Part shown: in pieces, positions 1 to 64,000 of the stretch
How positions within the stretch are numbered: the first letter of the stretch is position 1
Layout: each line of letters begins with the position of its first letter
Sequence record: MN850578.1
Length of the DNA: 64,000 nucleotides
Reading direction: 5' to 3' (one strand)
Source of the DNA: Escherichia phage nomo
The notes under the pieces: generated by a model
What the model was told of the DNA's origin: nothing
The model's database searches: none
What the model saw: the letters and a program-made list of their open reading frames with translations, nothing else
Made by a program: the position numbers and the translations under genes

Positions 1-2
1 TG

Positions 3-203
3 GAAGAGCTGGAGAAAGACCTCATCTTAGTGAAAAACAGTATGGTTACAAAAGATAAACTTGATTCCGTTATAGAGACCCGGTTAAGCAAGCTAGAGGC
101 CGATATTAACGACCTTAAGCAGGATGTCAGGACAGATGTCTCCGGCATCAGAGCCGATGTACAAAAGATTTTGCACATGCTCGTAGAGCATAGTAAAAGG
201 TAA
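3..203 (+). CDS. 3' end of upstream gene (partial), coiled-coil-like C-terminal fragment
   Basis: Frame open from window edge (..EELEKDLILVKNSMVTKDKL..VEHSKR) to TAA at 201-203; terminator follows. Confidence 0.4.
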   Translation, partial: EELEKDLILVKNSMVTKDKLDSVIETRLSKLEADINDLKQDVRTDVSGIRADVQKILHMLVEHSKR

Positions 204-213
204 ACAAAGGTCA

Positions 214-245
214 GAACGGAAAGGACTCCGTTCTTGCATTTTGTT
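214..245 (+). terminator. rho-independent terminator
   Basis: Stem gaacgga/tccgttc with loop aaggac, then ttgcattttgtt. Confidence 0.5.
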
Positions 246-292
246 CCCTAAAGTGTTAAAATAGTCCTAAGGAATTTTCTCAGGAGAACGTG

Positions 293-1336
293 ATGACTAA
301 ACCAGTTATCCCTCTTGATATTTGGGCCAATCAGGATGTTGTGCTTGAAAATACGGGAGAGTTGAATAAGTCTCAACCAAAAAAAGAAGAGAGATTGAAA
401 GGTTGGGATATGACACAAAGAGTGGCATGTGAAGTTGTTAACTTTGAACTTCACATGCTTTCTGCGTGGTTAAAGCATTTAACAGAAGATGTTGTCCCAG
501 GATGGGATAATAGATTCTTAAGGGTCACTAATAATCTAGCAGACGTTCCAGACAAAGCTGCTGCACGTCAAGTTCTCAATGTATACTCGCCTGAAGAAAT
601 GGACGATCTGTATGTTGACAAGTCTGGAGACATAATGACTCAGACTCAAACTTTAGGCCTTCAAAGAATCGAGTTTGCATCTGCGTCAACAGACAATGCG
701 GCAATATATACCACCATAACTCCAGACAAGACGACGATGGACTTCTGGATTATGGACAACATCGGTGGTGCTGACGGCACAGACCTTGATGATCCTTCTC
801 ACCAAATAGACGGGTTCCGTTGGAGATTTCAACCTTCTGGTGGGCAGCCTGTGTTTTCGGCTATGAAGCTCAATGCTATAACTGCCAACCGTGCAAGACT
901 GGCTATCCAAGGAAATCTTGAATGCAACGATGCAAAAAGTTCCTCTGCAAATGCCAATGCGGTCACGATACCAAGAGCCACTGTTAACGGACAACAATCC
1001 TGCGGAAGCGCTCAAATAGGTGGAAGAGTTGATTGTAACGATGAAACCGTTAGAGGCCAATATGCAACCGTTGGTGGAAGAAACGTGGTCCGCAGGGTAA
1101 ACGGTAACAGCGCAGACGGTAGTGGTAACCTTACTGTCCCTATGCCCAGTAGAGGGGTTGACGATGTAAGGATAGCGAACCGTTTCAAAACCACCTACAG
1201 AGAGTCAAGAGTCTACCCTGGACATGTGATGTGCTCTGGTAACTACGCTTATAAACACCCTTATCAAGGTGATTACTGGACAGGTGCTATCCAAAAACTT
1301 GTAAACGGTCAATGGATCACTATATCTTATGCTTAA
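293..1336 (+). CDS. putative tail fibre / receptor-binding protein
   Basis: ATG 293 six nt after AGGAG; 347 aa, Gly/Asn/Thr-rich; sits in fibre gene cluster; function by context only. Confidence 0.45.
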   Translation: MTKPVIPLDIWANQDVVLENTGELNKSQPKKEERLKGWDMTQRVACEVVNFELHMLSAWLKHLTEDVVPGWDNRFLRVTNNLADVPDKAAARQVLNVYSPEEMDDLYVDKSGDIMTQTQTLGLQRIEFASASTDNAAIYTTITPDKTTMDFWIMDNIGGADGTDLDDPSHQIDGFRWRFQPSGGQPVFSAMKLNAITANRARLAIQGNLECNDAKSSSANANAVTIPRATVNGQQSCGSAQIGGRVDCNDETVRGQYATVGGRNVVRRVNGNSADGSGNLTVPMPSRGVDDVRIANRFKTTYRESRVYPGHVMCSGNYAYKHPYQGDYWTGAIQKLVNGQWITISYA

Positions 1337-1347
1337 AAAGAGGGTAA

Positions 1348-1614
1348 ATGAAACTAACTCAGTTTTTATGGGGACTGGTTGCGGCATCTGATGACCCTAC
1401 GAAAGTATCCCAATCTAAGCTATGGTCGAACATAGGCATGGCGGTGATGACTGGGGTGTTTATTCATATGGGGTATAATGATACGCTTCCTGAATGGTAT
1501 GCGTGGATATATGCACCTTCAGTAGCCTGCCCCCAGCTTATTAGCAAATTCATCTCGCTCCGGTGGGGTTGCCAGCACCCTGACCACGTTAAAAACGAAG
1601 AGCAAAAAGCTTAA
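1348..1614 (+). CDS. hypothetical protein between fibre genes (possible fibre chaperone)
   Basis: RBS aagaggg upstream of ATG; 88 aa; context only. Confidence 0.4.
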   Translation: MKLTQFLWGLVAASDDPTKVSQSKLWSNIGMAVMTGVFIHMGYNDTLPEWYAWIYAPSVACPQLISKFISLRWGCQHPDHVKNEEQKA

Positions 1615-1623
1615 GGAGAAATC

Positions 1624-3369
1624 ATGGCGCAAGACATGACAAGCTTCGAGCAGGCGGTAGATCAAGTAATTGTTGATTCTGAACGTTTGCACTTGATTGT
1701 CAACGGTAACGCTGTGGATGAAGTTGTCGTAGAGGATGGGACCACTATCCCTACGGTACGAAAAGCCATGCTTGACACCCTTTATTTTAAAACGCCACCA
1801 ATCCCTTGGGCGTATGGTGCATCCACAACAGTTTTTAACCAGTTGTATGAGTTTAAAGGGGATACAGGCACTCAGTGGTGGTACGCCCCAGCAGCATCAA
1901 AATCTAACCCGGTTAGAATGCCAGCAGATCCTTCACAATCTCCAAACTGGAGATTATACACCGACTCTGCAGTAATGGCAAAATACTACGCAAAACTTAA
2001 CAGCCCAAGGTTCGAAGGTGACCCGCGAGTACCTACACCTCCAATGGACGATAAGTCAGAGTCCATAGCAAACACAGAGTTTGTTGTTGACTATGTTGAT
2101 AGCATATTTAAAGCCATGGAGGGGATGAAAGTTACTGTAGGATCTTTGGTGGTAAAAGGTCTTACAGAACTCGCTAACACTATAGTTGGTGGCACCCTTA
2201 CCTTACATGGACCTGTTAATGGGGCAGATTCTACTGCACGCTTTAGGAATCTAATCCTCACGGCAAATACTTCTACACTTACTTTTGCGTGGAGCGATCC
2301 TAAGCATGCAGACTGGAGAAGTACAGAGCTGCAACCTCATGAAGTGTCCACCCACAGGGTTATAGCTGACACTATAACTTCTGGGAAACCAGTGGCTAAT
2401 AATAACGATGTGCATTTTGATGGTCTGGGTAATAACTTTTTTGACTACGTGTACATTCGTGGTAATGCCATGAAGGCAGCAACCGAACCGACATTGCAGG
2501 TAGATGGGACCACCAGGGTTAAGAACCTTGAGGTGACAGGTACCGTTACAGGGATAACATACTCTGTCGATGGCACCATGATCTACCCTAGCTATATTGA
2601 AAGCACTGGTGATGCATTGATAAATGGCGATTTGGAGGTTGGCGGGTCTGTAGTTATTCGAGGTACGGCCTCTATCCAAAACATAGCTCTGAATACCTTA
2701 AGAGTCAATGAGCGTGCAACTTTTGAAGGAGAAGGGCTTACAGCCAACAAAGGTGTAATTACCGAGCTGACAACAACCACTTTAACTGCAACAACTGCAA
2801 ACTCTGAAAACTGCAACGTTACCCGCAACTTGCAGGTAAATGGAGATGTCAGTTTAAACGCAGCAGGGACTGGCACCACCTCTGTTCACAACCTTGAAAT
2901 ATCCGGCACGGTGACTGGGTGGTTGCCTGACTTCTCTAATGTCAACTTTGTCTGTAATGGCATTAACTCCAGTGGCAAGATAACCACCTCTCAAGAAATT
3001 GAGGCGGGTAAAACCATTACTGCCCCTACTTTCCACGCAGGAAAGGTAGATTTTGATTTAGAGGAGGTTGACGCGTCCAGTGGGACATGGACACCTAACG
3101 GGCAGGCCAGTATGTATGTTGTTCACGCGAAAGGGGATTTTACAATAGGACAGTGGCCTGGGACATCAGCGGAAGATAAACCTTATCCATTCACTGCGGT
3201 TATCTATGTAATTCAGGATGCTGTAGGTCACAACGTGACTTTGCACGATAAGTATGCTATCCTGTCGGCAACACCTGTTATTAACAACAAGGCTAACAGT
3301 GTTACCTTGCTGCAATTAACGTATTGTGGTGTTGGTGATATCGTAGACGTAGTAATTGCACAACGTTAA
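1624..3369 (+). CDS. putative tail fibre protein
   Basis: RBS aaggag; 581 aa with internal repeats (LEVTGTVTG, LEISGTVTG) typical of fibre shafts. Confidence 0.55.
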   Translation: MAQDMTSFEQAVDQVIVDSERLHLIVNGNAVDEVVVEDGTTIPTVRKAMLDTLYFKTPPIPWAYGASTTVFNQLYEFKGDTGTQWWYAPAASKSNPVRMPADPSQSPNWRLYTDSAVMAKYYAKLNSPRFEGDPRVPTPPMDDKSESIANTEFVVDYVDSIFKAMEGMKVTVGSLVVKGLTELANTIVGGTLTLHGPVNGADSTARFRNLILTANTSTLTFAWSDPKHADWRSTELQPHEVSTHRVIADTITSGKPVANNNDVHFDGLGNNFFDYVYIRGNAMKAATEPTLQVDGTTRVKNLEVTGTVTGITYSVDGTMIYPSYIESTGDALINGDLEVGGSVVIRGTASIQNIALNTLRVNERATFEGEGLTANKGVITELTTTTLTATTANSENCNVTRNLQVNGDVSLNAAGTGTTSVHNLEISGTVTGWLPDFSNVNFVCNGINSSGKITTSQEIEAGKTITAPTFHAGKVDFDLEEVDASSGTWTPNGQASMYVVHAKGDFTIGQWPGTSAEDKPYPFTAVIYVIQDAVGHNVTLHDKYAILSATPVINNKANSVTLLQLTYCGVGDIVDVVIAQR

Positions 3370-3377
3370 TATATCTA

Positions 3378-3403
3378 ACCGCTCCTGACGGGGCGGTTTT
3401 CTT
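3378..3403 (+). terminator. putative intrinsic terminator/attenuator
   Basis: Imperfect hairpin ccgctcc-tgac-ggggcgg followed by ttttctt. Confidence 0.35.
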
Positions 3404-3417
3404 ATCTGGAGAACACA

Positions 3418-6400
3418 ATGCTTCCAATCCCTTTGCTAAAACTTGGTCGTCATTTCCTCGATAAGAGGGGTGGAATTAAGGAACTTGCTGTTCTGTCATA
3501 CCCAATAGACAACAGTGATGGTACAAGCAACACAGTATCCTATGTAAATAGCTTAGCTATACTTTTTGATGATGGTCAGCTTAATATTACTGGCTATAAC
3601 AAGTTCGGAGAGTGCCGCACTGGGGATCGTAGCCCTATAAACTATCCGAGCGAAACAGCCTGGAATGTTGATCATGTGTGGAGAGCAGACCGCGCGTTTG
3701 TGATCCGGACTTTTGATAACCAGTTTTTCTACATCGGCTGCACTGCAGGTCTTATCGGATCCACTGCGGCAGGCGGTAATGATGTTTGCGTAAACGAGTG
3801 GACACCACTCCCAGAGCAGATTGTTAAAGGATTGCACCTTGACACCCACCCAGAACGCCTTATTGAGGTGATGGGCGGTATTAACAACACTGTCTGGGTT
3901 ATTGCAGAGGCAGAAGGTACTGGCATACTTAACCTGTATGGATCTGGTAACAACACCTACGGATCTTTGCATGTAGATAAAAATCAGCATGCAACTCCTG
4001 TAAAGATCGGCGAGACATCGGAAAATCCTGAAACAGGCCCTTGGAAAAACCCAAGCATCAACTGCGAGGTGCATGACAACTCGGTTATTTTTGGTGGTCC
4101 TAACGGATTCTGGATTGCAGGTTACGATTTCTTAAGAAATAACAGCAAAAACACACTAGTTTATCCAGCCGAGCATGTGACTCTTGACCAGTTTAAAGGC
4201 ATCCCGGTGGGCGAGACATGGAAAGGGTTCATGTGTGGACCTAATGGTGCAATTATAGCCACAGAAAGGATGCACAAACCTGATGACCAACAGCTTGTTA
4301 ACGTATTCTACGGGCAAGACGTCTGGGGAGATGACACATGGCGTTCCTTAAATATCACCTACACCCATGAGGTGATAATGGCTCGTGGATACGGCACAAG
4401 TGGCATTTTCTTCAATAATGGCACCAAACAGTATCGTGGCTTCTCTCGCAATCTGTGCAATGATATTGGTGCACAATCTGCAAACAACAGTCCTAGGGCT
4501 AATTTTATTCACTATCAGGCTCTGGCTACGGCTAAATACGTCGAGCAACGGATGCCAGTAAGCTGGACAGAAAGTGTTTATTTCCAGGGTATCCACAGAG
4601 AAGGTTTCTTAGGAACCTTTACTGTTGTTAATGGTAAACTTTGGTGGTCAGGTATCCCAAGGGGAAGTTTTACAGGCTCTAATAACCTGTTTGGCGGCAG
4701 ACTTAATAGTCAGGGGTTCACAGAGGTTCCTGAGAATTGGTATAAAAATGTCCCAGTAGACAGTTGGGGCGTTGATGATATTTTCGACGTTAATGGTGTT
4801 AGCAGTGTTAGCAATATCTACATTGGTGACACGGTCAAGATGAAATTGAAGCCTCAGCCAGAGGGAGCTACGTTCATCATTGACAAGATTGAACTGGTGA
4901 ATTCTGCAGGTACGGTTGTTACAGATGCAAATTACCAATTCTCCACCAACTGGAACCACGGCGGGGCCAACGAAGTTGTTGTTACCCAGTATAACAGAAA
5001 TGTTAACAGACGTGGCCTGTACTCTGTAAAAATAACCTATCATGACAAGCATGGCACAGGCAGAACTCACACGACAAGGACTTTGAACTGGAACACCATA
5101 GTTCCTGCGTATCCGTCCAACGGCAAGTGGCATACCGTTGGTAGAAACAAGCAGTTCCATGTTAACGATACTGTATACTTTGGGCTGAATGGGACCCAGC
5201 CTGCAGTAGAAGGGGATACATCGTATATGGTCAGACTCCACAGAATGGATGCTGGATCAGTCACTTATGATGTGACCCAAGAGATCTACGATCAAAGACG
5301 CGCCACGTATGACAATATTGTGAAAACACAAGCCTTGTGGGAGTTCAATCCTAATGGCAAGGGTGGTAAAATGTTGCAGGTTAATGAGCAGAACGGAACG
5401 TCGTTGACTGTTCACGAACACCCAGACCCTTGGCCTGATCCTGGAAAACCTCACCCGGGAGCTCGTACACTGAAAATTGTCAGCCATGATGCAGGATATT
5501 TCGGAATACGCTGGGAAGCTACAGTAAGATATGTCGACGGGACAACAAACAACATAGGGATTACACTTGGCGGCACTAGTGAAGATAGCTCGCTGAAAAT
5601 TGCCTACACGCCCAGAGGTATCTCTATTGATAATATGGATGTTGTTCGCAATGGTTACGGCGATGTGAATGTCAAAGTTACTCTTGGCGAACATCTTGGT
5701 GGGGAAAGGATCATCATGTATGCCTTTGATCATGATCCACGCACCAATGGAACTTATGCAAATCAGGCATGGAGTTACCTGATAAATGCACCTGAGCCGA
5801 ATACTAAAGAGTTCTACTATGGTATGAAGCGAGATGTGTGCAAGAAAACAGGAACACATGACTGGATTGCTATCTGCGTTAAAGATGAGCGCACAGCTTG
5901 GGATGAGCCTGTTAACAGATGGTTCATAGGTATTCCTACCAGAAGTGATAAGTATGTCGCAGAATATATTGTATGCATGGGCGGTACCAACCTAAACATG
6001 TGTTGGAACGAAGATGTAAACAAATACTCTGATTATGACTATATGAGGGATTACTCTTGTAATTTGTGGTTTAACCAAACTACAGGTTACCCTCCAAGAC
6101 AGGCGAGAGTAAACCCTGCAATCTTCACAGACACGCAGGTTTTCTTGACAAAACAGGCCAACGAGGTTCAGACCTTCAAGAATAAATACGATCCTAACAA
6201 GTGGTTCTACAACTGTTACGGCGCATTTTTCTGGGGACCTGGTGAGTTACCTGGTGGAGGATCTTGCTTGAATGAGGCAACTTACGCAAGTGACTACATC
6301 ATGGGGCAGGTCAAGAAGTATAAGATAATCCCCGGTCCTGAGACTTTGGGCAATGCAGTTGACCCTTATATCATCATGACTGCACTGAGATCAAACATGG

Positions 6401-9054
6401 ATGGGACATCCATGTCCATGCAAATTCCGGTAACAAACGGATACAAACGTGTTGTGATGATCATTAAGTGCGACCTGATAGGTAAACAAGTTCTTGCAGA
6501 AAACGGGACATCCACACATCCTTTTGAGATCGCTCTGCACTATCAGTTTGCTGACTCACCTTTTGCAGGGGATAAGAGAATATCTGATACAGACGCACAG
6601 CGTTGTAAGAAAGTATTGTTGGGTGCAGGTTGGTGGTGGTATGAGTTTGATTTAACAGACAAATTCACCGACACGTCTAAAGTTGTAACAGGACTTCGTC
6701 TAGACCTTGGCGAGAACATGCACAAAGCTGTTTGTGATGGCACCTATGGTGACCCTACAATATACCTAAAATATGTTTCTTTTGAGCATCCGGAAGATGT
6801 TGTCTACGGTCCAAAACTGAGATTGTTTGGCAGCTGGATTGCAAAAGATAGGGTAGGCATGGGTAAGAAGGTAAGAGGGTTCTTGGTTGATGCAGGAACA
6901 GAAGACATGCTGGTTAATGCAGTATGGCCTGAATTACCTGGGACTCAGTGGGACAACTCAGCCAAATCTATAAACTGGTTTAACATTCATAGGGCCATGT
7001 GGACCACTAACTGCTACTTGTGGAGAGAGCTTAACGATCAGGCCTTTGGATTCAGCGATGGTAGAAGGATGGCGATCATTTGCTGGACAACACTGCAAAG
7101 ATGTTATGACCATGACTATGAGATTGGGGGCAGGGCATGGAAAAATATCAGGGATAGAATCATAACCAATTTTGCAGACGACAACGGTGGTGGAGCACAT
7201 AACTTTGGCACAAGCCGACTCATCCATTTGAACGGATCCTCAGCCTACAAGAAAGAAGGTTACTCTGGGTCTATGATCGAGTGGGGTCTGGTGAAAGATG
7301 CTCGCGTATTGATGGGCCAGCAACTTGCTGCCGCAATAGGTCCCAGCGCAGTGCAGTCGGTTAAACCAGCGTGGTTCGATATTCCATTGTGGTCACCCGG
7401 AACACCGGGAACTGCTGCAATCAACCCTACCACTGGGGATCTGGAAATCTCCTGGGAAGACCTGAAGCAGGTCGGTGGTTGGGACAAAACAGGGTATCAG
7501 GTTCAATGGTGGAGGGCTGACGGATCTTTAGCCGCTGATGAGTTTGTTAAGGACAATTTCTACACTATGTCCTCTGCAAAAGCACAGCAATTATTTGGTC
7601 AGGCAACTCCGTCAACGATCACCATGTCTATGTGCTGTAAAGACAACAGGACTGGAGCTTTGGGGCCAAGGGTTGCTAAAGTTTTCTCAGGTATTAAATG
7701 GAATCTACCTGTCCAAAGTATTTCATGGAAGCAAATAGGTGATAACAAGCTGCTGGTTACCCCTGCCTGTCAGTTCAACGCAACTCTTAACGTTGATCCT
7801 GCTGTTGCGGCAAACTCAGCTAAAGCTTCTGACTTCTCTGTGTCTAACACTGCTATGGCAGATGTGAGGAAGATTGACACGCTGAACGCCAGAATTACCT
7901 GTAAAAACACTTATGGCACATTCCAAATCATCAACAACTTCACAGATGCTGATTCTAAGGTAGTGAGGACAGCAAGCCAGACTCTGAGTTTAGGAACTCT
8001 GGCCTATGCGGCCCTGATCACCGAACAGTCGGCAACACTCCAAGGAGGTGGTGTAGGCAAGTCCATTACAACACCTGTGTGGAAGCCAAATGAGTGGGTT
8101 GTGTTTGATTTGACTGTGGACTTCTCCAGCGATAATAACTGGACATGGGTAAGGAATTGTTTGTCACAGTTGATGGGCGGTCCAAGCTCCGTTAGTGATA
8201 GTCACGACTCTACTGACCCGAGTGTGTTCCAGGTAGGTAAAACTCACCCAGAGACTGGAGAAACGTTGCCTGACAGGAAGTATGCTTTGGTTTGCATCTC
8301 TTACGGGAAGGCAGATGTCGCCTTCTCAGGGACACACACTTATAACGGAACCTACAACTTCTCAAGGAAGTATAGTCTCAAAGCAGGGAACATTATAGAC
8401 GAGGTTGGTGCGCTGTATAATCCGGGCAACGGCATAGGGATTGTTGGTGGTAAACTGCAGATGCAGGAACCTTCTATTACCCCTTCCAACGTATCCGGGA
8501 TTAGAAAGACTTGGGAAAGTAGTAATACCAACATTGCAACAGTGGATGCCACCACAGGACTGGTAACATTTAAAGCTACTGGGAATGTCACCATAAAGTT
8601 TGTAGTTACAGATGATGCAGGGCGCAAAACGTCTTCAACATCTTTTACTGTCAAACAGATGGCACCACAGTGGAGAATGTGGATAGGTACAGCAACAAAC
8701 GGGGCATACCCTAATCCGGCAGGTACTTCTGGTATGAAGACTTTCTCTACAAGCAAACCGATGGAGTACGGCAGCGGTCCTAAGGTAGGGCAGATGGTGT
8801 ACTTTGGTGCGTATATTCCTGAAATTATAGGGCTTCCGAGAAGTCAGCTTCAGTTGCTGTTTGGGGCTGGTGTTGACGATCTTGCCACTTTCGGGTATAG
8901 CGACAACATCGAGGCTGCAAGGAGTTCAGGATGGGTAGGGTTCAGAATGGAGTCTGGAAAGGAAGGCAGGATTCTAGGGACAGCCTCTATAGGTGTTATG
9001 TTCCCTGGTGACCAGCAGTATCGTCTAGAAGCCTACGCAACCTTTTCTCGTTAA
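3418..9054 (+). CDS. giant tail fibre / virion structural protein (1878 aa) with Big_2-like Ig domain
   Basis: Single uninterrupted ORF; C-terminal segment TWESSNTNIATVDATTGLVTFKATGNVTIKFVVTDDAGRK resembles bacterial Ig-like group 2 domains. Confidence 0.6.
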   Translation: MLPIPLLKLGRHFLDKRGGIKELAVLSYPIDNSDGTSNTVSYVNSLAILFDDGQLNITGYNKFGECRTGDRSPINYPSETAWNVDHVWRADRAFVIRTFDNQFFYIGCTAGLIGSTAAGGNDVCVNEWTPLPEQIVKGLHLDTHPERLIEVMGGINNTVWVIAEAEGTGILNLYGSGNNTYGSLHVDKNQHATPVKIGETSENPETGPWKNPSINCEVHDNSVIFGGPNGFWIAGYDFLRNNSKNTLVYPAEHVTLDQFKGIPVGETWKGFMCGPNGAIIATERMHKPDDQQLVNVFYGQDVWGDDTWRSLNITYTHEVIMARGYGTSGIFFNNGTKQYRGFSRNLCNDIGAQSANNSPRANFIHYQALATAKYVEQRMPVSWTESVYFQGIHREGFLGTFTVVNGKLWWSGIPRGSFTGSNNLFGGRLNSQGFTEVPENWYKNVPVDSWGVDDIFDVNGVSSVSNIYIGDTVKMKLKPQPEGATFIIDKIELVNSAGTVVTDANYQFSTNWNHGGANEVVVTQYNRNVNRRGLYSVKITYHDKHGTGRTHTTRTLNWNTIVPAYPSNGKWHTVGRNKQFHVNDTVYFGLNGTQPAVEGDTSYMVRLHRMDAGSVTYDVTQEIYDQRRATYDNIVKTQALWEFNPNGKGGKMLQVNEQNGTSLTVHEHPDPWPDPGKPHPGARTLKIVSHDAGYFGIRWEATVRYVDGTTNNIGITLGGTSEDSSLKIAYTPRGISIDNMDVVRNGYGDVNVKVTLGEHLGGERIIMYAFDHDPRTNGTYANQAWSYLINAPEPNTKEFYYGMKRDVCKKTGTHDWIAICVKDERTAWDEPVNRWFIGIPTRSDKYVAEYIVCMGGTNLNMCWNEDVNKYSDYDYMRDYSCNLWFNQTTGYPPRQARVNPAIFTDTQVFLTKQANEVQTFKNKYDPNKWFYNCYGAFFWGPGELPGGGSCLNEATYASDYIMGQVKKYKIIPGPETLGNAVDPYIIMTALRSNMDGTSMSMQIPVTNGYKRVVMIIKCDLIGKQVLAENGTSTHPFEIALHYQFADSPFAGDKRISDTDAQRCKKVLLGAGWWWYEFDLTDKFTDTSKVVTGLRLDLGENMHKAVCDGTYGDPTIYLKYVSFEHPEDVVYGPKLRLFGSWIAKDRVGMGKKVRGFLVDAGTEDMLVNAVWPELPGTQWDNSAKSINWFNIHRAMWTTNCYLWRELNDQAFGFSDGRRMAIICWTTLQRCYDHDYEIGGRAWKNIRDRIITNFADDNGGGAHNFGTSRLIHLNGSSAYKKEGYSGSMIEWGLVKDARVLMGQQLAAAIGPSAVQSVKPAWFDIPLWSPGTPGTAAINPTTGDLEISWEDLKQVGGWDKTGYQVQWWRADGSLAADEFVKDNFYTMSSAKAQQLFGQATPSTITMSMCCKDNRTGALGPRVAKVFSGIKWNLPVQSISWKQIGDNKLLVTPACQFNATLNVDPAVAANSAKASDFSVSNTAMADVRKIDTLNARITCKNTYGTFQIINNFTDADSKVVRTASQTLSLGTLAYAALITEQSATLQGGGVGKSITTPVWKPNEWVVFDLTVDFSSDNNWTWVRNCLSQLMGGPSSVSDSHDSTDPSVFQVGKTHPETGETLPDRKYALVCISYGKADVAFSGTHTYNGTYNFSRKYSLKAGNIIDEVGALYNPGNGIGIVGGKLQMQEPSITPSNVSGIRKTWESSNTNIATVDATTGLVTFKATGNVTIKFVVTDDAGRKTSSTSFTVKQMAPQWRMWIGTATNGAYPNPAGTSGMKTFSTSKPMEYGSGPKVGQMVYFGAYIPEIIGLPRSQLQLLFGAGVDDLATFGYSDNIEAARSSGWVGFRMESGKEGRILGTASIGVMFPGDQQYRLEAYATFSR

Positions 9055-9072
9055 CAAGGGGGTAAATAAAAA

Positions 9073-9098
9073 GGGGCCAAACGGCCCCTTTCTTTTTA
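9073..9098. terminator. bidirectional rho-independent terminator between convergent genes
   Basis: Perfect hairpin ggggcc-aaac-ggcccc flanked by aaaaa on the left and tttcttttt on the right. Confidence 0.7.
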
Positions 9099-9101
9099 TA
9101 G

Positions 9102-9302
9102 TTAGTAATACTCCCAACATGCCCCATCTTCAGACGGCTTGACGCGCTTACCTTTATGGTCAACATAGGTATAGCCACAACCTTCACAAATAACAGGTGC
9201 TGCATAGCCTTCCTTCCACTGATCCTCAGTGATCAGACCTTCCAAATCTTTGCAGTCAAAGCCAAACAACTCTTCAGAGCAATCTTTACAAAAATCAGCC
9301 AT
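9102..9302 (-). CDS. small Cys-rich protein (zinc-ribbon-like)
   Basis: RBS gagga upstream; CxxC...CxxC pairs (CKDC, CEGC). Confidence 0.5.
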   Translation of the reverse strand: MADFCKDCSEELFGFDCKDLEGLITEDQWKEGYAAPVICEGCGYTYVDHKGKRVKPSEDGACWEYY

Positions 9303-9305
9303 TTC

Positions 9306-9713
9306 TCAGTCCTCGCATTTAACAAATTTTTCTATAGATCCACCAAGCACAGCTTGTTGTTTGATGGCACTTTCTTCATCATAGTGGATAGACTTATGTT
9401 CCGTACCTCCAAACTTACCTGTGTGGAAGGTGTGCACCCAAATCTCTTTAGGAAGGGATTTATTCTCTTCCTCCACCAACTCCCACATACCCCACAAGTG
9501 ATCTGTGATATCTCTGATGAAATATCCCTCGCCGAGGTTTGTATTCACACTGTAAGCTGATTCGTGATCTCCGCAAATATAACGGAAGGCAGTGTACTCT
9601 TTACCTGGTGTGAAGTGAGTATCCATTAGTATGGCTGTTAAAGAATAAGGGTCTCGAAAGCCCAAGAACTTTAGTTTAACAATTTCGACATTTACATCTG
9701 CAAGATTATCCAT
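9306..9713 (-). CDS. hypothetical protein
   Basis: Start moved to internal ATG (MDNLADV..) preceded by aggag; track start 9770 lacks RBS. Confidence 0.45.
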   Translation of the reverse strand: MDNLADVNVEIVKLKFLGFRDPYSLTAILMDTHFTPGKEYTAFRYICGDHESAYSVNTNLGEGYFIRDITDHLWGMWELVEEENKSLPKEIWVHTFHTGKFGGTEHKSIHYDEESAIKQQAVLGGSIEKFVKCED

Positions 9714-9874
9714 GACGATCTCCTCTGTTTGGTTGGTGAGAATTATATATAGATCTGGTGGTGGTGTCAAGCTTAATTTTAAGAGATCTGAGAGGGTATT
9801 TTATTCAGGAAGGCAATCGCACAGGGTGGAGAAATTTATGAAGGCACAGGCCTCGTTTGAGGCCTTAAATTCTA

Positions 9875-10255
9875 TTATGACACTTTGACATAGCGCTCTG
9901 ACAAAGCTGGGAAGCCAAAAGTAGTGCCTATACTACCATAGGCTATCCACCATTGGAGTTCATCGTGACACCATTTTCCGATCAGGAAGGTGCTGGGATA
10001 GCGGGTCAGTATTTTGGCATAAGCTTTAGGATCTGCATCTTCTGGGATAATGATGCTTGGAATATCTTTGTTATGACCACAGCAGCAGTTTAGCGTTTTC
10101 AAACCTGCTGCCCACAAACTCATGATAGGCTTAGCCATACACTTATCAAGGCACACACGTTTTTTGCCGTCACGAAGATTTTTAGGCACATCAACGATAA
10201 CATTTGGATGCTTGGCACCTTTCACTTTCCAATTATAGGATTTACACTTGCACAT
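9875..10255 (-). CDS. hypothetical Cys-rich protein
   Basis: RBS ggag 8 nt upstream; CCCGH motif; no family recognised. Confidence 0.5.
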   Translation of the reverse strand: MCKCKSYNWKVKGAKHPNVIVDVPKNLRDGKKRVCLDKCMAKPIMSLWAAGLKTLNCCCGHNKDIPSIIIPEDADPKAYAKILTRYPSTFLIGKWCHDELQWWIAYGSIGTTFGFPALSERYVKVS

Positions 10256-10481
10256 TTAATCAGTCTCCGTCTAGAAAGCCGCACTATACGTTTTTGAGGT
10301 ATACTTTACTTAAAGTCTTTATCACCTGCCACGATTGCATGAATCCACTCATTGTGATGCTCAATAGCGGTGAGATGTAACATGATGTAGTGATCGTCAT
10401 TGCCAAACATGATATGATAGGCTTTGGCAGCATTTTGATATAACTTCCACATCAGGTAATGATATCTTCGCCTCATGGCTC

Positions 10482-10946
10482 TTACTCCGGTGCAGGATCT
10501 GGGTAATCTTCAATAATAAAGGGCCATCCGTTCCGCTTAGCCTCAGACTTATACTCAATCTCCTTCATTGCAAACTCTAACTGATTCTTAGCCGGAATAC
10601 ATGCCGGAGAATCATCAATCCAGATATCTGGGTAGATATCAAACTGCGCCAGGTAGGCTGCCTTCTGAACACCACCTGTGTAGAACACACCAACATCGAG
10701 CTCCTTGCGCCAATACTCAATGTCTACATTGTCTTGAGTAATGAATCGGAAAGTCACAAGGTAGACTGTCCACCCCTCCTTCTTCAGATCCCTGATCAGG
10801 CGGGAGAAGATGAAAGGGCTCGCATTAAACGTTCCATCAAAGTCGATGGCAATGATGTGCGTGCCGTGGCGAGTCTCATATGGATTGCTCGTGGTAAGAT
10901 TGCTGTAATTAAAAGGGACTTCTTCCCCGCAGTAGCTGTAGTCCAT
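10482..10946 (-). CDS. HAD-superfamily phosphatase-like protein
   Basis: Motif I IAIDFDGT (DxDGT) and downstream IWIDDS; start taken at ATG after GTG. Confidence 0.55.
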   Translation of the reverse strand: MDYSYCGEEVPFNYSNLTTSNPYETRHGTHIIAIDFDGTFNASPFIFSRLIRDLKKEGWTVYLVTFRFITQDNVDIEYWRKELDVGVFYTGGVQKAAYLAQFDIYPDIWIDDSPACIPAKNQLEFAMKEIEYKSEAKRNGWPFIIEDYPDPAPE

Positions 10947-10948
10947 AT

Positions 10949-11224
10949 TCACACCTTCTCGTTGATAAATTTACGGGCGGTTTGGTGAGTTGTTTCTGCT
11001 GTCTTCAGAATGATATTAATTTTATCGTCAAGATCATTCATCTCGGCAGTTAATTCAGGAATCTCTCCGGCATGCATGGTGAAATCATACATAGACATGC
11101 CCAAGATCTCATTGATGCGGCGGTTGCATTCTGCAGCACGCTGGTTCATTTTCCAAGCTAACACCAAAGCCTCCTGCGTAGCCTCTAGTGCAAAATCTAA
11201 TACGTCGGCCTCTTCTTTCGTCAT
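10949..11224 (-). CDS. hypothetical protein
   Basis: ORF with RBS, tightly packed with neighbours. Confidence 0.5.
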   Translation of the reverse strand: MTKEEADVLDFALEATQEALVLAWKMNQRAAECNRRINEILGMSMYDFTMHAGEIPELTAEMNDLDDKINIILKTAETTHQTARKFINEKV

Positions 11225-11281
11225 CTTAGTCTCTCCTGTTGTATTGTTGGTAGGTGTATGAATACCTTATAACTCACCTTT

Positions 11282-11848
11282 TTATTCAAACTGCAATAGT
11301 AAGTCCACCACCGCGCTAGGTCTGTCAACAAATTCCCCAGGTCCACATGCCCACAGAGGGTATCCGTCTACATACCGCCAAATCCAACCTGCAGTGTGGA
11401 GTTCGAGCAGGGCAGTACCGTCCTTACTGTCAACCACTCTTTCCCACAGTGTCGGGCAGCGAAGCTTGAGGATCGGATCCCCTCCCTTATACCCATCCAT
11501 GTAGATACCCATTGCAAAGTTCAGCATCATCTTTTTGTGCACTGATCTTTTACTGAGGGTACTCATCACTTCCTCTTTGTGAATGTTTGTAAGCTTCTCC
11601 TTGGCTACCCGCAGATCGTTGCAACCATTGTTCAGCAGATCTTCCAGACACTTGATCCGAAGGTCGTGAATGTCTTTGTCGTGTACCGTTGGCACAGGGT
11701 CGTAGCGGTATAGCACTGTTGATACAAGGTTGCTCGGGTGTGGGTCTGACAGCAACCCATAACCCCAATACTCTTCTGTATCTGAAAGGACAAGACACCC
11801 AATGTCTCTGTCAAGCTTTCCTGTGTTGTAAGCCACATTGACCGCCAT
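11282..11848 (-). CDS. hypothetical protein
   Basis: 188-aa ORF, RBS ggag upstream. Confidence 0.5.
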   Translation of the reverse strand: MAVNVAYNTGKLDRDIGCLVLSDTEEYWGYGLLSDPHPSNLVSTVLYRYDPVPTVHDKDIHDLRIKCLEDLLNNGCNDLRVAKEKLTNIHKEEVMSTLSKRSVHKKMMLNFAMGIYMDGYKGGDPILKLRCPTLWERVVDSKDGTALLELHTAGWIWRYVDGYPLWACGPGEFVDRPSAVVDLLLQFE

Positions 11849-11850
11849 GA

Positions 11851-12096
11851 CTATAGCTCCACTAGCAAAGTGCTTTCAAAGTGACGTTCATGCAGACCGT
11901 TGTAAGGGACCACTTCCACAACGCCATCACGGACATATGGGGCCATCATGGTGGTATAATCTCCAAACGGGTTGGTATTGTCACTAACCACAACCACCTT
12001 CTGCCCTTCCTTGGCAGAGTGCCAAATAGATCTGCACTTCATCAGGTGTTCGAGAGCCCCAGGTAAAATTTTGTTACGTTCTTTACGGGTCTTCAT
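11851..12096 (-). CDS. hypothetical protein
   Basis: RBS aaggag upstream. Confidence 0.5.
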   Translation of the reverse strand: MKTRKERNKILPGALEHLMKCRSIWHSAKEGQKVVVVSDNTNPFGDYTTMMAPYVRDGVVEVVPYNGLHERHFESTLLVEL

Positions 12097-12542
12097 AACA
12101 GGTATAGCTCCTTATGAAAGTGATCTTTTAATTTCTCACTGAGAAACTTCTTGATACCTTCCTCTAAAGTGTTTTCGATGTAGTCCAGCTTAACTGCTTC
12201 GATGGACATATCATAGATCGCCAGCTCTAAGCTGTCAAGTCCCATCATAGCATGAACCATAAGATTTTCATCTTCAGATACATTCAGGGGACTTCCTATA
12301 ACATCTGGAGGCAGAATAGTTTCCCAATTATTCTGGGTGGTAGTTCTCCCTCCCTCTACTTTACGGCGCAGTTCGAATGTGTTCTTAGTGTAGAACACTT
12401 CATAAGAAACGATACGACTGTCGCTCTCGTAATAAACGAAGTTCAGGTAGGAGCCTAGCCGAAGTCGGCAAACTTCTACCCCAAACCATTGTTTCTTATA
12501 AGAATTCAGGCTAATGCTGTCGCATTCACGTTTGCTCAACAC
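12093..12542 (-). CDS. hypothetical protein
   Basis: Track ORF uses TTG; alternative GTG start at 12545 sits 4 nt after aaggagag. Confidence 0.45.
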   Translation of the reverse strand: MLSKRECDSISLNSYKKQWFGVEVCRLRLGSYLNFVYYESDSRIVSYEVFYTKNTFELRRKVEGGRTTTQNNWETILPPDVIGSPLNVSEDENLMVHAMMGLDSLELAIYDMSIEAVKLDYIENTLEEGIKKFLSEKLKDHFHKELYLL

Positions 12543-12558
12543 GGCTCTCTCCTTTTTG

Positions 12559-12795
12559 TTAATCTTCGTAAATCAGGATTTCTGCTTTAGGTTTTCGTGC
12601 TTTCATGTCCAGCTCTATCCAGTGCACCATAGCTGTTTCAAGAAAAACAGCCTGGATGCATCCGTCCTCAGCAGCGTGTCCTAGCAGCATAACAAGATCT
12701 TCTCCTTCGTCATCTGCATCACGAACATACAGAATCTCCCCGGGTTCAAAATCTTTAACAACCTGATTGTTGGATAATTTACGAATTTTCGCCAT
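12559..12795 (-). CDS. hypothetical acidic protein
   Basis: 78-aa ORF with RBS. Confidence 0.5.
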   Translation of the reverse strand: MAKIRKLSNNQVVKDFEPGEILYVRDADDEGEDLVMLLGHAAEDGCIQAVFLETAMVHWIELDMKARKPKAEILIYED

Positions 12796-12796
12796 A

Positions 12797-13060
12797 TCAG
12801 AAACCCTCTAAAAAGCTCTTGTAGAAAACAATCTCAGTATCCACACCAGTCACAATCTTGTCGTTCCTGATTTCATCGGTAAGATAGGTGTCAAAACGCA
12901 GAACCTGTGTGGTGTTGTCACACATCCACTCAGCTGTGACCATTGCGAAAATCTTAGCATCTTCATTATCTGGTGTGAATGTTACCACCTCACCGCACTT
13001 AAACTTTTCGATAGGCTGAGTGTTAGCTTTCGGTTCTGCGATAGTGATTTTTGTGGTCAT
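12797..13060 (-). CDS. hypothetical protein, tandem paralog 1 of 3
   Basis: 87 aa; shares length and pattern (CG.VV, ...TE.D..I.ILGE) with the next two genes. Confidence 0.55.
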   Translation of the reverse strand: MTTKITIAEPKANTQPIEKFKCGEVVTFTPDNEDAKIFAMVTAEWMCDNTTQVLRFDTYLTDEIRNDKIVTGVDTEIVFYKSFLEGF

Positions 13061-13323
13061 TATTCTCCTCCTTCTTTTGAATAGCTTGTCTCTCCAAGGA
13101 TGGTAATTTTGGTGTCAAGCTCTGTAACTTTCATGTTTGGCGGCAGATCGTACAACTCATTATTTTCTAAATCGAACCCCCACACACAATGTTCTCCTGT
13201 TTTGACAATCATAACTATGTTTTGAATGCCGTCTCCGTCGCAACTTACCACGGTCCCACACGGAAAACTGTCTGCACGCTTTTTGTTCTTCACCTTAGAA
13301 TTGAATACAATGCTGGTAGCCAT
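13060..13323 (-). CDS. hypothetical protein, tandem paralog 2 of 3
   Basis: 87 aa; start overlaps the stop of the adjacent paralog. Confidence 0.55.
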   Translation of the reverse strand: MATSIVFNSKVKNKKRADSFPCGTVVSCDGDGIQNIVMIVKTGEHCVWGFDLENNELYDLPPNMKVTELDTKITILGETSYSKEGGE

Positions 13324-13586
13324 TATTGTTCCTCCACCATAACTTCGCCAAGAATTTCTATGCAGGCATCCATTTCTGTAACAACCAAACTGTGAGGCAG
13401 TTCTACAAACACCTTTCTGAACAGGTCAAATACCCCAACATATATGTTTGCAGGATGTGATTTTACAACAAGTGCTGTATTCACATCCCCAAGTTCATCA
13501 ACAAACATCACCACAGTGCCTGGAGCTACTGAGGACAGATACTTCTTAGTTTTACGGTTTGATGCAAATTTTAACTCTGTTGCCAT
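13323..13586 (-). CDS. hypothetical protein, tandem paralog 3 of 3
   Basis: 87 aa; same architecture. Confidence 0.55.
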   Translation of the reverse strand: MATELKFASNRKTKKYLSSVAPGTVVMFVDELGDVNTALVVKSHPANIYVGVFDLFRKVFVELPHSLVVTEMDACIEILGEVMVEEQ

Positions 13587-13601
13587 AAATAACCTCCTCT
13601 C

Positions 13602-15083
13602 TTACTTAGCGTACTCGATTAATTCCACAGTTTTCCCAAAGCTCGGGATATAATTTTTATTATACCCCTCAGTGAGGACCCATAGAGTATCGTACTTTTT
13701 CCACTTGTTGTCAACAACCTTTTGTTCAAAGTTATGCTCAAAGTATAGGTCGGTCAGGACGATGACATCTTTTGCATTAGGTATGTTGGCATCCAGATAC
13801 TCGAACACGCAAGCAGCTGTTGTGCCCCATGTTGAGTGGACCTCATAGTTGACCATCTCGTCTATGTTGCCGCGAGTGTATACTTTAACCTCTCCAACCT
13901 CAGTTGACCAACAGAACATTGTAACCTTAAACTCTTTATACAGATTGCACAATCCGGTGATTTCATTGAACATTTTCTTTAAAGTTCTTTGAGAGATCGA
14001 GCCAGAAACGTCTAAAGCCACCACAATATCTATAGTGTTTTCCGGATTACGACCAGGAACAATAACGTGCTGGTTCTTGTTTATAGCCCCAACTTTTCGC
14101 ATTGTGCTGGTCAAAGACCCAGATCGGCGACCAGGTTTTCTGTAGGTCAGTTCGGCCTTTCTTTTAGACAACATACGTTGCTTAATGATGTCTATATAGT
14201 TGATTACAGGCCTACCTCTGTTCTTGACAAACTCACGCACCGCCTCAGGGCAACGGCCTCCGGACGCTTGCATTGCTGCCTCCAGCATATCACCAGAGTC
14301 CTGCATGGCCTGATCTTTATCAGATTGGCTGATTACAGGTTGTGGCTGATCATACCCCATAGCCTTTCCAAGATTATCACTGGTGCCACCGTTCCCACTC
14401 ATGTGATCATCGGTTTGTCGCTTATCACTTTGAGAGTTCTCACCTTTACCGTTCTTACTTTTACCGTTATTCTGATCTCTTTGCTTATCAAGAACTGCAT
14501 AAACGTTCTCAGCAATCCATCCATGAAACTTCATGTCGCAGTAGCAGCTGGCTAAGAAGCCAAAAGGCTTACCTTTCATGAACGTAGTGCTTTTCCCCTT
14601 CGGGAAGAAAACACAAGGAGGTTTGCTAAAGTCAACCACAAGGCCTGTGTTGATAACGTGATCACAAGCAATATTGAACAGTTCCGGCTCAAAGCTTTTA
14701 CCACGGACTAGGTGATCACAGATAATATGCCCCACCTCATGTGACAGAAGGAAGGCCACCTCTTTCACAGATTTTGGGGAATAGAAAACTTCAGCCATCT
14801 CAAACTGCTCGTCAGTTAGAGAAGCCTTAAGAATAGCCTTGCGTTCATCAGCCAATCCCATAATGAACTCAGGACTGTAATAGATGCGTTTATGGTCGGT
14901 TGCCATGGTGGAGCACCATGTGTGGTTTTCTACGAACTGCAACCCTGACAATAGTGTGCCATAAAACGGCAGCTTTTCAAGGAGATACATACGTGCAGCC
15001 TGCAACATTCTCAGGGAATCATCTTTCTGCGAGGCAATGATTTCTGAACTTCTGCTATCCATTAAAACTCCAGAAGGGGCCAT
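13602..15083 (-). CDS. vWA-domain protein with putative Zn-metallopeptidase motif
   Basis: HExxH (SHEVGHIICDH) in N-terminal half; MIDAS DxSGS (VVALDVSGSIS) in C-terminal half; alternative start at 15062 has better RBS (ctggag). Confidence 0.65.
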   Translation of the reverse strand: MAPSGVLMDSRSSEIIASQKDDSLRMLQAARMYLLEKLPFYGTLLSGLQFVENHTWCSTMATDHKRIYYSPEFIMGLADERKAILKASLTDEQFEMAEVFYSPKSVKEVAFLLSHEVGHIICDHLVRGKSFEPELFNIACDHVINTGLVVDFSKPPCVFFPKGKSTTFMKGKPFGFLASCYCDMKFHGWIAENVYAVLDKQRDQNNGKSKNGKGENSQSDKRQTDDHMSGNGGTSDNLGKAMGYDQPQPVISQSDKDQAMQDSGDMLEAAMQASGGRCPEAVREFVKNRGRPVINYIDIIKQRMLSKRKAELTYRKPGRRSGSLTSTMRKVGAINKNQHVIVPGRNPENTIDIVVALDVSGSISQRTLKKMFNEITGLCNLYKEFKVTMFCWSTEVGEVKVYTRGNIDEMVNYEVHSTWGTTAACVFEYLDANIPNAKDVIVLTDLYFEHNFEQKVVDNKWKKYDTLWVLTEGYNKNYIPSFGKTVELIEYAK

Positions 15084-15095
15084 TGGCCCCTGTCA

Positions 15096-16139
15096 TTATT
15101 TAACGTGTTTGAAAATACCTGCCAACTCGGTCATTGTCATGCGGGTGGTCTTCATAAGATCTGTCATAGCTTTCTCCATAATTGGAGATACTACCATAAA
15201 GTTTCCTTTAGTGAAACCTTTATTCCAGTCGGTCACCAACAGGGGTTTAAGTCCAGCTCCAAGACGTTCACCAGTTAAAGCACAGCATTTGCGAATATAC
15301 GAACTCTTAAATTGGCTGAACGACAGATCAACTTTCATACCTACATCGTAGAACGTTTGACAATAGAAAGTGTAAGCTTTGGCAATCTCAACATCATCAG
15401 GTAGTGCAGGAACCTCTTCTGTAAGCTCCTCTTCGACCTCCTGAGTCTCTTTTTCCTCTTCATGCACCTGTTGCGTCATTTCTTCAATCTCTTCTGTGAT
15501 AGGCTCGTTTACAATGTCGGAAATGTGCTTCTTGGGTGCACGATAAGTAACTTTAGACATCGGTAGCATATCTTCCTCCTCTTCTTCGTCAAAGAGTGCT
15601 AGTTTATCCTCTTCCGTTCCATATTGCAAGATGAAATCTTCAAAAGTATAATCACCTTTCAATTTCTCCATACGCTCTTCGCTCAGGTGGAGCATCATCT
15701 GCTGGACAATTTTTCGATCAGTTTCGTCTTTAATCAAGACTGCAGTCTTTTTATCTACCAGACAGTCCTTTAGAGAGTTGCATCTCAATCCCACCACACA
15801 ACAGTTATCAACCGCATAAGGACCTTCATCATCTATCCGCTCCAGAGATGGGTAGAAAGGATTTCCCAGCCCGTTTTCATCTGTGTGCATGTCAAAAGGT
15901 ATAAGGGTATAGTCGCATACTCCATCTCCTAAAAGTTTTTTACCAAATAGGAGGTATTCTTCCCATGACAGGTCGAACTCTATATCTCGTTTCCGTGCGT
16001 TATTCTGTTTGCGTCTATATTTTTTGAGCAAGCGCTCTAACTCTTCTGGTGTATAATATTTTTCAAGATTCATGAGTCGTCTCTCGTGCTCTGTAAGTGA
16101 AGAAATCGTATCAATTGTCTCAACAGATGTCAACATCAA
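15096..16139 (-). CDS. hypothetical protein with degenerate endonuclease VII/HNH-like motif and acidic linker
   Basis: KRDIEFDLSWEEYLL..GDGVCDYT..ERIDDEGPYAVDNCCVVGLRCNSLK resembles phage endo VII/HNH core but lacks canonical His; internal in-frame start MLPMSKVTYRA has AGGAGG RBS, so may be two genes. Confidence 0.4.
   Translation of the reverse strand: MMLTSVETIDTISSLTEHERRLMNLEKYYTPEELERLLKKYRRKQNNARKRDIEFDLSWEEYLLFGKKLLGDGVCDYTLIPFDMHTDENGLGNPFYPSLERIDDEGPYAVDNCCVVGLRCNSLKDCLVDKKTAVLIKDETDRKIVQQMMLHLSEERMEKLKGDYTFEDFILQYGTEEDKLALFDEEEEEDMLPMSKVTYRAPKKHISDIVNEPITEEIEEMTQQVHEEEKETQEVEEELTEEVPALPDDVEIAKAYTFYCQTFYDVGMKVDLSFSQFKSSYIRKCCALTGERLGAGLKPLLVTDWNKGFTKGNFMVVSPIMEKAMTDLMKTTRMTMTELAGIFKHVK
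15537..15565. repeat. left arm of perfect 29-bp inverted repeat
   Basis: tgcacgataagtaactttagacatcggta is the exact reverse complement of 17399-17427. Confidence 0.9.
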
Positions 16140-16145
16140 AAACGT

Positions 16146-16174
16146 GTTGACTTTACTCTAACTCCACAATATAG
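16146..16174 (+). promoter_or_regulatory. sigma70-like promoter for 16216 gene
   Basis: TTGACT, 17-bp spacer, TATAGT; lies in palindrome tgtcaacatcaaaaacgtgttgac. Confidence 0.55.
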
Positions 16175-16215
16175 TGCACACATTCGAAAGAAAACTAACA
16201 TAGGAGCACTTACTT

Positions 16216-17115
16216 ATGGCAAATCTTAACAGTTTTAGTACGCGGTGGAAACAGGACATAACAACCAATCTTTCAGCTGGGGACATCCTTTCTGCAATTT
16301 ACGAGGCTTTAGATGATAAAGCTACTTCAAAAGCGGTTTGTACCAACCCACTAATTCCTGTAGTGATGAAGGTTATTGAGCGTAGATTGGTATCTGGGTC
16401 TGATAAGTGGACATATTTAGATAATGAAGGACACACCTATTCCAATGGGTACGTCGATATAAAAGTAGAATACGCGGTATCATACCGCCGGAGCGGTTCT
16501 GTAACTTTCAACTTCTCTGGAGGTTTTCGATCTCTGGCTACCTCACCTTTTGTTTCCTCAGAGGAGAAGTATGAGCTACCATTTCTTTGGATGATGGCTA
16601 ACGCGACAGGAAAAACCCCCGTTAGCATCCGAGTAAAATACAACTACAACGGATCTAGTAAGATCTATGCCGAAAGTGTCTCAGCAAGTTTTTATTTTGT
16701 GATGGGGGATGGAATCCTCAAACATATAAAGATGTGCGATATGCATGATGTTATAAATGAAGTGACTGATAAGAATGTTCTAGTGAAAGACCTCAACAAT
16801 TTTTATACACCCGGAGACTATTACGTCAGCCGTCCACTGTGCATCTTTAATGCCGCACACCCTCTAGGTGAGTATTTGATCGCCAATAGCGATATTGCCA
16901 ATAACCGCTTCGAGGTAGCAAGAGTTCAGAATGAGGTATTGACATCTTGCAAGAGCGGTGATAAGTTTACCGAAGAAGAGATGGGTGTTTTAGAAATGAT
17001 GGGATATAAGTGTAGCCTTTGGGTAGATGAGGTGTTTAATGATTGCATCTATGGACAGGATATTTACCCATTAAAGAAGTATACTGATACAAGTTTAATT
17101 TATGCGAGGGTTTGA
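16216..17115 (+). CDS. hypothetical protein
   Basis: RBS taggag; 299 aa. Confidence 0.55.
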   Translation: MANLNSFSTRWKQDITTNLSAGDILSAIYEALDDKATSKAVCTNPLIPVVMKVIERRLVSGSDKWTYLDNEGHTYSNGYVDIKVEYAVSYRRSGSVTFNFSGGFRSLATSPFVSSEEKYELPFLWMMANATGKTPVSIRVKYNYNGSSKIYAESVSASFYFVMGDGILKHIKMCDMHDVINEVTDKNVLVKDLNNFYTPGDYYVSRPLCIFNAAHPLGEYLIANSDIANNRFEVARVQNEVLTSCKSGDKFTEEEMGVLEMMGYKCSLWVDEVFNDCIYGQDIYPLKKYTDTSLIYARV

Positions 17116-17390
17116 CTATGATGAAGGCGTGTGGTAATGTATACTACGTCGGTGAACATGTTCAGGCAGACAGTGTGTGGAAATCTATTAAGTCCACCAC
17201 TGACGATGCCTTTCTGAGTGGACTATGTTTCCCCAATCCGGGAGACATCCTCCCTCATCCTGGAGATTTTGTTGTCAACAAGATGGACGGTTATACCGTG
17301 TGCCTGATGGTTGAAAAAATATTTTTAGACACTAGACACAATCACCGTCTTGTGTTAAAATTTCAAGAATGTAAAATGACAATTGCCTAA
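17112..17390 (+). CDS. hypothetical protein
   Basis: ATGA overlap with upstream stop; RBS gaggg. Confidence 0.5.
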   Translation: MTMMKACGNVYYVGEHVQADSVWKSIKSTTDDAFLSGLCFPNPGDILPHPGDFVVNKMDGYTVCLMVEKIFLDTRHNHRLVLKFQECKMTIA

Positions 17391-17398
17391 GGAGACCT

Positions 17399-17427
17399 TA
17401 CCGATGTCTAAAGTTACTTATCGTGCA
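17399..17427. repeat. right arm of perfect 29-bp inverted repeat
   Basis: taccgATGTCTAAAGTTACTTATCGTGCA; contains the start codon and first 8 codons of the 17404 gene. Confidence 0.9.
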
Positions 17428-17760
17428 GCTATTTACTGCAATGAACACCCAATCAATAATGATGGTCACTGCCTTTTTAAAGAAAATCAATTGGGCTGTA
17501 TTGTCCTCCCTGATGAAGGGGAAGGTTATCTTATTGCATTGACAGGGTTTGAACCTGAGGCTCTGGAAGCCAATCTGGACTACCTGGTAGAAGAGGGTGC
17601 TGCAGACCTGGTTGCCAATGGCCTCTCCATAAGCCTTGACGAAGTAGAGCGCTTCATGGGCAATTACCGTGTAGTGCGTGAGTTTACTATCGAGGTGGAA
17701 ACTCCCGAGTGGAGTAGCCATGAAACTAATGCCGAAGAAAAAGAAGAGGAGGTAGAATAA
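17404..17760 (+). CDS. hypothetical acidic protein (N-terminus MSKVTYRA)
   Basis: ATG 17404 nine nt after AAGGAG; track TTG start at 17383 less likely. Confidence 0.5.
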   Translation: MSKVTYRAAIYCNEHPINNDGHCLFKENQLGCIVLPDEGEGYLIALTGFEPEALEANLDYLVEEGAADLVANGLSISLDEVERFMGNYRVVREFTIEVETPEWSSHETNAEEKEEEVE

Positions 17761-18017
17761 TGAAAGTGCAGATCTTGACTAATGCCGAGAAGATGTTTAT
17801 TGAAGATACACCTTTTGAAGCTGGTGAGCTACAGTTCGTTTATTTTGTTGACTTAGATAAGGTGTTTCCTGCACTGAATCTAGGTTTGGATGAAGTTCCT
17901 CATAAGGTTTTGTGCCAAGTTGTTCGTGCCTTAGCGGCAGAGGGGGAGTTCCACACCCTTCAAGATGTCCAGACCTACGGGTATCTTGAACTACAACGAG
18001 AAGAAGAGGTGGACTGA
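17760..18017 (+). CDS. hypothetical protein
   Basis: RBS ggagg; ATGA-coupled. Confidence 0.5.
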   Translation: MKVQILTNAEKMFIEDTPFEAGELQFVYFVDLDKVFPALNLGLDEVPHKVLCQVVRALAAEGEFHTLQDVQTYGYLELQREEEVD

Positions 18018-18019
18018 TA

Positions 18020-18400
18020 ATGGCTCAGTGGAAGACAACAGTTGACCTTCATGATCAGTGGTTAGGACGCATCACTGAAGACGGGAAGCTAGTGGAGTGG
18101 GACAATAAGCATGTTAGCGAGTTGGCAAGTATTGTGGCTGGCAAGTTACGCTCCAAGTTCCCTGAACAACTGGATCCTGATAGTTCAAAGTTCGATCCTG
18201 AGTTGGAGGATGTTGTATACTACTTCGATACCGTGGATGACTACGATGCGTGGTTTGCAGCACGGGAGCTTTACCCACAAGGCTCTGCTATGCGCCAGAT
18301 GGAAGAAGATTATCCTCCGTGTGAGCAATTCAATAGTGCAATGACTTGCCTCTATGATTGGGCAGATAAGAACCTTGTCTGGATTCGGACTGCATTTTAG
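18020..18400 (+). CDS. hypothetical protein
   Basis: RBS gaggtgg. Confidence 0.5.
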   Translation: MAQWKTTVDLHDQWLGRITEDGKLVEWDNKHVSELASIVAGKLRSKFPEQLDPDSSKFDPELEDVVYYFDTVDDYDAWFAARELYPQGSAMRQMEEDYPPCEQFNSAMTCLYDWADKNLVWIRTAF

Positions 18401-18444
18401 TGGGCAGGAATGGCGGCAAGGATGCCGCTTAAGGAGTAGTAGAG

Positions 18445-18714
18445 ATGTTATACCAGCAATATGAACTTCGTGCAGAAAAAGAGTTAAATTTTGACAAAGA
18501 TATTCACAGATATTATTATGGGAAAGTTAGAGGGCAAGCAAGAAAGTGTACTCCAACACTCTTTTATGCCAGCAGACGACTAGCGCCAGAAGAGGCAACA
18601 GCAGAAAGGGTTGCGTACAACTGGAGAGTCACGTATGATATTGACAGATTCGATGTGATATCTGTTTTGGAAAACTTTGAAAACACTTACACACAAGTAG
18701 AGGACTTTTACTAA
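18445..18714 (+). CDS. hypothetical protein
   Basis: RBS aggag. Confidence 0.5.
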   Translation: MLYQQYELRAEKELNFDKDIHRYYYGKVRGQARKCTPTLFYASRRLAPEEATAERVAYNWRVTYDIDRFDVISVLENFENTYTQVEDFY

Positions 18715-19898
18715 TGTCAAGAAACGTATTCGAAAGTGGTCAAATCACTGTCCGTGAGTTGCCAGCTATTATTCAGTTTGCCCAACGTCATAGCCGATCT
18801 GTCCTAATTTTGGGACCAATGGGTGTGGGTAAAAGCCAGGTGATGAAGCAGATCGCTGATAATATGTTCGGTGAGCGAGATGACAACCTTGTTGACGTGC
18901 GACTGTCAGATAAAGATCCTGCCGACTTATCTGGGCTACCTATCCCTGTAGAAGCGGATGGAACTACACGTACAGTGTTTGCAATTCCAGAATTTTGGCC
19001 TGCGGATCCTGACTGGAGCGGAATTATCTTTCTGGATGAGCTCACTCATGCAGATAACTACCTGCAAAAGGTTGCAATGCAAATTATGCTTGACCACAAG
19101 TGCGGCACCTATGCATTCCCTAAGGGTTCTGTTTTTGTGGCTGCGGGTAACCGTTCTACAGATGGTGCGGTTCTTTCGGCGCTCGAAGCCCCTCTGGCTA
19201 ACCGTTTTATCATTGTAGAGGTTACAAGCAATGCAGAGGTGTTTATTGAGGACTACGCATTCCTCAACGGGGTTCACTCCTCTGTAATTGGGTATCTGAA
19301 AAGAGTTCCATCAGCTATTGATAATTATGAGGCTATGGCTGAGATTAATTGTCCATCTTTTGCCACACCACGATCTTGGGTTGCTGCATCTGACATCTTG
19401 CACGATTTTGACAGCGGTATTATTTCTGACGCTATGGCCCGTGTTCTTCTGCAAGGTGCTATTGGTCACACTGCAGCGGTAGAGATCTGGACATACCACA
19501 CCAAGAAACGCAATTTACCGGAAATCGGTCGGATTATGGCAGGTGGCTGCAAAGAATACGTAGGTCCTAAGCAGCCAGATATTTTGTGGATTCTTGGATC
19601 TGAAGGTTGTATCGCTATTCGTAATATGATGGAAAATGCAAGTATCTCAGACGAAGATCTTGTCAGCTGTGTGGCAAACTTCCTCGATTTCCTTTGGGAA
19701 AACTTCAAGGACGAGAACCGAGATTTTGTATTCTCAGTCTTTATGGCGATGATGAAACCTAATGCCTTAGGAAATGCCTTGCTTATCGGTAAAGGGCGTG
19801 ACAAGATTGTTGCTCAGCTGATCAAAGCATACCCAAACCTGATGAAGATTGTAAAAGAGTTTGGTGAAGAGTTTAGCGCCATTTTGGCTAAAGCTTAA
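18714..19898 (+). CDS. MoxR-like AAA+ ATPase
   Basis: Walker A LILGPMGVGKSQ, Walker B IIFLDELTHAD, sensor region AAGNRS, MoxR-like ALEAPLANRF. Confidence 0.7.
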   Translation: MSRNVFESGQITVRELPAIIQFAQRHSRSVLILGPMGVGKSQVMKQIADNMFGERDDNLVDVRLSDKDPADLSGLPIPVEADGTTRTVFAIPEFWPADPDWSGIIFLDELTHADNYLQKVAMQIMLDHKCGTYAFPKGSVFVAAGNRSTDGAVLSALEAPLANRFIIVEVTSNAEVFIEDYAFLNGVHSSVIGYLKRVPSAIDNYEAMAEINCPSFATPRSWVAASDILHDFDSGIISDAMARVLLQGAIGHTAAVEIWTYHTKKRNLPEIGRIMAGGCKEYVGPKQPDILWILGSEGCIAIRNMMENASISDEDLVSCVANFLDFLWENFKDENRDFVFSVFMAMMKPNALGNALLIGKGRDKIVAQLIKAYPNLMKIVKEFGEEFSAILAKA

Positions 19899-19908
19899 GG
19901 GGGGTTGT

Positions 19909-20289
19909 ATGGCTAAAGTAGGTAAGCGGGGAAACTACCTGGTGGTATTGACCGAGGAGCCGGAGAAGGAGTACGAATGCAGCTCCACTTGCGTGATCGA
20001 TATCCGAGAAAAAGATGTAGATGAAATCTGGTTTAAAATATTGGACGCTTGCGATAGCAGTGATTATTTCTTCATTTATGTCAACGATAAGGCTGGATTC
20101 TTCCATGACGACGGAGAGTTGCCGTATGAAATCTATGAACTTGTAGAGGCTTGCCATCGTGGAGATGCGGAGTTGTTTGGCCTACGGCTGAAAAGCGGTA
20201 AATTCTTCTATCAAGATGAGTGCATGAATCTTCATAACTTTGTAGAGGGAACTTGCAACGATGGAGAGATTTTGGCACACTACGATTAA
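19909..20289 (+). CDS. hypothetical protein
   Basis: Start moved to ATG (MAKVGKRG..) after aaggggg. Confidence 0.5.
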   Translation: MAKVGKRGNYLVVLTEEPEKEYECSSTCVIDIREKDVDEIWFKILDACDSSDYFFIYVNDKAGFFHDDGELPYEIYELVEACHRGDAELFGLRLKSGKFFYQDECMNLHNFVEGTCNDGEILAHYD

Positions 20290-20301
20290 TTTCTAAGACC
20301 T

Positions 20302-20329
20302 CCCCCGCTTCGGCGGGGATTTTCTATTT
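20302..20329 (+). terminator. rho-independent terminator
   Basis: ccccgc-ttcg-gcgggg hairpin then attttctattt. Confidence 0.6.
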
Positions 20330-20338
20330 GGAGTCATT

Positions 20339-20839
20339 GTGAAAATTAAGATCTTTGCTATTATTTTGAGCGCACTTTTATCGCTGCCTGTTGTTGCAGC
20401 ACCAAAACAAAAAGTATATCATACTTGCAAGCCCTCAGATACTAAGGAAAACATTCTGGCATGCAATATCTACAGGGAGGCTAGAGGGGATGGCACGATG
20501 GGTATGCTGGCATCAGGGTTTGCCACACTAAACAGGAAATCTCACCCCAAATACCCAGACACTATAAGAAAGATTGTCTACCAACCTAACCAGTTTTCGT
20601 GGACAAACCACGGCAAAACTTTTAAGGTGACAGAAAAAGATTCATGGGATCACGCTAAAAGTCTTGCAAAGATGCTTCTAAAGGTCTATAATAACAACCA
20701 TGTTGCATACATGGCTATGGACATAACAGGTGGAGCAACACACTACCATACAACCAAAGTACGACCGAAATGGGCAAAAAAGATGCAAAGGACAGCTCAA
20801 TTCGGGAGTCATATCTACTACAAGGAGCGCAATAAATGA
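20339..20839 (+). CDS. secreted SleB-like cell-wall hydrolase (putative endolysin)
   Basis: N-terminal signal-like segment; CNIYREARGDG...ATLNR...QPNQFSW matches Hydrolase_2/SleB signature; GTG start after ggag. Confidence 0.6.
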   Translation: MKIKIFAIILSALLSLPVVAAPKQKVYHTCKPSDTKENILACNIYREARGDGTMGMLASGFATLNRKSHPKYPDTIRKIVYQPNQFSWTNHGKTFKVTEKDSWDHAKSLAKMLLKVYNNNHVAYMAMDITGGATHYHTTKVRPKWAKKMQRTAQFGSHIYYKERNK

Positions 20840-22818
20840 TTGTAAACAGTAATGAAACTAAAGCAGTACTAACCGGAAATATGGAGGTCACCAGGGGCTC
20901 AATTTCTCTGAACAAAGAGACTTTTGGGCTAATCATTAAAGGGATTTACGAAGATAAGGTGCTGGCAAGCTGCCGTGAACCAATCTTCAATGCTGTGGAC
21001 TCCCATGTTGAGTCTGGACGGGGTGATGTACCGATCATCATTCACTCTCCTACAGACCTTGAACCATACTTCTTTGTGCAGGACGTTGGATTGGGCATGT
21101 CAGAAGAGATGGTCCGCAACACTTTCATGAATCTCGGGGAGTCAACCAAGCGCAACAGCAACGCTCTGGTAGGTAATAAAGGTGTTGGTTCAAAGGCTCC
21201 GTTCAGTATGGTGGACACTTTCGATGTTATCAGTGTGCACAATGGTGTTGAAAGCACATATCTATTGTTCTTGGATCAGGGTATCCCAAACGTTACCAAG
21301 ATCCGCGAGCGAAAGACTGAAGAGCACAACGGGGTAAAAGTTCAGTTCCATGTTAAGAAAGAGCATGTTCTGAAATATCGCACTGCTATTGCGTCATGCC
21401 TACGCTATGCAAAGTTTCCGTTTACCGTTACCGACCCTATGACCAGTAAGATGCTGGAAGGTGACAAGGTTGAGGCGCAGTATCGCTACGAGAAAGATGG
21501 TTGGAAAATGACTATCCTGAAAGGTTATACCAGCTCTGATGAGAGCCGTGTGGTGATGGGACACCAACCTTACCGCTCTAAGTTTCTGGAAACATTGACA
21601 GACTACCCTGCAATCTGTGTAGAGATCCCTATCGGGGATTGCAATATTAACCCTGGGCGCGAATGGACCATAGAGGGGCACGACGATGGTGGATTCCAGG
21701 ATCGCCTGGAGGCCTTTGTCAAAGAAGGTATACGTCTTCGTGGGGCAGAAGTTGTTGCGGAATTGGAGACAGCAAAAACATCCTCAGAAGCACGTGAGAT
21801 GATGAAGAACAGTGGAGTGTTCGGACACATCTTCGGCAAAAACTTTATGTGGAACCGTTGGGAAGAAACAGGGCTTGGCGACTTAGGCGATTGTGAAATT
21901 TTCGCTGGCGGCTTAAATAAAGGCCGCATAGGCTATGCTCGTTACGGAAAGTCGGAGTTCTTACGAGGTGTATACCTTGTATTTAACGACGGAGACGGCA
22001 AATATAACCGAAATAAGTGTAACTACTTAAGCGAGATCACCGGACGCAACGTTTTCTATTGCCGTAACACGGATCTGATGGAAGAGTTTAAAGAAGCGGC
22101 ACACCACCCGTTCTTTGCAGATACGGTCAAATTGTTATCAGAGCTCCCTCGCCGTCCTGTAAAGAAAGGTGAAACAAAAACTCACTATGAGCCAGGGTAT
22201 TGGGTTAAAAAACTTGAGAAAGATGGTTACTTCCGTCGTGAGCGTATTACTAAGGCAGAGTTCAAGAAGATTAAGCACTGCATTCCTTATGAGGGTGATA
22301 TCCAACGTGGAAGTTGTTGGCTGGGACAGCTAAGTAACATCTACCAGCAAAATTATGACCGTGTGCGTGCGGCACTCAAGATTCCTGAAGGGGAAGATCT
22401 GTACCTGGTATCAGAATCTCGTCTGCTTTGGACTGATCCTGATTGCCAGTATGTTACAGAGAAAAATGTGGAACATTTGTTGAAAGAGGACGCCTGGAAA
22501 TTCTTACTGACTCGCGCAGCAAATGAAACTTCATATGACAGCCTGTATAGACAATTAGGGAAAATTATCCCCATGCAAGATTTTGGAAATTATCGGCCAC
22601 ATTTCCACAAGTGGGAAGGTAACACCGCGTGGAAGCACAGTGAGCTAAATCATCGTGCCAAAATCTTAATCGCCAACCGAGTCAAGTGCGGGAAGGCCTA
22701 TATTGCAAGATTGGAAAAGAAATATCCACTTTTGAAGCATGTGGGCTTGAAATATTGGGACACTCCTGCTATGATTGAATACCGTGAACTGATCGACGCA
22801 AAGAATAACACCAAATAA
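20836..22818 (+). CDS. rIIA: rIIA-like protein (GHKL ATPase fold)
   Basis: Bergerat-fold motifs EPIFNAVDSH, VQDVGLGMS, GNKGVGSKAPFSMVDTFDVISVHNG; closely parallels recalled T4 rIIA N-terminus. Confidence 0.75.
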   Translation: MIVNSNETKAVLTGNMEVTRGSISLNKETFGLIIKGIYEDKVLASCREPIFNAVDSHVESGRGDVPIIIHSPTDLEPYFFVQDVGLGMSEEMVRNTFMNLGESTKRNSNALVGNKGVGSKAPFSMVDTFDVISVHNGVESTYLLFLDQGIPNVTKIRERKTEEHNGVKVQFHVKKEHVLKYRTAIASCLRYAKFPFTVTDPMTSKMLEGDKVEAQYRYEKDGWKMTILKGYTSSDESRVVMGHQPYRSKFLETLTDYPAICVEIPIGDCNINPGREWTIEGHDDGGFQDRLEAFVKEGIRLRGAEVVAELETAKTSSEAREMMKNSGVFGHIFGKNFMWNRWEETGLGDLGDCEIFAGGLNKGRIGYARYGKSEFLRGVYLVFNDGDGKYNRNKCNYLSEITGRNVFYCRNTDLMEEFKEAAHHPFFADTVKLLSELPRRPVKKGETKTHYEPGYWVKKLEKDGYFRRERITKAEFKKIKHCIPYEGDIQRGSCWLGQLSNIYQQNYDRVRAALKIPEGEDLYLVSESRLLWTDPDCQYVTEKNVEHLLKEDAWKFLLTRAANETSYDSLYRQLGKIIPMQDFGNYRPHFHKWEGNTAWKHSELNHRAKILIANRVKCGKAYIARLEKKYPLLKHVGLKYWDTPAMIEYRELIDAKNNTK

Positions 22819-22828
22819 GGAGACAGCT

Positions 22829-24034
22829 ATGATTTTCATCTACGAACATTTCAAAACTCGTAAAGAAGCACGCGACCGCCGTGCAGAACTTGAGAAGAAG
22901 GGTTTCACATGTGCTATTGAGAAAGGTACTACAACATGGACACTGGCAGTAGGTGCCCCAGAGCTGTTTGATCCTGACCGAGACAGTGTCTGCTATACCC
23001 GTGAGGATTTTGAAACCCGCGAAGAGGCCCGTTTATTCCGCTACGGACTGGAAGACAACGGTAAGTACGCCATGATCTTAGATTCAGGTGAAGGTTCCGT
23101 TAAACGTTGGGGCGTGGTATACCCACTGTGTGTTGTTCACGGTGTGGGGGTCACTGGGGTAGCAATCAAGTCAGAAGAACCTTTAGTAGAAGTCAAAGAT
23201 CCGGTGCTGGAAGTGGTGAGCAGTGTGTCTCAGCAACAGTCTCGAAGCATCGAGCCTTTGGTAGTTATTTGCGGGGAACTCCTCCAGATCACCTGCAACG
23301 AAGGCATTTTTGAAATTCGCCGCAGCGAAAGTGAGGAAGTTTACCAGAAAGTCTTCGACCATATTTCTGTTCAGGAATATGATGAGGCAATTGGTGAAAT
23401 CCTTGTCTGGCTGGAACGCAAGAATGAGTTCACCACACTTGCAGACAACCTGATCATGAAAGATGGTAAGCTCTACTACTACGGTGTAGAGATGCGATCC
23501 ACCATTGCAAAGAAAATTGAGGAAGATTATGTAGATGGAACACTGGACGACCGATATGTTAAATTCCTTGTCCGTCTGCTACGCAACCCGTCTGCAAAAT
23601 CTGTGAACATGCTCTACGATTTCATGCAGGCTAATGACATCCAGGTTGCAGAAGATGGTCGAATCATTTGCTATAAGGGGGTTCAGTTTAACGGGAGCAG
23701 GTGGGTGGATTGGCACAGTGGTAAAGTTCCACAATACCAGGGTGCTTTTGTGTCCATGCCTCGTAACTTTGTAGAAGATGATCCGGAAGCTGCGTGTTCT
23801 TATGGCCTGCACTGCGCCAGCAAAGAGTATGCAGCGGGCTATGGCACTGTAATGATGGTTATGGTTGACCCTGCGGATGTGGTTAGTGTGCCATACCAAC
23901 ACAACAGTGCTAAGTGCCGTGCATGCCGCTACGAAATCGTAGCAGCACCGGAATCACGCAAAGATGGCGATCCGATTGAATACGTAGTTGACCGTGATGG
24001 TAACATCATCGACATTATCTACGAGGAGGCGTAA
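22829..24034 (+). CDS. rIIB: rIIB-like protein
   Basis: C-terminal blocks LYDFMQANDIQVAEDG, CSYGLHCASKEY, DPADVVSVPYQHNSAKCRACRYEIV parallel recalled T4 rIIB; immediately downstream of rIIA. Confidence 0.75.
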   Translation: MIFIYEHFKTRKEARDRRAELEKKGFTCAIEKGTTTWTLAVGAPELFDPDRDSVCYTREDFETREEARLFRYGLEDNGKYAMILDSGEGSVKRWGVVYPLCVVHGVGVTGVAIKSEEPLVEVKDPVLEVVSSVSQQQSRSIEPLVVICGELLQITCNEGIFEIRRSESEEVYQKVFDHISVQEYDEAIGEILVWLERKNEFTTLADNLIMKDGKLYYYGVEMRSTIAKKIEEDYVDGTLDDRYVKFLVRLLRNPSAKSVNMLYDFMQANDIQVAEDGRIICYKGVQFNGSRWVDWHSGKVPQYQGAFVSMPRNFVEDDPEAACSYGLHCASKEYAAGYGTVMMVMVDPADVVSVPYQHNSAKCRACRYEIVAAPESRKDGDPIEYVVDRDGNIIDIIYEEA

Positions 24035-25404
24035 TGGAAAAAGGGCAGTATGACGTAGGCACAGATGCTGCCCTCATTGCAATCATGAGTGGTGAGAATG
24101 TCTTCGTTTCAGGACCTGCAGGTTGTGGGAAGACGTATCTCATCAACATGATCCAGTCAATGTATGGAGACTCTTGCATAACGGTTGCCCCGACAGGGGT
24201 AGCCGCTTTAAACGTTAATGGAGCAACAGCACACCGAACATTCGATCTTGCAGCAGGTGTGAGCATGGAGTCGGACTGGACCGCAATAAGGGCAAAAACA
24301 GCAAAGCCTTTGAAAAGCAAGGCATTTACCATCCTAATTATCGATGAAATCTCTATGATCCGTGCTGATAAGTTTATAGAGATGGATAGGAAACTCCGCT
24401 TCCTTCGAAAAAATGACAAACCTTTCGGAGGCATACAGGTCATATTGTTTGGCGATTTTTACCAGGCACCTCCTGTTGTCTCTTCTATGGAGAAGGAAGC
24501 CTACTTCAACTTCTACCATACGGACCTGTGTTGCTACACCGAATCTTGGAAAGAGCTTGACCTCCACAACATAGCCCTAATAGATCAGTTCCGACAGGAG
24601 TCTATTCGATTTGCCACAATGCTCAACTGTGTTCGTGAGGGTCGTCGCATAAAAGAGGTTGTAGCAGAACTTAATGCTCGCTGTTACAAAGGTGGTGTAC
24701 CAACAGATGCTCTCACAATTTGCGCCACCAACAAACAAGCAGAGGAAGTAAACAGAAGGTTCTATGATGCCATCAACGCCCCAGAGAAGGTATACACTGG
24801 TGAAATGAAGGGTAAGTTTCCCTCCACCCTGCCAGTTGAGCAGGAGATGAAGTTGAAAATTGGCATGAAAGTTATGATAACCGCCAACGATGTTGACCCG
24901 ACGCACAAAGTACCTTATTATGTTAACGGAACACGTGCCACAATTGTTAAATTTAAGAACAAGGCGGTGGTGGTAGAGCTTGAAGATGGAACACAGGTTG
25001 ACATAGAGCAGAGGTTGTGGGAGAATAACGAGTATAAGCCCTCTCAGAGATACAACATTGCAGAAAGGAAGATGGAGAAGTTTATAGAGAGGGTAGTGAT
25101 TGGGTCATACAAGCAACTTCCTCTGAAATCTGGGTACGCCGTAACATCTCATAAAAGTCAAGGACTTACGCTAGATTGTTACAACCTAGACCTTGGAAAG
25201 AACGGAGCTTTCTCTCCTGGGATGACGTATGTCGCTTTGAGTAGAGTTAAGACAATACAAGGAATAAACTTGTTGCGTCCCCTAAGAGAAGTTGACATTA
25301 TTGTTGACCCGCGAGTAGTAGAGTTTTACAATACAACATTCCCTGACTTAGACAAAATTGTCAGGAAAGATTTTGAAACCAGAGCAGAAGAGGGGGACGT
25401 ATGA
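24034..25404 (+). CDS. Dda/RecD-like SF1B DNA helicase
   Basis: Walker A VSGPAGCGKTY, IIDEISMI, FGDFYQAPPV, C-terminal VTSHKSQGLTLD. Confidence 0.7.
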   Translation: MEKGQYDVGTDAALIAIMSGENVFVSGPAGCGKTYLINMIQSMYGDSCITVAPTGVAALNVNGATAHRTFDLAAGVSMESDWTAIRAKTAKPLKSKAFTILIIDEISMIRADKFIEMDRKLRFLRKNDKPFGGIQVILFGDFYQAPPVVSSMEKEAYFNFYHTDLCCYTESWKELDLHNIALIDQFRQESIRFATMLNCVREGRRIKEVVAELNARCYKGGVPTDALTICATNKQAEEVNRRFYDAINAPEKVYTGEMKGKFPSTLPVEQEMKLKIGMKVMITANDVDPTHKVPYYVNGTRATIVKFKNKAVVVELEDGTQVDIEQRLWENNEYKPSQRYNIAERKMEKFIERVVIGSYKQLPLKSGYAVTSHKSQGLTLDCYNLDLGKNGAFSPGMTYVALSRVKTIQGINLLRPLREVDIIVDPRVVEFYNTTFPDLDKIVRKDFETRAEEGDV

Positions 25405-25742
25405 GTTTGTGGAGAAATATCGTTAACTACGTGTGTGGCAATCCGACTCCTGAAGAGAAGGATGTTGTGATTCACGATTTTACTAAAAGATCTCGTGAAA
25501 AAGATCTACTGCTAACAAAGGTGACTGATAAAGATCCTGCAGTAGGGGACTGGGCAGGTTTTGCGTTTACATCGGACAAATACACCTTTAACAAAGGTGA
25601 CTACCTTGTTGTGGATTTTAACGAAGACATTGAGGGTGCTGAACCTTACTATCAAACCCTTATTGTTGCAGGGTGTGTTAATCTCTCTGCAGGTATGCAC
25701 AGTTTGATTCTTTTTGAGCTTGACTCTGAAGACCTTGAGTAG
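25401..25742 (+). CDS. hypothetical protein
   Basis: ATGA overlap, RBS gaggggg. Confidence 0.5.
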   Translation: MSLWRNIVNYVCGNPTPEEKDVVIHDFTKRSREKDLLLTKVTDKDPAVGDWAGFAFTSDKYTFNKGDYLVVDFNEDIEGAEPYYQTLIVAGCVNLSAGMHSLILFELDSEDLE

Positions 25743-25803
25743 TAAGATGTGAGTATAAAGGGGAGGCACTCCTCCCCACAAAAACTAAGGAGAGCACCAA
25801 ACG

Positions 25804-27129
25804 ATGAGTAAAACCAAATTAGAACTAACCTGGATAGGTAAAAACGAGCGCAAAAAGTTAGAGCCGCACATTTTGTTAGAAGATTCTAGCAAGTCTTACC
25901 ACAGCCAGAAAGTGACCGAAAACGATATTTTTGATAATAAACTGATTTTTGGAGATAACTTATTAGCATTGAAGGCGCTAGAGCAAGAGTATGCAGGCAA
26001 AGTGAAGTGTGTTTACATAGACCCACCATTCAATACTGGAAGGGCTTTTGAGCACTACGATGATAGCCTTGAGCATTCCATTTGGCTGGGCTTAATGAGG
26101 GATAGGTTAGAAATAATTCGTAATCTTCTAAGTGATGATGGGGTAATATTCGTTCACTTAGATGATTGCGAAATGGCGTATTTAAAAGTTTTGATGGACG
26201 AGATTTTTGGTCGTGCAAATCAGTTAAATACCATATCGATGACCACAAATTCCCCTTCGGGATTTAAGGCAACAGGAGCCACAGTTTTCTCCACAGCAAA
26301 CTTTTTGCTTGTATATGCAAAAGATCGCACCCAGAAACCGCTTAACAAAATCTATATACCTAAAGGGTATGATACAGGATATAACAAATACCTATTAAAC
26401 CCGGATGACCATTATAAAAATTGGACGTGGTGCGGTATTGCCGATGCGTTTGCAAAGGCCAATGGCTATAAAGATGCAAAAGAGGCCAAGAAAAAACTGC
26501 CTGATACATTCGATGATGAATTAGCACAATTCGCAATTGATAATGCAGAACGTGTATTTCAATCTGTTGCAATCGGCGGTGGTGCTAAAATAAAGAGAAA
26601 AGAAACTATCGAGAAGTCAAAGAAAGATAGGGATAAGGTTTATGTACATCCAAATGAAGATGTTGAAGGATTTTATATCGTAAATGGTAGGCAAATGGTC
26701 TTTTACTCCAACAGGCTTTTGGAAATTGACGGTGATATGCAACCTGCGGAACTAATAACTGATGTTTGGACAGACATTAGTTGGAATGGAATAGCAAATG
26801 AAGGCGGCGTTAGTTTCAAAAATGGGAAAAAACCAGAAGCGCTTTTGAAGCGAATTTTCGAAATGTGTACGCGAGAAGGCGATTTGGTATTGGATTCATT
26901 CGGTGGTTCGGGAACTACTGCTGCTGTAGCTCACAAGATGAAAAGACGTTGGATCTCAATCGAGCTAGGTGATCATTGTCATACCCATATTATTCCGCGC
27001 TTGGAAAAAGTGATCGATGGTGAAGATCAAGGTGGTATTTCTAAGTCTGTAAACTGGCAAGGTGGTGGTGGCTTCCGTTATTACAAACTTGCCCCGACCT
27101 TAATTGCGAAAGATAAGTCTGATCAATAA
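25804..27129 (+). CDS. DNA methyltransferase (beta-class N6-adenine or N4-cytosine)
   Basis: Motif IV VYIDPPFNTG precedes motif I LDSFGGSGTT, the beta-class order. Confidence 0.7.
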   Translation: MSKTKLELTWIGKNERKKLEPHILLEDSSKSYHSQKVTENDIFDNKLIFGDNLLALKALEQEYAGKVKCVYIDPPFNTGRAFEHYDDSLEHSIWLGLMRDRLEIIRNLLSDDGVIFVHLDDCEMAYLKVLMDEIFGRANQLNTISMTTNSPSGFKATGATVFSTANFLLVYAKDRTQKPLNKIYIPKGYDTGYNKYLLNPDDHYKNWTWCGIADAFAKANGYKDAKEAKKKLPDTFDDELAQFAIDNAERVFQSVAIGGGAKIKRKETIEKSKKDRDKVYVHPNEDVEGFYIVNGRQMVFYSNRLLEIDGDMQPAELITDVWTDISWNGIANEGGVSFKNGKKPEALLKRIFEMCTREGDLVLDSFGGSGTTAAVAHKMKRRWISIELGDHCHTHIIPRLEKVIDGEDQGGISKSVNWQGGGGFRYYKLAPTLIAKDKSDQ

Positions 27130-27142
27130 AGAGTACAATCAA

Positions 27143-27448
27143 ATGATGAAATGTTATAAACCATACACTTTTGAAATCGATTTCGAACTTGACGATATGT
27201 TCACTGTGGAAGCTCAGGCAGTTGTCCAGTTGCCAGACCCAGAGTGCCGTGATTCTGATGTTGACTATTACGGATTTAGACAAATTACCGATGTGTATGT
27301 TTACCACAACGGTGAAGAGGTGGACTTCCACCAACTGCCAAACGATTTGCGACACTCAATTTACAAACGTGCAGCCCGTGAACTAGAGTCCTATCTGGAT
27401 GCAGCGACGACAGCAGCTGCATTTGCTGAAGAAGTGGGAGGTTTCTGA
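27143..27448 (+). CDS. hypothetical protein
   Basis: Start moved to ATG 27143 just past the methyltransferase stop. Confidence 0.45.
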   Translation: MMKCYKPYTFEIDFELDDMFTVEAQAVVQLPDPECRDSDVDYYGFRQITDVYVYHNGEEVDFHQLPNDLRHSIYKRAARELESYLDAATTAAAFAEEVGGF

Positions 27449-27846
27449 TGATTACAGGTGTGAAGGTTATCCAATACCACTTAACCAAATTGGAAGATGC
27501 TGAAAAAGAGCTTGCAGAAGTTCTGAATAGTGGATATACTTTGCTATCATGCGCCTGCTCAGACACCTACGTTGTGTGGACACTTATCCGGAAGGAAGAG
27601 CCTGCAGGGATCTTGGTGCCAAACCCTAAGATTATTAGTGAGGTGGATGACTATCCCCAGGACGGCCTGCCAGAAGGCTGGGAAGTATGGGAAGGTGGTG
27701 AAAACCCTGCACCAGGTAAGTGGGTAAAATATAAACTACGTAGTGGTGCACAGTACGCTGACTACTCCGATGACCTAGACTGGAGTCATTCTTCACCAGG
27801 ATCGTCTGCAAGTTCATATGATATCGTTGCTTTTCAGGAAGAATAA
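27448..27846 (+). CDS. hypothetical protein
   Basis: RBS gggagg. Confidence 0.5.
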   Translation: MITGVKVIQYHLTKLEDAEKELAEVLNSGYTLLSCACSDTYVVWTLIRKEEPAGILVPNPKIISEVDDYPQDGLPEGWEVWEGGENPAPGKWVKYKLRSGAQYADYSDDLDWSHSSPGSSASSYDIVAFQEE

Positions 27847-27858
27847 GGGGATAGTGTT

Positions 27859-28341
27859 ATGTCAGATTTTATGTGGAAAGTTGGTTACGCAGCTCCTGAA
27901 ATGTGTGAGGCTTGCTTTGTGAAAATAGGCCGCGAGGATATCGACAAAGTGATCCTTAAGTTTCGTGATGTGGCTGTGATCGGTAACCGAGTGCTTAAGC
28001 ACTTAAAGAATCTGAAGCTCACCAAAAAGAAGTTCTTCGGACTTTTCGAAGAGAAAGTTGATGCTTGGACCCATTGCATCCAGGAAGCTAAATCTCACTA
28101 CAGTGCTATCGTTACCCCAGAACGGGTAGCCAAGATGGAAGGACTCATCAACAGCACAGAGTTTGAGTGCCTAAAGGCTGCCCTTGATAGTTATCCGAAA
28201 TGCCTCAAGCACTTGGACAAGTATGTAGAAAAGGATGGGGAAATGTATCTCACCCTGGATGCATACTATGAGATGCAAGAAATTTTAAATTTAGATTTGA
28301 CATTGGTATCCACCGAGTATACAATAGGTATCCGGGTTTAA
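27859..28341 (+). CDS. hypothetical protein
   Basis: RBS aagggg. Confidence 0.5.
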   Translation: MSDFMWKVGYAAPEMCEACFVKIGREDIDKVILKFRDVAVIGNRVLKHLKNLKLTKKKFFGLFEEKVDAWTHCIQEAKSHYSAIVTPERVAKMEGLINSTEFECLKAALDSYPKCLKHLDKYVEKDGEMYLTLDAYYEMQEILNLDLTLVSTEYTIGIRV

Positions 28342-28348
28342 CACTAGG

Positions 28349-28375
28349 CCCTGCCCGAAAGGGTAGGGCTTTTTG
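28349..28375 (+). terminator. rho-independent terminator
   Basis: gccctgccc-gaaa-gggtagggc then ttttt; near-identical copy at 38482. Confidence 0.65.
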
Positions 28376-28392
28376 CATTAGGAGACAGCAAA

Positions 28393-29157
28393 TTGAAATT
28401 TATCTATAAAGAACACTACCACAAAGGTGTTGTGTGGAGTCTATTTGACGGATCTGGCGGTGCAGTCATTGACTGGGCAAAAGCTGGATATCTGTGCCTG
28501 TGCTTTAACGCAGAAGGTGCTGACCACGGCAGTTATGCAGAGGTGATCACCGATCATCCAAATATTCACTATGTAGATTATTGGATTGATCCATGGTTCC
28601 CTCAGGAAACTTTCTGCATGTACCCAGCTCCGGACTTTGTTCTTGCATTTCCTCCGTGCACCCACTTAGCGGTGTCAGGTGCTGCACACTTTAAGAAGAA
28701 GCTGGCTAAGGACCCGCTGATCCAAATTAATGCTGTAAAGGATGCTCGGGTTGCAGAAGAGTTGGGAGAGATTTACGATTGCCCGTGGCATGTAGAGAAT
28801 CCTGTGGGTGTTATGTCCACACTGTGGCGCAAACCTGATTACCGTTTTCACCCTTCTGACTATGGCGGGTATTTACCGGAGGATGATGTAAACCCCTGGT
28901 TTCCTGAATTTATAGCTCCACGTGATGCCTATCCAAAAATAACTTGCGGCTGGATAGGTAATGGATTTATAATCCCGGCCACAAAACCTGTCCAGCAAAT
29001 AGTTGACGCGGTTAGCGGGTATTCCATGCAACACGCCAAGCTGGGTGGAAAGAGTGCAAGAACGAAGATGATCCGAAGCCTCACACCACGTGGCTGGGCA
29101 AAAGCCGTATTCTTAGCAAACGAGCCTGTAGTAAGGAGCAGAATTAATGGGAAGTAA
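28393..29157 (+). CDS. compact C5-cytosine methyltransferase-like protein
   Basis: Motif I-like LFDGSGG, motif IV-like AFPPCTHLAVSGA with Cys, motif VI-like HVENPVG; TTG start 7 nt after aggaga; only 254 aa, no obvious target-recognition domain. Confidence 0.45.
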   Translation: MKFIYKEHYHKGVVWSLFDGSGGAVIDWAKAGYLCLCFNAEGADHGSYAEVITDHPNIHYVDYWIDPWFPQETFCMYPAPDFVLAFPPCTHLAVSGAAHFKKKLAKDPLIQINAVKDARVAEELGEIYDCPWHVENPVGVMSTLWRKPDYRFHPSDYGGYLPEDDVNPWFPEFIAPRDAYPKITCGWIGNGFIIPATKPVQQIVDAVSGYSMQHAKLGGKSARTKMIRSLTPRGWAKAVFLANEPVVRSRINGK

Positions 29158-31225
29158 ATTTATGGCATCTGCATACAACCGTTTCGGTGAGCCAAACCCG
29201 AAAGCAACTAAGTATAAAAGTGGGGGAAGTGTGAAACGAGACTATCGTGATGAAAAAGAAGTTGAAACTGTAGAGACTGTTTTAGAAAATACTAAAATTG
29301 TCCCTGTCCCACAACAAAATATCGGTCTGATGGCTGCACAATATTTTGGTGTGCGATCAGCATTGTCCCAAGAAGACGGTGTGACAGTCACTGCAACATA
29401 TTTCCCATATTACGACCGCTACGGAAATCTGTCCGGTTTCAAAAAGCGCGACTGGACGATTCCTAAAGAGCAAAGGGGCCATTTCTCCGTTGTTGGCATC
29501 GTAAAGGCTAACTCCCAGATGTTTGGTCAAAAGCTGTGTGCATCTTCCAACAACCGTAAGCAGATTAACGTTTGCGAGGGAGAAGGTGATGTTATTGCAG
29601 CATGGCAGGCTGCATATCAGATACAAGTAAAAGGGATTCTCACCAACGCTAAAGCCCCGGCAAAGGTGAAGCAGTGGGCTAAAGAGGTACAGGACGGGAT
29701 CGATGCAGTTATCAACGGTGGTGATCTGGCAGGAAAACCCTGCCTACCTTTTGTTGGAATTAACTGCGGATGTGCAAACGCAGTAGATACTTTTGCAAAC
29801 AATGAGAAGTTTATCCGTAGCTATGGAACAGTTGTGCTGGCAATGGATAACGATGCAGCTAACGAGGTAGAGAAGCAAAAACACGTCATTAAAGGTGTTG
29901 AGGCTACGCACAATATCGCAGCATTTTTGATGGCTGATAACGTTTACCACGTAGAGTACCCTGGTGAAGTAAACGATCCTGACGGTGTAAAAGATATCCG
30001 TGACATGCTGAAGGCTAAAAAGCTGGAAGATATTGTAAACATGTTCCGGCATCCTGTTAAGTATGTACCGGATGCTGTATCGGATTTAGAAGACTTCTCT
30101 ATCGAATCTTTGCGGAAAAAGACTTCCAACGGGGTAGATATCAGCGCAGAGTTCCCAAAACTGCAAAAAATGCTAAAAGGCTTGCACAAAGGGACACTCG
30201 TAATGCTTACAGGTCCATCAGGAGGCGGTAAAACAACTGTAGCTAAAAAACTGGAACACTGTATTGCAAGATACCTAATGGACCCGACATGTCCAAAGGC
30301 TGATGATTACGAAGAGGATGATCGTCTATGCATGATTCATCTTGAGGAGGACCCAGAGGAAGCAATTAACTCCTTGTATGCAAACCAGTTAGGGTTTGAT
30401 GTTAAAGAGTTTGTTGAAGATCCTAGCCAGTTTTTAACTGATCAAGAACACGCAGAGATTCACCAATCATGGGCAAAAGCTGGAAAAATCAAAGTGTTCA
30501 AACATTTCGGGTCTATTCCAGTGGACGAGTTGATTACCAAGCTTAAGCAAATGGTTTGCCTGTACCATTGTCGTTATATTGTGCTGGATCACCTGTCCAT
30601 GGTAATTTCAGGGCTTAATGTTAAGGATGAGCGAAAAGAACTGGACATGGCTATGACCCAACTGGCTGCGTTTTGTAAGCAGTTTAACGTGTTTATCTTG
30701 GTGATCGCTCACCTCAAACGTACAGAGATTGTGCCCCCTAAGGACAAGGATGGTAACCCATTACCTTTCTGGTATCCTGTGCGAAAAGAGAATTTGCGAG
30801 GATCGGCTGGGCTTGAACAGTTGAGTTGGGTAGTCATAGGTGTCGAGGCCGAAGAAATGGTGGATCGTTCTCGTGGACGTGTCCGTCTGGTAGGTCTTAA
30901 AAACCGTCCAGCAAAAACTTTAGGTATTGCTGACACTTTAGTTATGGATCCGCATACAGGTAAGTTCCATGATGCCAGTAATTGGTACTGGGACAAAGAA
31001 ATGCAGATGTTTACAGACGGAGAAGGTGGGGAGGTTGTTTGGAGACCTCAGGCTATGTTTGAGGATCAGGAGCATGCAGTTGTAGAAACACCTATGGGCA
31101 AGGTTGTGGCTGATAAGGTTGTAACACCCACTGTCAAGCCTATTGACACGCAGGAAGACCTCCAATACGATGATCCATCCTCTGATCCGGTCCCTGGTTT
31201 TGAGGATGATGAAACACCTTTTTAA
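29147..31225 (+). CDS. bifunctional DNA primase-helicase
   Basis: N-terminal Toprim-like residues (CEGEGD, LAMDNDAANE), C-terminal Walker A LTGPSGGGKTT and Walker B-like VLDHLS. Confidence 0.7.
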   Translation: MGSKFMASAYNRFGEPNPKATKYKSGGSVKRDYRDEKEVETVETVLENTKIVPVPQQNIGLMAAQYFGVRSALSQEDGVTVTATYFPYYDRYGNLSGFKKRDWTIPKEQRGHFSVVGIVKANSQMFGQKLCASSNNRKQINVCEGEGDVIAAWQAAYQIQVKGILTNAKAPAKVKQWAKEVQDGIDAVINGGDLAGKPCLPFVGINCGCANAVDTFANNEKFIRSYGTVVLAMDNDAANEVEKQKHVIKGVEATHNIAAFLMADNVYHVEYPGEVNDPDGVKDIRDMLKAKKLEDIVNMFRHPVKYVPDAVSDLEDFSIESLRKKTSNGVDISAEFPKLQKMLKGLHKGTLVMLTGPSGGGKTTVAKKLEHCIARYLMDPTCPKADDYEEDDRLCMIHLEEDPEEAINSLYANQLGFDVKEFVEDPSQFLTDQEHAEIHQSWAKAGKIKVFKHFGSIPVDELITKLKQMVCLYHCRYIVLDHLSMVISGLNVKDERKELDMAMTQLAAFCKQFNVFILVIAHLKRTEIVPPKDKDGNPLPFWYPVRKENLRGSAGLEQLSWVVIGVEAEEMVDRSRGRVRLVGLKNRPAKTLGIADTLVMDPHTGKFHDASNWYWDKEMQMFTDGEGGEVVWRPQAMFEDQEHAVVETPMGKVVADKVVTPTVKPIDTQEDLQYDDPSSDPVPGFEDDETPF

Positions 31226-31283
31226 TGTTTAACAAAGAGTGGGAGGGGTAGTACAACCGCCTCCCCTTTAAGGAGAACTGTAT

Positions 31284-34061
31284 ATGAGCATGTGGTCGTT
31301 CGACTTTGAGTCATCCGGTTTGCTGGAAGATCCAGATCTTTATTATCACTGCGGCCTGTTTAAAGAGCTGAATAAGAACCGTTTTATGCTGTTCCTTCCT
31401 CTAAATGACCGCACACACTACTCCGAAGAGGATATAGAGAAGGCTAAGAACTTTATTCTGGCAAAGAAAACTCTTCATAAAGATTTTGAAGTTCGCATAG
31501 CAGATTTTTCGGAGTTGGAAGGTTGGCTTACAGGCAATTCCGACTGGTCACCAACAGCTTTGAACTGCCATAACTGCTACAGTTATGACTTTATGCTGAT
31601 GGAAAGATTATCCGGTATTCATTTTGATATGTTCCGTGATCCTAAATGCATGGGGACTATCAACGACCACCAGGTTAACCTGTTTGATACGTTGGCGATG
31701 AGCAGAATCTTGTGGCCTGATCGCCCTTTACCAAAAGGTTGTCCGGACTCTGTATTCAACCCGGTTACTAAGAAAATGCAGCCTGTTGGTCCTCACGGCC
31801 TTATGGCATGGGGCTACGCCCTTGGTAACCAGAAAGTTCAAATTGATGACTGGCGCGATCTTCCGTTGTGGAAGTATGTGGATCGTGTATTCGAGGACGT
31901 TATCATCCAGGAGCTGCTCTGGAAAGAGCTGGTAGCGGAATCAAAAGGTGTATTCTACGGCAAATCTGACATGCAGAACTTTATGTACGATCCAGCCAAA
32001 GAGAAGCCGAAAGGGTTCAAGAAAATCACCTGGAAGAACGCATTACGCCGAGGCATGCTGCAGCACTTCCTGATGGAGCTGCAGGCCCGTCAGGGTGTGT
32101 ATTTCGACATAGATGGGGCTATTGCTTTACGTGACCGTTGCGATGCGTGGATGAAAGAGATCGCTGATCGTGTTGAACCTCAACTTCCTTTAAAAGAGTT
32201 GTCAATGTCTCAGCGGCCCAAGTTCCCTGAAAAGCCGTTTAACCAAGATGGGACAATCTCCAATAATGGTTGGAAATGGTTAAAAGATAAGCTTGGCTAT
32301 CCTGTAGACATGAGCGCTTTAGAATTCAAAGCCCCGCCTAAGCGAGCATTTACCTCCACAGGAGATGTCAGCAAGATGGGGATAAAATGGTGCGAAGAGA
32401 TGGGCTGCAAAGACCCCGACAAGATGGCTGATTTCTTGAGAGGTTATATTAAGGGCACCTCCACACCACAACCTTTACCTAAAGAGCTGATGGATCAGGC
32501 AATAAGTGATCTGCAGCAGAAGCGAATGCCTGACTGCAAGATACCTATGAAAATCAGCAATCAGGACGACATTAAGCGATACCTGATCAGTGCTGGTTGG
32601 CTTCCGACAATGTGGAGAACTAAGGATGTAACTAAGGACAGCAAGAAGAAAGCTCTACCTGATGCAGATGTTGATGCACGAGTATATGCATACATGGACG
32701 AGCTTTTAGAGTCAGAGTATTGTGACCTAATTATCAACTTCTGGAACAAAACTGATGCTAAGTTTCAGACAACAGTGCACAAGTTCCGAAGCTTTCCTAA
32801 CTCCGAAAGGATTAAAAAGGAAGTGTTCGGGAAAATACGCAGAAAAGCCAGGGCACTTATTACTTCTCCGCAACTGAAAGATACGTTTGGACACCTATGT
32901 CCGAATCTTGAAAAATTGAACGGAGAGATGGCTAAAGATATCGTCTTGTGGTTATCATTGCGAAACCGCAGATCGGTCCTTGATCCAATCAAGGAGGATA
33001 AGGTTGATACTGGTCTTCTTAATCACCCACGTTTGAAGATTGACCATAAGCTTCCTGCTAAAAGCTCTGGATTAACAAACACTTCCCGACAGAAACACAG
33101 TATTTGTGCAAACATGCCTAAACCATCTCCTAAAGTGGTTATGGGTAAAGAGATGCGTAGCTTGTGGGGTGTTCCTCCTGGATACTTTGAGATCGGTATT
33201 GACGGGTCCAACTTAGAGCAGCTTATCGGGGCTTGGGGTGCCTTTGAGTTCGACAACGGCTTGTACTATGATGTTGTAAGTAACGGGGACGCACACCAAA
33301 ACAATGCTGAGGCATATACAAAAGTAGCAGGCAGAGAGGTGTCTCGTAACGACGGTAAACCTATCACGTATGGGGTTATGTACGGGGCACAAAAAGATAA
33401 AGTTGCAGATATGCTGGATATCTCCCCAGAGTTAGGGCAAAGAGTGATCGATGCACTTTGGGATGCCAACCCCGGTCTTAAGGGGCGCAAAGAGGATCTG
33501 GAGAAATTCTGGGAAGCAACAGGTAAGAAGTTTATCTACTCTTTTGATGGTCATGCTATCTGGACCCGATCTAAACACTCTTTACTTAATGCATACCAAC
33601 AAAATGGTGGTGCATCGCTGTGTGACTTAGTTGGGATACTCATGCACCACCAAATGGTGAAGCGTGGGTGGTACGATGAAGGTGTCCGTCGTATTATCTA
33701 TTACCATGACGAATATCAGCTTCAAGTGCCTGACACACCGAAGTATAAGACTGTGTACACCTTCGACACAATTGAAGAACTGGAAGCATTTAAGGCAGAG
33801 CAGGAAGCCAAACTTCATGTGTTCGACGGTCATAAGTACAAAAAGGCACGCAAGGATGAGGACGGAAACGAAGTGGTTGACAGAGACGGAAACACGGTGT
33901 ACGATCCTATCCTGAACGATGACGGAAAGCTTGAACTTATCTGGAGCCCTGTGGGTGAAATGGTGGTGCATTGCTTCTGGCAAGCTTCTAAAATGATGGG
34001 AGTCCCGTTCCAGATCACAGGTGAATACTTGTGTGGTCGTAACTGGGGTGATTGTCACTAA
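31284..34061 (+). CDS. family A DNA polymerase with 3'-5' exonuclease domain
   Basis: Exo I FDFESSGL; motif A IGIDGSNLEQ; motif B R..GKPITYGVMYGA; motif C YYHDEYQL. Confidence 0.75.
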   Translation: MSMWSFDFESSGLLEDPDLYYHCGLFKELNKNRFMLFLPLNDRTHYSEEDIEKAKNFILAKKTLHKDFEVRIADFSELEGWLTGNSDWSPTALNCHNCYSYDFMLMERLSGIHFDMFRDPKCMGTINDHQVNLFDTLAMSRILWPDRPLPKGCPDSVFNPVTKKMQPVGPHGLMAWGYALGNQKVQIDDWRDLPLWKYVDRVFEDVIIQELLWKELVAESKGVFYGKSDMQNFMYDPAKEKPKGFKKITWKNALRRGMLQHFLMELQARQGVYFDIDGAIALRDRCDAWMKEIADRVEPQLPLKELSMSQRPKFPEKPFNQDGTISNNGWKWLKDKLGYPVDMSALEFKAPPKRAFTSTGDVSKMGIKWCEEMGCKDPDKMADFLRGYIKGTSTPQPLPKELMDQAISDLQQKRMPDCKIPMKISNQDDIKRYLISAGWLPTMWRTKDVTKDSKKKALPDADVDARVYAYMDELLESEYCDLIINFWNKTDAKFQTTVHKFRSFPNSERIKKEVFGKIRRKARALITSPQLKDTFGHLCPNLEKLNGEMAKDIVLWLSLRNRRSVLDPIKEDKVDTGLLNHPRLKIDHKLPAKSSGLTNTSRQKHSICANMPKPSPKVVMGKEMRSLWGVPPGYFEIGIDGSNLEQLIGAWGAFEFDNGLYYDVVSNGDAHQNNAEAYTKVAGREVSRNDGKPITYGVMYGAQKDKVADMLDISPELGQRVIDALWDANPGLKGRKEDLEKFWEATGKKFIYSFDGHAIWTRSKHSLLNAYQQNGGASLCDLVGILMHHQMVKRGWYDEGVRRIIYYHDEYQLQVPDTPKYKTVYTFDTIEELEAFKAEQEAKLHVFDGHKYKKARKDEDGNEVVDRDGNTVYDPILNDDGKLELIWSPVGEMVVHCFWQASKMMGVPFQITGEYLCGRNWGDCH

Positions 34062-34110
34062 TGTAAACTATCAGCACAGGGAGGTGCTGTTGAGCAAAGA
34101 GGAGACTTTT

Positions 34111-34395
34111 ATGGTAGTAGAGCCAACAAAAACATTTACATCCATGACCATTCCTGTTATTATGCAGGTGGAGTGTGTTCAGGTATCTCAAGTGTGGCCT
34201 GGCACCAAAATCCCAACAGGGCCTGATTTCTTTCAGGTTGGGAAAGTGTACAATGTCTGGAAGGCACCAGATTGTTACCCTTTCATTAAAGATGACCGTG
34301 GGATGCTGTGGTATCTTGGAAATGACTTGACACTGCACCTTGGGAATGCTATTATTGCAGTATTCAGACTTAACAAGAAGGAGACCGATCAATGA
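34111..34395 (+). CDS. hypothetical protein (small paralog family)
   Basis: Start moved to ATG after gaggag; shares W/Y-rich pattern with 34392 and 34616 genes. Confidence 0.45.
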   Translation: MVVEPTKTFTSMTIPVIMQVECVQVSQVWPGTKIPTGPDFFQVGKVYNVWKAPDCYPFIKDDRGMLWYLGNDLTLHLGNAIIAVFRLNKKETDQ

Positions 34396-34619
34396 CGACT
34401 TTGGTTAAAGCTACTTTTGTAGAAGAAAAGATGACAGACCTGTCATTCTTTAAAGAAGGAAAGACCTACGAGGTTTATTACGATAAAGCTCGTGCAAACA
34501 AAATGATTAAAGATGAGGAAGGGGTTGCCTGGTATATCTCTCACCTGGCAAACGGTGAGTATCATATCTACGGAACCACTTTGCTTGCCAAGTTTGTAGT
34601 TGTTGAAGAGGACCTATGA
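34392..34619 (+). CDS. hypothetical protein (small paralog family)
   Basis: RBS aaggag; ATGA-coupled. Confidence 0.5.
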   Translation: MTTLVKATFVEEKMTDLSFFKEGKTYEVYYDKARANKMIKDEEGVAWYISHLANGEYHIYGTTLLAKFVVVEEDL

Positions 34620-34810
34620 AAGTAAAGTATCTTGCTGAAGGTATGAATAGGTATTTTACCCTTGGGGAAGAATATTGGCCCTTTACAAACAACGGTGATG
34701 TCTACGTGAAAGATAATTTCGGCACGCCGTGGTTTCTGCACTCTAATGGGCTGGGATACTCCATTTACTGCGGTGCAGTGAACAACACAACTCTTGCAGA
34801 GTTCGTTTAG
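34616..34810 (+). CDS. hypothetical protein (small paralog family)
   Basis: RBS gaagagg. Confidence 0.5.
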   Translation: MKVKYLAEGMNRYFTLGEEYWPFTNNGDVYVKDNFGTPWFLHSNGLGYSIYCGAVNNTTLAEFV

Positions 34811-34820
34811 AGGAGGTAGG

Positions 34821-35192
34821 ATGTTAGTAAAAGGTACCCACACAGTCAAACAACGTATTGAAGTTGAGATTGATGATTGTGAGCTGAAGCATATTTTACG
34901 GTCATGCTCCAACGTTTTGCTCCTTAGTATTCTTCAGGAGCGAGCGGAGAACGAGTTCTTAAATGCATTGGCAGGCCGTCCCGGTGACTTCTGTGTGCGT
35001 AAGCGTGGTGACAACAAGTCATGGTTGTGGGAAATCGATGCCGACTGGGATTACCACAAAAATGAGGGTATAGATGAGCCTATTCGTGAACTGACTGACA
35101 AAGAGATTCAGATGTACAATGAAGTTTGTCATTGGGCAACACGCCAACAAATTTACCTAGACCCTGTGTGGCTGATTGAAAATAGCCATTGA
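34821..35192 (+). CDS. hypothetical protein
   Basis: Start moved to ATG after gaggagg. Confidence 0.5.
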   Translation: MLVKGTHTVKQRIEVEIDDCELKHILRSCSNVLLLSILQERAENEFLNALAGRPGDFCVRKRGDNKSWLWEIDADWDYHKNEGIDEPIRELTDKEIQMYNEVCHWATRQQIYLDPVWLIENSH

Positions 35193-35268
35193 CAAGAAGT
35201 AAGATTAGATATAAGATGCTTCGCACAAACAGAGTGTTGATTTTTAAATAACTAAGGAGACTGCTAAG

Positions 35269-35523
35269 ATGAAAATTACTTTGAAGTCAGAATGCGTTGC
35301 AAATGACCGAGCTTTTAAAGATTGCACAGTCGGTGCAATTTATGAAGCAGAGTTTTGTGAGAACCCTCTGGTAAAAGCCCTCCTGGAAGAAGGGGCCCCT
35401 TTATCACAAGAAGAGATCGATGAGCTGGAAAACTCAGCACAGTGCCTTACCTTTAAAGATGATGAAGGAGACTCTGTATGGTGCACTGTTAATGAAGTAG
35501 TTTTTGTAAAACCTGAACATTAA
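35269..35523 (+). CDS. hypothetical protein (paralog of 35587 gene)
   Basis: RBS aaggag; AFKDCTVGAIYEA / DDEGDSVWCTVNEV blocks shared with next gene. Confidence 0.5.
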   Translation: MKITLKSECVANDRAFKDCTVGAIYEAEFCENPLVKALLEEGAPLSQEEIDELENSAQCLTFKDDEGDSVWCTVNEVVFVKPEH

Positions 35524-35526
35524 TAC

Positions 35527-35555
35527 TTGACAACAGTGATGGGGCCTAATATAAT
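35527..35555 (+). promoter_or_regulatory. consensus sigma70 promoter
   Basis: TTGACA, 17-bp spacer, TATAAT. Confidence 0.6.
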
Positions 35556-35586
35556 GGCCCTATCAAAACGAAAGGGGACCACAGCA

Positions 35587-35847
35587 ATGACCAAACAATA
35601 CCAACGAATTAAAGCCAAGGTTAAGCCAGACTATCTGGAGAAAGACTCTGCTTTTCGGGACTGCACAGCCGACAAAGTTTACACAGGGGCTGTCCTGTTG
35701 AACGATAAACTTGAAGTAGATGTGCTGGGTAAAGAGGCCGTTATCGAGGATGACAACGGTGACTGTGTTTTCTGCACCACACGGGAGCTAGAAGTCTTAG
35801 AATACTTCGGTGAAATCTTCAACTCTTTAGACGACGAGGAAGCGTGA
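35587..35847 (+). CDS. hypothetical protein (paralog of 35269 gene)
   Basis: Start moved downstream of the promoter to ATG (MTKQYQ..) after aaagggg. Confidence 0.45.
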   Translation: MTKQYQRIKAKVKPDYLEKDSAFRDCTADKVYTGAVLLNDKLEVDVLGKEAVIEDDNGDCVFCTTRELEVLEYFGEIFNSLDDEEA

Positions 35848-36236
35848 TGAAAAATATTTGGGATATTGATATCTTTGAAGCCTCTAAGCTTGACGGTGCT
35901 GATGGAGTTATTATGGTGTCTGATGGCAAGGCAACACTAACTTCCGGAGATATCATCTATGCCTTGGACGAGCTGGCGCTTCTGAAATCTACCGGTAACA
36001 CTTTAGAGGAGCGTCTTCAAGGCTTCGCCTTCAAAGAAGGCACAAATACCGCCATGATGTGCACCACACGGACAGTTCAGGTTGGTAACGGTGTCTATAT
36101 GATCATTGCGGTGTGTCCTAAATTCAGCAACGTCAATAAAGATGATGCTGACGCTGTCAACGATGTGGTTGTTCTCTTCGTAGGTGACGCTATGGCAGAC
36201 CTGATGAATGCAGGAGAAGCGGCAAATGAAGACTGA
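35844..36236 (+). CDS. hypothetical protein
   Basis: RBS gagga; ATGA overlap. Confidence 0.5.
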   Translation: MMKNIWDIDIFEASKLDGADGVIMVSDGKATLTSGDIIYALDELALLKSTGNTLEERLQGFAFKEGTNTAMMCTTRTVQVGNGVYMIIAVCPKFSNVNKDDADAVNDVVVLFVGDAMADLMNAGEAANED

Positions 36237-36528
36237 AAACATTACCCCAGCAGGGTTCTTAAAAGTATACCGTGAACTGCTATATACTACAGAGGACAGT
36301 GTTCTAGAGTATCCAGAATATCTTTTGCTGTATAAGTATCTGCAGGAGGCTGGTGAAAATCTGCCAGTTAGTGCAGAAGGTGGTCCGAACTGGATATACA
36401 GCGCATGGAGAAAGGTTGACATTCTCCCAGATCCAGGTAAAGATATGGTAGTTTGGCAGCTTATCAACAACATTGGGATTCCAATCTTTGATGAAGCTGT
36501 TAAAATCTATTTTGAACTTGACGATTAA
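36226..36528 (+). CDS. hypothetical protein
   Basis: Start at ATG after ggagaag. Confidence 0.45.
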   Translation: MKTENITPAGFLKVYRELLYTTEDSVLEYPEYLLLYKYLQEAGENLPVSAEGGPNWIYSAWRKVDILPDPGKDMVVWQLINNIGIPIFDEAVKIYFELDD

Positions 36529-36545
36529 TATCAGGAGACCTTAAG

Positions 36546-36791
36546 ATGACTGAAGTAGTTGCTCGCGCAGGACAGAAAGTACGTTGTGTTGAAGTAGGTT
36601 TTGGTGGCAAAGGGTGTCAAAACTTGACTCAAGGTAAGGAATATGCTGTTATTTCTGGTGGTGGCGACGAAAGTATTGTGTTCGAGGGCCACATCCTGGA
36701 TGCTGAAAACTTTGAAATCTTTGACGACGATGGGGATCCAATCACCTGCCTGCTGGACGGGAATTGGGGAACTTTCGAAGTGATTGGCTAA
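36546..36791 (+). CDS. hypothetical protein
   Basis: RBS caggaga. Confidence 0.5.
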   Translation: MTEVVARAGQKVRCVEVGFGGKGCQNLTQGKEYAVISGGGDESIVFEGHILDAENFEIFDDDGDPITCLLDGNWGTFEVIG

Positions 36792-36874
36792 CAAATACCT
36801 ATTGTAATTTGCAGAAGGGGATGCTAAAATAGTGTCTCCTTCTATGTTGTTCAAATAAAATCGGAGATTCCATA

Positions 36875-37240
36875 ATGGAACAAATGAACGATCAAGCGTC
36901 GGTTGCGATGAACGAGCAAGAACAACCTCAAGAATTTTTCTTAGGGTTAAGTAAAGATCAAGTGTCTCTTCTGCTAGTGCTTTCTTCTTTCATGGGAAGA
37001 CTTCAGGAGCTCACACAACAACCAGAGGCTGAACAATTATTTCAAGCTCTGCGTGAAGAAGAAAAATATCGTCGTTTGGACTATGCCTTAGGTTGGGTAG
37101 CTCAACAACGAGATATGCTGATGGCCCTCTCTGGGACCACAAGTTTTGCAATGGGGCTGTTGGCTCAAGTTCAGGACAAATTAATTCAAGCAGGGTTTGC
37201 ACACACGGCAAACACTAACGAAGAACAAGGAGACAAATAA
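36875..37240 (+). CDS. hypothetical protein
   Basis: RBS cggaga. Confidence 0.5.
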   Translation: MEQMNDQASVAMNEQEQPQEFFLGLSKDQVSLLLVLSSFMGRLQELTQQPEAEQLFQALREEEKYRRLDYALGWVAQQRDMLMALSGTTSFAMGLLAQVQDKLIQAGFAHTANTNEEQGDK

Positions 37241-38466
37241 TGAGCGTTATTCAACAATTCGCTAACCCGATGAATCCGCGTGAAACTGTTTTACTGGCTC
37301 ACGGCATGATTAAACGTGTCAGCATCAAGCCTATCAAAGGTGCTGATCCTACAACAGGTATTAAAACCACTGTGTGGCAAGGTAAGAAAATTGAATCCAG
37401 CCACACCATCTCTTTACTGATTTCTGAACTGGATTCCTCTGATAACCTGCTTCAAGGTGGTGAAGAAGTTTGGATCAGCATGGGTGATAAGCTGCTTAAA
37501 CCTGGTCATCAAGACTCTGTCTCTGTTAAAATTGATGACAAGTGGGAAACCGTAACGCCGGGATGGATCGTAAATATTCCTTTGAAGGCAAACGAGCATA
37601 ACGGTAAGACCTATTACAAAGGCTCACTGGCTAAGATGGTCAAGCTGGGTGCAGGAGAGGCTCCAGCAGCGACTCAGCAGCAAAAACAGCAACAAGGTGC
37701 ACAATCACAAGGCCAGAAGCAGAAACCTCAGCAGAATGCCAATCAGGACGTTTTACGCATCTATGGCGATGTGACTCAGATTGTTGGCAACGTGGTTACT
37801 GTTAATGACCACAAGATTGGCGAAGGTGCTATGGTTGTAACTGATGAGCAGCTTAAAGACCTGGTGGTAGGTGGTCGTGTTGCAGCCATTGTTGACAAAG
37901 ACACCGGAAACATTATCAGTGGTTTCAAAGCCTATCCCCCTAAGGCAGAGAACGGCACTCAAGGCTCCGGTGGCAAGCGTAAATCCTCTTACGACCCTAT
38001 CGGTGTGGAAACGGGGCATAGCATCAATGCGTTGCAGATCATCCTGGATCGCGGGTTTAAGGTAGACGACCCACTGGGCGTGGCTAAAACACTGCACGTA
38101 GTCACCATTGAGCTTAAGAAAGAGTATGCTCAAGCCACCAACCGAACTGAAGATGAAGTAGGTGCCAGTGTCGGTAATGCGGTGTTGAACGCTTGTCGCC
38201 GTATTGACAAGAAAACGAAAGTTGATGATTTTGCAGCGGCAATTACTGCAGAAGCAAAAGATGTCTTGACTAATCTGGCTGAACCGTTGTACGATTGGAT
38301 CAAGAACGGTGCTGGGTCAACTGACTATCAAGAACCCCAGGCTGCCAAACAGGAAGCAGCTCCACAGCAAAACACTGTAGACGCTCCTCCTGTAAATGAT
38401 GAGGAAGATGACCCAATGGATCAGAATCCAGCACAGTATACCTTTGATGATGACATCCCTTTTTAA
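37240..38466 (+). CDS. putative ssDNA-binding protein with bacterial SSB-type C-terminal tail
   Basis: Ends ..NPAQYTFDDDIPF, identical in its last six residues to the E. coli SSB C-terminal tip DDDIPF; Gln-rich linker before acidic tail. Confidence 0.55.
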   Translation: MSVIQQFANPMNPRETVLLAHGMIKRVSIKPIKGADPTTGIKTTVWQGKKIESSHTISLLISELDSSDNLLQGGEEVWISMGDKLLKPGHQDSVSVKIDDKWETVTPGWIVNIPLKANEHNGKTYYKGSLAKMVKLGAGEAPAATQQQKQQQGAQSQGQKQKPQQNANQDVLRIYGDVTQIVGNVVTVNDHKIGEGAMVVTDEQLKDLVVGGRVAAIVDKDTGNIISGFKAYPPKAENGTQGSGGKRKSSYDPIGVETGHSINALQIILDRGFKVDDPLGVAKTLHVVTIELKKEYAQATNRTEDEVGASVGNAVLNACRRIDKKTKVDDFAAAITAEAKDVLTNLAEPLYDWIKNGAGSTDYQEPQAAKQEAAPQQNTVDAPPVNDEEDDPMDQNPAQYTFDDDIPF

Positions 38467-38481
38467 CATCTAGTTAACATA

Positions 38482-38509
38482 GCCCTGCCCGAAAGGGTGG
38501 GGCATTTTT
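38482..38509 (+). terminator. rho-independent terminator
   Basis: gccctgccc-gaaa-gggtggggc then atttttg; sequence copy of the 28349 terminator. Confidence 0.6.
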
Positions 38510-38528
38510 GTATAAGGAGATCTGAAAA

Positions 38529-38945
38529 ATGACATTAGAAGATATCATTGTTAAGCCTGAGAACTATGACCAATACAACCTGTCAACTCAATCTGTAGAC
38601 CTTGGATGCGCCACGGTCAGTGCGTGGCTGGTTAACGGAAAAGAGCTGGATAAATGCTTAGAAGCTCACATGTCTATTAACAAGTTTCTGGATGAAAATA
38701 CTCACTGGCTTGAGGGTGCAGGCGTATATGCTTCATGGTTGGATAGTATGGGATTCGACTACCAATCTGAAGAGGGGTGGTGGAGCTATTTAGCTATCTG
38801 TCCAGAGACGCTACAATGCTTCATGAAATATTCTGAAGATTTGGAGTACCGGGCGGTGGTTGATAGTGCTATTGCCCGTTATAGCCGTAAACCTTTTTCC
38901 CACGACATTAAAACTGTGGAAGAATTTGTTGAAGTTTTCTGTTGA
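38529..38945 (+). CDS. hypothetical protein
   Basis: RBS aaggag. Confidence 0.5.
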   Translation: MTLEDIIVKPENYDQYNLSTQSVDLGCATVSAWLVNGKELDKCLEAHMSINKFLDENTHWLEGAGVYASWLDSMGFDYQSEEGWWSYLAICPETLQCFMKYSEDLEYRAVVDSAIARYSRKPFSHDIKTVEEFVEVFC

Positions 38946-39041
38946 CACAGATTGAAAGGTGTGCAATTATAACTTCATAGAACGGGAGGACGTGATGAAC
39001 GAAGAAAACTGGGATGTATAACTAACAGGAGGCCACTGCCC

Positions 39042-39239
39042 ATGATTTATCGAATCCGTGTAAGAGAAGATGCACCAGGCTGTTACTTTGACTGGCGTGG
39101 GTGGTGGTTTATCCACCCAATGGATGGACTCACAGATAGAATGCTGGATGCTGCCCTTTACACAGATACCGACATAGAATATAATCTCTATCTGAAGGAC
39201 GGTATAGATAACGGCCTGTTTGAAGCAATTCCTGTGTAA
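39042..39239 (+). CDS. hypothetical protein
   Basis: RBS caggagg. Confidence 0.45.
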   Translation: MIYRIRVREDAPGCYFDWRGWWFIHPMDGLTDRMLDAALYTDTDIEYNLYLKDGIDNGLFEAIPV

Positions 39240-39307
39240 GAGACTGTGATAGCTATGTTTTATGATCTTCCTGTAGCGCCACCACCTGTTGAACCAGGAG
39301 AACTAAG

Positions 39308-39733
39308 ATGATCTATGAAATGCCAAAACTGATTCGTGACGATGCCCAAAACGCTCACACCATTATTATGGGCAAACGCATGGATATTATTTGTCATAAA
39401 GATTTCTGGGAAGGAAGTTACTTCACAGAGTATTTTGGTAAACTGGACAATGGTCTGCTGATCCAGTTCTACACCGATGCGGAAAACAACATTCCCTGGG
39501 AGTTCGAAACTGAAGATGTCCATAAACTTTTCACCTTCCTCGGTATTAAGGTTAAGGCCAAGTTTGAAGAAGGTGAGTGCGACGATTGTGGATTTTATGA
39601 GGTAACAGATTTCTACCTTCCTAGCGGTAAGAACCTTTACTATGAAAGCCACTTCGGTAACTCCAATATGCCACAGTGCTGGACTGAGTTTTTTGAAATT
39701 GCGGAAGAGGAGCTGGCTTACCGTGATTATTGA
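39308..39733 (+). CDS. hypothetical protein
   Basis: RBS caggaga. Confidence 0.5.
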   Translation: MIYEMPKLIRDDAQNAHTIIMGKRMDIICHKDFWEGSYFTEYFGKLDNGLLIQFYTDAENNIPWEFETEDVHKLFTFLGIKVKAKFEEGECDDCGFYEVTDFYLPSGKNLYYESHFGNSNMPQCWTEFFEIAEEELAYRDY

Positions 39734-40181
39734 TACTGTAGAGGGGGATTTAATCTCCCTTTTTAAGAGCGGTGCTGGTCACCTGATCCACGGTTGTAAC
39801 TGCTTCCACACAATGGGCAAGGGTATAGCAAAACAGATTGCCCGTGAGTTTCCTCAAGCACTGTCAGCCGACAAAGAGACTAGATACGGTTGCCTAAGTA
39901 AACTGGGTGCGTTCTCCCGATGGGAGCACTTATCTCCGATAGGTATTGTCTACGGAATCAATCTATATACCCAGTTCTACCCAGGACCTAATGCTGAGTA
40001 TTTCTCAATCCTGAAAGGCTTTGAGCTAGTCAATGAAGTATTCAGCGGATCGACTTTACCATTCTACATCCCTAAGATCGGGTGCGGCATAGGCGGTTTG
40101 AAGTGGGAACACGTAGAGGACGTTATTAACCTTGCCACTTTCGACATAGATATTGTCGTGGTGGAGTACAAAAAGTGTTGA
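39723..40181 (+). CDS. macrodomain protein (TARG1/OARD1-like, putative ADP-ribose hydrolase)
   Basis: EGDLISLF..AGHLIHGCNCFHTMGKGIAKQIAREFP matches the GDL...H.(S/N)..C.MG.GIA..F core of TARG1-type macrodomains; start uncertain (GTG 39723 or ATG 39642). Confidence 0.5.
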   Translation: MIIDTVEGDLISLFKSGAGHLIHGCNCFHTMGKGIAKQIAREFPQALSADKETRYGCLSKLGAFSRWEHLSPIGIVYGINLYTQFYPGPNAEYFSILKGFELVNEVFSGSTLPFYIPKIGCGIGGLKWEHVEDVINLATFDIDIVVVEYKKC

Positions 40182-40235
40182 CGACCATCTTCTGAGGTGA
40201 TATAGTTTCCACGACAACTAAGAGAGGAGAGCACT

Positions 40236-40406
40236 GTGGAGACTAAAATCTTAATTCTTGCTGTGGTAGATACAACCGAAGGAGCTATATTCGAATCTGC
40301 AGGAGGGTATTTCTACCTACCATACGGAAAAAGAACTTCCGAGCCAAGTAAAGATTCAATCATCAAAGTGTTCCCGTGTGCTTTCTGGCTGGAGATTTTG
40401 GTATAA
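40236..40406 (+). CDS. possible small protein (56 aa)
   Basis: GTG start after agaggagag; below track length threshold. Confidence 0.3.
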   Translation: METKILILAVVDTTEGAIFESAGGYFYLPYGKRTSEPSKDSIIKVFPCAFWLEILV

Positions 40407-40432
40407 GATTGCAGAGGATTTGGGAGAGAATT

Positions 40433-40627
40433 ATGAGAAACAAGAAAGAACTTTACTCCGGTGAGTGGATCAACGATCAACAGGTGGGAGAGGTAACCTG
40501 CTTCCGATGTTTTACCAGGTACAATCTTAAAACTGCACCAAAAAGTGTTCCAAAGACTGACGGTTACTACATAAAAGAACCTCATTGCCCAAAATGTAAA
40601 TGCCGATTGTACTGGAGCAATCTGTAA
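40433..40627 (+). CDS. small zinc-ribbon protein
   Basis: ATG after gggagag; CFRC...CPKCKC cysteine pairs. Confidence 0.45.
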   Translation: MRNKKELYSGEWINDQQVGEVTCFRCFTRYNLKTAPKSVPKTDGYYIKEPHCPKCKCRLYWSNL

Positions 40628-40631
40628 GAGG

Positions 40632-40659
40632 TTGACATCTGAAAACTGCAGTGTATAAT
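40632..40659 (+). promoter_or_regulatory. sigma70-like promoter
   Basis: TTGACA, 16-bp spacer, TATAAT. Confidence 0.6.
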
Positions 40660-40690
40660 ATACGCATAAACTAACAGAGGGTGATGTATT

Positions 40691-40882
40691 ATGGTAATTT
40701 TTAACCGGGATGGTATCATAGTTAGACAGCACCCGTTCCTTGAATACTATCAAATTGAGCAATGGTGCTACGGGGATTGCAGTCACTCCTATGGGCAAAG
40801 TTGGGGATATCGTACAGTTTTTGAATCCACAGACCTTGACAAAGTAAAACAGAAAGTTTTAGAACTTCTTAACAACAAGTGA
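40691..40882 (+). CDS. hypothetical protein
   Basis: RBS agagggtg. Confidence 0.45.
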   Translation: MVIFNRDGIIVRQHPFLEYYQIEQWCYGDCSHSYGQSWGYRTVFESTDLDKVKQKVLELLNNK

Positions 40883-40892
40883 GTATCGTGCC

Positions 40893-41225
40893 ATGGTAAC
40901 ATTGGAAAGACGTAAAGCTATTGCCGCCACACTGGCAGACATCTTTTGGGATTGTAATTTAAAATCTACCCGAAATTGTGGTGCATCTGTAGATGTATTA
41001 TTCCCACGGCCTACTATTGTTGCAATGGGCAACCTGCTCGATGTGGTATATGGAGCATGGGACAAGGAAGGTGGATTCTATATCTGGCAACCTGACTACG
41101 GGACTTGGAAAGAGGTTAGTGGTTCTTCGGACTTCACTCCTGCAGTGGCTAAAATGGATGGCTGGAAAATCTATGTCGGTAACGACATGGAACTGAAAGG
41201 CGAAATTGTTTACTGGTTACCTTAA
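40893..41225 (+). CDS. hypothetical protein
   Basis: ORF with weak RBS. Confidence 0.4.
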   Translation: MVTLERRKAIAATLADIFWDCNLKSTRNCGASVDVLFPRPTIVAMGNLLDVVYGAWDKEGGFYIWQPDYGTWKEVSGSSDFTPAVAKMDGWKIYVGNDMELKGEIVYWLP

Positions 41226-41246
41226 GAAAGTCCAGGAGATAAAGTT

Positions 41247-41492
41247 ATGAACAAAGGGTGGACATTTGTAGACGGCGTTAAAAACATGCCTCTAGGAAAG
41301 TATATTGTAGCCATGGCAGATGAGAATGGCAAGGTTGATTTCGGAGTTTGCGAGGTTGTTCTTGCAGGATCTGGTGACTATGCTCACAAAACTGGGATAA
41401 TTAACGGTCATTTCTACTTTGATTACAACCCTGTTGTGGCGTATATGGCTATGCCAGAGTTCGAGCTCCCAAAGGAAGGTGCAGATGTTTAA
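41247..41492 (+). CDS. hypothetical protein
   Basis: RBS caggaga. Confidence 0.5.
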   Translation: MNKGWTFVDGVKNMPLGKYIVAMADENGKVDFGVCEVVLAGSGDYAHKTGIINGHFYFDYNPVVAYMAMPEFELPKEGADV

Positions 41493-41682
41493 GCTTAAAT
41501 CTGCATGGAACATCGCTGTGGGGGACGAGATCCGTATCCCAGGTGGAAAGACCATTATGAAAATATCTCGTATCGAGTACGAAGGTGATCGTGTATTTCA
41601 TATCTTTGCAGAAGATGGTCGAGAAATTTATATACAGGCAGGCTCTCACATCTATATTCGTAAGAAAGGGGAGGACAAATGA
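41485..41682 (+). CDS. hypothetical protein
   Basis: Start moved to ATG after aaggaagg. Confidence 0.45.
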   Translation: MFKLKSAWNIAVGDEIRIPGGKTIMKISRIEYEGDRVFHIFAEDGREIYIQAGSHIYIRKKGEDK

Positions 41683-42008
41683 CAGAGATCATCATTTCAA
41701 CTGCAGGGTATGTATTCCTGACAATCATTGCGCTGGCTATTCTGGTGGCGGTGTATGGATTTGTTATCCTTCCTATCCTTGAGACATTTAGTTTGTGTCG
41801 GTGTTGGAGAAAAGCTTACGGTCCACAACCATGGAAGGACTGGCCCCACCTGGTGCGCTTAGCGTTCTCTTATGCTTACGATCACTCCAGTAGTGCATGC
41901 ATAACCGGATACCACGCCAACAACTGGAGCTGGGAAGGGTTGAGGAAATGGAATGTTACAAAGACCATACCTCTGCGCATGTACAAACCTAAAAACAAAG
42001 ACAACTGA
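41679..42008 (+). CDS. hypothetical membrane protein
   Basis: ATGA overlap; N-terminal hydrophobic helix IISTAGYVFLTIIALAILVAVYGFVILPIL. Confidence 0.5.
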   Translation: MTEIIISTAGYVFLTIIALAILVAVYGFVILPILETFSLCRCWRKAYGPQPWKDWPHLVRLAFSYAYDHSSSACITGYHANNWSWEGLRKWNVTKTIPLRMYKPKNKDN

Positions 42009-42039
42009 TACTTGAAAATTCCTGGCATATCAAGTATAA

Positions 42040-42540
42040 GGGGGATTTCTAAAATGGATTTCCTCCTTTTGATATTTCACCGGGCTGGATATTTTAAAAT
42101 TCTTAGAAAATCAGAAAATGGATCGAAAACTAAAATGGATTTTTCAGAGTAGGCGCGACAAGCTGAATAACTCATCCTATCGTTTGCACCATATTCCAGG
42201 CCACCATTATAGATTTCCCACACATGCTAACCTCCCTCTACTAGAACTTCCTCCACTTACCCTTGACCTTCTATGGTAACAATCTAACCGCTATCTTGAA
42301 GTTGCGGTGCAGCTTTCCAGGTACTCGATCTACTTTTCATTTCAGGGCTTGGATTTTCTGAAAATTTTTCTCGATAAATTTCTCAGTACTCGATCTGTTT
42401 TTCGTCTTCTGAATCGGATTTTCTGGAAATCGTTCCGGCTCTCAACCTGAAATTTTTGGGGACGAAATCGATTTTTCGTTTTCAGAAATGGATTTTTAAA
42501 ATTTCTATATGGGAATATTTTAGTGGATACTATTTTATAG
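42040..42540. repeat. iteron-like direct-repeat region (non-coding)
   Basis: At least six copies of aaatggattt / cggattttctgg and two copies of caggtactcgatct / cagtactcgatct; no credible ORF. Confidence 0.6.
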
Positions 42541-42643
42541 TAAATTGTTACGGAGGGTAATTAGCGTGCTAATTAAATTTATTAAATGCGAGGAGTTCTC
42601 ATTTAGAATCTTGAATGATAATCATTCTCGTTTGCAGAATAAC

Positions 42644-42677
42644 GGGCAGGCCCGGTGATTGTCTCCCGGCCCCTGTT
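42644..42677 (+). repeat. conserved motif, copy A
   Basis: gggcaggcccggtgattgtctccc..cctgtt; degenerate copy at 42789-42806; inverted copy at 52271-52299. Confidence 0.6.
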
Positions 42678-43023
42678 GCCCCGGCTTGTTATTATAGTAT
42701 CACACAGGACAAAGAAAGCAAGGATTTTTTTTTGCATAAATTTTTAAATGATAATGATAACCGTTCTCATTTTATGCAGCGCTCATCCCTGGTGGTTGTC
42801 TCCCCCGTCACCGGTGCCTGCCGTCCTTTCGATAGGTATATTGTGCCACCTGTCGGGGCCGCTGTCAACACTTTTCAAAAAATTTTTCTAACCTGATGCG
42901 CTAACCGCTGCAACCTGGCGGGGCCAGCCTGGCAGGACCTAACTGACCAGGTGGGAGAGGGTGAAATCTTGCAAACCTGGTAGGCCCATGCTGTAGGGTA
43001 AACAATTGAAGAGGAGGTACAAA

Positions 43024-43161
43024 AATGAAAGGTAATGCTACTCACCTGGGAAATGTAGTGATTAATGATACAGAAGCGCGGGAACATAAAGAAGAGTACG
43101 AAAAAATGGTGGTTAACCTGGCGGGGGGCGGCAGGTGGATTCTATCATAAAAATAATTTAA
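43024..43161 (+). CDS. possible small protein (45 aa)
   Basis: Perfect AGGAGG 7 nt before ATG; below track threshold. Confidence 0.35.
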
Positions 43162-43169
43162 AATAATCG

Positions 43170-43198
43170 TTGACAACAAGGTTAATCATGGTATTATT
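43170..43198 (+). promoter_or_regulatory. sigma70-like promoter
   Basis: TTGACA, 17 bp, ATTATT. Confidence 0.5.
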
Positions 43199-43247
43199 AC
43201 CCTACAAGGTGAACAACACCGCACTAACCAGTAAAGAGGATAAATTT

Positions 43248-43445
43248 ATGAACGCATACGGGATCAAAGTACGTCGCAACACTCGCCAGGTGGTCACCGA
43301 TCAAATGGTTTGCCAGGTGGACGTAACCATCAACAACGGGCAAGGCCTTTATAAATTCCGTCGCGGTCAGAGCTATACCCGGCAACAGCTTAATCGTTGC
43401 GCCCTGACAAAAGGACAGATCAACCACTGGTTTAATAAAAAATAA
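43248..43445 (+). CDS. hypothetical basic protein
   Basis: ATG after aaagagga; track TTG start at 43170 is the promoter -35. Confidence 0.5.
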   Translation: MNAYGIKVRRNTRQVVTDQMVCQVDVTINNGQGLYKFRRGQSYTRQQLNRCALTKGQINHWFNKK

Positions 43446-43448
43446 GTA

Positions 43449-43477
43449 TTGACATATAGTCCGACACCAAATACACT
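43449..43477 (+). promoter_or_regulatory. sigma70-like promoter
   Basis: TTGACA, 17 bp, TACACT. Confidence 0.5.
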
Positions 43478-43509
43478 AAAAGCACAAAAGACACTAAGAG
43501 GATAAAATC

Positions 43510-43908
43510 ATGAAAACCACTACCTTTAATTTTGATAATGCGGACTTTTCTTTTTCTGATGTCAAGAACTACCGCCGTGATCGTGGATTTTACAAGGCTT
43601 ATAATCTGGTGGGCCTGGACGATGACAATAATTTGCACGAAGTAGCTGAGATCCGGTATTATGCCGCCGCCAGCGGGAACACTCACTACTGCGTGTTTTG
43701 GATTCACGACAACAAGAACAATAAGTACGGTTATACTGGCGGCAAGGCGAGCGGTCACGGTTACGATAAAGCTAACGCAGCACTTGAGAGCGCATTAAAT
43801 GCTATGGGGATCACTGCCGACGGCTGGATCTACGAAGAAGAGTTTTTGTCGGCACTTGCTGACCACCTGGGCTATAAAAAACACATTGTAACATGCGCCC
43901 ACGAATAA
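43510..43908 (+). CDS. hypothetical protein
   Basis: RBS aagagga. Confidence 0.55.
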   Translation: MKTTTFNFDNADFSFSDVKNYRRDRGFYKAYNLVGLDDDNNLHEVAEIRYYAAASGNTHYCVFWIHDNKNNKYGYTGGKASGHGYDKANAALESALNAMGITADGWIYEEEFLSALADHLGYKKHIVTCAHE

Positions 43909-43914
43909 AAATCA

Positions 43915-43942
43915 TTGACACGCTGCAAAATTTAAGTAAACT
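43915..43942 (+). promoter_or_regulatory. sigma70-like promoter
   Basis: TTGACA, 16 bp, TAAACT; followed by hairpin ggcgggaatgtttcccgcc (43953-43971). Confidence 0.45.
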
Positions 43943-43990
43943 AGACACAAAAGGCGGGAATGTTTCCCGCCAGCACAAAGGAAAAAGATC

Positions 43991-44386
43991 ATGAATAAGA
44001 ACGTACGCCGCATCATGAACGAACTGGCAAACGATGAAAAAATTATTGATATGCATTTGGTCAACATTTGCCGCCGTTGTGTAACATATAACAACCGCGC
44101 CGCAAAAGCGTGTGAGATGAACGCAAAAGGCACCTTAAAGCCCTTTCAGGTGGTTGTAAAATCTATAACTAGCGCAGCAGGCCAGGCGCAGGACCACAAC
44201 AACGAGAGCGCTAATATTGATCCGTCTTACGTAATGAAACGGATCCGGACTTGCAAGAATAAAGAGCAGGTATATAACGTCATAGATTGGCTGGACTCCC
44301 TGGGCGATGTGGTTTACAATAGGTTTTCTGCAGCTATCGAGATCCAGCTTGACAGATTGGACGGGAAAGTACTAAAAACTTATTGA
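43991..44386 (+). CDS. hypothetical protein
   Basis: ATG after aaaggaaaaag. Confidence 0.55.
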   Translation: MNKNVRRIMNELANDEKIIDMHLVNICRRCVTYNNRAAKACEMNAKGTLKPFQVVVKSITSAAGQAQDHNNESANIDPSYVMKRIRTCKNKEQVYNVIDWLDSLGDVVYNRFSAAIEIQLDRLDGKVLKTY

Positions 44387-44387
44387 G

Positions 44388-44434
44388 TTTATTTTTAGAT
44401 GGCCTTGACACCAGGGCCATCAATAAAGTAAACT
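44388..44434 (+). promoter_or_regulatory. repeated promoter/operator cassette, copy 1
   Basis: tttatttttagATGGCCttgacaccagGGCCATcaataaagtaaac; -35 TTGACA inside 6-bp inverted repeat; near-identical at 45010 and 48745. Confidence 0.55.
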
Positions 44435-44465
44435 AACCACAGTTGAGCGGAAAAGGAGGCTTAAA

Positions 44466-44585
44466 GATGAGCACTACACGCCAGCACACAAAGGTAACCA
44501 TCATCGTTTGCATCATTGGGTACATCCTGGCGCAAATGTTGATGGGTAGCGCCAACGGTGTCGCAAAATTTTTCTTAAACTTTTA
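44466..44585 (+). CDS. small hydrophobic peptide (39 aa)
   Basis: RBS aaaaggagg; MSTTRQHTKVTIIVCIIGYILAQMLMGSANGVAKFFLNF; single predicted TM helix. Confidence 0.4.
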
Positions 44586-44586
44586 A

Positions 44587-44614
44587 TTGACAAGCTAACT
44601 TAAATCGATATAAT
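44587..44614 (+). promoter_or_regulatory. sigma70-like promoter
   Basis: TTGACA, 16 bp, TATAAT. Confidence 0.6.
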
Positions 44615-44665
44615 AAGCACATAAACGGGAAAACTTCCCAGAACACACAAAAGGAGAAAAACACC

Positions 44666-45007
44666 ATGACTACTATGACCGCCTCAGAAAAAGCTATGCA
44701 GATCGCTGAACTGAAAAAACAGATCGCAGACCTTGAGAATAAGATCGATAACTTTGAAATCGACGAGGACAAGTACGACGAAAACTATGATGAATGGTTA
44801 GACGAGATCTACGGAGAAATTATGATCGGAAACATTTCTTTTCTTCCGTCGCGTATCCTCAAGGAGCTAGATCCTATCGCTTACCGCTGCGGATTTAGCG
44901 ACTACATCGACAGCCTGGATATTGAGGACGATGAAGAATACCAGGAATTACAGACAGAGTTAGAAGAAGCAAAAGAAGAGCTTGCGGAGCTGGAAGAAAA
45001 CGAGTAA
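44666..45007 (+). CDS. hypothetical acidic coiled-coil protein
   Basis: RBS aaaggag; 113 aa, Glu/Asp-rich. Confidence 0.55.
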   Translation: MTTMTASEKAMQIAELKKQIADLENKIDNFEIDEDKYDENYDEWLDEIYGEIMIGNISFLPSRILKELDPIAYRCGFSDYIDSLDIEDDEEYQELQTELEEAKEELAELEENE

Positions 45008-45009
45008 GC

Positions 45010-45054
45010 TTATTTTTAGATGGCCTTGACACCAGGGCCATCAATAAAGTAAAC
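45010..45054 (+). promoter_or_regulatory. repeated promoter/operator cassette, copy 2
   Basis: Identical core to copy 1. Confidence 0.55.
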
Positions 45055-45096
45055 TTTATACTGTTAACACTGAACTAATGCATAGGAGTTAAAACC

Positions 45097-45342
45097 ATGG
45101 CAGCACTAATCACCAAATATTATGCCCCTACCAACACCAAAAGCGCCCGTATCATGGTAAAAGGCTTCGGACGTAAAAAGGTGTACACCTGGGATTATGC
45201 CTTAGACACGGAAGACAACTACACCAACGCAATGACCGATTTTATTAATGAACTAAATAAGCAGATCTTGACAAGTTATAAAGTGACTGATATTGCTTAT
45301 ATAGGTGAAGGCGGGATCTGTTTTGTAGGCATTGTGAAATAG
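45097..45342 (+). CDS. hypothetical protein
   Basis: RBS aggag. Confidence 0.55.
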   Translation: MAALITKYYAPTNTKSARIMVKGFGRKKVYTWDYALDTEDNYTNAMTDFINELNKQILTSYKVTDIAYIGEGGICFVGIVK

Positions 45343-45416
45343 TTATTTTTTCGGTGGTCCTGGCTGCAGGGCCATCTATAAAGATAATTTATCAACACCA
45401 TGAAAGGAGAAAGTAC

Positions 45417-45770
45417 ATGATCAGCGGGGCTAGTTTTATTATTGGCGCTATTGCTACGGCTTTAATTGTAAACAAGATCCAATCTAAAAACGAAAAAGAT
45501 AGCAACGCGCTCACAGAATACCCATTTTGGGTATTCAACGACAACGAAGACTACATAATCAAGTACAAAGATGAGAGAGGCGACCAGGTAACACCGCGAC
45601 CGATCCCAGCTTACAAGATGCAGGAAACACTATACCGCCTAAAGGCCGGAGGCGCAAAGATCGTAGACTTTTGGGGATATGATTGCAAGGATCAGGAGGT
45701 CATAAAACGTCGTATCCGGGCGATTCAGGCAAATATTGAAATTAGTAAAGGGGAAATTTATGAAAATTAA
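45417..45770 (+). CDS. hypothetical membrane-anchored protein
   Basis: ATG after aaaggaga; N-terminal helix ISGASFIIGAIATALIV; preceded by a diverged cassette copy at about 45345-45395. Confidence 0.5.
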   Translation: MISGASFIIGAIATALIVNKIQSKNEKDSNALTEYPFWVFNDNEDYIIKYKDERGDQVTPRPIPAYKMQETLYRLKAGGAKIVDFWGYDCKDQEVIKRRIRAIQANIEISKGEIYEN

Positions 45771-45957
45771 TTTCGAAAAAATTGTAAAGCGCCCCCACGA
45801 TTCCGAAGAGCTGCCGGAACGCCGCCAGCGTAACAATAAACTGAATAAACCGAAAAGGTTCGGGAAGATCTGGAGGAATCACTATGATCGCAAATTACCG
45901 GGCCTGCTTTTGGAACGTGAACGACAGGCGGAACGATACCGCCACAAAGGCAAATAA
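45760..45957 (+). CDS. hypothetical basic protein
   Basis: ATG after aagggg, overlapping upstream stop; Arg/Lys-rich. Confidence 0.4.
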   Translation: MKINFEKIVKRPHDSEELPERRQRNNKLNKPKRFGKIWRNHYDRKLPGLLLERERQAERYRHKGK

Positions 45958-45965
45958 CAACCAAC

Positions 45966-45991
45966 GCCCCGCCATTGTGCGGGGCTTTTTA
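45966..45991 (+). terminator. rho-independent terminator
   Basis: gccccgc-cattgt-gcggggc then tttttattt. Confidence 0.7.
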
Positions 45992-46127
45992 TTTCTATCC
46001 TACGAATAGCGCCCCTGGTTGGCACCACAAACGCCACAAAAGCCCCTACCTATGCAATCCCCTTTCTTAGCCTGAAAACATCACCCAGGACCGTTTTATG
46101 GTGTTAAAAATATCTTTTATTTAAAGC

Positions 46128-46156
46128 TTGACACCTTGGAATCGCCTGGATATACT
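46128..46156 (+). promoter_or_regulatory. sigma70-like promoter
   Basis: TTGACA, 17 bp, TATACT. Confidence 0.6.
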
Positions 46157-46191
46157 AACCACATCAAAGCAAGAAGAAAGGAGTAAACGCC

Positions 46192-46452
46192 ATGCGTAAA
46201 TTAAAAAATTTTGATAAAGTCGATGTTGTCCTGAATAATTTTTACTACTGCAATAATAAGGCCGTTTGGTGGCGTGATAGTTCCACCGATAAAGTTAAAG
46301 CGCGCTTTCTCCAGGGGCACTGGCAAGGCCGCCCAGTGATTAAGATCCGGGGGCAATTGGTAGCGTTTAAAAATTGCCGCCGTGTTGATGACGTTGAAGA
46401 GATTCTAAACATTTTACGCCACAATAATTTAAAAAATAGTGTTGACAAGTAA
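46192..46452 (+). CDS. hypothetical protein
   Basis: RBS aaaggag. Confidence 0.55.
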   Translation: MRKLKNFDKVDVVLNNFYYCNNKAVWWRDSSTDKVKARFLQGHWQGRPVIKIRGQLVAFKNCRRVDDVEEILNILRHNNLKNSVDK

Positions 46453-46469
46453 GCCTCAATAAGTATACT
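46442..46469 (+). promoter_or_regulatory. sigma70-like promoter
   Basis: TTGACA, 16 bp, TATACT; followed by hairpin ggcgggaaaacttcccgcc (46480-46498). Confidence 0.55.
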
Positions 46470-46526
46470 TAAACACACAGGCGGGAAAACTTCCCGCCAC
46501 TAACAAAGAAAATAGGAGAAAATATC

Positions 46527-47150
46527 ATGACCACCGTTAACATTACCGCAGGTTACAATTTATCTTTCGACGTGCTGACCGACGAACAAAAAGAAAAAGC
46601 CGTTGAAATGGTCCGCGAAAGAGAAGAACACAGCGGGGATAACTTTTTTGCAGAAAGTGTAATTGAATACTATAAAGAATATGTTTTTCCAGAGTATGGC
46701 CTTGAAGATACCGAAGTACATTGGTCAGGCTTTTGGTGCCAGGGTGACGGCGCGTCAATCAGTGCTGAAAACGTGGATTTAGAAAAATTTTTGCGTAAAG
46801 TAAAGGCCCTGACCAAGTTCCGATCAATTCGTCACTTGTTCGGCACAATGCACGATGGCGAGTTATCAGCCAGTGTTGAGCGTGATCCATATAGCCGCTA
46901 TAGTCACGAAAACACTGTAAGCGGATACATTGATACCACCTGGCTAGATCTGACCGCCAAACAAGAAAACAAAGTGGAAGACTTGGAAGAGCTGATCACC
47001 GAGACGGTACGGGAGCTATCCCGCAAGGTTTACGTAGACCTGGAGGAGGCCTATCTTGAACAGTTTACTACCGAAAACCTGATCGGCCTTATTGAGGCCA
47101 ATGATTGGCGGTTTGATGTGGATGAATATGGCGAGATGACTTTTTCATAA
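46527..47150 (+). CDS. hypothetical protein
   Basis: RBS ataggaga; 207 aa. Confidence 0.55.
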   Translation: MTTVNITAGYNLSFDVLTDEQKEKAVEMVREREEHSGDNFFAESVIEYYKEYVFPEYGLEDTEVHWSGFWCQGDGASISAENVDLEKFLRKVKALTKFRSIRHLFGTMHDGELSASVERDPYSRYSHENTVSGYIDTTWLDLTAKQENKVEDLEELITETVRELSRKVYVDLEEAYLEQFTTENLIGLIEANDWRFDVDEYGEMTFS

Positions 47151-47158
47151 ATAAAGTG

Positions 47159-47186
47159 TTGCAATAACCTAAAAACCTGCTATATT
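47159..47186 (+). promoter_or_regulatory. sigma70-like promoter
   Basis: TTGCAA, 16 bp, TATATT; followed by hairpin ggggcaagacgtttgcccc. Confidence 0.5.
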
Positions 47187-47239
47187 AAAACTCAAGGGGG
47201 CAAGACGTTTGCCCCACACAAAACAAAGAGGAAAACATT

Positions 47240-47620
47240 ATGAAAAACACTACCAAGGCTATTGACACCGTTATGTTTAACCTGGTTACATTCCGTGAAG
47301 ATATGAAAGATCTTCCACGTGAAACAGTGTGCGATCACATTGAAAACTATCGCAAACTAATCAAAGAGTTGCCCCTAAAACGTGACCAGTATGCGGCTAA
47401 CGCTATGCTCAACGCCATGATCAAAAAGATGATCCAGTGTGATTTAACCCTGGCCTATGACTATGCGGGTGGTCGTTTTGCAGTATACAATCAGCCCGTG
47501 CCCGGTATGGGCACCACCGAAGAATTGCACGCGCTCAATCTAAAACAAGACGTATGGGATAACATGCCCCGCGTGGTGGTGTGGGCAGAAAGCGGAAAGA
47601 TTTACGGCGATAATTTTTAA
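47240..47620 (+). CDS. hypothetical protein
   Basis: RBS aaagagga. Confidence 0.55.
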   Translation: MKNTTKAIDTVMFNLVTFREDMKDLPRETVCDHIENYRKLIKELPLKRDQYAANAMLNAMIKKMIQCDLTLAYDYAGGRFAVYNQPVPGMGTTEELHALNLKQDVWDNMPRVVVWAESGKIYGDNF

Positions 47621-47630
47621 TCAGGTAACA

Positions 47631-47656
47631 GGCGGCATATTTGCCGCCTTATTGTT
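47631..47656 (+). terminator. rho-independent terminator
   Basis: ggcggc-atattt-gccgcc then ttattgtt. Confidence 0.6.
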
Positions 47657-47684
47657 AAACAGAACTGCAAAAGAGGTACATAGA

Positions 47685-48056
47685 ATGGAATTTATTATTT
47701 TGGCTGTAGTAGTTGCCTTGTTCAACGCCTGGATCGCTGGCAAGATGGGTAGATCCGCCTTTTTATGGTTTATTATATCTATTTTCCTGGGGGTGGTTGC
47801 AACTATTGTACTTGTTATCCTTGCAATTGTTGACAAGGGGAATAATAGAAAGGGTAAAGTATTTTCAGACCTGTACGACGCTCAAACGTTTGTCAACGCC
47901 TATTATAGTGATCTTCCAGTCTCCCTACGCTGCAGCCTGGCACAACAAGTTTTCGATGAGGCTAAAACCAGAGATCAAGCCCATGAGATATGTTTAACTG
48001 AGGCGGATCGCCTATTTGAGAGGAATAGAAAATATGTGGGCCAACCGTTTAAATAA
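47685..48056 (+). CDS. hypothetical membrane protein
   Basis: ATG after aaagaggt; two hydrophobic helices at N-terminus. Confidence 0.5.
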   Translation: MEFIILAVVVALFNAWIAGKMGRSAFLWFIISIFLGVVATIVLVILAIVDKGNNRKGKVFSDLYDAQTFVNAYYSDLPVSLRCSLAQQVFDEAKTRDQAHEICLTEADRLFERNRKYVGQPFK

Positions 48057-48275
48057 TGCCACGTTAATTAATCCCTTTAGTGAAGATTTGAAGCCAGCCG
48101 CCTGGCGTGATGGATTCAATAACGAACGCTTTATTTTCAAGCCTGATCTTGAGGAATTTTATAACAATGGATCGAACAACGACAGAGATAATTTTTCTTG
48201 TGGTGTGCGTAGTGATGGTACTCCTGGGGGCCATTGTAAACCACGTCGCTACTAACAGGGGGAAAGGGGGAGACG

Positions 48276-48395
48276 ATGACACCCAAGGATAAGCCCCGCA
48301 CCGATAAGGCGCGCCGTGTTATGGTATGGCTTGAGATCATCGCCCTTGAAATATTGTTAGGGGTAGGGATGTACTTTATCGCTGTAAGTAACTAA
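48276..48395 (+). CDS. small hydrophobic peptide (39 aa)
   Basis: ATG after gggggaga; MTPKDKPRTDKARRVMVWLEIIALEILLGVGMYFIAVSN; region 48016-48292 also holds overlapping alternative frames, unresolved. Confidence 0.35.
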   Translation: MTPKDKPRTDKARRVMVWLEIIALEILLGVGMYFIAVSN

Positions 48396-48399
48396 GAAC

Positions 48400-48427
48400 G
48401 GCCCCCCGATCATGGGGGCCTATCTTT
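48400..48427 (+). terminator. putative terminator followed by A14 tract
   Basis: ggccccc-cgatcat-gggggcc then tatcttt and 14 consecutive A (48428-48441). Confidence 0.4.
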
Positions 48428-48454
48428 AAAAAAAAAAAAAATTCTTCCGGGGTG

Positions 48455-48482
48455 TTGCAATCCGGTCCGGAATGTGGATAAT
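48455..48482 (+). promoter_or_regulatory. sigma70-like promoter
   Basis: TTGCAA, 16 bp, GATAAT; followed by hairpin ggggagacactcccc. Confidence 0.5.
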
Positions 48483-48541
48483 AACAATCAACGGGGAGAC
48501 ACTCCCCACCGCATAGACAAAGTTCCAAAAGGAGAAACAAA

Positions 48542-48742
48542 ATGAGCAACAATATCCGCGTTATTAACTTCAAAAAAGAAGAAAAAATTGCCGTGCTGAT
48601 TGACGGTCAAGAAATCTTTAAAGGTGATTATGAAGATCATCAAACGGCGATTAGTATCACTCGCGTGATTGGTTACCATAATTTTTACCCTCAAGGCGCT
48701 GAGGCAGCAGTAAAACGAATTAAAGAGATTGTAGGCCTGTAA
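48542..48742 (+). CDS. hypothetical protein
   Basis: RBS aaaaggag. Confidence 0.5.
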   Translation: MSNNIRVINFKKEEKIAVLIDGQEIFKGDYEDHQTAISITRVIGYHNFYPQGAEAAVKRIKEIVGL

Positions 48743-48744
48743 AA

Positions 48745-48790
48745 TTTATTTTTAGATGGCCTTGACTCCAGGGCCATCAATAAAGTAAAT
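48745..48790 (+). promoter_or_regulatory. repeated promoter/operator cassette, copy 3
   Basis: Same 46-bp cassette with one substitution in the -35 (TTGACT). Confidence 0.55.
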
Positions 48791-48833
48791 TTAAACCCTG
48801 TTAAAATAATCAGTGCAAAAAGGAGTAATGATC

Positions 48834-49133
48834 ATGTTTATCCAGGCTAATAATCTTTATTTCTTTGATGGTCAGATCGTAGACGGCGTGGAGGTGGAAA
48901 TCACCGGGTGCCCTGGCGGTCAGGTTATGACTTTTCGGAATAATGCCTTTGATGATTCTCATATCGTTATGAGAATGGAAGTTAGTAAGCTGGATGACAA
49001 GAAAACACTTATCGACTATTCCGTCAAAGATCATCCAGACTACCACATGATCTATGGTGATTTGTGCATTGTTGACCGTGACAAGGTGGGCGGCATTGTG
49101 ATCGCTATTGTGAACGATGTTTTCTCAAACTAA
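48834..49133 (+). CDS. hypothetical protein
   Basis: ATG 9 nt after aaaaggag. Confidence 0.5.
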   Translation: MFIQANNLYFFDGQIVDGVEVEITGCPGGQVMTFRNNAFDDSHIVMRMEVSKLDDKKTLIDYSVKDHPDYHMIYGDLCIVDRDKVGGIVIAIVNDVFSN

Positions 49134-49150
49134 TTTCAGCAGGTGATTTT

Positions 49151-49501
49151 ATGAAAGTAAAACTATATTACCTTAATGAGCTTAACCCCCTTGCCCAGGT
49201 CCGCGCCCTGGCTAATACCTTGATTTGTGAGAAATCTGTATATTGTGTTGAGCTTAACGCCATGCGTGAACGTCTCAAAGGTGGTTACTTTGACATCCAT
49301 GCTGCAATCAACGGCCTGAATATAGAATTTATCCGCTTACGTAACAGCCGCCAGAATCTGGCAAGAATGGAACAAGATCCGGCCCACCTTCGTAAGCTGG
49401 TTATTGAAAATCATCTGATGTTTAATGCCGATGGTGATTATTACCATTTTCACCGTAAACGCTGGTACCGTGGCGGCAATACAGGCAAGAATGCAAAATA
49501 A
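49151..49501 (+). CDS. hypothetical protein
   Basis: RBS aggtga. Confidence 0.5.
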   Translation: MKVKLYYLNELNPLAQVRALANTLICEKSVYCVELNAMRERLKGGYFDIHAAINGLNIEFIRLRNSRQNLARMEQDPAHLRKLVIENHLMFNADGDYYHFHRKRWYRGGNTGKNAK

Positions 49502-49538
49502 GGCCCCAGGCAGGGCCTGCAGCGATATAATCACATAA

Positions 49539-49570
49539 AGGCTATGCGGTTGCATGGCCTTTATTATTTT
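49539..49570 (+). terminator. rho-independent terminator
   Basis: aaggctatgc-ggtt-gcatggcctt then tattatttt. Confidence 0.55.
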
Positions 49571-49617
49571 AGCGTTACAGCGGCCCCAAGGCGCTTAAAA
49601 AATTTTTAAAGAAGTAC

Positions 49618-49645
49618 TTGCATCAAGTCCTACAATATGGATAAT
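49618..49645 (+). promoter_or_regulatory. sigma70-like promoter
   Basis: TTGCAT, 16 bp, GATAAT; followed by hairpin gggggcggccccc. Confidence 0.5.
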
Positions 49646-49702
49646 AGGACGTGTCAGGGGGGCGGCCCCCAATCATTAACCGGATAGATAGGAGTTAAAA
49701 TC

Positions 49703-49987
49703 ATGGCTATTGTCACCGTTGGCGATGTAGTGGAAATGGAAGCAAAATACTTAAAAGCGGGTATGCATATCCTACGGAATGATCAAGAATTGTTATTAAC
49801 GATGGTAGACTATAATCCCGGCCAGGATTATCCAAGCATCGACTACTTTTTTGAGTATGTTGATGAAGAATTGAAAGAGGATGAGGCTTATCAGGGTGAA
49901 TTCTGCAATTTCTTTTGCCCTGATGAGGTTGTAAAAGTTATCTATCAACCTGGAGTACCTTTCCCGCTGCACGCTATCAATAAATAA
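49703..49987 (+). CDS. hypothetical protein
   Basis: RBS ataggag. Confidence 0.5.
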   Translation: MAIVTVGDVVEMEAKYLKAGMHILRNDQELLLTMVDYNPGQDYPSIDYFFEYVDEELKEDEAYQGEFCNFFCPDEVVKVIYQPGVPFPLHAINK

Positions 49988-50041
49988 ACCTGGCGGGGCC
50001 GAAAAGGCCCCAATTATGAAAATAAAGAGAGGTAAATCATC

Positions 50042-50275
50042 ATGATGGAACAAATTAAACGCGCTGAGGCTATTAATGGCAATGTGATCTATTTTGTCAG
50101 CAAAAACGAAAAAGGCGTACCATATGCGGCGGTAATAGTACAACCTGACGGCGATTATTGGTTTACTGTATACGGATCTTATTCTTTCGGGCGTCCGGTT
50201 CATGATAGAATTTTGAAAGTAGCAAATCCGACCGGGAAAAATATCACAGCAGAAAAATTTTTTGAAAATAGTTGA
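50042..50275 (+). CDS. hypothetical protein
   Basis: RBS aagagagg; preceded by hairpin ggggccgaaaaggcccc. Confidence 0.5.
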   Translation: MMEQIKRAEAINGNVIYFVSKNEKGVPYAAVIVQPDGDYWFTVYGSYSFGRPVHDRILKVANPTGKNITAEKFFENS

Positions 50276-50299
50276 CATGACCATATAAGACTGTAATAT
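50272..50299 (+). promoter_or_regulatory. sigma70-like promoter
   Basis: TTGACA, 16 bp, TAATAT; followed by hairpin ggggggcaacaagcccc. Confidence 0.55.
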
Positions 50300-50351
50300 A
50301 TAAATCAAAGGGGGGCAACAAGCCCCACCAACCACAAAGAGGATAAAAATC

Positions 50352-50531
50352 ATGGCTATTATTGCAAAGACTGAGATCGTAGGCTTAGATTCTATTCTCC
50401 TCGCATATGAGGAAGCTATAGAAATGTATGTGGTTTCCTATGGTGAATATATCCGTGAATATAAATCTATTGATCTAGCTTTTGAATGTTATATTCGCCA
50501 GGTCAATAAAGCATATGATGATTATCGTTAA
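50352..50531 (+). CDS. small protein (59 aa)
   Basis: ATG after aaagagga; below track threshold. Confidence 0.45.
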   Translation: MAIIAKTEIVGLDSILLAYEEAIEMYVVSYGEYIREYKSIDLAFECYIRQVNKAYDDYR

Positions 50532-50613
50532 AATAGTTTGACAACAGTCAACAATCTGGTAAAGTGTACTACATAGCGCGGGAATACTTCCCGCCATTAA
50601 TGAGGGTAATTTA

Positions 50614-50751
50614 ATGAAAACTTTCAACGCAACAGCCTCGACAATTGGTTATATTATTACAGTACAAGCCGTGGATCTGGTAGCAGCAGCAAACAAGATT
50701 AAAAAGATGATTCCGCCAGGTAGTGAATTTTCCGTTTGGGAAGTAAAATAA
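50614..50751 (+). CDS. small protein (45 aa)
   Basis: ATG after gagggtaa; preceded by promoter-like TTGACA at 50538 and hairpin gcgggaatacttcccgc. Confidence 0.4.
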   Translation: MKTFNATASTIGYIITVQAVDLVAAANKIKKMIPPGSEFSVWEVK

Positions 50752-50754
50752 ATC

Positions 50755-50782
50755 TTGACAATAATTTATTACTTGATAGACT
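50755..50782 (+). promoter_or_regulatory. sigma70-like promoter
   Basis: TTGACA, 16 bp, TAGACT. Confidence 0.5.
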
Positions 50783-50834
50783 GTATTTCGTAGTGCGGGG
50801 CAATAAGGCAACGCCCATTAATGAGGGTAGAATC

Positions 50835-50939
50835 ATGTTAGAGAAAATTTTCACGGTTGTAGTAGTTGGCCTGGCATTATCGGTTGGATGGGTTGCAACT
50901 ATGGCTAACATGATCCTATCTTCCCACGGTATCGGTTAA
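50835..50939 (+). CDS. small hydrophobic peptide (34 aa)
   Basis: ATG after gagggtag; MLEKIFTVVVVGLALSVGWVATMANMILSSHGIG. Confidence 0.4.
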   Translation: MLEKIFTVVVVGLALSVGWVATMANMILSSHGIG

Positions 50940-50940
50940 A

Positions 50941-51165
50941 GTGAATCAAATGATCACGAATAAAACAGGTAAAACGGAATTCTTGCGCGGCTTGCAGGTC
51001 GGCAAGCCTGAGATCTGGCATTGCACTAAAACACCACGTGACGAAATGAAAGACTTCACCGCCACGCTGCAACGGGTAAAGATATCCATCACGCAGAAAA
51101 AGGCCTTGATAGTGGTGGAAGGTGAGATCCCTCAAACCGTTGTTATAGTTGAGCGTACAGCATAG
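50941..51165 (+). CDS. hypothetical protein
   Basis: ORF without clear RBS; start GTG 50941 or ATG 50950. Confidence 0.3.
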   Translation: MNQMITNKTGKTEFLRGLQVGKPEIWHCTKTPRDEMKDFTATLQRVKISITQKKALIVVEGEIPQTVVIVERTA

Positions 51166-51256
51166 TTTAATTTATACCGATACCCGAAAATTAACCAACA
51201 AAGCATAAACAGGCGGTTACCGCCGCCTTAAACGTAGCAGAAAGAGGATAGACACA

Positions 51257-51541
51257 ATGAAAAAGATGATCGCAGTGGTTGCCCTGGTTGTTGGACTTAA
51301 TGCGCCTGTAATGGCTAAAGAGCTGGCAAAAGAGGTTAATCTAACGGATATCCATGCCGTCAATCAAATCGGGGTTACTTATCGCTTATGCCTTGCCGCT
51401 AAAACTTTTAATGACGGTACAACAGAGTACTACGGATTCGAGGGTATCCGGTGCGGTGAGCTTGCTCGCGACCTTAAGGAAGATCCAGACCTGGAGGATC
51501 TACCCATAACCGTGAACGGTAAAGCTTACTTTAACCGTTAA
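51257..51541 (+). CDS. hypothetical secreted protein
   Basis: RBS aaagagga; signal-peptide-like MKKMIAVVALVVGLNAPVMA. Confidence 0.55.
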   Translation: MKKMIAVVALVVGLNAPVMAKELAKEVNLTDIHAVNQIGVTYRLCLAAKTFNDGTTEYYGFEGIRCGELARDLKEDPDLEDLPITVNGKAYFNR

Positions 51542-51690
51542 CCGTGAAAAAGATAATCATTACCTTGGGGATTGTGGCGGGATCGCTGGCGCTCTTTCCC
51601 CTTATGGTTAGATATGTGCTGATCAGTATTGTCCTGGTGGTCAGTGATCTACTAGAAACGGTTGGCACCTTGTTTTAAAGAGCGATAAAA

Positions 51691-51882
51691 ATGAATGTTG
51701 AACAAGTTAGAAAGGTATTGGCGGTACTGCGTTATCATAATCATTGCAAGGTGAAGAATGATCCTGATTATCTTGATTCATCCCTTGAAGAGGATACACT
51801 ACAAGCCATAAGCAACATGCAAGAATTGCTTAAGCGTATGACAGAGAAAAACCGACCGGACTACATAGGGGGTAAAATATGA
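51691..51882 (+). CDS. hypothetical protein
   Basis: RBS aaagag. Confidence 0.45.
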   Translation: MNVEQVRKVLAVLRYHNHCKVKNDPDYLDSSLEEDTLQAISNMQELLKRMTEKNRPDYIGGKI

Positions 51883-52190
51883 TCGCTATTACGCCAACCG
51901 TTTTAGATTGGTATCGGCAACGCATAGCGCCTCCGCTGGCTATCTTCAAAGATGCGGAAGCAAAACAACGCCGGATCTCAATACATGAGATCATCAACCT
52001 TAACGCTGGAGGCACACCATACCGCCCAGGACCTGGCCGTGAGATGGACAATACGTTAGCGATCCTGAAGATACGCCGTAAACGGTCCTCCCTTACGCTG
52101 GACTCATTACACACAATGCAGCCTCCGTTCCAGGTGACCGGGAAACGGATCGCCAGGTCCTGGACAAAGGCCAATGATCGGACCGTATAA
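51879..52190 (+). CDS. hypothetical protein
   Basis: ATGA overlap; RBS aggggggt. Confidence 0.45.
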   Translation: MIAITPTVLDWYRQRIAPPLAIFKDAEAKQRRISIHEIINLNAGGTPYRPGPGREMDNTLAILKIRRKRSSLTLDSLHTMQPPFQVTGKRIARSWTKANDRTV

Positions 52191-52270
52191 ATAAAAGTGT
52201 TTTGGTACTGATTTTGGGGTTGACTTGTTCGGCCCCTTTTGCTATTCTTATTAAACGGGCGGCACTTGGG

Positions 52271-52299
52271 AACAGGGGGAGACAATCACCAGGCCTGCC
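52271..52299 (-). repeat. conserved motif, inverted copy
   Basis: Reverse complement reads ggcaggcctggtgattgtctccccctgtt, matching 42644-42677. Confidence 0.6.
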
Positions 52300-52324
52300 T
52301 GTCATATAAGAACTATAAAAACCG

Positions 52325-52353
52325 TTGACATCTGCCATGGGGTGAGGTAACAT
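52325..52353 (+). promoter_or_regulatory. sigma70-like promoter
   Basis: TTGACA, 17 bp, TAACAT; followed by hairpin gggcaaaagtgccc. Confidence 0.5.
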
Positions 52354-52407
52354 TTATCTTGAAGGGGCAAAAGTGCCCACACAACAACCAGAAGAGAGGA
52401 AAACATT

Positions 52408-52680
52408 ATGTCAAGCTGGATTAATCAAGAAGTCGAATCACGTTTTAATGCTATTTGGGATCTCATCGAAAAAGAGGACGGAACATCAAGCCCTTATCTC
52501 AATAATCTTGAATTCCATTTCGTGGAAGCGATGAACGCAGAACATGATCACGAAGGTGGTGCGGATGAGTTCGCTAAAGGGTATGGCTTCAACAATGCCA
52601 ACGAAATGATCGAGGCGGTTGTACTCCAGGCTGAGGAAGATTATCAATTAAAAACGCTTGAATTCTGCCGCCGTAAGTAA
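52408..52680 (+). CDS. hypothetical protein
   Basis: RBS agagagga. Confidence 0.5.
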   Translation: MSSWINQEVESRFNAIWDLIEKEDGTSSPYLNNLEFHFVEAMNAEHDHEGGADEFAKGYGFNNANEMIEAVVLQAEEDYQLKTLEFCRRK

Positions 52681-52742
52681 TAAGATAATGACACGGGCCA
52701 AAAGGCCCACTAAACAAAAACCACATAAAGAGGAAAAACATC

Positions 52743-53006
52743 ATGAAACGTCTTGACCAGCTCAAACTAGTTCAATATATGGCTTATCGTGTTCTGGAAG
52801 TCCAGAAAGGTAGCAAAAAAGAGGTTTGCGAGAAAGCTTATAAGATCTTTACCCGCAAAAAAGATGACTGGATGCTACGCCAGACCAAAAAGGCTGACAT
52901 CTTGGGGTACCTGGAAGAAGAGATCCGACTTGAAGAACAAGAAGAGATCCGCCGTAGTGAGGCAGATTATCAGGCAGCTTGGGAAAACTGGATGAGCAAC
53001 AAATAA
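52743..53006 (+). CDS. hypothetical protein
   Basis: RBS aaagagga; preceded by hairpin gggccaaaaggccc. Confidence 0.55.
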   Translation: MKRLDQLKLVQYMAYRVLEVQKGSKKEVCEKAYKIFTRKKDDWMLRQTKKADILGYLEEEIRLEEQEEIRRSEADYQAAWENWMSNK

Positions 53007-53025
53007 TACAACAAGATGAACGGTC

Positions 53026-53050
53026 AGGGGCTTAAAGCCCCTTTCTTTTT
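53026..53050 (+). terminator. rho-independent terminator ending the plus-strand early block
   Basis: aggggc-ttaa-agcccct then ttctttttg. Confidence 0.7.
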
Positions 53051-55500
53051 GTCTTCTCTTTTCCTACCATAAACGGCCCTACCTGGCAAGTGGAATAATT
53101 GACGAGCCATCAATCCCACACACTGTACAAATATACATGGAAAATAACTATTGCATAATTTTTCATTGTGTGGTAGCAAGGCCATTTTTACACGTTTTTC
53201 CTTCCAAAATTGCACGTAATGCAGCATTTGCACAAAATTTAACCTGATGCATATCTTCAATAGCTTGTCAACAACTAAAAATCTTTATAAGTCATACACT
53301 TACATAACTACAAAAACGTTTTCTACGTGAAAAATCGAGTATAACTATAGCCGCCAGATCTCAGAATTTACGTACGCTCGCCATTCTATAGCCTGCTAAG
53401 CATTTATTCCAACCATAGAATAACTGAATAGTCAATACCTGCATAAAATAATTATTCGTGTAAACTGCATAACATAAATCGGCCCAGGTGTCAACATTTT
53501 TCGTAAACAGTCTGGAATTGTCACGTTAGGTTACCATAAGTAGAGAAATCTTTAGTCGTCTAATGTTTACTGTACGTTACTATATTAACTGAAATCATTA
53601 GATGACTAATAGAAAGATAAGAAATAATTAACAATACAATTATTTTATCTGTAACAATAAGGCAACTATGCAAACGAATGGCATGGCGCGACGGAGTCGC
53701 GACATAATATAAAAGCAGTAACCATCACCCCCGTGATAGTTTGTCTGCAAACTATTAATCAGATCATAGTTGCCTTGTATTTAGTTAATCATGACATAAC
53801 AAGCAAGGCAACTATAGATCTGCTAATAGTTGCCCTGCTTTTATATTATGTCATGCTAATTATAATCAGTGCGATTATTGTCATGTATAATTATTGTCAT
53901 GCAAACGAATGGCATGGCTGATTATCGGTGTGTAAACAGTCAATCATGTAAATGGTTAGCATGTGAACAATCAGGAATGTAAACAATCCAGTGTGTAAAC
54001 TAATAGGTGTGTAAAAGTGTCATGTTGTGTCAGTTAGGTCACATTATGTCAGACAAGTTTTTCTCCTCTTTGTCAAGTGCTGCATGAAAAATTTACAAGC
54101 TTGTATGGTAGCATTTTTGCGGCCCTGTTTACATTCAGGAGTGTATGTATAATCCTTGTTGTGTGGGCGTTTAGACGTCTGGACGGTCAGAAGTCTGCAG
54201 GTCAATATCTAATCTATTGGCTGCTAACTATATCCCCCACAAATAATAAGAAATATAATTGTTATGTGCGTAAACAGTAACCCATGTTATCAATCCCTGT
54301 ATGTATCGCCAGTTGTGCGCATAATGGGTATTATGTTAAATTGCCCGTAATGATAACTATTCTCACAATGATAGGTATTCTCATTCACCCCCACAAGATA
54401 GGTTGCAAATGTTGTGCCACTGTGTGAACGGCCTCACCTATTAATTTGCCTCACTGCCTCGATATTTGAGAATTGTTATAAGAATGAGAAGTATTCCCAT
54501 TCCGTCCGCCTGGCAGCACTCCAGTCGCTACGGCTCCTGACAGGGCAGCACTCCTGTAGGTCAGGTCAAAATCGTGGTAGAACTGGACCTGTTCGGATAT
54601 TTCTGGCTGACTCTTCAGGTCTGTGTGGGAAAAGCCAACCCCTCCGGCGGGGCAGGGGATATCTGCAGGAAAATTGCAGGTCAATTAAAAATTTACGTGG
54701 TGTATGAAGCGCTCTTCAGGCAAGGCATGTATTAGAGGATGAAACCCTCTTCAGGCAATGATATTTGTGGGTGGGATATTTGCTGGAAAGCCAGATATGA
54801 CGGGACTCCCGGCGGGGCAGGGGTAGTACAGACAGGGAAAATATGAGGATGTAATTGGGGAAATTGATCAGACAGGTAGAGTATGGAATATGTTACAGGT
54901 ATGTTAAATATGGAGGTTGAATATCTGTAGGATTTGTGTGTAAAATCAAAGACTTAAGGGGTGTTGTGGTATTTTCTATAAATAATTCAAGTTTAATAGG
55001 CAATATTTGTCTCTATCCGCTTTGTGTGGTAAACAGATTCAGATGAAATTGGTTTACAAGTGTATACATAATATACAAATTAAAGATACAAGAAACCCCC
55101 CTCCCCCCTCGGCTACCATTCACCTTTTCCTCTGACTGGTACTTAAACACTTATTCAGACTCTTCAGGTTATCACCCATATATCATATGGCAGTGACTGG
55201 TGTCCTCCGGCCCCTCTTTCGTCACCCGTCCGCTTCGCCATGCTAATGCCATAGCCAATGGTTCGGTTGTTCACCCTGTTCACTCAGGTGTATCTCCATA
55301 CCCCTTCAAACCGAAGAGAACAGAAAACCCGAATTACTCGGTAAAAGAAAAGAGAAGAACTTAATTTTATCAGGATAGGCAAGAATGTCAAGGCATGACT
55401 GCTCACTAAACAAGCAAACAGTCATGTGTGGAAGGTAAGTGATTGTGGTGGTGGGAAATTTAGTTGAAAGATGTGTTATAGGTGCGCTTCCAGCACTTTA
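53051..55500. repeat. 2.4-kb non-coding, AT-rich, repeat-dense region between convergent gene blocks
   Basis: No ORF with RBS; contains palindrome ggcaactatagatctgctaatagttgcc (53797-53824), inverted ggcaactat copies, direct repeats gcaaacgaatggcatgg (53660, 53891), GTAAACAG-type repeats, about 75-bp imperfect direct repeats with ccggcggggcagggg (54643, 54799) and ctcttcagg (x4). Confidence 0.7.
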
Positions 55501-55520
55501 GCCTGGCAGCTAATTGTGTG

Positions 55521-55736
55521 TCAGTCCAGCGGTTCATCCTCTACTTCACTGAAATCAATGTTCATGGTCTCTTCCCAACCATCGATCTCAGCACAAGAGT
55601 GGAGTTCTTTAGGGTTTACTCCCAAAGCCTCAGCAACAGAGTCTATATTTAACACCTCTGGTAGGTATGATTCATCGAATTCAAGGTAAATCAGGCCACG
55701 AGTGTTGTCAGCCCCACCAAATATTTCTATCTTCAT
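55521..55736 (-). CDS. hypothetical acidic protein
   Basis: RBS gaggag. Confidence 0.5.
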   Translation of the reverse strand: MKIEIFGGADNTRGLIYLEFDESYLPEVLNIDSVAEALGVNPKELHSCAEIDGWEETMNIDFSEVEDEPLD

Positions 55737-55857
55737 GAAATCTCCTCTGGAAATGAGAGTGTGAACAGGGTTTTATACGTTCCAATGCACAAGAATTATA
55801 CACGTTTGCCTCTTCAGGCCATGCTTTAGCATGAGGAACCTGTGTGGGCTCGGTGCT

Positions 55858-56274
55858 TCATAGTCTACCACCTCTGAACTCTTCGTGCTCAGGCATAATA
55901 GAGAACCAGATATCTACGATGTCTCCCCACGTCAGGTCATCAGCCTCAGGATCTATCTGGGACGAAGATGAAGAGTCATCAGAATCTAAGTTTTCCTCTT
56001 TCACTGGCTCAGCCAATGGACAACATATGGTCACTCCTTCAGATGTCTCTTCAGATGCATGCGTGTTGATCATGTTCCACCCGTGAGTATTCCGGCAACA
56101 GCCGCTATGGACGTAATGATCATCAGGATCACCACTAAAACTTCGGACAATGTTCTCATTGTGTATCCCATATTCTCCAAACGATGTGTGGATACTATCA
56201 CTGGAACGGTAATGTGTCAACAGAAACGCCGCGAGGGTTTGGTTAAAATCCGAGCGTATGGTGATTTGGGTCAA
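55858..56274 (-). CDS. hypothetical protein (doubtful start)
   Basis: 138-aa ORF, TTG start only, no SD. Confidence 0.3.
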   Translation of the reverse strand: MTQITIRSDFNQTLAAFLLTHYRSSDSIHTSFGEYGIHNENIVRSFSGDPDDHYVHSGCCRNTHGWNMINTHASEETSEGVTICCPLAEPVKEENLDSDDSSSSSQIDPEADDLTWGDIVDIWFSIMPEHEEFRGGRL

Positions 56275-56433
56275 AACGGACGTGCGTTCTCGCTACGCTC
56301 GAAAGAGAGATTTGTTTGTAGGAAGCTCTTAAACGCTCTGTAATGAGATTATCTGTCCAAGGTATGCAATCGTGCACCAGATAAAGAAAAGGACGCCACA
56401 GAGCGTCCTAGGTGTCTTAAATTTGATATTTTG

Positions 56434-56733
56434 TTATACCCATGAGGGTTTATCAAGGTTGGAGTAGCTGAAAGGTGTCAAAAGGTGATTGTCAAAATCT
56501 CTCAAACTATCCAGATCTTTCTCCTCGTCCTGACACCATCTGTGCCTACATTTATTGTTGTAGTGCATAGAATGCATAGCGTTCTGCAACTTAACAGGTA
56601 CAAGTGATTCAGGAGTAGATAGTATTGTTGGGTATGCCAGAACCACCTCAAACAGTGGAAACACATCGAAACTAAAGTCTACCTCTGCAGAGGTTGATGG
56701 CATATAGGAGTATTTAGCCGCCTTTGTAGACAT
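56434..56733 (-). CDS. hypothetical protein
   Basis: Start moved to ATG (MSTKAAK..) after gaggtgg. Confidence 0.45.
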   Translation of the reverse strand: MSTKAAKYSYMPSTSAEVDFSFDVFPLFEVVLAYPTILSTPESLVPVKLQNAMHSMHYNNKCRHRWCQDEEKDLDSLRDFDNHLLTPFSYSNLDKPSWV

Positions 56734-56741
56734 AATCCACC

Positions 56742-57074
56742 TCACACAGGTTTGATAATACCTTCACCGAATAGCTCTTCGTATCTAATCTTGTCCGGAT
56801 CCCACTCCTGGATAATTTCGAAGACAATATCCAACCCAGGAACAATCACTTCTCCAGTGTCAAGCTTAGCAAGAACAAAACCTGAAGGTTGAATGGTTTC
56901 CCAGTTACGGCGATCAGAATAAAATACTTCGAAAATATCACCAACCTCAATCCGTTTCTGTTGCTCAAGATGCTCAAGGTTCTCTTTCATACGGATGCAG
57001 CGTATTTTTCGTGCAGGCCATAGACCACCTGCATCACGTTCATTCAATTCTTTTACAGTGATCGGTATACCCAT
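56742..57074 (-). CDS. hypothetical protein
   Basis: RBS aaggag. Confidence 0.5.
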   Translation of the reverse strand: MGIPITVKELNERDAGGLWPARKIRCIRMKENLEHLEQQKRIEVGDIFEVFYSDRRNWETIQPSGFVLAKLDTGEVIVPGLDIVFEIIQEWDPDKIRYEELFGEGIIKPV

Positions 57075-57129
57075 CTCAAATCTCCTTCATAGATAGTAAA
57101 AAGAGGGGCCCAAGCCCCTCTCTTTGTCA

Positions 57130-57435
57130 TTATTCTACAGAGCGTTTGAACAGAATGTCTGCCTCGGACATGTGCTCAACCTCTTCTTCGATTTTAGCTC
57201 GACGTTTTTCAGCCTCATAGCGAATATCGAACTCGGTAGCCACCAGAGATTTGATGAATTTAGGAGAATACAGGTGATCCTGCTTCTCAACGAGAATGAT
57301 ATCCTTAATGGCATCTTTCAGATCTTTAATCTGAAGTTGGAGTTCCACCAGTTCTTCGATTGTCTTGCGAAGGCGATCACGCTCTGCAGTGTCAGAAGGA
57401 AGAGAGGTGAACAGTTCAACTTTAGATTTAGCCAT
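57130..57435 (-). CDS. hypothetical coiled-coil protein
   Basis: RBS aaggag; plus-strand overlapping ORF rejected. Confidence 0.5.
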   Translation of the reverse strand: MAKSKVELFTSLPSDTAERDRLRKTIEELVELQLQIKDLKDAIKDIILVEKQDHLYSPKFIKSLVATEFDIRYEAEKRRAKIEEEVEHMSEADILFKRSVE

Positions 57436-57463
57436 AGTAAGAGTCTCCTTATGTTGTTTTAAA

Positions 57464-57717
57464 TTAACGTTCTACAAAAATACCGTTCAGTTCAATAACC
57501 AGGAATTTCTGGTCTTCACTGTCGTCTCGTGCCAGCACCTCACAGACGTATCGGTCATCTCCATCATCATCGCAGTCAAATACAAGACTGAGGACTTTAT
57601 CATGATAAACCTTCGCCACTACCGCCTCGTAAGTATTGCCGATTGTGAATCCAAGATAATCTCCGATGCATTTGACAACAACATGGTCGCCAGCATTCAA
57701 GTCAATCTTCGTCATTA
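57464..57717 (-). CDS. hypothetical acidic protein
   Basis: Start moved to ATG (MTKIDLN..) after aaggag. Confidence 0.5.
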
Positions 57718-57842
57718 CTGCGCTCCTTGGGTAATAATACTGTATGTAAAACTTTAACCAGAGATGTGAATAACGCCCCAAAACACACCGATAGCGCTAA
57801 AACAGACAAGGCCATCATCAAAGCTTCAGTAAAATCAGTCAT
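57702..57842 (-). CDS. small hydrophobic protein (46 aa)
   Basis: ATG after gaggtgagga; MTDFTEALMMALSVLALSVCFGALFTSLVK..; not in track. Confidence 0.4.
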   Translation of the reverse strand: MTDFTEALMMALSVLALSVCFGALFTSLVKVLHTVLLPKERSNDED

Positions 57843-57861
57843 TCCTCACCTCTTGTTAGTC

Positions 57862-57890
57862 ACTATACTATCATTTATCCTTGCCGTCAA
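57862..57890 (-). promoter_or_regulatory. sigma70-like promoter (minus strand)
   Basis: Minus-strand TTGACG, 17 bp, TATAGT, upstream of 57842 peptide. Confidence 0.5.
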
Positions 57891-58134
57891 GAACTTTTTT
57901 AAATCTTTCAGGGATATCCCCCGTTCTTAGATAGTTCATGACCTCACAAGGTTCCCACTTGAATTTCTTACAGAGCAGGGCGGCTGAGATTGTTTCATTG
58001 CGAAAAGAAAGGATATTAATATCCCACTCTGAGAACCCCAACTTCCGAAGGGTAGCTACAGAAATCCTCACCGCAACCCAGCAGCAAAAACATGCAACAA
58101 ACGCCACTGCTACAACCCACATCAGGATGTTCAT
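57871..58134 (-). CDS. hypothetical membrane protein
   Basis: RBS aaggtg; N-terminal helix ILMWVVAVAFVACFCCWVAV. Confidence 0.5.
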   Translation of the reverse strand: MNILMWVVAVAFVACFCCWVAVRISVATLRKLGFSEWDINILSFRNETISAALLCKKFKWEPCEVMNYLRTGDIPERFKKVLDGKDK

Positions 58135-58143
58135 ATAAGCACC

Positions 58144-58227
58144 TTACTGAAATACAAGACACAGTGTTAAGGTTACTGACCAGCAAATAATTAACAGTGC
58201 CGTTGCAACCTTGGCAAGATTTATCAT
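58144..58227 (-). CDS. possible small hydrophobic peptide (27 aa)
   Basis: ATGA overlap with upstream stop; MINLAKVATALLIICWSVTLTLCLVFQ. Confidence 0.3.
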   Translation of the reverse strand: MINLAKVATALLIICWSVTLTLCLVFQ

Positions 58228-58511
58228 AGTGCCTCTAAGATTTCATACCCTTCGGGTCGGAATACAAGCCACTCCGTGGCTCCGTTTGGTCGATACGCTT
58301 TATACAGAACAACCTGGTCTCGGCACATGCACATGGCTACATAGTTTTCATCCACACCTGCAGCCTGCATTGCATCTTCTTCTCCGGCAACTGCTTTGCT
58401 TACAACTTCCTTGGTAGGCAGGTGTGCGATCAGCTCGTCACCATCATTAATTCCAAAATGGCTGAGTTCGCCGTTGGTATCTTTAATCTTAATCTTAACC
58501 AGATCTTTCAT
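58224..58511 (-). CDS. hypothetical acidic protein (MK[IV]K paralog group)
   Basis: RBS ggggga; N-terminus MKDLVKIKIKD. Confidence 0.5.
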   Translation of the reverse strand: MKDLVKIKIKDTNGELSHFGINDGDELIAHLPTKEVVSKAVAGEEDAMQAAGVDENYVAMCMCRDQVVLYKAYRPNGATEWLVFRPEGYEILEAL

Positions 58512-58840
58512 TAGTCTTCCCCCAGGTTCAAAGGTCCTAAGATTTCATATGCCAGATTAGAAGTTACCAGAGGGTCTTCTGCATCTTTAGTATTGTACCA
58601 CCCGTGAATAACCAGAGTCCCACTTTGTTTCATATCCAACTGGAACTGTTCTGCAGTTTCCTCATCCATCTCTAAGATCTCCATGAGGTATTTGATGTTA
58701 GGAAGGTATGCAGCTGTTACAGTTCCCTCCACCAAACCTTCGGGCCAACCTACATCCGGATGACAAGTAGGAACCAGATTAGTCAGCTTAATAGTGTACG
58801 CTTTTTCTGCACGAGCCTTCAGTAACGGGTCAATCTTCAT
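58511..58840 (-). CDS. hypothetical protein
   Basis: RBS gaggagg. Confidence 0.5.
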   Translation of the reverse strand: MKIDPLLKARAEKAYTIKLTNLVPTCHPDVGWPEGLVEGTVTAAYLPNIKYLMEILEMDEETAEQFQLDMKQSGTLVIHGWYNTKDAEDPLVTSNLAYEILGPLNLGED

Positions 58841-59190
58841 TATTCGTCCTCCTCTTCGGTGCCTGCTTCCAGTAATAAGTTAAGAATATCTTCTGCACAA
58901 GGTTCATAGAACTCTTGGCCTTCATTATCGATGATTTTGTAGTCATCTCCACGAATAATCAGGGGATCACTCTCAAAATTATCGAGACCTTTAACAACTA
59001 CAACACGATCGATTGCCATCATCGTAAGAACTTTATCGACATCTTCCTCTGCTACACCATACTGCAGCAGAATGTCTTTGGTAGGAGGAACAGCATCCAC
59101 CACAACGCCGTTACCAAAACCTTCTGGAAGTTTAGCTAAAATATCTTCCGGAACCACATTCACATCAAAACCGGTAATTTCTACTTTCAT
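58840..59190 (-). CDS. hypothetical acidic protein (MK[IV]K paralog group)
   Basis: RBS gaagaggtg; MKVEITGFDV.. Confidence 0.5.
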   Translation of the reverse strand: MKVEITGFDVNVVPEDILAKLPEGFGNGVVVDAVPPTKDILLQYGVAEEDVDKVLTMMAIDRVVVVKGLDNFESDPLIIRGDDYKIIDNEGQEFYEPCAEDILNLLLEAGTEEEDE

Positions 59191-59451
59191 TTACAGCACC
59201 TCTTCGTCAACTACTTCATAAAAATGGCCTGGGATTGCAATAGCGTTCTCACCTTCACCTACAAACACAGTTCCGTCAAGAATCAACATCATAAGAATTT
59301 CTGTAATATCCTCTTCCGGAACGTTGCCAAAACCTTTAATCAGCTCGTAGGTTGGAATATTTACCTCTAAGATGTCACCATCTTTAGAACGGAAATCAAC
59401 ACCGTCCTGAATCTCTGCCTTTTCAAGGTTTTTCAATTTAATCTTCATCAA
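59191..59451 (-). CDS. hypothetical acidic protein (MK[IV]K paralog group)
   Basis: RBS caggaga; MMKIKLKNL.. Confidence 0.5.
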   Translation of the reverse strand: MMKIKLKNLEKAEIQDGVDFRSKDGDILEVNIPTYELIKGFGNVPEEDITEILMMLILDGTVFVGEGENAIAIPGHFYEVVDEEVL

Positions 59452-59480
59452 TCGGTCTCCTGTCTTGTTAAGATGAAGGT

Positions 59481-59509
59481 ATTATTTCACACAGGGTTGG
59501 CGTTGTCAA
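59481..59509 (-). promoter_or_regulatory. sigma70-like promoter (minus strand)
   Basis: Minus-strand TTGACA, 17 bp, AATAAT. Confidence 0.55.
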
Positions 59510-59527
59510 CACCTGTGTGCAAGAAAA

Positions 59528-59923
59528 TTACTGAAACAGTGCGGATAAATTACCTTCTGGTGGGAACTTATCTGCCAAAAACGGTGTTAGCACAGTAGCC
59601 TTCTGAAGATCTGGGGTCCACTCGTTGTTCAGAACATCCCAGTAGTACGCAATGTTGCTGTGTGGGTGCCGCATTACGAACTTTTTCCCTTCGTAGTCAT
59701 CTGAAACCTCTACAGAAGAAATAACAACAGAATCTTCAAGGGTTTCTTCATAGAAAGATCCGCCTTCAAATTTCCAACGAGATGCAAGAGCCCCTGCCTT
59801 GAACGCTGCAGATAACGGACTGTCGGCAAGAACATACATTTCTTGCACTCTGTCGCTGCGATCTTTGCTTCTTACGTTGTATACAGTATCTGAGCTATAC
59901 TCAACACGGTATAGGCTTACCAT
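59528..59923 (-). CDS. hypothetical protein (paralog of 61735 gene)
   Basis: RBS gaggagg; shares HP.S...YW.....WTP block with 61735-62133. Confidence 0.5.
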   Translation of the reverse strand: MVSLYRVEYSSDTVYNVRSKDRSDRVQEMYVLADSPLSAAFKAGALASRWKFEGGSFYEETLEDSVVISSVEVSDDYEGKKFVMRHPHSNIAYYWDVLNNEWTPDLQKATVLTPFLADKFPPEGNLSALFQ

Positions 59924-60255
59924 TACCGCACCTCCTCAATAACTTCCACATCTGAACCTACCACAAATGCAAAAGGACAGGTTTCATGAAAGACATCCGG
60001 ATCGCCGCCAAGCTTGCTAACAATCTCTCCACCACTAATAAACACAAGCTCACCGATATTCATCAGATTGCTGAAATAGTACCCATAATGATTAAAGAAT
60101 GCAGCAGGGTCAGGTAGATTAGTAGCCTCAAGCACTACATCGGTTGAGGTTACTTTCTTATCATAACCTCTCGCCTTTTGAGATGCAAGATCTGCAGAAT
60201 CCTCAGGCGACCGGAGATGCACAGGAATTGTTTCACCAATAAAGCGTACTTTCAT
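59923..60255 (-). CDS. hypothetical protein
   Basis: Start moved to ATG (MKVRFIGE..) after gggtga. Confidence 0.45.
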   Translation of the reverse strand: MKVRFIGETIPVHLRSPEDSADLASQKARGYDKKVTSTDVVLEATNLPDPAAFFNHYGYYFSNLMNIGELVFISGGEIVSKLGGDPDVFHETCPFAFVVGSDVEVIEEVR

Positions 60256-60259
60256 ATTA

Positions 60260-60523
60260 TCACCCAACAACCATAGCTTCAAAAGGAGTCATGAACGAAT
60301 AAACGGCATCATCATCTGCTTCAGGGAATGCTCCCAAAGACTTCATATCTGAGCCCTTGACAAATACAAGGTTTTGATCAAAGGCTTCTTGGGGGTCAAT
60401 CCGATACATATTTCGTAAAATATCGCTTACCTCCTCATCAAGAGGTGAGTATGCTGTGCACGTTTTTCCGATCAAGCTTTGAGAATCAGGGTATCCACCT
60501 GAAGTTTTAAAATAAACAATCAT
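60260..60523 (-). CDS. hypothetical protein
   Basis: RBS agaggtg. Confidence 0.5.
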   Translation of the reverse strand: MIVYFKTSGGYPDSQSLIGKTCTAYSPLDEEVSDILRNMYRIDPQEAFDQNLVFVKGSDMKSLGAFPEADDDAVYSFMTPFEAMVVG

Positions 60524-60569
60524 ATAGTATCACCTCTGGTAAGAGATTGGGACTCCTTTCCCACAAATA

Positions 60570-60597
60570 ATTACAAATCTTCCTTAGCGAGGAAGTA
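60570..60597 (-). terminator. putative minus-strand terminator
   Basis: Hairpin cttcctcgctaaggaag followed by T/A-rich run on minus strand. Confidence 0.35.
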
Positions 60598-60614
60598 TGC
60601 TAATCCAAGCAGGA

Positions 60615-60884
60615 TTATTCCTCTACAATCTCATACACATCAGGAGTTACAATCAACTCTTCTCCGTTACCCGGTGCAACAAACACCACCAAACCTTCAG
60701 GTGTGTGCTTTTTAGCCATCTCGATAACATCTTCTCGCAGAGCTGGCTCCATCAGATCAAAACCTTCACCTAGGGCATCACGAACCACCTTCATATAGTC
60801 CACTGGTTGTGCTTCAACAATCATGCCTTCAACCAGTCCACAGTTTTTGTCTGCCAGCTCAGTTTTGAATAATTTAATTTTCAT
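60615..60884 (-). CDS. hypothetical acidic protein (MK[IV]K paralog group)
   Basis: RBS gaggag; MKIKLFKTEL.. Confidence 0.5.
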   Translation of the reverse strand: MKIKLFKTELADKNCGLVEGMIVEAQPVDYMKVVRDALGEGFDLMEPALREDVIEMAKKHTPEGLVVFVAPGNGEELIVTPDVYEIVEE

Positions 60885-60910
60885 TTAGAGGTCTCCTCAA
60901 TTATTTGATA

Positions 60911-61012
60911 TTAATAGCCGTAACCTAACACATTAACTACAACTGCGATTGCAAACATAATTTCAAAGCATGCAATCTCTACATTTGGGACTAATTTCTT
61001 AATCACACCCAT
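60911..61012 (-). CDS. possible small hydrophobic peptide (33 aa)
   Basis: ATG after gaggtg; MGVIKKLVPNVEIACFEIMFAIAVVVNVLGYGY. Confidence 0.35.
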   Translation of the reverse strand: MGVIKKLVPNVEIACFEIMFAIAVVVNVLGYGY

Positions 61013-61021
61013 TGTAGCACC

Positions 61022-61342
61022 TCATTCTCCAAAGTCAATCTTTACTTTGCCTTTCCCCTTACCTTTCTTTCCACCGCATTTAGCCAGCTGACGTGCTGCG
61101 ACATCTACCATACGGTCAGTTGCCTCGTAAGCATCACTGACTTTAGCCTTGGCAATAACTTCTTTTCCAGAATTGTCAAAAATGAACGCCATAACTTCCT
61201 GGTGATCATTTTCAACTTTTACACTCACACGTGCATAGTTAACAGAGGGATGTAAACGCTCCAGCTTGGACATTTTGCGGGAAATAAAAGATACCATACC
61301 TTCTGTGATTTCTACATTGTTGCCAGTGATTTCAATTTGCAT
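61022..61342 (-). CDS. hpf: ribosome hibernation promoting factor (HPF/RaiA family) homolog
   Basis: N-terminus MQIEITGNNVEITEGM.. parallels E. coli HPF MQLNITGNNVEITEAL; conserved ARQL block; Lys/Gly-rich tail; RBS aaaggaa. Confidence 0.75.
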   Translation of the reverse strand: MQIEITGNNVEITEGMVSFISRKMSKLERLHPSVNYARVSVKVENDHQEVMAFIFDNSGKEVIAKAKVSDAYEATDRMVDVAARQLAKCGGKKGKGKGKVKIDFGE

Positions 61343-61426
61343 AACGTGTTCCTTTTAAGGAAGAGGGAATAACTATCTCTCTTTGAAAACAATGATACTA
61401 AATCTGAAGCGTTGTGTCAACAGTTT

Positions 61427-61717
61427 TTACAGCTTGTTGTCGATAGTTTTTAAAATATCCACAGCAAGATCTGCCATTTTTCGAACATACTCTGCAAACT
61501 CAACAGGATCCTTGATCAAAGAATTCACAGGGTCGTACCCTAGAGCGTTTAAAATGGCTGCAGCATCTACAACCTTCTCATCATTTGCGAAGATCTCTCC
61601 GTCAAACTTGTAGGTCCATTTTGAGTCAACCTTAGCAGAGCAGGGTTTGTCCATGCTTGTTACACCATCGTCTTTAAACTCTCCTGCGTTATCAATATTT
61701 AGAATTAAATCCATCAT
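61427..61717 (-). CDS. hypothetical protein
   Basis: RBS gaggtg. Confidence 0.5.
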   Translation of the reverse strand: MMDLILNIDNAGEFKDDGVTSMDKPCSAKVDSKWTYKFDGEIFANDEKVVDAAAILNALGYDPVNSLIKDPVEFAEYVRKMADLAVDILKTIDNKL

Positions 61718-61734
61718 GGTGACACCTCACTGTT

Positions 61735-62133
61735 TCAGTCTAGCTTTTCTTCAACAACCCCATAACTTGGGGCAGAGTCAAGAGCTTTCTGGTTTAAAAG
61801 TGGCGTAGCAGAATCTGCAAACGGTGTCCAAGTTTTTGTTCTGGCATTCCAGTAATGCTTCACTCTGGAATCTGGATGCACTATAACAAAAACTTTTTCA
61901 CTTGTCAACACATTAATTTCTTCTACACCCTTGCTGATAATTTCTCCGTCGTAGCCCCCAGTCTGGTATCCTTCGTACCAGGTTCTTGCATAGGCATAGC
62001 CAGCCTGCCAGCATGCAGCCTCCTCCGAGGTGGAGACTACGTAGAAGTCTTTCTCAAATTCCGGAATACGCCCTTGCTTTACGCTCCAAGCTCCGCGAAT
62101 TTTCATTGTTACTTTGAAAAGCTTGTTCTTCAT
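61735..62133 (-). CDS. hypothetical protein (paralog of 59528 gene)
   Basis: VIVHPDSRVKHYWNARTKTWTP aligns with FVMRHPHSNIAYYWDVLNNEWTP. Confidence 0.5.
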   Translation of the reverse strand: MKNKLFKVTMKIRGAWSVKQGRIPEFEKDFYVVSTSEEAACWQAGYAYARTWYEGYQTGGYDGEIISKGVEEINVLTSEKVFVIVHPDSRVKHYWNARTKTWTPFADSATPLLNQKALDSAPSYGVVEEKLD

Positions 62134-62134
62134 A

Positions 62135-62389
62135 CTACCGCTCTACAATCTCTACGTCTGTTCCTACACCGAAGGCATAGTAATGTTCTTCCCCAAAGTA
62201 ATACTTGGGGACACCCGCTTTGATCAGATCTAACCCGCGAATAAATACCACACCGTGTGATACAGTGGAATGCTTCTGACGCACAGGATCGTTGTCAGGC
62301 AACCATTCAAAGTACACCGCAGGTACAACCTTTCCCTTCAGGAAGGATTGTCCCAAGTAGACGTTAGAATCAAGAATTTTAACCTTCAT
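62135..62389 (-). CDS. hypothetical protein (MKVK.LDS paralog pair)
   Basis: MKVKILDSNVYLGQ.. similar to next gene MMKVKVLDSSFYIGQ..; both end ..DVEIVE. Confidence 0.5.
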   Translation of the reverse strand: MKVKILDSNVYLGQSFLKGKVVPAVYFEWLPDNDPVRQKHSTVSHGVVFIRGLDLIKAGVPKYYFGEEHYYAFGVGTDVEIVER

Positions 62390-62606
62390 TCTCGTCCTCC
62401 ACTATCTCTACATCCTCACCAAGGGCAAAGTTGTAGGTCCACTGGCTGTCAAAGCAGTCCTGAGATGCACCAGCGGCAATAAGATCTGCACCTTTTATTT
62501 TTAAAAGGTCAGGATAATCTTCGTTAGGGATAGCGGTAAACACTTTCCCCACTAAGGGCTCCTGACCAATATAGAAGCTTGAATCTAAAACTTTAACTTT
62601 CATCAA
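62379..62606 (-). CDS. hypothetical protein (MKVK.LDS paralog pair)
   Basis: See 62135-62389. Confidence 0.5.
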   Translation of the reverse strand: MMKVKVLDSSFYIGQEPLVGKVFTAIPNEDYPDLLKIKGADLIAAGASQDCFDSQWTYNFALGEDVEIVEDENEG

Positions 62607-62890
62607 CGGTCTCCCTCAGGCGGTTGTGGGACGTAAACACTGTTACGAATATCGTCAGCAGTGTAGTAATAAGTGGTTCCAACCCTATCTCGGGCTGCAA
62701 TGTACTCTGCTATACCAACAAGTGCCATTGATTTGGTGGCGTATCTTCCCCACTCGTTAGCTCCCCAGTAGAATTTAGACCAGTAGGGAATAAGACCGAA
62801 CAAATATACCTTTTGACGAACTTCCCAGTAAGTGCCTTTTCCGACAAGTTTAAACTCTACTTCACTACTGTTAATCTTTTTCATTATCAA
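62603..62890 (-). CDS. hypothetical protein
   Basis: Overlap-coupled ORF. Confidence 0.5.
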   Translation of the reverse strand: MIMKKINSSEVEFKLVGKGTYWEVRQKVYLFGLIPYWSKFYWGANEWGRYATKSMALVGIAEYIAARDRVGTTYYYTADDIRNSVYVPQPPEGDR

Positions 62891-63183
62891 TCTCCCTCTA
62901 CCGTGGTCGGATTGTCAGTAAGAAATTGAGCATTGGCTGGAGGCACGCCTGACATTTTCCACACAACCATAAGTTTATAACCAGGCACTCTATTAAGTGC
63001 AGATCGAGTAGAGTTTGTGCACGTATACTTTCGCTTTCCAAACCCGTTCTCCATCATAATCCAGTACCCAGTATCTTTGTCACCAGGTATCGGTAGACCA
63101 CCTTCATCAACCCACTGAATTGACCACGGCACGATGGCTACAGCTTTATATTTAAACTTTTTAAACCACTCAAAAAGTTTCAT
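62887..63183 (-). CDS. hypothetical protein
   Basis: Overlap-coupled ORF. Confidence 0.5.
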   Translation of the reverse strand: MKLFEWFKKFKYKAVAIVPWSIQWVDEGGLPIPGDKDTGYWIMMENGFGKRKYTCTNSTRSALNRVPGYKLMVVWKMSGVPPANAQFLTDNPTTVEGD

Positions 63184-63186
63184 AAT

Positions 63187-63276
63187 TCAGCCCCGCATAG
63201 ACATAATCACTATAAACAGGCAAACAATGAATCCGAATGCCACGCCACCCATAAACGTTAATATTGATGCAATCAT
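63187..63276 (-). CDS. possible small hydrophobic peptide (29 aa)
   Basis: MIASILTFMGGVAFGFIVCLFIVIMSMRG; gagg 11 nt upstream. Confidence 0.3.
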   Translation of the reverse strand: MIASILTFMGGVAFGFIVCLFIVIMSMRG

Positions 63277-63278
63277 AG

Positions 63279-63464
63279 TCAATCAGCCTCGCCTGGCAAC
63301 TCTTCTACCTTAACATGCCGAAAAGTGTTACCGTAATGGTTGATCCATGACATCAGCTCACTTTCTTGCTCTTCCTCTGGGATGAACTCTCGAATACTGA
63401 CAAGTTTTAAGAAAACCCAATCACAATCTGCACCCATTCTACCAGACAGACAATAGTGCTTCAT
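63279..63464 (-). CDS. hypothetical protein
   Basis: Start moved to ATG (MKHYCLSG..) after gggagg. Confidence 0.45.
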   Translation of the reverse strand: MKHYCLSGRMGADCDWVFLKLVSIREFIPEEEQESELMSWINHYGNTFRHVKVEELPGEAD

Positions 63465-63483
63465 AAAAACCCTCCCGCCCGGT

Positions 63484-63678
63484 TTAGAATATTGCTTCTT
63501 CCATTGCGCCTGAGAGCAACAAAGAGGTGATCTGGCTAACATTCATCTCAGACTCTACTTCCTCCCCTTTGAAAGGTTCGCGGCAGAATAGGACTGTTTC
63601 AGGACTTTTACTTCGAACAATATAATACAAATCATTCAATGTGTTGTAGTAATAAGTGTTAAAACGTAAGTTTTTCAT
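63484..63678 (-). CDS. hypothetical protein
   Basis: RBS gaagagg. Confidence 0.5.
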   Translation of the reverse strand: MKNLRFNTYYYNTLNDLYYIVRSKSPETVLFCREPFKGEEVESEMNVSQITSLLLSGAMEEAIF

Positions 63679-63962
63679 TTTCTAGTCCTCTTCTTAGATT
63701 TTTGGGGAGAAACGCTTTCTGCAATACGAGACAGACGTTCTTCTGAAGCCTTACCTACTCCAGGTTTTTTGAGTGGATTATCTTTATGACCACAATCCAA
63801 CTGGATATTGGATACCTCTCCAACTTTGTAAGTCAATTCTAGCAAAAGGTTGTCGTCCTTGTCAAATGTTTTTACGATAAATTTTTTATCGTTCTCCTGA
63901 ACTTCATATCTGGTACCTGCAGTATACAGCATGGTGCCATCAGCATAGGATATCCAGATCAT
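63675..63962 (-). CDS. hypothetical protein
   Basis: RBS aaggagg. Confidence 0.5.
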   Translation of the reverse strand: MIWISYADGTMLYTAGTRYEVQENDKKFIVKTFDKDDNLLLELTYKVGEVSNIQLDCGHKDNPLKKPGVGKASEERLSRIAESVSPQKSKKRTRK

Positions 63963-64000
63963 TGAGCCTCCTTTTGCTGCAACAGCATTAACTCTTTGTT

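Follow-up and report, generated by a model that had tools for sequence, protein, structure and literature searches.

An rV5-like coliphage (genus Vequintavirus) carries four copies of a 49-nt cassette within 4.4 kb of its early region, which is rich in ORFans. As judged from the sequence variation of this cassette, selection acts on the folding of the sense strand, in the simplest case as RNA, and not on a DNA operator. We lean towards a composite model in which the cassette combines an RNase III-type hairpin, a sigma-70 promoter and a recombination patch, its cleavage and promoter activity being predictions. More tentatively, the cassette is proposed to be a dual-coded element, which at the DNA level would act as a sigma-70 early promoter and at the RNA level as a T7-type RNase III hairpin insulating early gene modules. 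In the current work, the window refers to the whole analysed stretch of 64,000 nucleotides.

The repeated unit, its placement and its conservation

An earlier note on this DNA described a 46-bp cassette occurring three times, with one substitution in the third copy. The three copies are real and belong to a 49-nt unit (94-100% identical), but the third copy carries two substitutions: the 46-mer is matched without mismatch at 44388-44433, with one mismatch at 45009-45054 (exact from 45010), and with two at 48745-48790 (a loop A>T and the final C>T), while none of 100 shuffled controls matches it. The diverged copy suspected near 45345-45395 was located at 45341-45389 and is 73% identical to the 49-nt unit. 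The features of the locus are as follows.

44386-44434, + strand: copy 1 (c1 type), hairpin and predicted promoter; -35 TTGACA at 44405-44410, -10 TAAACT at 44429-44434
44386-44395/44425-44434 and 44398-44407/44412-44421, + strand: lower and upper stem of copy 1
44396-44397/44422-44424 and 44408-44411, + strand: internal loop and terminal loop (ACAC) of copy 1
44424/44425 and about 44441, + strand: predicted RNase III cut and predicted TSS of copy 1
44435-45006, + strand: gene module A, between copies 1 and 2; 39-aa ORF, consensus promoter at 44587-44614, 113-aa ORF
45007-45055, + strand: copy 2 (c1 type); -35 TTGACA at 45026-45031, -10 TAAACT at 45050-45055, predicted cut 45045/45046
45056-45340, + strand: gene module B, between copies 2 and 4; 81-aa ORF at 45097-45342
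45341-45389, + strand: copy 4 (c4 type), hairpin only; CTGGCT at the -35 site, predicted cut 45379/45380
48743-48791, + strand: copy 3 (c1 type); -35 TTGACT at 48762-48767, -10 TAAATT at 48786-48791, predicted cut 48781/48782

The placement after a stop codon and before a gene, which had been proposed earlier, holds for all four copies. The cassettes begin at or overlap the stops of the upstream ORFs (TGA at 44384-44386, TAA at 45005-45007, TAG at 45340-45342 and TAA at 48740-48742), the stop overlapping the cassette base, and the next start codon, an ATG with its RBS, lies 27-42 nt 3′ of each cassette, all four cassettes being co-oriented with the flanking genes. A search of the complete genome, as previously suggested, returned no copy beyond the 4.4-kb stretch, and the cassette is restricted to this stretch and to the genus Vequintavirus. 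An exact-pattern scan with CAGGGCCATCWATAAAG of viral, metagenome and genome contigs was dominated by chance 17-mer matches, among which a handful of Vequintavirus contigs was found (L006/L010/L037, L009, L044, L053, L085, L090 and L130). A flanking 117-aa protein was likewise found in the genus Vequintavirus only, and a covariance model of the cassette gave no match in a Stephanstirmvirinae phage that has a neighbouring gene in common. In an Rfam scan of positions 40000-54000 no family matched any cassette (one sub-threshold chance hit lies elsewhere), and the motif string of the cassette gave no match in a literature text search. The cassette is absent from the 33 promoters (spacer N15-17) and 20 terminators listed in the rV5 genome paper, while the Murica record annotates two cassettes as 45-nt ‘terminators’ and other public records leave the cassettes unlabelled.

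The cassette is under purifying selection: it is conserved at 96.3%, whereas coding sequence reaches 93.3% and the remaining intergenic DNA 85.1%; in a lineage of 85% identity the corresponding values are 95.4%, 87.1% and 82.7%. A selfish or neutral dispersed repeat, functionless and spread by duplication or recombination, might be expected to show the concerted evolution seen between neighbouring copies, and the restriction to four copies within 4.4 kb also agrees with it. We nevertheless assign this explanation a very slight probability, as the conservation of the cassette exceeds that of adjacent coding sequence and, by a wide margin, that of other intergenic DNA, also in the 85%-identity lineage, the fold is maintained by compensatory substitutions, and the cassette is strictly placed at stop codons and co-oriented with genes.

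A hairpin maintained on the sense strand

The whole cassette constitutes an imperfect sense-strand hairpin, composed of a 10-bp lower stem, a 2x3 internal loop, a 10-bp upper stem and a tetraloop. The 6-bp inverted repeat reported in the earlier note is in reality the core of this 20-bp, two-part (10 + 10 bp) structure. The same + strand fold was obtained for 4/4 copies (-21 to -25 kcal/mol, z -5.2 to -7.8), including copy 4, which adopts the same 10 + 10 bp fold at -23.5 kcal/mol even though it is without a -35, and the - strand of which folds weakly (-8.1 kcal/mol, z -0.8). Absolute stability alone is non-discriminating, because a scan for stable hairpins across the whole window retrieved 94 windows at -21 kcal/mol or lower.

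Among 29 distinct cassette variants from approximately 20 genomes, pairing is kept in 97.6% of cells, falling to 34-57% when the 3′ partner is slid as a control, and RNAalifold agrees with the fold. Changes on both sides occur at four pairs (8-54, 9-53, 11-51 and 12-50) across the 29 variants, which are mostly derived from genomes 90-99% identical and therefore represent roughly 5 independent covariation events. These compensatory changes link positions about 40 nt apart, and pairing is also kept by G-U wobbles; within the window itself, pair 8-54 is compensated between copies 1 and 3, from G-C to A-U. Considering that G-U wobbles and compensatory changes keep the hairpin, even in the copy lacking a -35, selection appears to act on the folded strand. 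G-T pairs would stabilise a single-stranded DNA hairpin too.

The earlier note had interpreted the inverted repeat as an operator bound by a common repressor or activator, that is, a promoter with its -35 inside a 6-bp palindrome bound on double-stranded DNA. The arrangement GATGGCC...GGCCATC on either side of the -35 in three copies is what such a site would look like, yet we consider this reading unsupported and very unlikely. The paired positions span the entire 49 nt, with compensation across about 40 nt, and the - strand pairs markedly worse than the + strand (85.7% versus 97.6%, and 78.6% on the - strand of the diverged c4 type). In addition, copy 4 retains the ‘operator’ in an intact hairpin but has no -35 to be regulated, and its DNA palindrome is broken at 3/10 positions while G-U keeps the RNA pairing at every change. 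A palindromic operator was rejected on this loss of symmetry in the c4 type with retained sense-strand pairing, together with the difference between strands and the covariation.

Beyond pairing, positions 34-42 (in the 3′ arm) and 44-49 (AUAAAG) are invariant across both cassette types, A44-G49 being so in 29/29 variants. This invariance exceeds the needs of pairing and, together with a conservation higher than that of coding sequence, may be taken to indicate that the hairpin is a protein-binding site, serving a translational repressor, an antiterminator or a single-stranded-DNA binder, instead of a nuclease substrate. We regard this as unlikely, since the analysis yielded no candidate for such a protein, the loop sequence of the c4 type varies freely, and RNase III reactivity determinants around the cleaved bond, or else gene conversion between copies 334 bp apart, would explain the invariance equally well.

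Resemblance to RNase III sites and the predicted promoter

The folded sense strand most likely corresponds to a T7-type early RNase III processing signal, which the cassette matches in shape and register, cleavage being deduced by analogy. The T7 early RNase III sites are, like the cassette, intercistronic hairpins (in the case of T7 contained in early transcripts of the host polymerase) in which a tetraloop caps an upper stem of some 10 bp and an asymmetric internal loop separates this stem from a lower one, and in both systems mutually similar sequences recur between genes. When folded, T7 R0.3, R0.5, R1 and R1.1 exhibit an upper stem of 9-10 bp and a loop of 4-5 nt, and R1.3 a stem of 13 bp and a loop of 3 nt, an internal loop and lower stem being present in all five; the UA/AAU internal loop is identical in R1 and the c1-type cassette. 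Across 6.6 kb of early T7 sequence, the top three matches of the cassette covariance model, all at full model length, were R1, R0.3 and R1.1; only their locations are informative, as the matches are individually non-significant (E 1.3-4.3). The model scores are at chance level, and no sequence homology between T7 sites and cassette could be shown. In these matches the T7 cleavage coordinates, reportedly those of Dunn & Studier (1983), align to cassette U45; the T7 records NC_001604 and V01146 leave the RNase III sites unannotated.

E. coli RNase III substrates typically comprise two helical turns, internal loops confine the enzyme to a single bond, with protective hairpins left at the 3′ end, and a minimum of about 11 bp separates the cut from the tetraloop (PMC1540722). 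The 10 + 10 bp of the cassette correspond to the two helical turns described there, and its 2x3 internal loop lies 10 bp below the tetraloop, a register equal to that of T7 R1, R0.3 and R1.1; its upper stem is one bp under the quoted minimum, unless the internal loop stacks.

Otherwise, without any involvement of RNase III, the hairpin might terminate or attenuate transcription in a factor-independent manner, or it might block 3′ exonucleases, promoter and recombination being unchanged. Like intrinsic terminators, the cassette places a hairpin directly after a stop codon, in keeping with the ‘terminator’ labels of the Murica record. Moreover, in PeSLs, the promoter-early stem-loops of the T4-like phages RB49/phi1, T4/PST and KVP40/nt-1 (Arbiol et al. 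2010, PMC2839356; Comeau et al. 2014, PMC4122927), the stem-loops have been interpreted in this way, and one of them reduced downstream lacZ expression about as much as rrnB T1 (PMC2839356). Unlike intrinsic terminators, the cassette has an AU-rich lower stem, a conserved internal loop and no U-tract on either strand: at most 3 U occur in the 8 nt after the stem, and a terminator scan lists 0/4 cassettes as intrinsic terminators. Canonical terminators with a GC stem and T-run are found in the region where expected, at 45966, 47630 and 49535, and a simple terminator needs neither the conserved internal loop nor the invariant AUAAAG. We therefore hold a terminator-type function to be possible but doubtful.

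With regard to the promoter layer, the promoter reading offered earlier is plausible, as a sigma-70 promoter, for the three close copies, the diverged one having no -35. A generic scan scored TTGACA/TTGACT-18-TAAACT/TAAATT at 9-10/12 in the three close copies, in which a TTTATTTTT tract lies upstream of the promoter boxes, and left the diverged copy unlisted; on the - strand of the cassettes it returned neither promoter nor terminator. The c1-type copies keep TTGAC but have any of the four bases at the sixth -35 position, and TAAAYT is invariant despite uncompensated mutation of its pairing partner, whereas in the promoter-less c4 type the -10 positions co-vary freely (GATAAT, GATAGT, GACAGT). 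As read from these substitutions, TTGAC-N18-TAAAYT is under promoter-like constraint in the three near-identical copies. The cassette flanks are similar to neighbouring consensus promoters at 43915 and 46128; weak points of the predicted promoter are its 18-bp spacer and a -10 that matches the consensus at 4/6 positions.

In the composite model, read-through transcripts would fold into the hairpin directly after the stop codon, and host RNase III would make a single cut at the 3′ strand of the internal loop, behind invariant U45; the upstream message would thereby keep a protective hairpin at its 3′ end and be parted from the downstream message. On the DNA, the T-rich tract, TTGAC at the hairpin apex, the 18-bp spacer and TAAAYT in the 3′ arm of the lower stem would form a sigma-70 promoter that restarts transcription of the next gene. 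T7 also couples promoters to its sites (E. coli promoter C at R1, and phi1.1A/B on either side of R1.1), but its hairpins lie downstream of or beside promoters, whereas the cassette promoter is inside the hairpin, for which reason transcripts from that promoter would be without the hairpin and only read-through transcripts would carry it. The fourth copy would work as a hairpin only.

Recombination between cassettes and likeness to PeSLs

The suggestion that the cassette is a recombination hotspot was borne out by cassette-bounded gene losses, a hybrid cassette and gene conversion between copies. In related genomes gene modules have been lost exactly between cassettes: module A is missing in phages magaca and ECP26 and in metagenomic contig L009, with a single c1 x c2 cassette at the junction, and module B is missing in phage 241Ecol014PP, with a copy 2/copy 4 hybrid cassette at the junction. 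Assembly artefacts were considered and are unlikely for the c2 x c4 hybrid, because no exact match between the two copies exceeds 10-11 nt, and for the c1 x c2 junction, because it is seen in three sources with different flanking haplotypes. Copies also evolve in concert by gene conversion in related genomes, the same loop variant being present in copies 1 and 2 in 10/15 genomes (permutation p = 0.0007, in a test that ignores phylogeny). Since they are near-identical direct repeats, the copies probably act as homology patches, recombination between which deletes or inserts gene modules and homogenises the copies.

By analogy, the cassette is a PeSL-like promoter/stem-loop element outside the T4-like phages. 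Both are AT-rich intergenic composites that start from the upstream stop codon and lead up to the SD/start codon of the next gene, are set among small ORFans, and combine an AT-rich upstream tract, sigma-70-type -35/-10 boxes (predicted in 3/4 cassette copies) and a stable stem-loop, which overlaps the -35 or -10 in PeSL subclasses and the promoter boxes in the cassette. Both are also associated with element-bounded indels between close relatives that leave a chimeric element at the junction. They differ in host lineage (Vequintavirinae as opposed to T4-likes), in sequence, which is unrelated, and in number, PeSLs occurring in many copies across T4-like hyperplastic regions and the cassette in four copies within 4.4 kb. 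PeSLs are further characterised by the formation of mini-circles and by promoter and terminator activity in reporters. The PeSL stem is short and GC-rich (GGGG...CCCC) and of terminator type, while the cassette nests the whole predicted promoter in a 20-bp two-part hairpin with an internal loop that resembles an RNase III site, and its sense-strand covariation and promoter-less paralogue show selection on the fold.

If correct, the dual-coded element would be the first PeSL-like shuffling cassette outside T4-like phages, and its natural promoter-less paralogue would separate promoter from RNA-hairpin function. The model predicts exact cleavage and start sites, and the annotation of two cassettes as terminators in one public record, and their lack of a label in others, would be corrected. 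If this is confirmed, selection would be acting on the stem-loop in its folded, single-stranded form, in the simplest case RNA and probably an RNase III site, and the cassette would represent a compact natural “insulator”, with processing signal and promoter within 49 nt. Vequintavirus-type phages are common in therapy and typing collections (rV5, BASEL phages), and the model would explain the recurring gene-content differences between Vequintavirus genomes; the shuffling of ORFan modules by mobile promoter/stem-loop cassettes would, if confirmed, extend to unrelated large coliphages.

Repeat copies and genomic setting

The window derives from a Vequintavirus (rV5-like) E. coli myovirus, and over 44000-49000 it matches HdK5 and CarlMeissner with 99.8% identity. 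In this region small hypothetical genes all run in one direction, and near-consensus sigma-70 promoters and canonical terminators occur at high density, on which basis the region is regarded as early and ORFan-rich. A repeat finder located the following copies of a 49-nt intergenic unit, here named the cassette.

Cassette copies (copies 1-3 are 94-100% identical)
44386-44434, + strand: copy 1
45007-45055, + strand: copy 2
48743-48791, + strand: copy 3
45341-45389, + strand: copy 4, diverged, 73% identical

The earlier note had reported three copies of a 46-mer, and these were recovered at 44388-44433 (no mismatch), 45009-45054 (one) and 48745-48790 (two, so that the third copy is less exact than was claimed), with no match in 100 shuffled sequences. 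Each cassette has its 5' end at, or overlapping, the stop codon of the preceding + strand ORF, and lies 27-42 nt from the next start codon. By blastn the cassette is present in 120 phage records, all Vequintavirus, typically as three close copies per record. The 64-kb window and the other 74 kb of the CarlMeissner genome together contain exactly four, no further cassette being detected in either by Hamming scan, nhmmer or covariance model. No Rfam family matches it, a literature search with the motif string gave no match, and it is not among the 33 promoters and 20 terminators catalogued in the rV5 genome paper; one public record, Murica, annotates two of the four cassettes as 45-nt "terminators".

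Several other features of the phage were recorded. A 126-aa membrane-protein gene (47274-47607) is 70-76% identical at the nucleotide level to sequences of Justusliebigvirus and Phapecoctavirus (phi92/phAPEC8-like) phages, and adjoining genes have matches of ~68% in jumbo phages, 121Q among them, which suggests, from sequence matches, that early accessory genes may be exchanged between phage groups. Seventeen UNVERIFIED 'Campylobacter phage' records (MG0656xx) are Vequintavirus genomes ~93-95% identical to this coliphage and probably represent contaminant or wrongly labelled assemblies; the A12a record (MG065666) begins within cassette copy 1, implying an assembly break at the repeat. Intergenic 53761-53852 holds a long hairpin or large, almost perfect palindrome, each strand of which folds at -25 to -31 kcal/mol. 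One strong terminator hairpin, GCCCTGCCCGAAAGGGTrGGGC followed by a T-run, occurs twice, 10 kb apart, at 28348-28374 and 38482-38508, corresponding to rV5 t213 and t232.

The sense-strand fold

The predicted sense-strand RNA fold is identical in all four copies. Its lower stem is AU-rich and 10 bp long; above this come a 2x3 internal loop (UA/AAU in copies 1-3, the c1 type; UC/UAU in the diverged copy, the c4 type), an upper stem that is GC-rich and likewise 10 bp long, and a tetraloop, with energies of -21 to -25 kcal/mol (z -5.2 to -7.8). Folding is poorer on the antisense strand, where that of the diverged copy is essentially random (-8.1 kcal/mol, z -0.8). The -35 TTGACA takes its first half from the final three paired positions of the 5' arm and its second half from the opening three bases of the loop, while the -10 TAAACT constitutes the lower stem 3' arm and an upstream T-tract its 5' arm.

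The cassette region was retrieved from ~20 Vequintavirus genomes and metagenomic contigs, and 29 distinct 61-nt variants were aligned (positions below are columns of this alignment). Standard pairs occupy 97.6% of cells on the + strand, and two-sided changes are found at four lower-stem pairs, namely 8-54 (G-C/A-U/G-U), 9-53 (U-A/C-G), 11-51 (U-A/A-U/G-U/G-C) and 12-50 (A-U/U-A); three upper-stem pairs show one-sided change via G-U. When the 3' partner was slid by 1-3 columns as a control, only 34-57% of cells paired and the covariation score did not exceed 0.054, against 0.189 without the shift. RNAalifold recovered the same structure. Across 11 genomes the cassette is conserved at 96.3%, versus 93.3% for coding and 85.1% for other intergenic DNA, the corresponding values for L037, the most distant lineage, being 95.4%, 87.1% and 82.7%.

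The earlier note had viewed the -35 as embedded in a 6-bp inverted repeat acting as a double-stranded operator. That repeat is merely the core of the upper stem; pairing on the reverse complement drops to 85.7% of cells overall, and to 78.6% in the diverged type; and the diverged copy, which has CTGGCT at the -35 position and thus no -35, keeps its pairing, all three differences in its upper 5' arm being transitions. Because of this covariation, strand asymmetry, conservation and retention of the fold in a copy lacking the -35, the operator reading is abandoned: as judged from the aligned sequences, the selected feature is the folded sense strand, most simply RNA.

Likeness to T7 RNase III sites

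The cassette was rejected as an intrinsic terminator since in every cassette the hairpin lacks a following U-tract on both strands, and since none of the four is listed by a terminator scan that does detect canonical terminators close by (45966, 47630 and 49535).

The T7 early RNase III sites resemble the cassette in having 20 bp and an asymmetric internal loop and in separating cistrons of early transcripts made by the host polymerase. In the folding program used for the cassette, the upper stem of T7 R0.3, R0.5, R1 and R1.1 measures 9-10 bp and is capped by a loop of 4-5 nt, with an asymmetric internal loop and a lower stem beneath it; R1.3 folds similarly, except that its stem is longer (13 bp) and its loop has 3 nt. 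The internal loop of R1, UA/AAU, is the same as that of the c1 type. In an unfiltered run of the cassette covariance model on 6.6 kb of early T7 sequence, of which such sites occupy ~2% of positions, the best three matches were R1, R0.3 and R1.1, each over the full model length, with scores that are at chance level (E 1.3-4.3) and informative by location only. In all three alignments the coordinates 890, 3138 and 5887, which we take to be the T7 cleavage positions, fall on a U aligned to cassette position 45; they reportedly go back to Dunn and Studier in 1983, and RNase III sites are unannotated in the T7 records examined. Positions 44-49 (AUAAAG) are invariant in 29/29 variants.

A typical E. 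coli RNase III substrate comprises two helical turns, internal loops limit the enzyme to one bond so that a protective 3' hairpin is left, and the minimal cut-to-tetraloop length is ~11 bp (PMC1540722). From the T7 alignment, the invariant AUAAAG and these substrate features we infer that RNase III would cut after U45, with predicted cuts between 44424 and 44425, 45045 and 45046, 45379 and 45380, and 48781 and 48782.

Predicted promoter, recombination and comparison with PeSLs

A generic promoter scan scored copies 1 and 2 at 10/12 and copy 3 at 9/12, with a spacer of 18 bp. In c1-type copies TTGAC is nearly invariant, with A, T, C or G at the sixth -35 position, and the -10 TAAAYT is kept despite mutated partners at positions 8 and 9, leaving uncompensated mismatches in 10 of 22 variants; in the c4 type the -10-equivalent 3' arm covaries freely with its partner (GATAAT, GATAGT, GACAGT). 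The -35-proximal spacer (TTGACACC...) and post -10 sequence (...AACCACA) of copy 1 match a neighbouring 11/12 promoter at 46128, and AAGTAAACTA matches a predicted promoter at 43915. Scan scores, variation pattern and neighbouring matches together make a predicted promoter likely in three of the four copies, so that the promoter claim of the earlier note is plausible for these but does not extend to the diverged copy without a -35. Because the whole fold lies upstream of the predicted start (near 44441, 45062 and 48798 for copies 1, 2 and 3), transcripts initiated at the cassette would be devoid of the hairpin, which would act on read-through RNA only.

A second promoter/stem-loop family (repeat family D3) occurs at 43915-43971, 44587-44651 and 46442-46507, in the order near-consensus sigma-70 promoter, ~10 nt, leader hairpin (G)CGGGAAnnnTTCCCG(C), ACACAAA-rich stretch and RBS. 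Its first member in HdK5, and its first and third in Alma, are annotated as + strand terminators, with the T-run on the minus strand; Klebsiella phage phi1_175008 contains similar combinations of promoter and GGG..CCC leader hairpin.

When related loci were aligned to the window, two classes of large indel had both ends inside cassettes.

Cassette-bounded modules missing from related loci
44435-45006: two ORFs and a consensus promoter; phages magaca and ECP26, contig L009
45056-45340: 81-aa ORF; 241Ecol014PP

At the first junction a single cassette joins the upstream flank of copy 1 to the downstream flank of copy 2, on three different flanking haplotypes. The 241Ecol014PP hybrid combines the copy 2 body with the c4 3' end through a crossover in the common ATAAAG, breaking two lower-stem pairs and creating TTGACA-N17-GATAAT. 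Furthermore, the loop variants of copies 1 and 2 agree in 10 of 15 genomes (permutation p = 0.0007, uncorrected for phylogeny), and in several genomes 5'-arm variants of copy 2 are now in copy 1, both of which point to probable gene conversion between copies. The recombination alternative raised in the earlier note is thus borne out by the indels, the hybrid and these signs of conversion.

Indels away from cassettes also occur in the region, at 49148-49490, at a 46115-46117 insertion hotspot and at 43978-44478 in evolved rV5. The 116-aa ORF at 49148-49490 is absent in rV5, V18, HMD-6, RudolfGeigy, Aya, 'D#' and contig L053, with one constant junction of 2-nt overlap. The hotspot, flanked by the 45966 terminator and the 46128 promoter, holds ~275 extra bp with a 56-aa ORF in S127 BCL3 and ~555 bp in the L010/L037 lineage. 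The 'evolved' rV5_ev146 (LR699804) has lost 43978-44478, with flanking segments overlapping by 10 nt at the junction, and everything in the region from ~45908 onward, and therefore keeps copies 2 and 4 only.

Among described elements the nearest kind comes from T4-like phages: the promoter-early stem-loop (PeSL), an intergenic sigma-70 early promoter with a stem-loop that in some subclasses overlaps the -35 or -10, enriched among ORFans and mediating modular shuffling, with chimeric elements at junctions (PMC2839356; PMC4122927). The cassette displays the structural and comparative features of a PeSL, but belongs to a lineage unrelated to the T4-likes, has four copies only, all within one 4.4-kb stretch, and nests its promoter in a long T7-like two-part hairpin instead of a short GC stem; it also adds covariation evidence and a natural hairpin-only paralogue. 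To our knowledge, PeSLs have so far been described in T4-likes only. We place high confidence in the hairpin and in recombination and moderate confidence in the predicted RNase III cleavage and promoter activity, and prefer the full composite of hairpin, promoter and recombination by a narrow margin. The cassette may be filed as a PeSL-like element whose stem-loop would work like a T7 RNase III site, its chief novelty being the conserved sense-strand hairpin.

What the first reader, a model, noticed from the sequence alone, without database searches (positions are those of the whole stretch)
44466..63276. Multiple unannotated 27-46 aa hydrophobic peptides with good translation signals
Below the 60-aa track threshold I find single-helix peptides with SD motifs at 44466-44585, 48276-48395, 50835-50939 and 57702-57842, and weaker candidates at 58144-58227, 60911-61012 and 63187-63276, some ATGA-coupled to neighbours. 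Small membrane peptides in phages include holins, antiholins, superinfection-exclusion factors and inhibitors of host membrane proteins, and would be missed by standard annotation.
Basis: partly seen in the sequence, partly recalled or inferred. Interest (0 to 1): 0.5.

Follow-up and report, generated by a model that had tools for sequence, protein, structure and literature searches.

The report
Tiny membrane-peptide genes in rV5-like phage
The seven short hydrophobic reading frames are real, conserved genes for one-helix membrane peptides of an rV5-like E. coli phage, but six are already in public annotations with no known function, and only one 27-codon gene looks like a genuinely overlooked gene.

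Summary
The window is an rV5-like coliphage (Vequintavirus; 96% identical to phage nimi). All seven ORFs exist. The first is mis-set by one base and is really 44467-44586. Each has an ATG, a Shine-Dalgarno site as strong as those of accepted neighbouring genes, and one strongly hydrophobic helix. Each fills a gap between genes on the coding strand. Chance does not explain them: shuffled sequence gives 0.05 such ORFs per window, against 9 observed. In relatives every copy is intact. Synonymous changes are enriched only in the proposed frame (p from 1e-5 to 2e-4 for six; 0.09 for c6).

"Unannotated" is mostly wrong. Five are rV5 gp193, gp181, gp173, gp156 and gp145, listed as "membrane protein, 1 TMD" in 2013, and each has its own PHROG. 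The 29-aa ORF is annotated in BASEL phages. Only the 27-aa ORF at 58144-58227 is absent from a 15-billion-protein collection. It was unannotated in all 60 sampled records of 117 phage records that hold its DNA.

No peptide matches a known functional family. The most likely role is early-expressed single-pass inner-membrane peptides acting through helix-helix contacts, not holins. The 29-aa peptide also heads unannotated arrays of tiny membrane ORFs in E. coli prophages.

The parts
44467..44586 (+). c1: 39-aa single-TM peptide, MSTTRQHTKVTIIVCIIGYILAQMLMGSANGVAKFFLNF. It equals rV5 gp193 and phrog_16391.
   Evidence: The ORF and its AAGGAGG SD (-11.6 kcal/mol) are. PHROG match E=1.8e-31. Syn/nonsyn 20/23, p=1.8e-4, no stop-creating variants. 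Annotated in nimi, A51.2, JeffSchatz and rV5. Listed as membrane protein with 1 TMD.
44405..44434 (+). Sigma-70-like promoter (TTGACA-18-TAAACT) just upstream of c1. A perfect-consensus promoter follows c1 at 44587-44614.
   Evidence: rV5 annotates promoter P192 at the equivalent downstream site. This is a consensus match only.
48276..48395 (+). c2: 39-aa peptide with a basic N-tail and a TM helix carrying two Glu, MTPKDKPRTDKARRVMVWLEIIALEILLGVGMYFIAVSN. It equals rV5 gp181 and phrog_13629. It is followed by the hairpin at 48400-48420.
   Evidence: SD -10.7. PHROG E=7e-32. Syn/nonsyn 17/11, p=1e-5, with an in-frame 3-nt indel in relatives. Residues 17-39 are invariant and all substitutions fall in residues 1-16. 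AF2 gives helix 3-38, pLDDT 87.5.
50835..50939 (+). c3: 34-aa single-TM peptide with the conserved C-terminal motif ATMANMILSSxGIG. It equals rV5 gp173 (annotated longer) and phrog_14631.
   Evidence: It is exactly 34 aa in 12 loci, including phi92, BME3, phAPEC8 and a 120-kb IMG/VR contig, at about 50% aa identity for the most divergent. Syn/nonsyn 40/52, p=8.5e-5. A promoter-like site lies at 50755-50782.
51544..51678 (+). It starts with GTG here and with ATG in relatives. It equals rV5 gp170, 'membrane protein'.
   Evidence: (9 unique variants, all intact, syn/nonsyn 37/46, p=4e-4).
56070..56171 (-). Extra, weaker ORF: a 33-aa hydrophobic ORF, MGYTMRTLSEVLVVILMIITSIAAVAGILTGGT. It is annotated in BASEL phages. 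It overlaps a longer alternative ORF at 55858-56274.
   Evidence: cluster 7; syn/nonsyn 25/39, p=0.016; the C-terminus differs in 2 of 8 variants.
57702..57842 (-). c4: 46-aa peptide with an acidic N-tail, one TM helix and a charged C-tail. It equals rV5 gp156 and phrog_16755. Its 3' end overlaps the next gene by 14 nt.
   Evidence: E=3.6e-36. Syn/nonsyn 19/15, p=2.5e-5, with 11 unique variants all intact. The start alternates between ATG and GTG among relatives. AF2 gives helix 2-36, pLDDT 84. A promoter-like site lies at 57890-57862.
58144..58227 (-). c5: 27-aa single-TM peptide, MINLAKVATALLIICWSVTLTLCLVFQ. Its start overlaps the stop of the upstream 95-aa gene (ATGA). It is the only candidate with no public annotation.
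   Evidence: It is not in the 15-billion-protein collection and has no PHROG. Its DNA is in 117 phage records, and none of the 60 sampled records has a feature under it. There are 13 unique DNA variants in 19 loci, all intact 27-codon ORFs. Syn/nonsyn 16/11, p=1.3e-4, and the other frames are not significant. A divergent relative keeps a 26-aa hydrophobic ORF at the same place with a TGATG overlap.
60911..61012 (-). c6: 33-aa single-TM peptide lying between the phage HPF/RaiA-like gene and an 89-aa gene. It equals rV5 gp145 and phrog_15151.
   Evidence: E=3.7e-26; the neighbour is Ribosomal_S30AE. Eight unique variants are all intact, and the TM core 11-31 changes only once (V24I). Syn/nonsyn 6/9, p=0.09, so selection evidence is weak on its own. 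The exact peptide is seen on 753 contigs.
63187..63276 (-). c7: 29-aa single-TM peptide with a conserved GGxxxG motif, MIASILTFMGGVAFGFIVCLFIVIMSMRG. It is a 90-nt cassette inserted between two genes, 2 nt after the upstream stop and 3 nt before the downstream start.
   Evidence: Annotated in JeffSchatz and MiataMamis. Absent from the divergent relative, where the flanking genes overlap as TAATG. The SD plus ORF are 77-88% identical to DNA in 10 E. coli chromosomes, in prophages. Twelve unique variants are all intact. Syn/nonsyn 21/22, p=1.8e-4.

Best explanation
The seven ORFs are real, translated genes of an rV5-like (Vequintavirus) coliphage. Each encodes a 27-46-residue peptide that is essentially one transmembrane helix with very short tails.

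They sit inside two converging blocks of small genes driven by sigma-70-type promoters. Each is translated from its own Shine-Dalgarno site, in several cases coupled to the neighbouring gene by overlap or a gap of 2-9 nt.

What follows is inferred, not shown. After synthesis the peptides insert into the host inner membrane. They act early in infection through helix-helix contacts with host or phage membrane proteins, as modulators, inhibitors or exclusion factors. They do not act as holins.

Five of them are the published rV5 membrane proteins gp193, gp181, gp173, gp156 and gp145. One (c7) is annotated in newer genomes and is a mobile mini-gene shared with temperate E. coli phages. One (c5, 58144-58227) is a conserved gene that annotation pipelines have missed.
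For: Phage identity is given.

The ORFs are not chance. Nine hydrophobic SD-bearing ORFs were found against 0.05 expected from shuffles. They fall only in coding-strand gaps.

Coding-frame selection was counted as distinct synonymous/nonsynonymous variants in the proposed frame:
- c1 20/23, p=1.8e-4
- c2 17/11, p=1e-5
- c3 40/52, p=8.5e-5
- c4 19/15, p=2.5e-5
- c5 16/11, p=1.3e-4
- c6 6/9, p=0.09
- c7 21/22, p=1.8e-4
The other frames are not significant, and no stop-creating variant occurs in the proposed frame. Accepted neighbouring genes behave the same way.

Start codons are kept through ATG/GTG swaps in c4 and c5. Length is kept at 50% aa identity for c3 and at about 40% for c5.

Helix evidence: KD maxima of 2.35-2.71, and AF2 helices 2-36 and 3-38 with pLDDT 84-88.

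The TM cores of c2, c4 and c6 are almost invariant while their tails vary. The GGxxxG motif of c7 is invariant from phage to prophages. Both patterns fit specific helix packing.

Sigma-70-type promoters are spread through the region. rV5 Table S3 calls five of them membrane proteins.
Against: There is no direct evidence of translation, membrane insertion or any phenotype. The rV5 mass spectrometry was done on virions only.

c6 alone is not significant on the syn/nonsyn test (p=0.09). Variant counts are not phylogenetically corrected, and most relatives are 90-100% identical.

'Early' timing rests only on promoter consensus matches. No homology links any peptide to a protein of known function, so the mechanism is an analogy.

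Prophage homologs of c7 lie next to lysis cassettes, so a lysis-related role is not excluded for that one.
Confidence: 0.8

Rival explanations
1. Some of the peptides are lysis-timing components (holins, antiholins, pinholin-like peptides or accessory lysis factors). They would accumulate in the inner membrane and trigger or delay permeabilisation.
For: They are small hydrophobic membrane peptides. c4 has a charged C-tail. In five E. coli prophages the c7 homolog lies 0.9 kb downstream of a holin-lysozyme-Rz cassette and just before the terminase genes. A 123-aa membrane protein two genes upstream of c2 is labelled 'putative holin' in BASEL records.
Against: No holin model in Pfam or NCBIfam matches. 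The best is a 12.9-bit sub-threshold hit for the extra ORF x8. In rV5 the lysin is gp89 and the proposed holin is gp129, both outside this region. The peptides are scattered among genes with sigma-70-type promoters. At 27-46 aa with one TM helix, they are shorter than characterised holins (own knowledge).
Confidence: 0.1
2. They are membrane-damaging toxic peptides, comparable to type I toxins such as TisB, Hok, Ldr, Ibs or DinQ. The phage would use them to depolarise the host and shut down its metabolism.
For: Their size (27-46 aa) and extreme hydrophobicity are in the range of type I toxins (own knowledge). c5 and c7 have almost no polar tails.
Against: No toxin family matches in Pfam or NCBIfam. 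No Rfam antitoxin sRNA or any other RNA family is found in the window. The genes are embedded in operons and translationally coupled, not free-standing loci with antisense RNAs. The invariant polar or small residues inside the helices (two Glu in c2 and c6; GGxxxG in c7) suggest specific partners rather than generic membrane damage.
Confidence: 0.08
3. The ORFs are chance open frames, or the stretches are conserved for non-coding reasons such as promoters, terminators or spacers, and no functional peptide is made.
For: T-rich intergenic DNA readily gives hydrophobic ORFs, a point made in PMC11188072. Promoter-like hexamers overlap the starts of c6 and c7. c6 is not significant on its own.
Against: Shuffles give 0.05 such ORFs against 9 observed. 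Synonymous enrichment is specific to the proposed frame in six of seven. There is not one stop or frameshift in 6-13 unique variants per ORF. ORF length is kept where the DNA has diverged to about 50% aa identity. The c7 segment shared with prophages is exactly the SD plus the ORF.
Confidence: 0.03

Closest known systems
rV5 gp193, gp181, gp173, gp156 and gp145 (and gp170): 'membrane protein, 1 TMD' in Kropinski et al. 2013 (PMC3606486, Table S3); PHROGs 16391, 13629, 14631, 16755, 15151
   Same: c1, c2, c3, c4 and c6 are the same genes. They match at 92-100% aa identity (c3 at 53% to the rV5 allele), in the same position and with full-length PHROG matches.
   Different: Nothing essential differs. 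c3 is annotated 12 codons longer in rV5. c5 and c7 are not in the rV5 annotation. No function has been assigned to any of them.
Bacterial small single-pass membrane regulators (E. coli AcrZ, MgrB, MgtS, CydX, KdpF, PmrR)
   Same: Same size class and the same architecture: one TM helix with minimal tails. Conservation is concentrated in the helix. This is a proposed way of working, by binding a larger membrane protein (own knowledge; general context in PMC11188072).
   Different: There is no sequence similarity to any curated model. No partner is known. These are phage-encoded and sit in early-type operons.
Type I toxin peptides (TisB, Hok, Ldr, Ibs, ShoB, DinQ, ZorO)
   Same: They are 19-50 aa, highly hydrophobic and target the inner membrane.
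   Different: There is no antisense RNA locus and no family match. The genes are embedded in operons with translational coupling.
Phage holins and antiholins (lambda S105/S107, P21 S68/S71, T4 T/RI) and exclusion proteins (T4 Imm, Sp)
   Same: They are phage-encoded inner-membrane proteins. Prophage homologs of c7 are next to lysis cassettes.
   Different: Those proteins are larger (about 57-218 aa), often have 2-3 TM helices or sizeable soluble domains, and holins are expressed late (own knowledge). No model matches here. The rV5 lysis genes lie elsewhere.
Arrays of 20-36-aa TM mini-ORFs between the lysis cassette and terminase in mEp021-group (mEpimmI) temperate coliphages and prophages
   Same: c7 is 69-86% identical in protein to the first member of each array (77-88% at DNA level). 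It has the same 29-aa length, the same GGxxxG motif and the same SD-stop junction.
   Different: In the window c7 is a single cassette in an early-type operon of a virulent myovirus, not part of an array. The arrays themselves are undescribed in the paper I could read (PMC11893012) and largely unannotated in RefSeq.

Membership tests
rV5-type small membrane proteins (PHROGs 16391, 13629, 14631, 16755, 15151) | Full-length, significant match to the family profile | tested here: met
   c1, c2, c3, c4 and c6 match over the whole profile length, with E from 1.8e-31 to 3.9e-22. c5 has no family. c7 has only a weak hit to phrog_6302 (E=0.004).
rV5-type small membrane proteins (PHROGs 16391, 13629, 14631, 16755, 15151) | Same genomic position as the rV5 gene | tested here: met
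   The order of flanking genes is identical in rV5, nimi, A51.2, JeffSchatz, MiataMamis, FV3 and NHEP1.
Holins / antiholins | Match to a curated holin model | tested here: not met
   Pfam and NCBIfam give no hit for c1-c7. Only the extra ORF x8 has a sub-threshold 12.9-bit hit to holin_phiLC3, whose cut-off is 39.7.
Holins / antiholins | Location in a lysis cassette next to the endolysin or spanin genes | tested here: not met
   The rV5 lysin gp89 (71.5 kb) and putative holin gp129 (94 kb) lie outside this region. The exception is that c7 homologs in prophages lie 0.9 kb downstream of holin-lysozyme-Rz, so the test is inconclusive for c7 alone.
Holins / antiholins | Late expression and lethal membrane permeabilisation at a set time | not testable with these tools
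   This needs transcript timing and expression experiments. Sigma-70-type promoter matches in the region hint at early expression.
Type I toxin-antitoxin peptides | Match to a toxin family (Hok, Ldr, Ibs, TisB, ShoB, DinQ, Fst ...) | tested here: not met
   No hit in Pfam or NCBIfam at E<=1.
Type I toxin-antitoxin peptides | Free-standing locus with a cis or trans antisense RNA antitoxin | tested here: not met
   All seven are embedded in same-strand operons with gaps of -14 to +80 nt to their neighbours. There is no Rfam family in the window. Unknown antisense RNAs cannot be excluded.
Known bacterial small membrane regulators (AcrZ, MgrB, MgtS, CydX, KdpF ...) | Sequence match to the curated family | tested here: not met
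   No hit in NCBIfam or Pfam and no PDB relatives for c2 or c4.
Known bacterial small membrane regulators (AcrZ, MgrB, MgtS, CydX, KdpF ...) | Binding to a defined larger membrane protein | not testable with these tools
   This needs pull-down, two-hybrid or multimer modelling.
Anti-phage defence or superinfection-exclusion components | Match to a PADLOC model or to the T4 Imm or Sp families | tested here: not met
   No PADLOC hit and no Pfam hit.

The most novel reading that the evidence does not exclude
c7 belongs to a mobile class of self-contained mini-genes. Each is an SD plus a 20-36-codon single-TM ORF, and its own last codons carry the SD for the next gene.

Temperate mEp021-group coliphages stack these in arrays of 8-11 between the lysis cassette and the terminase genes. 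Virulent myoviruses can capture them singly by recombination at the repeated SD-stop junction (GCGAGGCTGATT / GCGGGGCTGAATT around c7).

If so, these arrays are an undescribed, diversifying repertoire of phage micro-membrane proteins. Together with the never-annotated c5, which sits beside two other membrane proteins (the 87-aa gene and c4), this would mean phage genomes systematically hide functional genes below the 90-nt calling limit.
Probability: 0.25. Interest if true: 0.55.

Novelty: new member of a known kind. Interest (0 to 1): 0.3.

Why it matters
Most of the finding matters little. Five peptides have been in the literature since 2013 as membrane proteins of unknown function, and a sixth is annotated in recent genomes.

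Three points have some value:
- The comparative evidence here turns 'hypothetical' calls into well-supported genes. It also shows where selection acts, namely on the helices of c2, c4, c6 and c7. That makes them reasonable targets for partner searches in the genetically tractable BASEL Vequintavirus phages.
- c5 is a concrete example of a conserved phage gene that no pipeline calls. At 84 nt it is below the usual 90-nt minimum.
- c7 links a virulent myovirus to unannotated arrays of tiny membrane ORFs in common gut E. coli prophages. This is a cheap lead for anyone studying phage microproteins.

Tried and rejected
I used the exact look-up instead.
- There are no tRNA genes in the window and no Rfam family. 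An RNA-gene explanation for the gaps was therefore dropped.
- IMG/VR and metagenome scans anchored on neighbouring proteins gave few loci (3, 5, 1 and 5). Only one truly divergent genome turned up (IMGVR_UViG_3300010279_000001). tblastn of the 87-aa neighbour found only Vequintavirus at 90% identity or more. The c4, c5, c6 and c1 families are therefore genus-restricted, and their divergence is limited.
- A concatenated query of c1-c6 plus the two extra ORFs found nothing in 5,426 complete E. coli genomes. Only c7 has chromosomal relatives.
- Pfam, NCBIfam, PADLOC and PDB gave no meaningful hits.
- The hydrophobic antisense ORF at 38317-38469 lies opposite the GC-skew-inferred coding strand of that region (its gene content was not examined). 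It was set aside as probably spurious, without testing.
- ORFs inside the 2.8-kb ORF-free region lack SD sites and were not pursued.
- The rV5 mass-spectrometry table covers virion proteins only and says nothing about these peptides.

Full report
**What the window is.** The 20 kb around the finding is 94-96% identical to many rV5-like E. coli myoviruses (Vequintavirus). The best match is phage nimi, with 100% coverage at 95.9% identity. The region consists of two blocks of small genes. One is on the + strand (about 43.5-53.0 kb) and one on the - strand (about 55.9-64 kb). They converge on a 2.8-kb stretch without accepted ORFs. [quoted passage not shown]

**Check of the observation.** Six coordinate pairs are exact ATG-to-stop ORFs. 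The first, 44466-44585, is out of frame. The real ORF is 44467-44586.

I call the ORFs:
- c1: 44467-44586 +
- c2: 48276-48395 +
- c3: 50835-50939 +
- c4: 57702-57842 -
- c5: 58144-58227 -
- c6: 60911-61012 -
- c7: 63187-63276 -

Each has a 17-residue Kyte-Doolittle maximum of 2.35-2.71 and an SD duplex energy of -5.8 to -11.6 kcal/mol. The 47 accepted genes of the region have a median of -7.4 (interquartile range -8.7 to -5.9). Only 15% of all ATGs reach -5.8.

A rough sum of the Hessa scale (values from memory) over the best 19 residues gives -2.5 to +2.1 for c1-c7, and -3.6 and -0.4 for the two extra ORFs. AlphaFold2 gives one continuous helix for c4 (residues 2-36, pLDDT 84) and for c2 (3-38, pLDDT 87.5).

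**Chance baseline.** In the whole 64-kb window, both strands, there are 251 ATG ORFs of 25-50 aa. Thirteen reach KD>=2.3 and nine also have an SD. Those nine are the seven candidates, 56070-56171 (-), and an antisense ORF at 38317-38469. Block-wise shuffles give 1.75 hydrophobic ORFs and 0.05 with an SD.

Of the 32 coding-strand gaps longer than 45 nt, only eight contain a hydrophobic ORF with a credible start: c1-c7 and 51544-51678. One further gap holds a TTG-start ORF (52202-52309) with no SD, which I regard as spurious.

The ORFs nearly fill their gaps:
- c5 overlaps the upstream stop as ATGA and ends 9 nt before the next start.
- c7 starts 2 nt after the upstream stop and ends 3 nt before the next start.
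- c6 has gaps of 9 and 26 nt.
- c4 overlaps the next gene by 14 nt.

**Are they coding?** I collected 36 related loci. They came from GenBank phages, IMG/VR, metagenomes and E. coli genomes. I counted each distinct variant (column plus allele) once, as synonymous or nonsynonymous, in every frame.

In the proposed frame the counts are:
- c1 20/23, p=1.8e-4
- c2 17/11, p=1e-5
- c3 40/52, p=8.5e-5 (with homologs from other genera)
- c4 19/15, p=2.5e-5
- c5 16/11, p=1.3e-4
- c6 6/9, p=0.09
- c7 21/22, p=1.8e-4

No variant creates a stop in the proposed frame. The other frames are not significant and do collect stops. Accepted neighbouring genes give the same pattern. Every homolog is an intact ORF, with 6-13 unique DNA variants per ORF.

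Start codons switch between ATG and GTG in c4 and c5 but are never lost. The only indel seen in a candidate is an in-frame 3 nt in c2.

Where the DNA has diverged strongly, the frame and length survive. c3 is exactly 34 aa in 12 loci, down to 50% aa identity, with the motif ATMANMILSS kept. c5 is replaced at the same place in IMGVR_UViG_3300010279_000001 by a 26-aa hydrophobic ORF, MNMSKVVTAALVITIISTVLLCVFGH. That ORF again overlaps the upstream stop, as TGATG.

These counts are not corrected for phylogeny and most relatives are close, so the p-values are approximate. c6 rests mainly on intactness, its PHROG and its near-invariant helix.

**Is it unannotated?** Mostly not.
- Phage nimi annotates c1, c2, c3 and c6.
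- A51.2 labels the same four 'putative membrane protein'.
- JeffSchatz (Bas55) and MiataMamis annotate c1-c4, c6 and c7.
- The founding genome rV5 annotates ORF193, 181, 173, 156 and 145. Its Table S3 lists them, plus gp170, as 'membrane protein, 1 TMD'.
- Five have their own full-length PHROG families of unknown function.
- The exact sequences of c1-c4, c6 and c7 are in NCBI/UniRef. The c6 peptide is seen on 753 contigs.

c5 is the exception. It is absent from the 15-billion-protein collection and has no PHROG. Its interior DNA occurs in 117 phage records, and none of the 60 sampled records has a feature under it. The densely called NHEP1 and MiataMamis records also skip it.

At 84 nt including the stop, c5 lies below the 90-nt minimum of common gene callers (my own knowledge of Prodigal and PHANOTATE defaults). 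That explains the omission. c3 is likewise unannotated in the phi92, phAPEC8 and BME3 records.

**Context.** Strong sigma-70-type promoter matches are spread through both blocks on the coding strand:
- 44405-44434, before c1.
- A perfect consensus at 44587-44614, right after c1.
- 50755-50782, before c3.
- 57890-57862, before c4.

rV5's authors annotated promoters at equivalent places. A GC-rich hairpin at 48400-48420 follows c2. This suggests host-RNA-polymerase-driven early expression, but it is a consensus argument only.

The rV5 lysin (gp89) and putative holin (gp129) lie outside the region.

c5, the 87-aa protein with an N-terminal hydrophobic segment (57871-58134) and c4 are three consecutive membrane proteins. 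c2 follows a 126-aa and a 123-aa membrane protein. c6 sits directly after the phage HPF/RaiA homolog.

**Where selection acts.** In c2 all substitutions fall in residues 1-16. Residues 17-39 (VWLEIIALEILLGVGMYFIAVSN, with two Glu) are invariant, although 17 synonymous changes occur across the ORF. In c4 residues 1-33 change at only three positions. In c6 the core VEIACFEIMFAIAVVVNVLGY changes once. In c7 the residues G10, G11 and G15 are invariant from the phage to the prophages. This is what one expects of helices that pack against a specific partner. It is the main reason I prefer a modulator or binding role to generic membrane damage.

**c7 is a mobile mini-gene.** The divergent relative lacks c7. 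There the flanking genes overlap as TAATG. The c7 SD plus ORF, and nothing else, is 77-88% identical to DNA in 10 of 5,426 complete E. coli chromosomes.

All five examined copies lie in prophages with the same gene order: holin (HP1 family), lysozyme, Rz, a 180-aa protein with an HECAH motif, the c7-like ORF, further tiny ORFs, terminase small and large subunits, Acb1.

The c7-like ORF is always 29 aa. It is followed by 8-11 consecutive 20-36-aa single-TM ORFs. Eight families are recognisable across the five prophages. Pooled synonymous/nonsynonymous counts are 90/56 (p=2e-23). One family has 10 synonymous and 0 nonsynonymous variants.

RefSeq leaves the stretch empty in strain M1/5. Parts of the array occur in the isolated temperate phages mEp010, mEp554, mEp044, mEp013, mEp021, mEp515 and MagusPhagus. 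The paper on that group does not mention transmembrane or small ORFs (PMC11893012).

In both the phage and the prophages the cassette is bounded by near-identical SD-stop junctions (GCGAGGCTGATT... / GCGGGGCTGAATT...). This suggests acquisition by recombination at these junctions, which is an inference. The other candidates have no E. coli chromosomal counterpart.

**c3 is also mobile.** c3 and its neighbours are 83-97% identical to segments of Phapecoctavirus and Justusliebigvirus genomes, which belong to another subfamily.

**Comparison with known families.** No peptide matches Pfam, NCBIfam, PADLOC or PDB sequences. There is no Rfam family in the window. They are therefore members only of their own PHROG families of unknown function.

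They resemble bacterial small membrane regulators (AcrZ, MgrB, MgtS, CydX, KdpF) and type I toxins in size and shape. They are members of neither group. They fail the holin tests that could be run: no model match, and no adjacency to the lysin. The prophage context of c7 is the one open point.

**Verdict.** The interpretation 'small membrane peptides' is right. The claim of being unannotated is wrong for six of seven, and no function can be assigned.

The best-supported reading is early-expressed, operon-embedded, single-pass inner-membrane peptides acting through helix-helix contacts. I put about 0.9 on their being real genes for membrane peptides and roughly 0.35 on that mechanism.

What is new is limited to c5 as an overlooked conserved gene, and to the link between c7 and the unannotated mini-ORF arrays in mEp021-group prophages.

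Noticed in passing
L025:3012-3751 (E. coli M1/5 prophage); also L024:6012-6963, L026:3012-3768, L027:3006-3917, L028:3012-3851: Between the lysis cassette (holin, lysozyme, Rz, then a 180-aa HECAH-motif protein) and the terminase small subunit, these mEp021-group prophages carry 8-11 consecutive 20-36-aa single-TM ORFs, tightly packed. Eight families show purifying selection (pooled 90 synonymous / 56 nonsynonymous, p=2e-23). RefSeq annotates almost none of them. The first member is the homolog of window c7.
   Followed up: partly
window:53007-55857: A stretch of about 2.8 kb has no accepted ORF, at the point where the + and - gene blocks converge. rV5's authors noted the same gap. It has no tRNA and no Rfam hit. 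It holds several short direct and inverted repeats (for example GTGTGTAAAC-type and ATAGTTGCC-type motifs, and an 18-nt perfect inverted repeat at 53701-53718 / 53835-53852). It could be an origin or another non-coding element.
   Followed up: partly
One is a 44-aa ORF with a GTG start here and ATG in relatives (rV5 gp170, 'membrane protein'; syn/nonsyn 37/46, p=4e-4). The other is a 33-aa ORF annotated in BASEL phages (p=0.016; its C-terminus differs in 2 of 8 variants). The second overlaps a longer alternative ORF at 55858-56274 that some records annotate instead.
   Followed up: partly
window:50572-51870: This segment, which includes c3, is 83-97% identical to segments of Phapecoctavirus and Justusliebigvirus genomes (phAPEC8, phi92, BME3 and others), which belong to another subfamily. 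This points to recent exchange of a small-gene cassette between myovirus groups.
   Followed up: partly
window:57702-58227: c5, the 87-aa protein with an N-terminal hydrophobic segment (57871-58134) and c4 are three adjacent membrane proteins. The trio is kept in all Vequintavirus genomes examined and in the divergent IMG/VR relative. They may form one complex.
   Followed up: no
window:44405-44434, with further copies seen in relatives as L001:1529-1556 and L001:5260-5285: A 26-30-nt promoter-containing motif (GGCCTTGACACCAGGGCC...TAAACT) recurs several times in the + strand block. It looks like a family of related early promoters.
   Followed up: no
GenBank records MG0656xx (for example MG065653, MG065646, MG065659): About 20 unannotated records named 'Campylobacter phage', with host C. 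jejuni, are 94-96% identical to this E. coli rV5-like phage over the whole 20 kb. The host label looks doubtful.
   Followed up: no
L004:14843-15113 (rV5 ORF153/ORF154): In the rV5 record the gene upstream of c5 is split into two overlapping short ORFs (70 and 44 aa). The window and other relatives have a single 95-aa gene there. This is a frameshift or a sequencing error in the founding record.
   Followed up: no

Follow-up and report, generated by a model that had tools for sequence, protein, structure and literature searches.

The 64,000-nt stretch of Escherichia phage nomo analysed here (MN850578.1; termed the window) originates from a Vequintavirus, i.e. an rV5-like myophage, and contains a repeat-rich, non-coding gap (53051–55520) between converging gene blocks, which is matched by 121 phage records at 91–97.5 % identity. 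Sequence comparison indicates that this gap very probably contains the genome ends, or concatemer junction, of a phage whose direct terminal repeats are short and exact. An exact 459-bp repeat, present at both record ends of the relative EdH4 (MK327930), maps to the middle of the gap at 54052–54510, with the EdH4 record end giving the 54052 boundary and the record start the 54510 boundary; among the functions that a sequence-only reading had listed for this region, it is the terminal-repeat boundary that is borne out. By homology (95–98 % identity in the repeat), the ends of nomo itself would be expected at these positions. The features of the gap and its borders are presented in Table 1.

Table 1. 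Features in and around the non-coding gap (positions in the window; strand left empty where a feature has none)
Feature	Position	Strand	Details
Last plus-strand gene before the gap	52743–53006	+	ORF; followed by hairpin/T-run terminator 53026–53050
Intrinsic terminator closing the plus-strand block	53026–53050	+	Stem AGGGGCTTAAAGCCCCT and T-run
AT-rich left flank	53051–53650		Three isolated GTAAAC motifs: 53460+, 53503+, 53565−
Operator-like palindromic complex	53659–53852		Four GGCAACTAT half-sites
Hypervariable short-repeat array (GTGTAAAC/TGTCA)	53850–54051	+	Abuts one DTR end
Candidate cut-site palindrome TGTC-A-GACA	54047–54055		Repeat begins at 54052, directly after the centre base
Direct terminal repeat (DTR), 459 bp, placed by homology	54052–54510		Single collapsed copy in this assembly
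DTR core island, conserved in three genera	54315–54341	+	GTGCGCATAATGGGTATTATGTTAAAT
Four ATAACnATTCTCA-type sites in the DTR	54349–54490		54360+, 54378+ (18-nt tandem), 54467−, 54485−
GATATTT motifs	54461–54823	+	54461 in the DTR; 54596, 54760 and 54775 outside
Candidate cut-site palindrome GCC-T-GGC	54508–54514		Repeat ends at 54510, directly before the centre base
Second hypervariable zone	54512–54680	+	32-nt unit GGCAGCACTCC..., one or two copies, further indels
Nearly C-free stretch	54830–54990	+	9 C in 161 nt
Variable AT-rich spacer	55010–55092		30 % GC; inverted GTAAAC pair 55029+, 55052−
Ultra-conserved block, 338 bp	55093–55430	−	Sigma-70 promoter at start, G6AG6 at end
Final gene of the minus-strand block	55521–55736	−	71 aa, phrog_12108

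The sharing of sequence between both record ends extends to four further close relatives (HdK5, Gotham, ECP2309 and YN3), each with the 459-bp segment at either end, and in the Gotham record a repeat_region is annotated at 1–459. Additionally, one repeat boundary coincides with the start or end of the record in Pr121LW, ECP2303, EcoIv14a_Aya and bov11CS3 (version 2). The boundaries are identical in at least five Vequintavirus records, and for two vequintaviruses, EdH4 and HdK5, 458-bp terminal redundancies have been reported, with contigs linearised at 'distinct start and end points' (Korf et al., 2019). Across 18 genomes the DTR is 93–98 % identical, indels of ≥ 15 nt are absent except in CM1, and the sequences at its boundaries vary little or not at all; conservation steps sharply at both boundaries, where the immediate flanks are indel hot spots. 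In CM1 the whole repeat is tandemly duplicated. Within the DTR, a 14-mer of the core island, GTATTATGTTAAAT, is common to phage PBES 02, and the island can be aligned with PBES 02 and with reverse-complemented KPP-1. The gap has four TTCTCA hexamers, all of them inside the DTR (0.3 expected), two of them in the 54360/54378 tandem, for which TRF gives an 18-nt period; in PBES 02 the TTCTCA-type motif occurs seven times in the 7.5 kb examined, five of these in or beside the terminal gap. GenBank 'repeat_region' features were also considered as marks of the DTR and rejected, the annotated element being the 18-nt tandem repeat.

Both DTR boundaries fall at the centre of a small palindrome, and the sequences concerned are strongly retained: TGTCAGACAAGTTTT at 54052 is invariant in the 18 genomes, and GCCTGGCAGC at 54510 is kept in 15 of them. 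A second exact GCCTGGCAGC (55501) was rejected as another cut site, since most relatives have GCCGGGCAGC there, at a local hairpin. Furthermore, the termini of two phages of other genera, determined independently by read-based methods, lie at nucleotides homologous to 54052 and 54510. For PBES 02 (Certrevirus) the PhageTerm paper gives 'DTR (short)' with termini at 200 and 642 (~443 bp); the first has a like geometry, TTTTGCC-T/GGCAAAA (here and below, a slash marks the end), and the second reads GCC/TGGCAGCA. In KPP-1 (Mydovirus) the DTR is 514 bp long (116316–116829), and in reverse complement the sequence at 116316 is GTC/TAGCACC; palindromy at the cut is not retained in this phage. Aligned at one end, the three phages read ...tgtca/GACAAG...TGTCAAG (nomo), ...tgcct/GGCAAA...TGTCAAG (PBES 02) and ...tgcta/AACACA...TGTCAAG (KPP-1), and at the other GATATTT-N42-43-...CC/tggcagca or ...TC/tagcacc. 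The common pattern is thus ...YC/TRGCA with GATATTT ~50 nt inside, and TGTCAAG ~20 nt inside the opposite end. Global DTR-to-DTR alignments gave z = 4.2, 4.7 and 7.5 in one orientation and ~0 in the other, the first two values being those of the window DTR against PBES 02 and KPP-1, respectively. In both of these phages the DTR likewise lies within a ~1.75-kb gap between converging blocks. Whole-gap k-mer sharing between the window and PBES 02 was modestly above controls (z ~2), most of the signal coming from the DTR and the flank to its right. Synteny with other genera via a conserved 101-aa regulator (KP12) was set aside, as the gene does not lie close to the terminus there, and an IMG/VR search with a flanking protein returned two loci only.

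Repeated sites flank the DTR on both sides and are probably bound by proteins. The outer left flank (53051–53650) has a GC content of 23–41 %, a GC skew of −0.1 to −0.4 and 87–98 % identity across the 18 genomes, and plus-strand RNA from it would be G-poor and C-rich. Next to it, GGCAACTAT half-sites (53661+, 53766−, 53807+ and 53826−, with no copies in the rest of the window) make a pair of palindromes 60 bp apart that lie inside a perfect 18-nt inverted repeat (53701–53718/53835–53852). A 28-bp palindrome had been proposed here at 53797–53824; the palindrome is real, but it comprises 15-nt arms at 53801–53815 and 53826–53840 separated by a 10-nt spacer. An exact 20-nt direct repeat, ATGCAAACGAATGGCATGGC, is found at 53668 and 53899, and the equivalent flank of KPP-1 has a similar palindrome, ATAGTTAC-N5-GTAACTAT. 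As deletions of 53688–53721 and 53736–53871 remove most of the GGCAACTAT complex in phage FV3, it is probably dispensable. In the adjoining array (53850–54051) identity among the 18 genomes drops to 0.6–0.7, with many indels and varying copy number, whilst the motif itself persists; conservation returns a few base pairs short of 54052. Helical phasing of this TGT[AC]A array was considered and discarded, the spacings (8–31 nt) not being clean.

To the right of the DTR, identity at 54512–54680 is again 0.6–0.7, and relatives have deletions (54521–54552 or 54547–54578, and 54659–54678) as well as insertions; the local hypervariability at both DTR boundaries is attributable to slippage-prone repeat arrays. 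The GATATTT motifs at 54596 and 54760 each start an imperfect unit of ~65–75 nt ending in CCGGCGGGGCAGGGG (54644 and 54809), which corresponds to the two imperfect direct repeats of about 75 bp in the sequence-only reading. CTCTTCAGG has four copies (54611, 54712, 54747 and 55160), the first three within 54461–54823; GTGTGTAAA occurs four times in the gap versus none in the other 61.5 kb, and GTAAACAG five times in the gap versus twice outside. Measured from the cut, GATATTT lies at −49, +86, +250 and +265 in the window, at −50, +24 and +138 in PBES 02, and at −42, +86 and +103 in KPP-1, so that its position and orientation are conserved in both; the equivalent flank of PBES 02 also has CCCGGCGGGAGAGGG and CCTCTTCAGGC. 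Further right, minus-strand RNA from 54830–54990 would be C-rich, G-poor and rut-like, and on this basis the stretch might serve as a Rho-dependent stop. The spacer at 55010–55092 is replaced by alternative sequence in C7, A135 and Mangalyan.

The spacer is followed by an ultra-conserved block (55093–55430) with 98–100 % identity in the 18 genomes versus ~90–92 % in the adjacent gene. On its minus strand we found a near-consensus sigma-70 promoter that points towards the DTR (TTGACA 55391–55386, 16-nt spacer, TGaTAAAAT 55372–55364; 11/12 with TG), of one class and orientation with TTGACA promoters spread through the window and the adjacent minus-strand block. Both hexamers are retained in the most divergent relative, where the spacer is 18 nt rather than 16 nt long. 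RNA from the ~265 nt after the promoter would be rich in G (32.5 % G, 16.6 % C) up to the G6AG6 tract, i.e. C6TC6 at 55096–55108 on the plus strand. Folding of 55075–55360 was no better than that of shuffles on either strand (z = −0.57 and 0.02). As the block has no blastn match among 5,426 E. coli genomes, it is not derived from the host.

With regard to gene content, the sequence-only reading of the gap as non-coding and repeat-dense holds, with no coding signal in 17 relatives and its repeats confirmed, save that the gap ends at 55520 and not at 55500. The strong terminator proposed at the end of the plus-strand block is likewise present as hairpin stem and T-run, and is doubled in relatives with an additional 420-nt gene at that place. 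Conserved proteins in relatives, which would have contradicted that reading, were looked for in the 17 relatives: none of 15 gap ORFs (35–97 aa) had both conservation and an excess of third-codon-position substitutions, the bias seen in the control gene 55521–55736 (variable columns by codon position, 3/1/9), and none of the five gap ORFs submitted (39–97 aa) obtained a PHROG family. Rfam 15 gave no match in the whole window at the gathering score, the sole gap match at E ≤ 5 being due to chance (E = 4.7), and ARAGORN found no tRNA or tmRNA. The left kilobase of the gap has 35 % GC versus 43.8 % for the window. The GC-skew switch falls where the direction of transcription changes, as the rV5 authors also concluded, and is therefore uninformative on an origin. 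Pfam searches of 10 window ORFs of ≥ 380 aa (the 1878-aa ORF at 3418–9054 was left out) identified helicases, a methylase and a family A polymerase, and no terminase, whose gene would lie outside the window.

Several other explanations of the gap were considered. That it holds small unannotated protein genes, as in some GenBank records, appears extremely unlikely: automatic annotations exist (12 CDS in Mangalyan, seven in JLBYU08) and ORFs within 55160–55430 are uninterrupted in most relatives, but the latter owe their open frames solely to the near-invariance of the block, substitutions lack codon-phase bias, every longer ORF is disrupted in most or all relatives and PHROG families are unmatched. 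Highly unlikely, too, is a circularly permuted genome packaged by the headful mechanism, in which case the gap would be only a pac site or unrelated to packaging, and the record repeats would be assembly conventions. The rV5 genome was indeed called circularly permuted (Kropinski et al., 2013), although that statement was based on assembly, and a 2021 announcement gave the PhageTerm result 'circular permutated' for four vequintaviruses (bov phages), but from Nextera libraries, which are unable to show termini and, according to the PhageTerm authors, lose them. A 2026 paper with the PhageTerm result 'headful' for vequintavirus BpE1AUH counts against fixed ends and is unaccounted for. Headful packaging implies distributed ends without fixed boundaries; here, however, boundaries are fixed and shared, being identical in at least five records from several laboratories and homologous to read-based termini of two other genera, with conserved boundary nucleotides and a sharp conservation step at each.

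For the ultra-conserved block, it is possible, if less than probable, that it specifies a non-coding RNA of ~265 nt or longer, which host RNA polymerase would transcribe from the minus strand early in infection and which would serve in regulation or be coupled to packaging. The near-consensus promoter, matching in class and orientation those of the adjacent block, its hexamers kept despite the spacer change, the abrupt end of conservation at promoter and G-tract, the lack of a ribosome-binding site and of a PHROG match for the block's ORFs, and a 5' pyrimidine run that could pair with the 3' G-run in minus-strand RNA only all agree with this; weighing against it are the failure to match Rfam even at E ≤ 5, a folding energy like that of shuffles (z = −0.57), substitutions too few for a covariation test, the absence of a canonical terminator at the G-tract and of a visible homologue in PBES 02. 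Our literature search found no vequintavirus transcriptome. Rather doubtful is the proposal that the gap also, or instead, holds a replication origin, either with GTAAAC-type initiator sites beside AT-rich DNA or primed by transcription; in the latter variant, the 55391 promoter would yield a G-rich RNA able to form an R-loop at G6AG6 and to prime DNA synthesis into the spacer 55010–55092, by analogy with ColE1, T4 oriF and mitochondrial CSBII. Such an origin would suit the low GC content of the left flank (35 %) and of the spacer (30 %), the motif arrays exclusive to the gap within the window, the order of promoter, 265-nt conserved G-rich block, G6AG6 and AT-rich DNA, and the T7-like replisome encoded (DnaB/gp4-type helicase and family A polymerase). 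Two copies of TGTGTAAAA fit the relaxed DnaA box TTWTNCACA, but the strict box is absent and the conserved repeat core is GTAAAC; scans for DnaA, IHF and CRP sites gave only relaxed DnaA-box matches overlapping GTGTAAA repeats, and a CRP-like match was rejected for its wrong spacing. Moreover, the GC-skew switch cannot be separated from the change in the direction of transcription, FV3 lacks most of the GGCAACTAT complex, nothing equivalent to the promoter/G-tract block occurs in the right flank (335 bp) of PBES 02, and packaging sites would explain the motifs equally well. A still bolder proposal, which we think improbable, is that the block is a host-polymerase-driven, untranslated G-rich unit facing the DTR, whose product would end at G6AG6, a tract similar to mitochondrial CSBII, and which would act as an R-loop primer for the T7-like replisome or as the host-RNA-polymerase counterpart of T7 transcription-coupled concatemer cutting. 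If this were true, the block together with the cut-site consensus YC/TRGCA and the arrangement of GATATTT and ATTCTCA sites, shared by three genera, would constitute the first cis-acting packaging/replication map for the Vequintavirinae.

Returning to the gap as genome terminus, from the observed position of the repeat, its boundary conservation and the absence of genes we infer a scheme in which the assignment of motifs to proteins and the chemistry of cutting and duplication are modelled on T7 and T3. Packaged DNA would start at 54052, run rightwards round the genome and through 53051–54051, and end at 54510, so that each virion chromosome would have 54052–54510 at either end, and a junction in replicating concatemers or a collapsed assembly would have it once. 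The terminase may recognise repeated sites within and beside the repeat and cut at the two small odd-centred palindromes, TGTC-A/GACA and GCC/T-GGC, whilst strand-displacement synthesis would duplicate the repeat to provide a copy for each daughter. In the next infection, concatemers could arise via annealing or recombination of the repeats. The converging blocks would be stopped before the junction by the hairpin terminator on the left and possibly by the C-rich, rut-like stretch on the right.

At least 119 Vequintavirus genomes are public, most of them deposited with an arbitrary start and some called circularly permuted. The ends 54052/54510 and their signature (…TGTCA/GACAAG… and …CCGCC/TGGCAGC…) would permit consistent orientation and annotation of therapeutic-candidate phages. 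Fixed ends also argue against headful packaging, which has a bearing on the risk of generalised transduction, and the data point to candidate terminase recognition and cutting sites conserved across three genera.

The terminal-repeat region of T7 is gene-free, with short repeat arrays adjoining the repeat, and the same holds here; the T7/T3 junction also shares a short exact direct terminal repeat (160–230 bp in T7/T3) and sequence-specific ends. T7 has recognition sequences close to its termini and a promoter directed at the junction, where polymerase pausing starts maturation; the strong promoter at 55391 (minus strand) is similarly aimed at the repeat. Unlike T7, however, nomo belongs to ~136-kb myoviruses without a phage RNA polymerase, with a promoter of the host sigma-70 type, a repeat about three times longer and neighbouring blocks that converge on the junction, whereas those of T7 run through it; sequence similarity is absent. 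The injection-stop-signal region of T5 is non-coding, rich in repeats and palindromes, contains DnaA boxes and lies in the terminal repeat, and is alike in that repeats, both direct and inverted, and sequences resembling DnaA boxes are densely clustered near a genome end, but the T5 repeat is ~10 kb and carries genes, and two-step DNA transfer is not known from rV5-like phages. Closest are EdH4/HdK5 (458 bp), PBES 02 (~443 bp) and KPP-1 (514 bp), which have the same element, with homologous sequence and boundaries in a non-coding gap between converging blocks; a 328-bp terminal repeat has also been reported for the phAPEC8-like Schickermooser. These papers give repeat length or coordinates only. 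The 'non-coding' box between ORF163 and ORF164 of rV5 (Kropinski et al., 2013, Fig. 2) is the same locus, described there only as ORF-free in a genome taken as circularly permuted. A limited literature search found no link of the DTR to this box and no description of the cut-site or internal motifs or of the hypervariable flanks. The basic facts of a non-coding gap and a ~458-bp repeat are already published, and what the present comparison adds is the connection of the rV5 'non-coding' box with the published terminal redundancy.

The 2,470-bp gap between the converging gene blocks (53051–55520; GC 39.8 %, 35 % in its left kilobase vs 43.8 % for the window) is, by homology with relatives, the concatemer junction of a phage with short direct terminal repeats (DTRs). 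A search with 53051–55500 matched 121 phage records at 91–97.5 % identity, headed by Escherichia phage MaxBurger, all of them from the genus Vequintavirus (rV5-like myophages of ∼136 kb). Two positions inside the gap recur as the start or end of several GenBank records. By blastn, the two ends of the EdH4 record (MK327930), identical over 459 bp, map to 54052–54510, and the same segment lies at both ends of HdK5, Gotham, ECP2309 and YN3; the Gotham record annotates it as repeat_region 1–459. In Pr121LW, ECP2303 and EcoIv14a_Aya, one end of the record coincides with a DTR boundary. The segment occurs once in the window, which is what a collapsed assembly would give. Korf et al. (2019), who sequenced EdH4 and HdK5 and linearised the contigs at distinct start/end points, report in one sentence terminal redundancies of 458 bp in both. 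A terminal-repeat boundary, one of the options offered by the sequence-only reading, was thus the correct one, given the EdH4 repeat, the shared record boundaries and the homologous termini of two other genera.

Features of the gap and its edges (window coordinates; a slash marks the end of the DTR)
Feature	Position	Strand	Remarks
Last plus-strand ORF	52743–53006	+	phrog_11701
Hairpin/T-run terminator	53026–53050	+	Closes the plus-strand block
One DTR end			tgtca/GACAAG... (window), tgcct/GGCAAA... (PBES 02), tgcta/AACACA... (KPP-1); TGTCAAG 19–20 nt inside each
Other DTR end			...CCGCC/tggcagca (window), ...ATGCC/tggcagca (PBES 02), ...CCGTC/tagcacc (KPP-1); GATATTT 42–50 nt inside each
Predicted sigma-70 promoter, near-consensus	Start of 55093–55430	−	TTGACA, 16-nt spacer, TGaTAAAAT
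Last minus-strand ORF	55521–55736	−	phrog_12108

Those termini are from Cronobacter phage PBES 02 (Certrevirus), for which the PhageTerm paper gives the class "DTR (short)" and the termini 200 and 642, and Klebsiella phage KPP-1 (Mydovirus), with a 514-bp repeat at 116316–116829; in both, the repeat sits in a ∼1.75-kb gap between converging gene blocks. Pairwise alignment of the three repeats gave z-scores of 4.2, 4.7 and 7.5 in one orientation and ∼0 in the other, and their independently determined ends are homologous nucleotides. Each cut, in the window as in PBES 02, falls next to the central base of a short palindrome (TGTC-A-GACA, GCC-T-GGC, TTTTGCC-T-GGCAAAA). Also common across genera are a 27-nt core island (54315–54341), ATAAYnATTCTCA sites (four in the window DTR; in PBES 02, seven within the 7.5 kb examined, of which five lie in the terminal gap or next to it) and additional GATATTT, CCCGGCGGG and CTCTTCAGG motifs on the same flank in the same orientation. 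The left flank of the PBES 02 repeat (KT353109), labelled non-coding, contains an unannotated, hydrophobic-looking ORF of 81 aa (149027–149272) followed by a clear terminator, and the true gap on that side is therefore ∼0.6 kb. The cut-site 10-mer GCCTGGCAGC (∼0.1 copies expected by chance in the window) has a second exact copy at 55501–55510, at a distance of 20 nt from the last minus-strand gene; since GCCGGGCAGC, part of a TTAGC...GCTAA hairpin, takes its place in most relatives, a role as a further cut site is improbable.

Not all published labels agree with fixed ends: rV5, the bov phages and BpE1AUH are described as circularly permuted or headful. For rV5, the description of Kropinski et al. 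(2013), who mark the locus, lying between ORF163 and ORF164, with a grey "non-coding" box and report GC-skew shifts that follow transcription direction, derives from assembly. The bov phage label derives from Nextera libraries, which according to the PhageTerm authors lose termini; that of BpE1AUH, headful by PhageTerm, stands as contrary evidence. GenBank repeat_region features in magaca, naswa, pangalan and Alma are not the DTR, marking instead an 18-nt tandem repeat within it (AATGATAACTATTCTCAC × 1.9, 54349–54383). In Shigella phage CM1 (MK962749, 1389–3518) the equivalent of 54017–54510 is duplicated, a 523-nt tandem of ∼62 nt upstream sequence plus the DTR whose first copy stops exactly at the boundary equivalent to 54510; the junction may truly be rearranged there, or doubled coverage may have misled the assembly. 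I29 (ON286975) looks similar.

Conservation follows the boundaries of the DTR. Over 18 genomes it is 93–98 % identical and, except for the CM1 duplication, free of indels ≥ 15 nt. In both immediate flanks (53850–54045 and 54521–54680) identity falls to 60–70 % with many indels, and conservation returns within a few bases of each boundary. These flanks consist of short repeats of variable copy number, GTGTAAAC and TGTCA on one side and a 32-nt GGCAGCACTCC unit on the other.

The repeats described in the sequence-only reading are all present, far beyond chance: GGCAACTAT has four copies in the gap and none in the rest of the window, GTGTGTAAA four vs none and GTAAACAG five vs two, alongside CCGGCGGGGCAGGGG (twice), an exact 20-nt direct repeat (53668 and 53899) and a perfect 18-nt inverted repeat. 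The palindrome it placed at 53797–53824, however, has its arms at 53801–53815 and 53826–53840. The GGCAACTAT palindromes are probably accessory, since FV3 has mostly deleted them. Its view of the gap as non-coding also held in an alignment from 17 relatives: none of 15 ORFs of 35–97 aa both stays open and has third-position bias, the control being a flanking gene whose variable columns fall 3/1/9 by codon position. No PHROG family was found for the five gap ORFs submitted (39–97 aa), nor anything by Rfam and ARAGORN searches; thus no conserved protein in relatives speaks against that view. GATC is scarce in the gap (four sites vs ∼12.5 expected; 325 in the window, ∼1 per 197 bp), and an N6_N4 DNA methylase is encoded at 25804–27126.

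A second conserved element, the 338-bp block 55093–55430, is 98–100 % identical in 18 of 18 genomes, above the neighbouring gene. Its predicted promoter, of the same class as many co-oriented promoters of the adjacent minus-strand block, is oriented toward the DTR; the most divergent relative retains both hexamers with an altered spacer. An RNA of the following 265 nt would be rich in G (32.5 %), with a G6AG6 tract at its end, past which come a variable AT-rich spacer and a stretch that would give RNA rich in C and poor in G. We found for the block no Rfam match, folding signal, host homologue or counterpart in PBES 02. Judged from sequence, its candidate roles are those of a non-coding RNA, a transcription-primed origin or a packaging-coupled promoter. 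Read in the direction in which transcription would enter, both DTR flanks are rich in C and poor in G, a composition suggestive of Rho-dependent insulation at the junction; on the plus strand, 54830–54990 has 9 C in 161 nt.

Outside the gap, the window has genes for two helicases (PIF1 and DnaB/gp4-type), a family A DNA polymerase and a DNA methylase. Most relatives carry, inserted at 53015–53025, an extra 420-nt gene (rV5 ORF164, naswa_157, Murica151 "Rel homology domain") and a second terminator copy; the gene is missing from the window, FV3, Alma and IMGVR2, and magaca is uninformative as its record begins just downstream. The ∼400 bp at 51800–52200 (ORF 51879–52190, 103 aa) have no counterpart in four relatives aligning on both sides (naswa, Alma and two IMG/VR contigs) and appear to be a variable or inserted gene. 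A 101-aa phrog_639 "transcriptional regulator" (57133–57435, minus strand) shows 100 % identity among essentially all Vequintavirus records, and homologues occur in several further myophage groups of enterobacteria and Aeromonas (matches include PBES 02/CR8/CR9, GAP31, 4MG and Klebsiella phages). Encoded 1.6 kb from the gap, it is a candidate DNA-binding protein; in KP12 its gene lies away from the terminus. Nineteen MG0656xx records titled "UNVERIFIED: Campylobacter phage" (C7, A135 and C14 among them) belong to Vequintavirus according to both their sequence and NCBI taxonomy, their host label probably being wrong or due to contamination.

The observation itself is real and its core facts are already published; the present analysis adds the exact placement of the genome ends, a map of boundary features and motifs shared between genera, and the description of a small conserved element, the block 55093–55430. 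Motif–protein pairings and the cutting chemistry at the junction are what we infer. By analogy, the gap would work in principle like the concatemer junction of T7/T3, in which recognition sequences are located close to the ends and maturation begins when a polymerase pauses at the junction.
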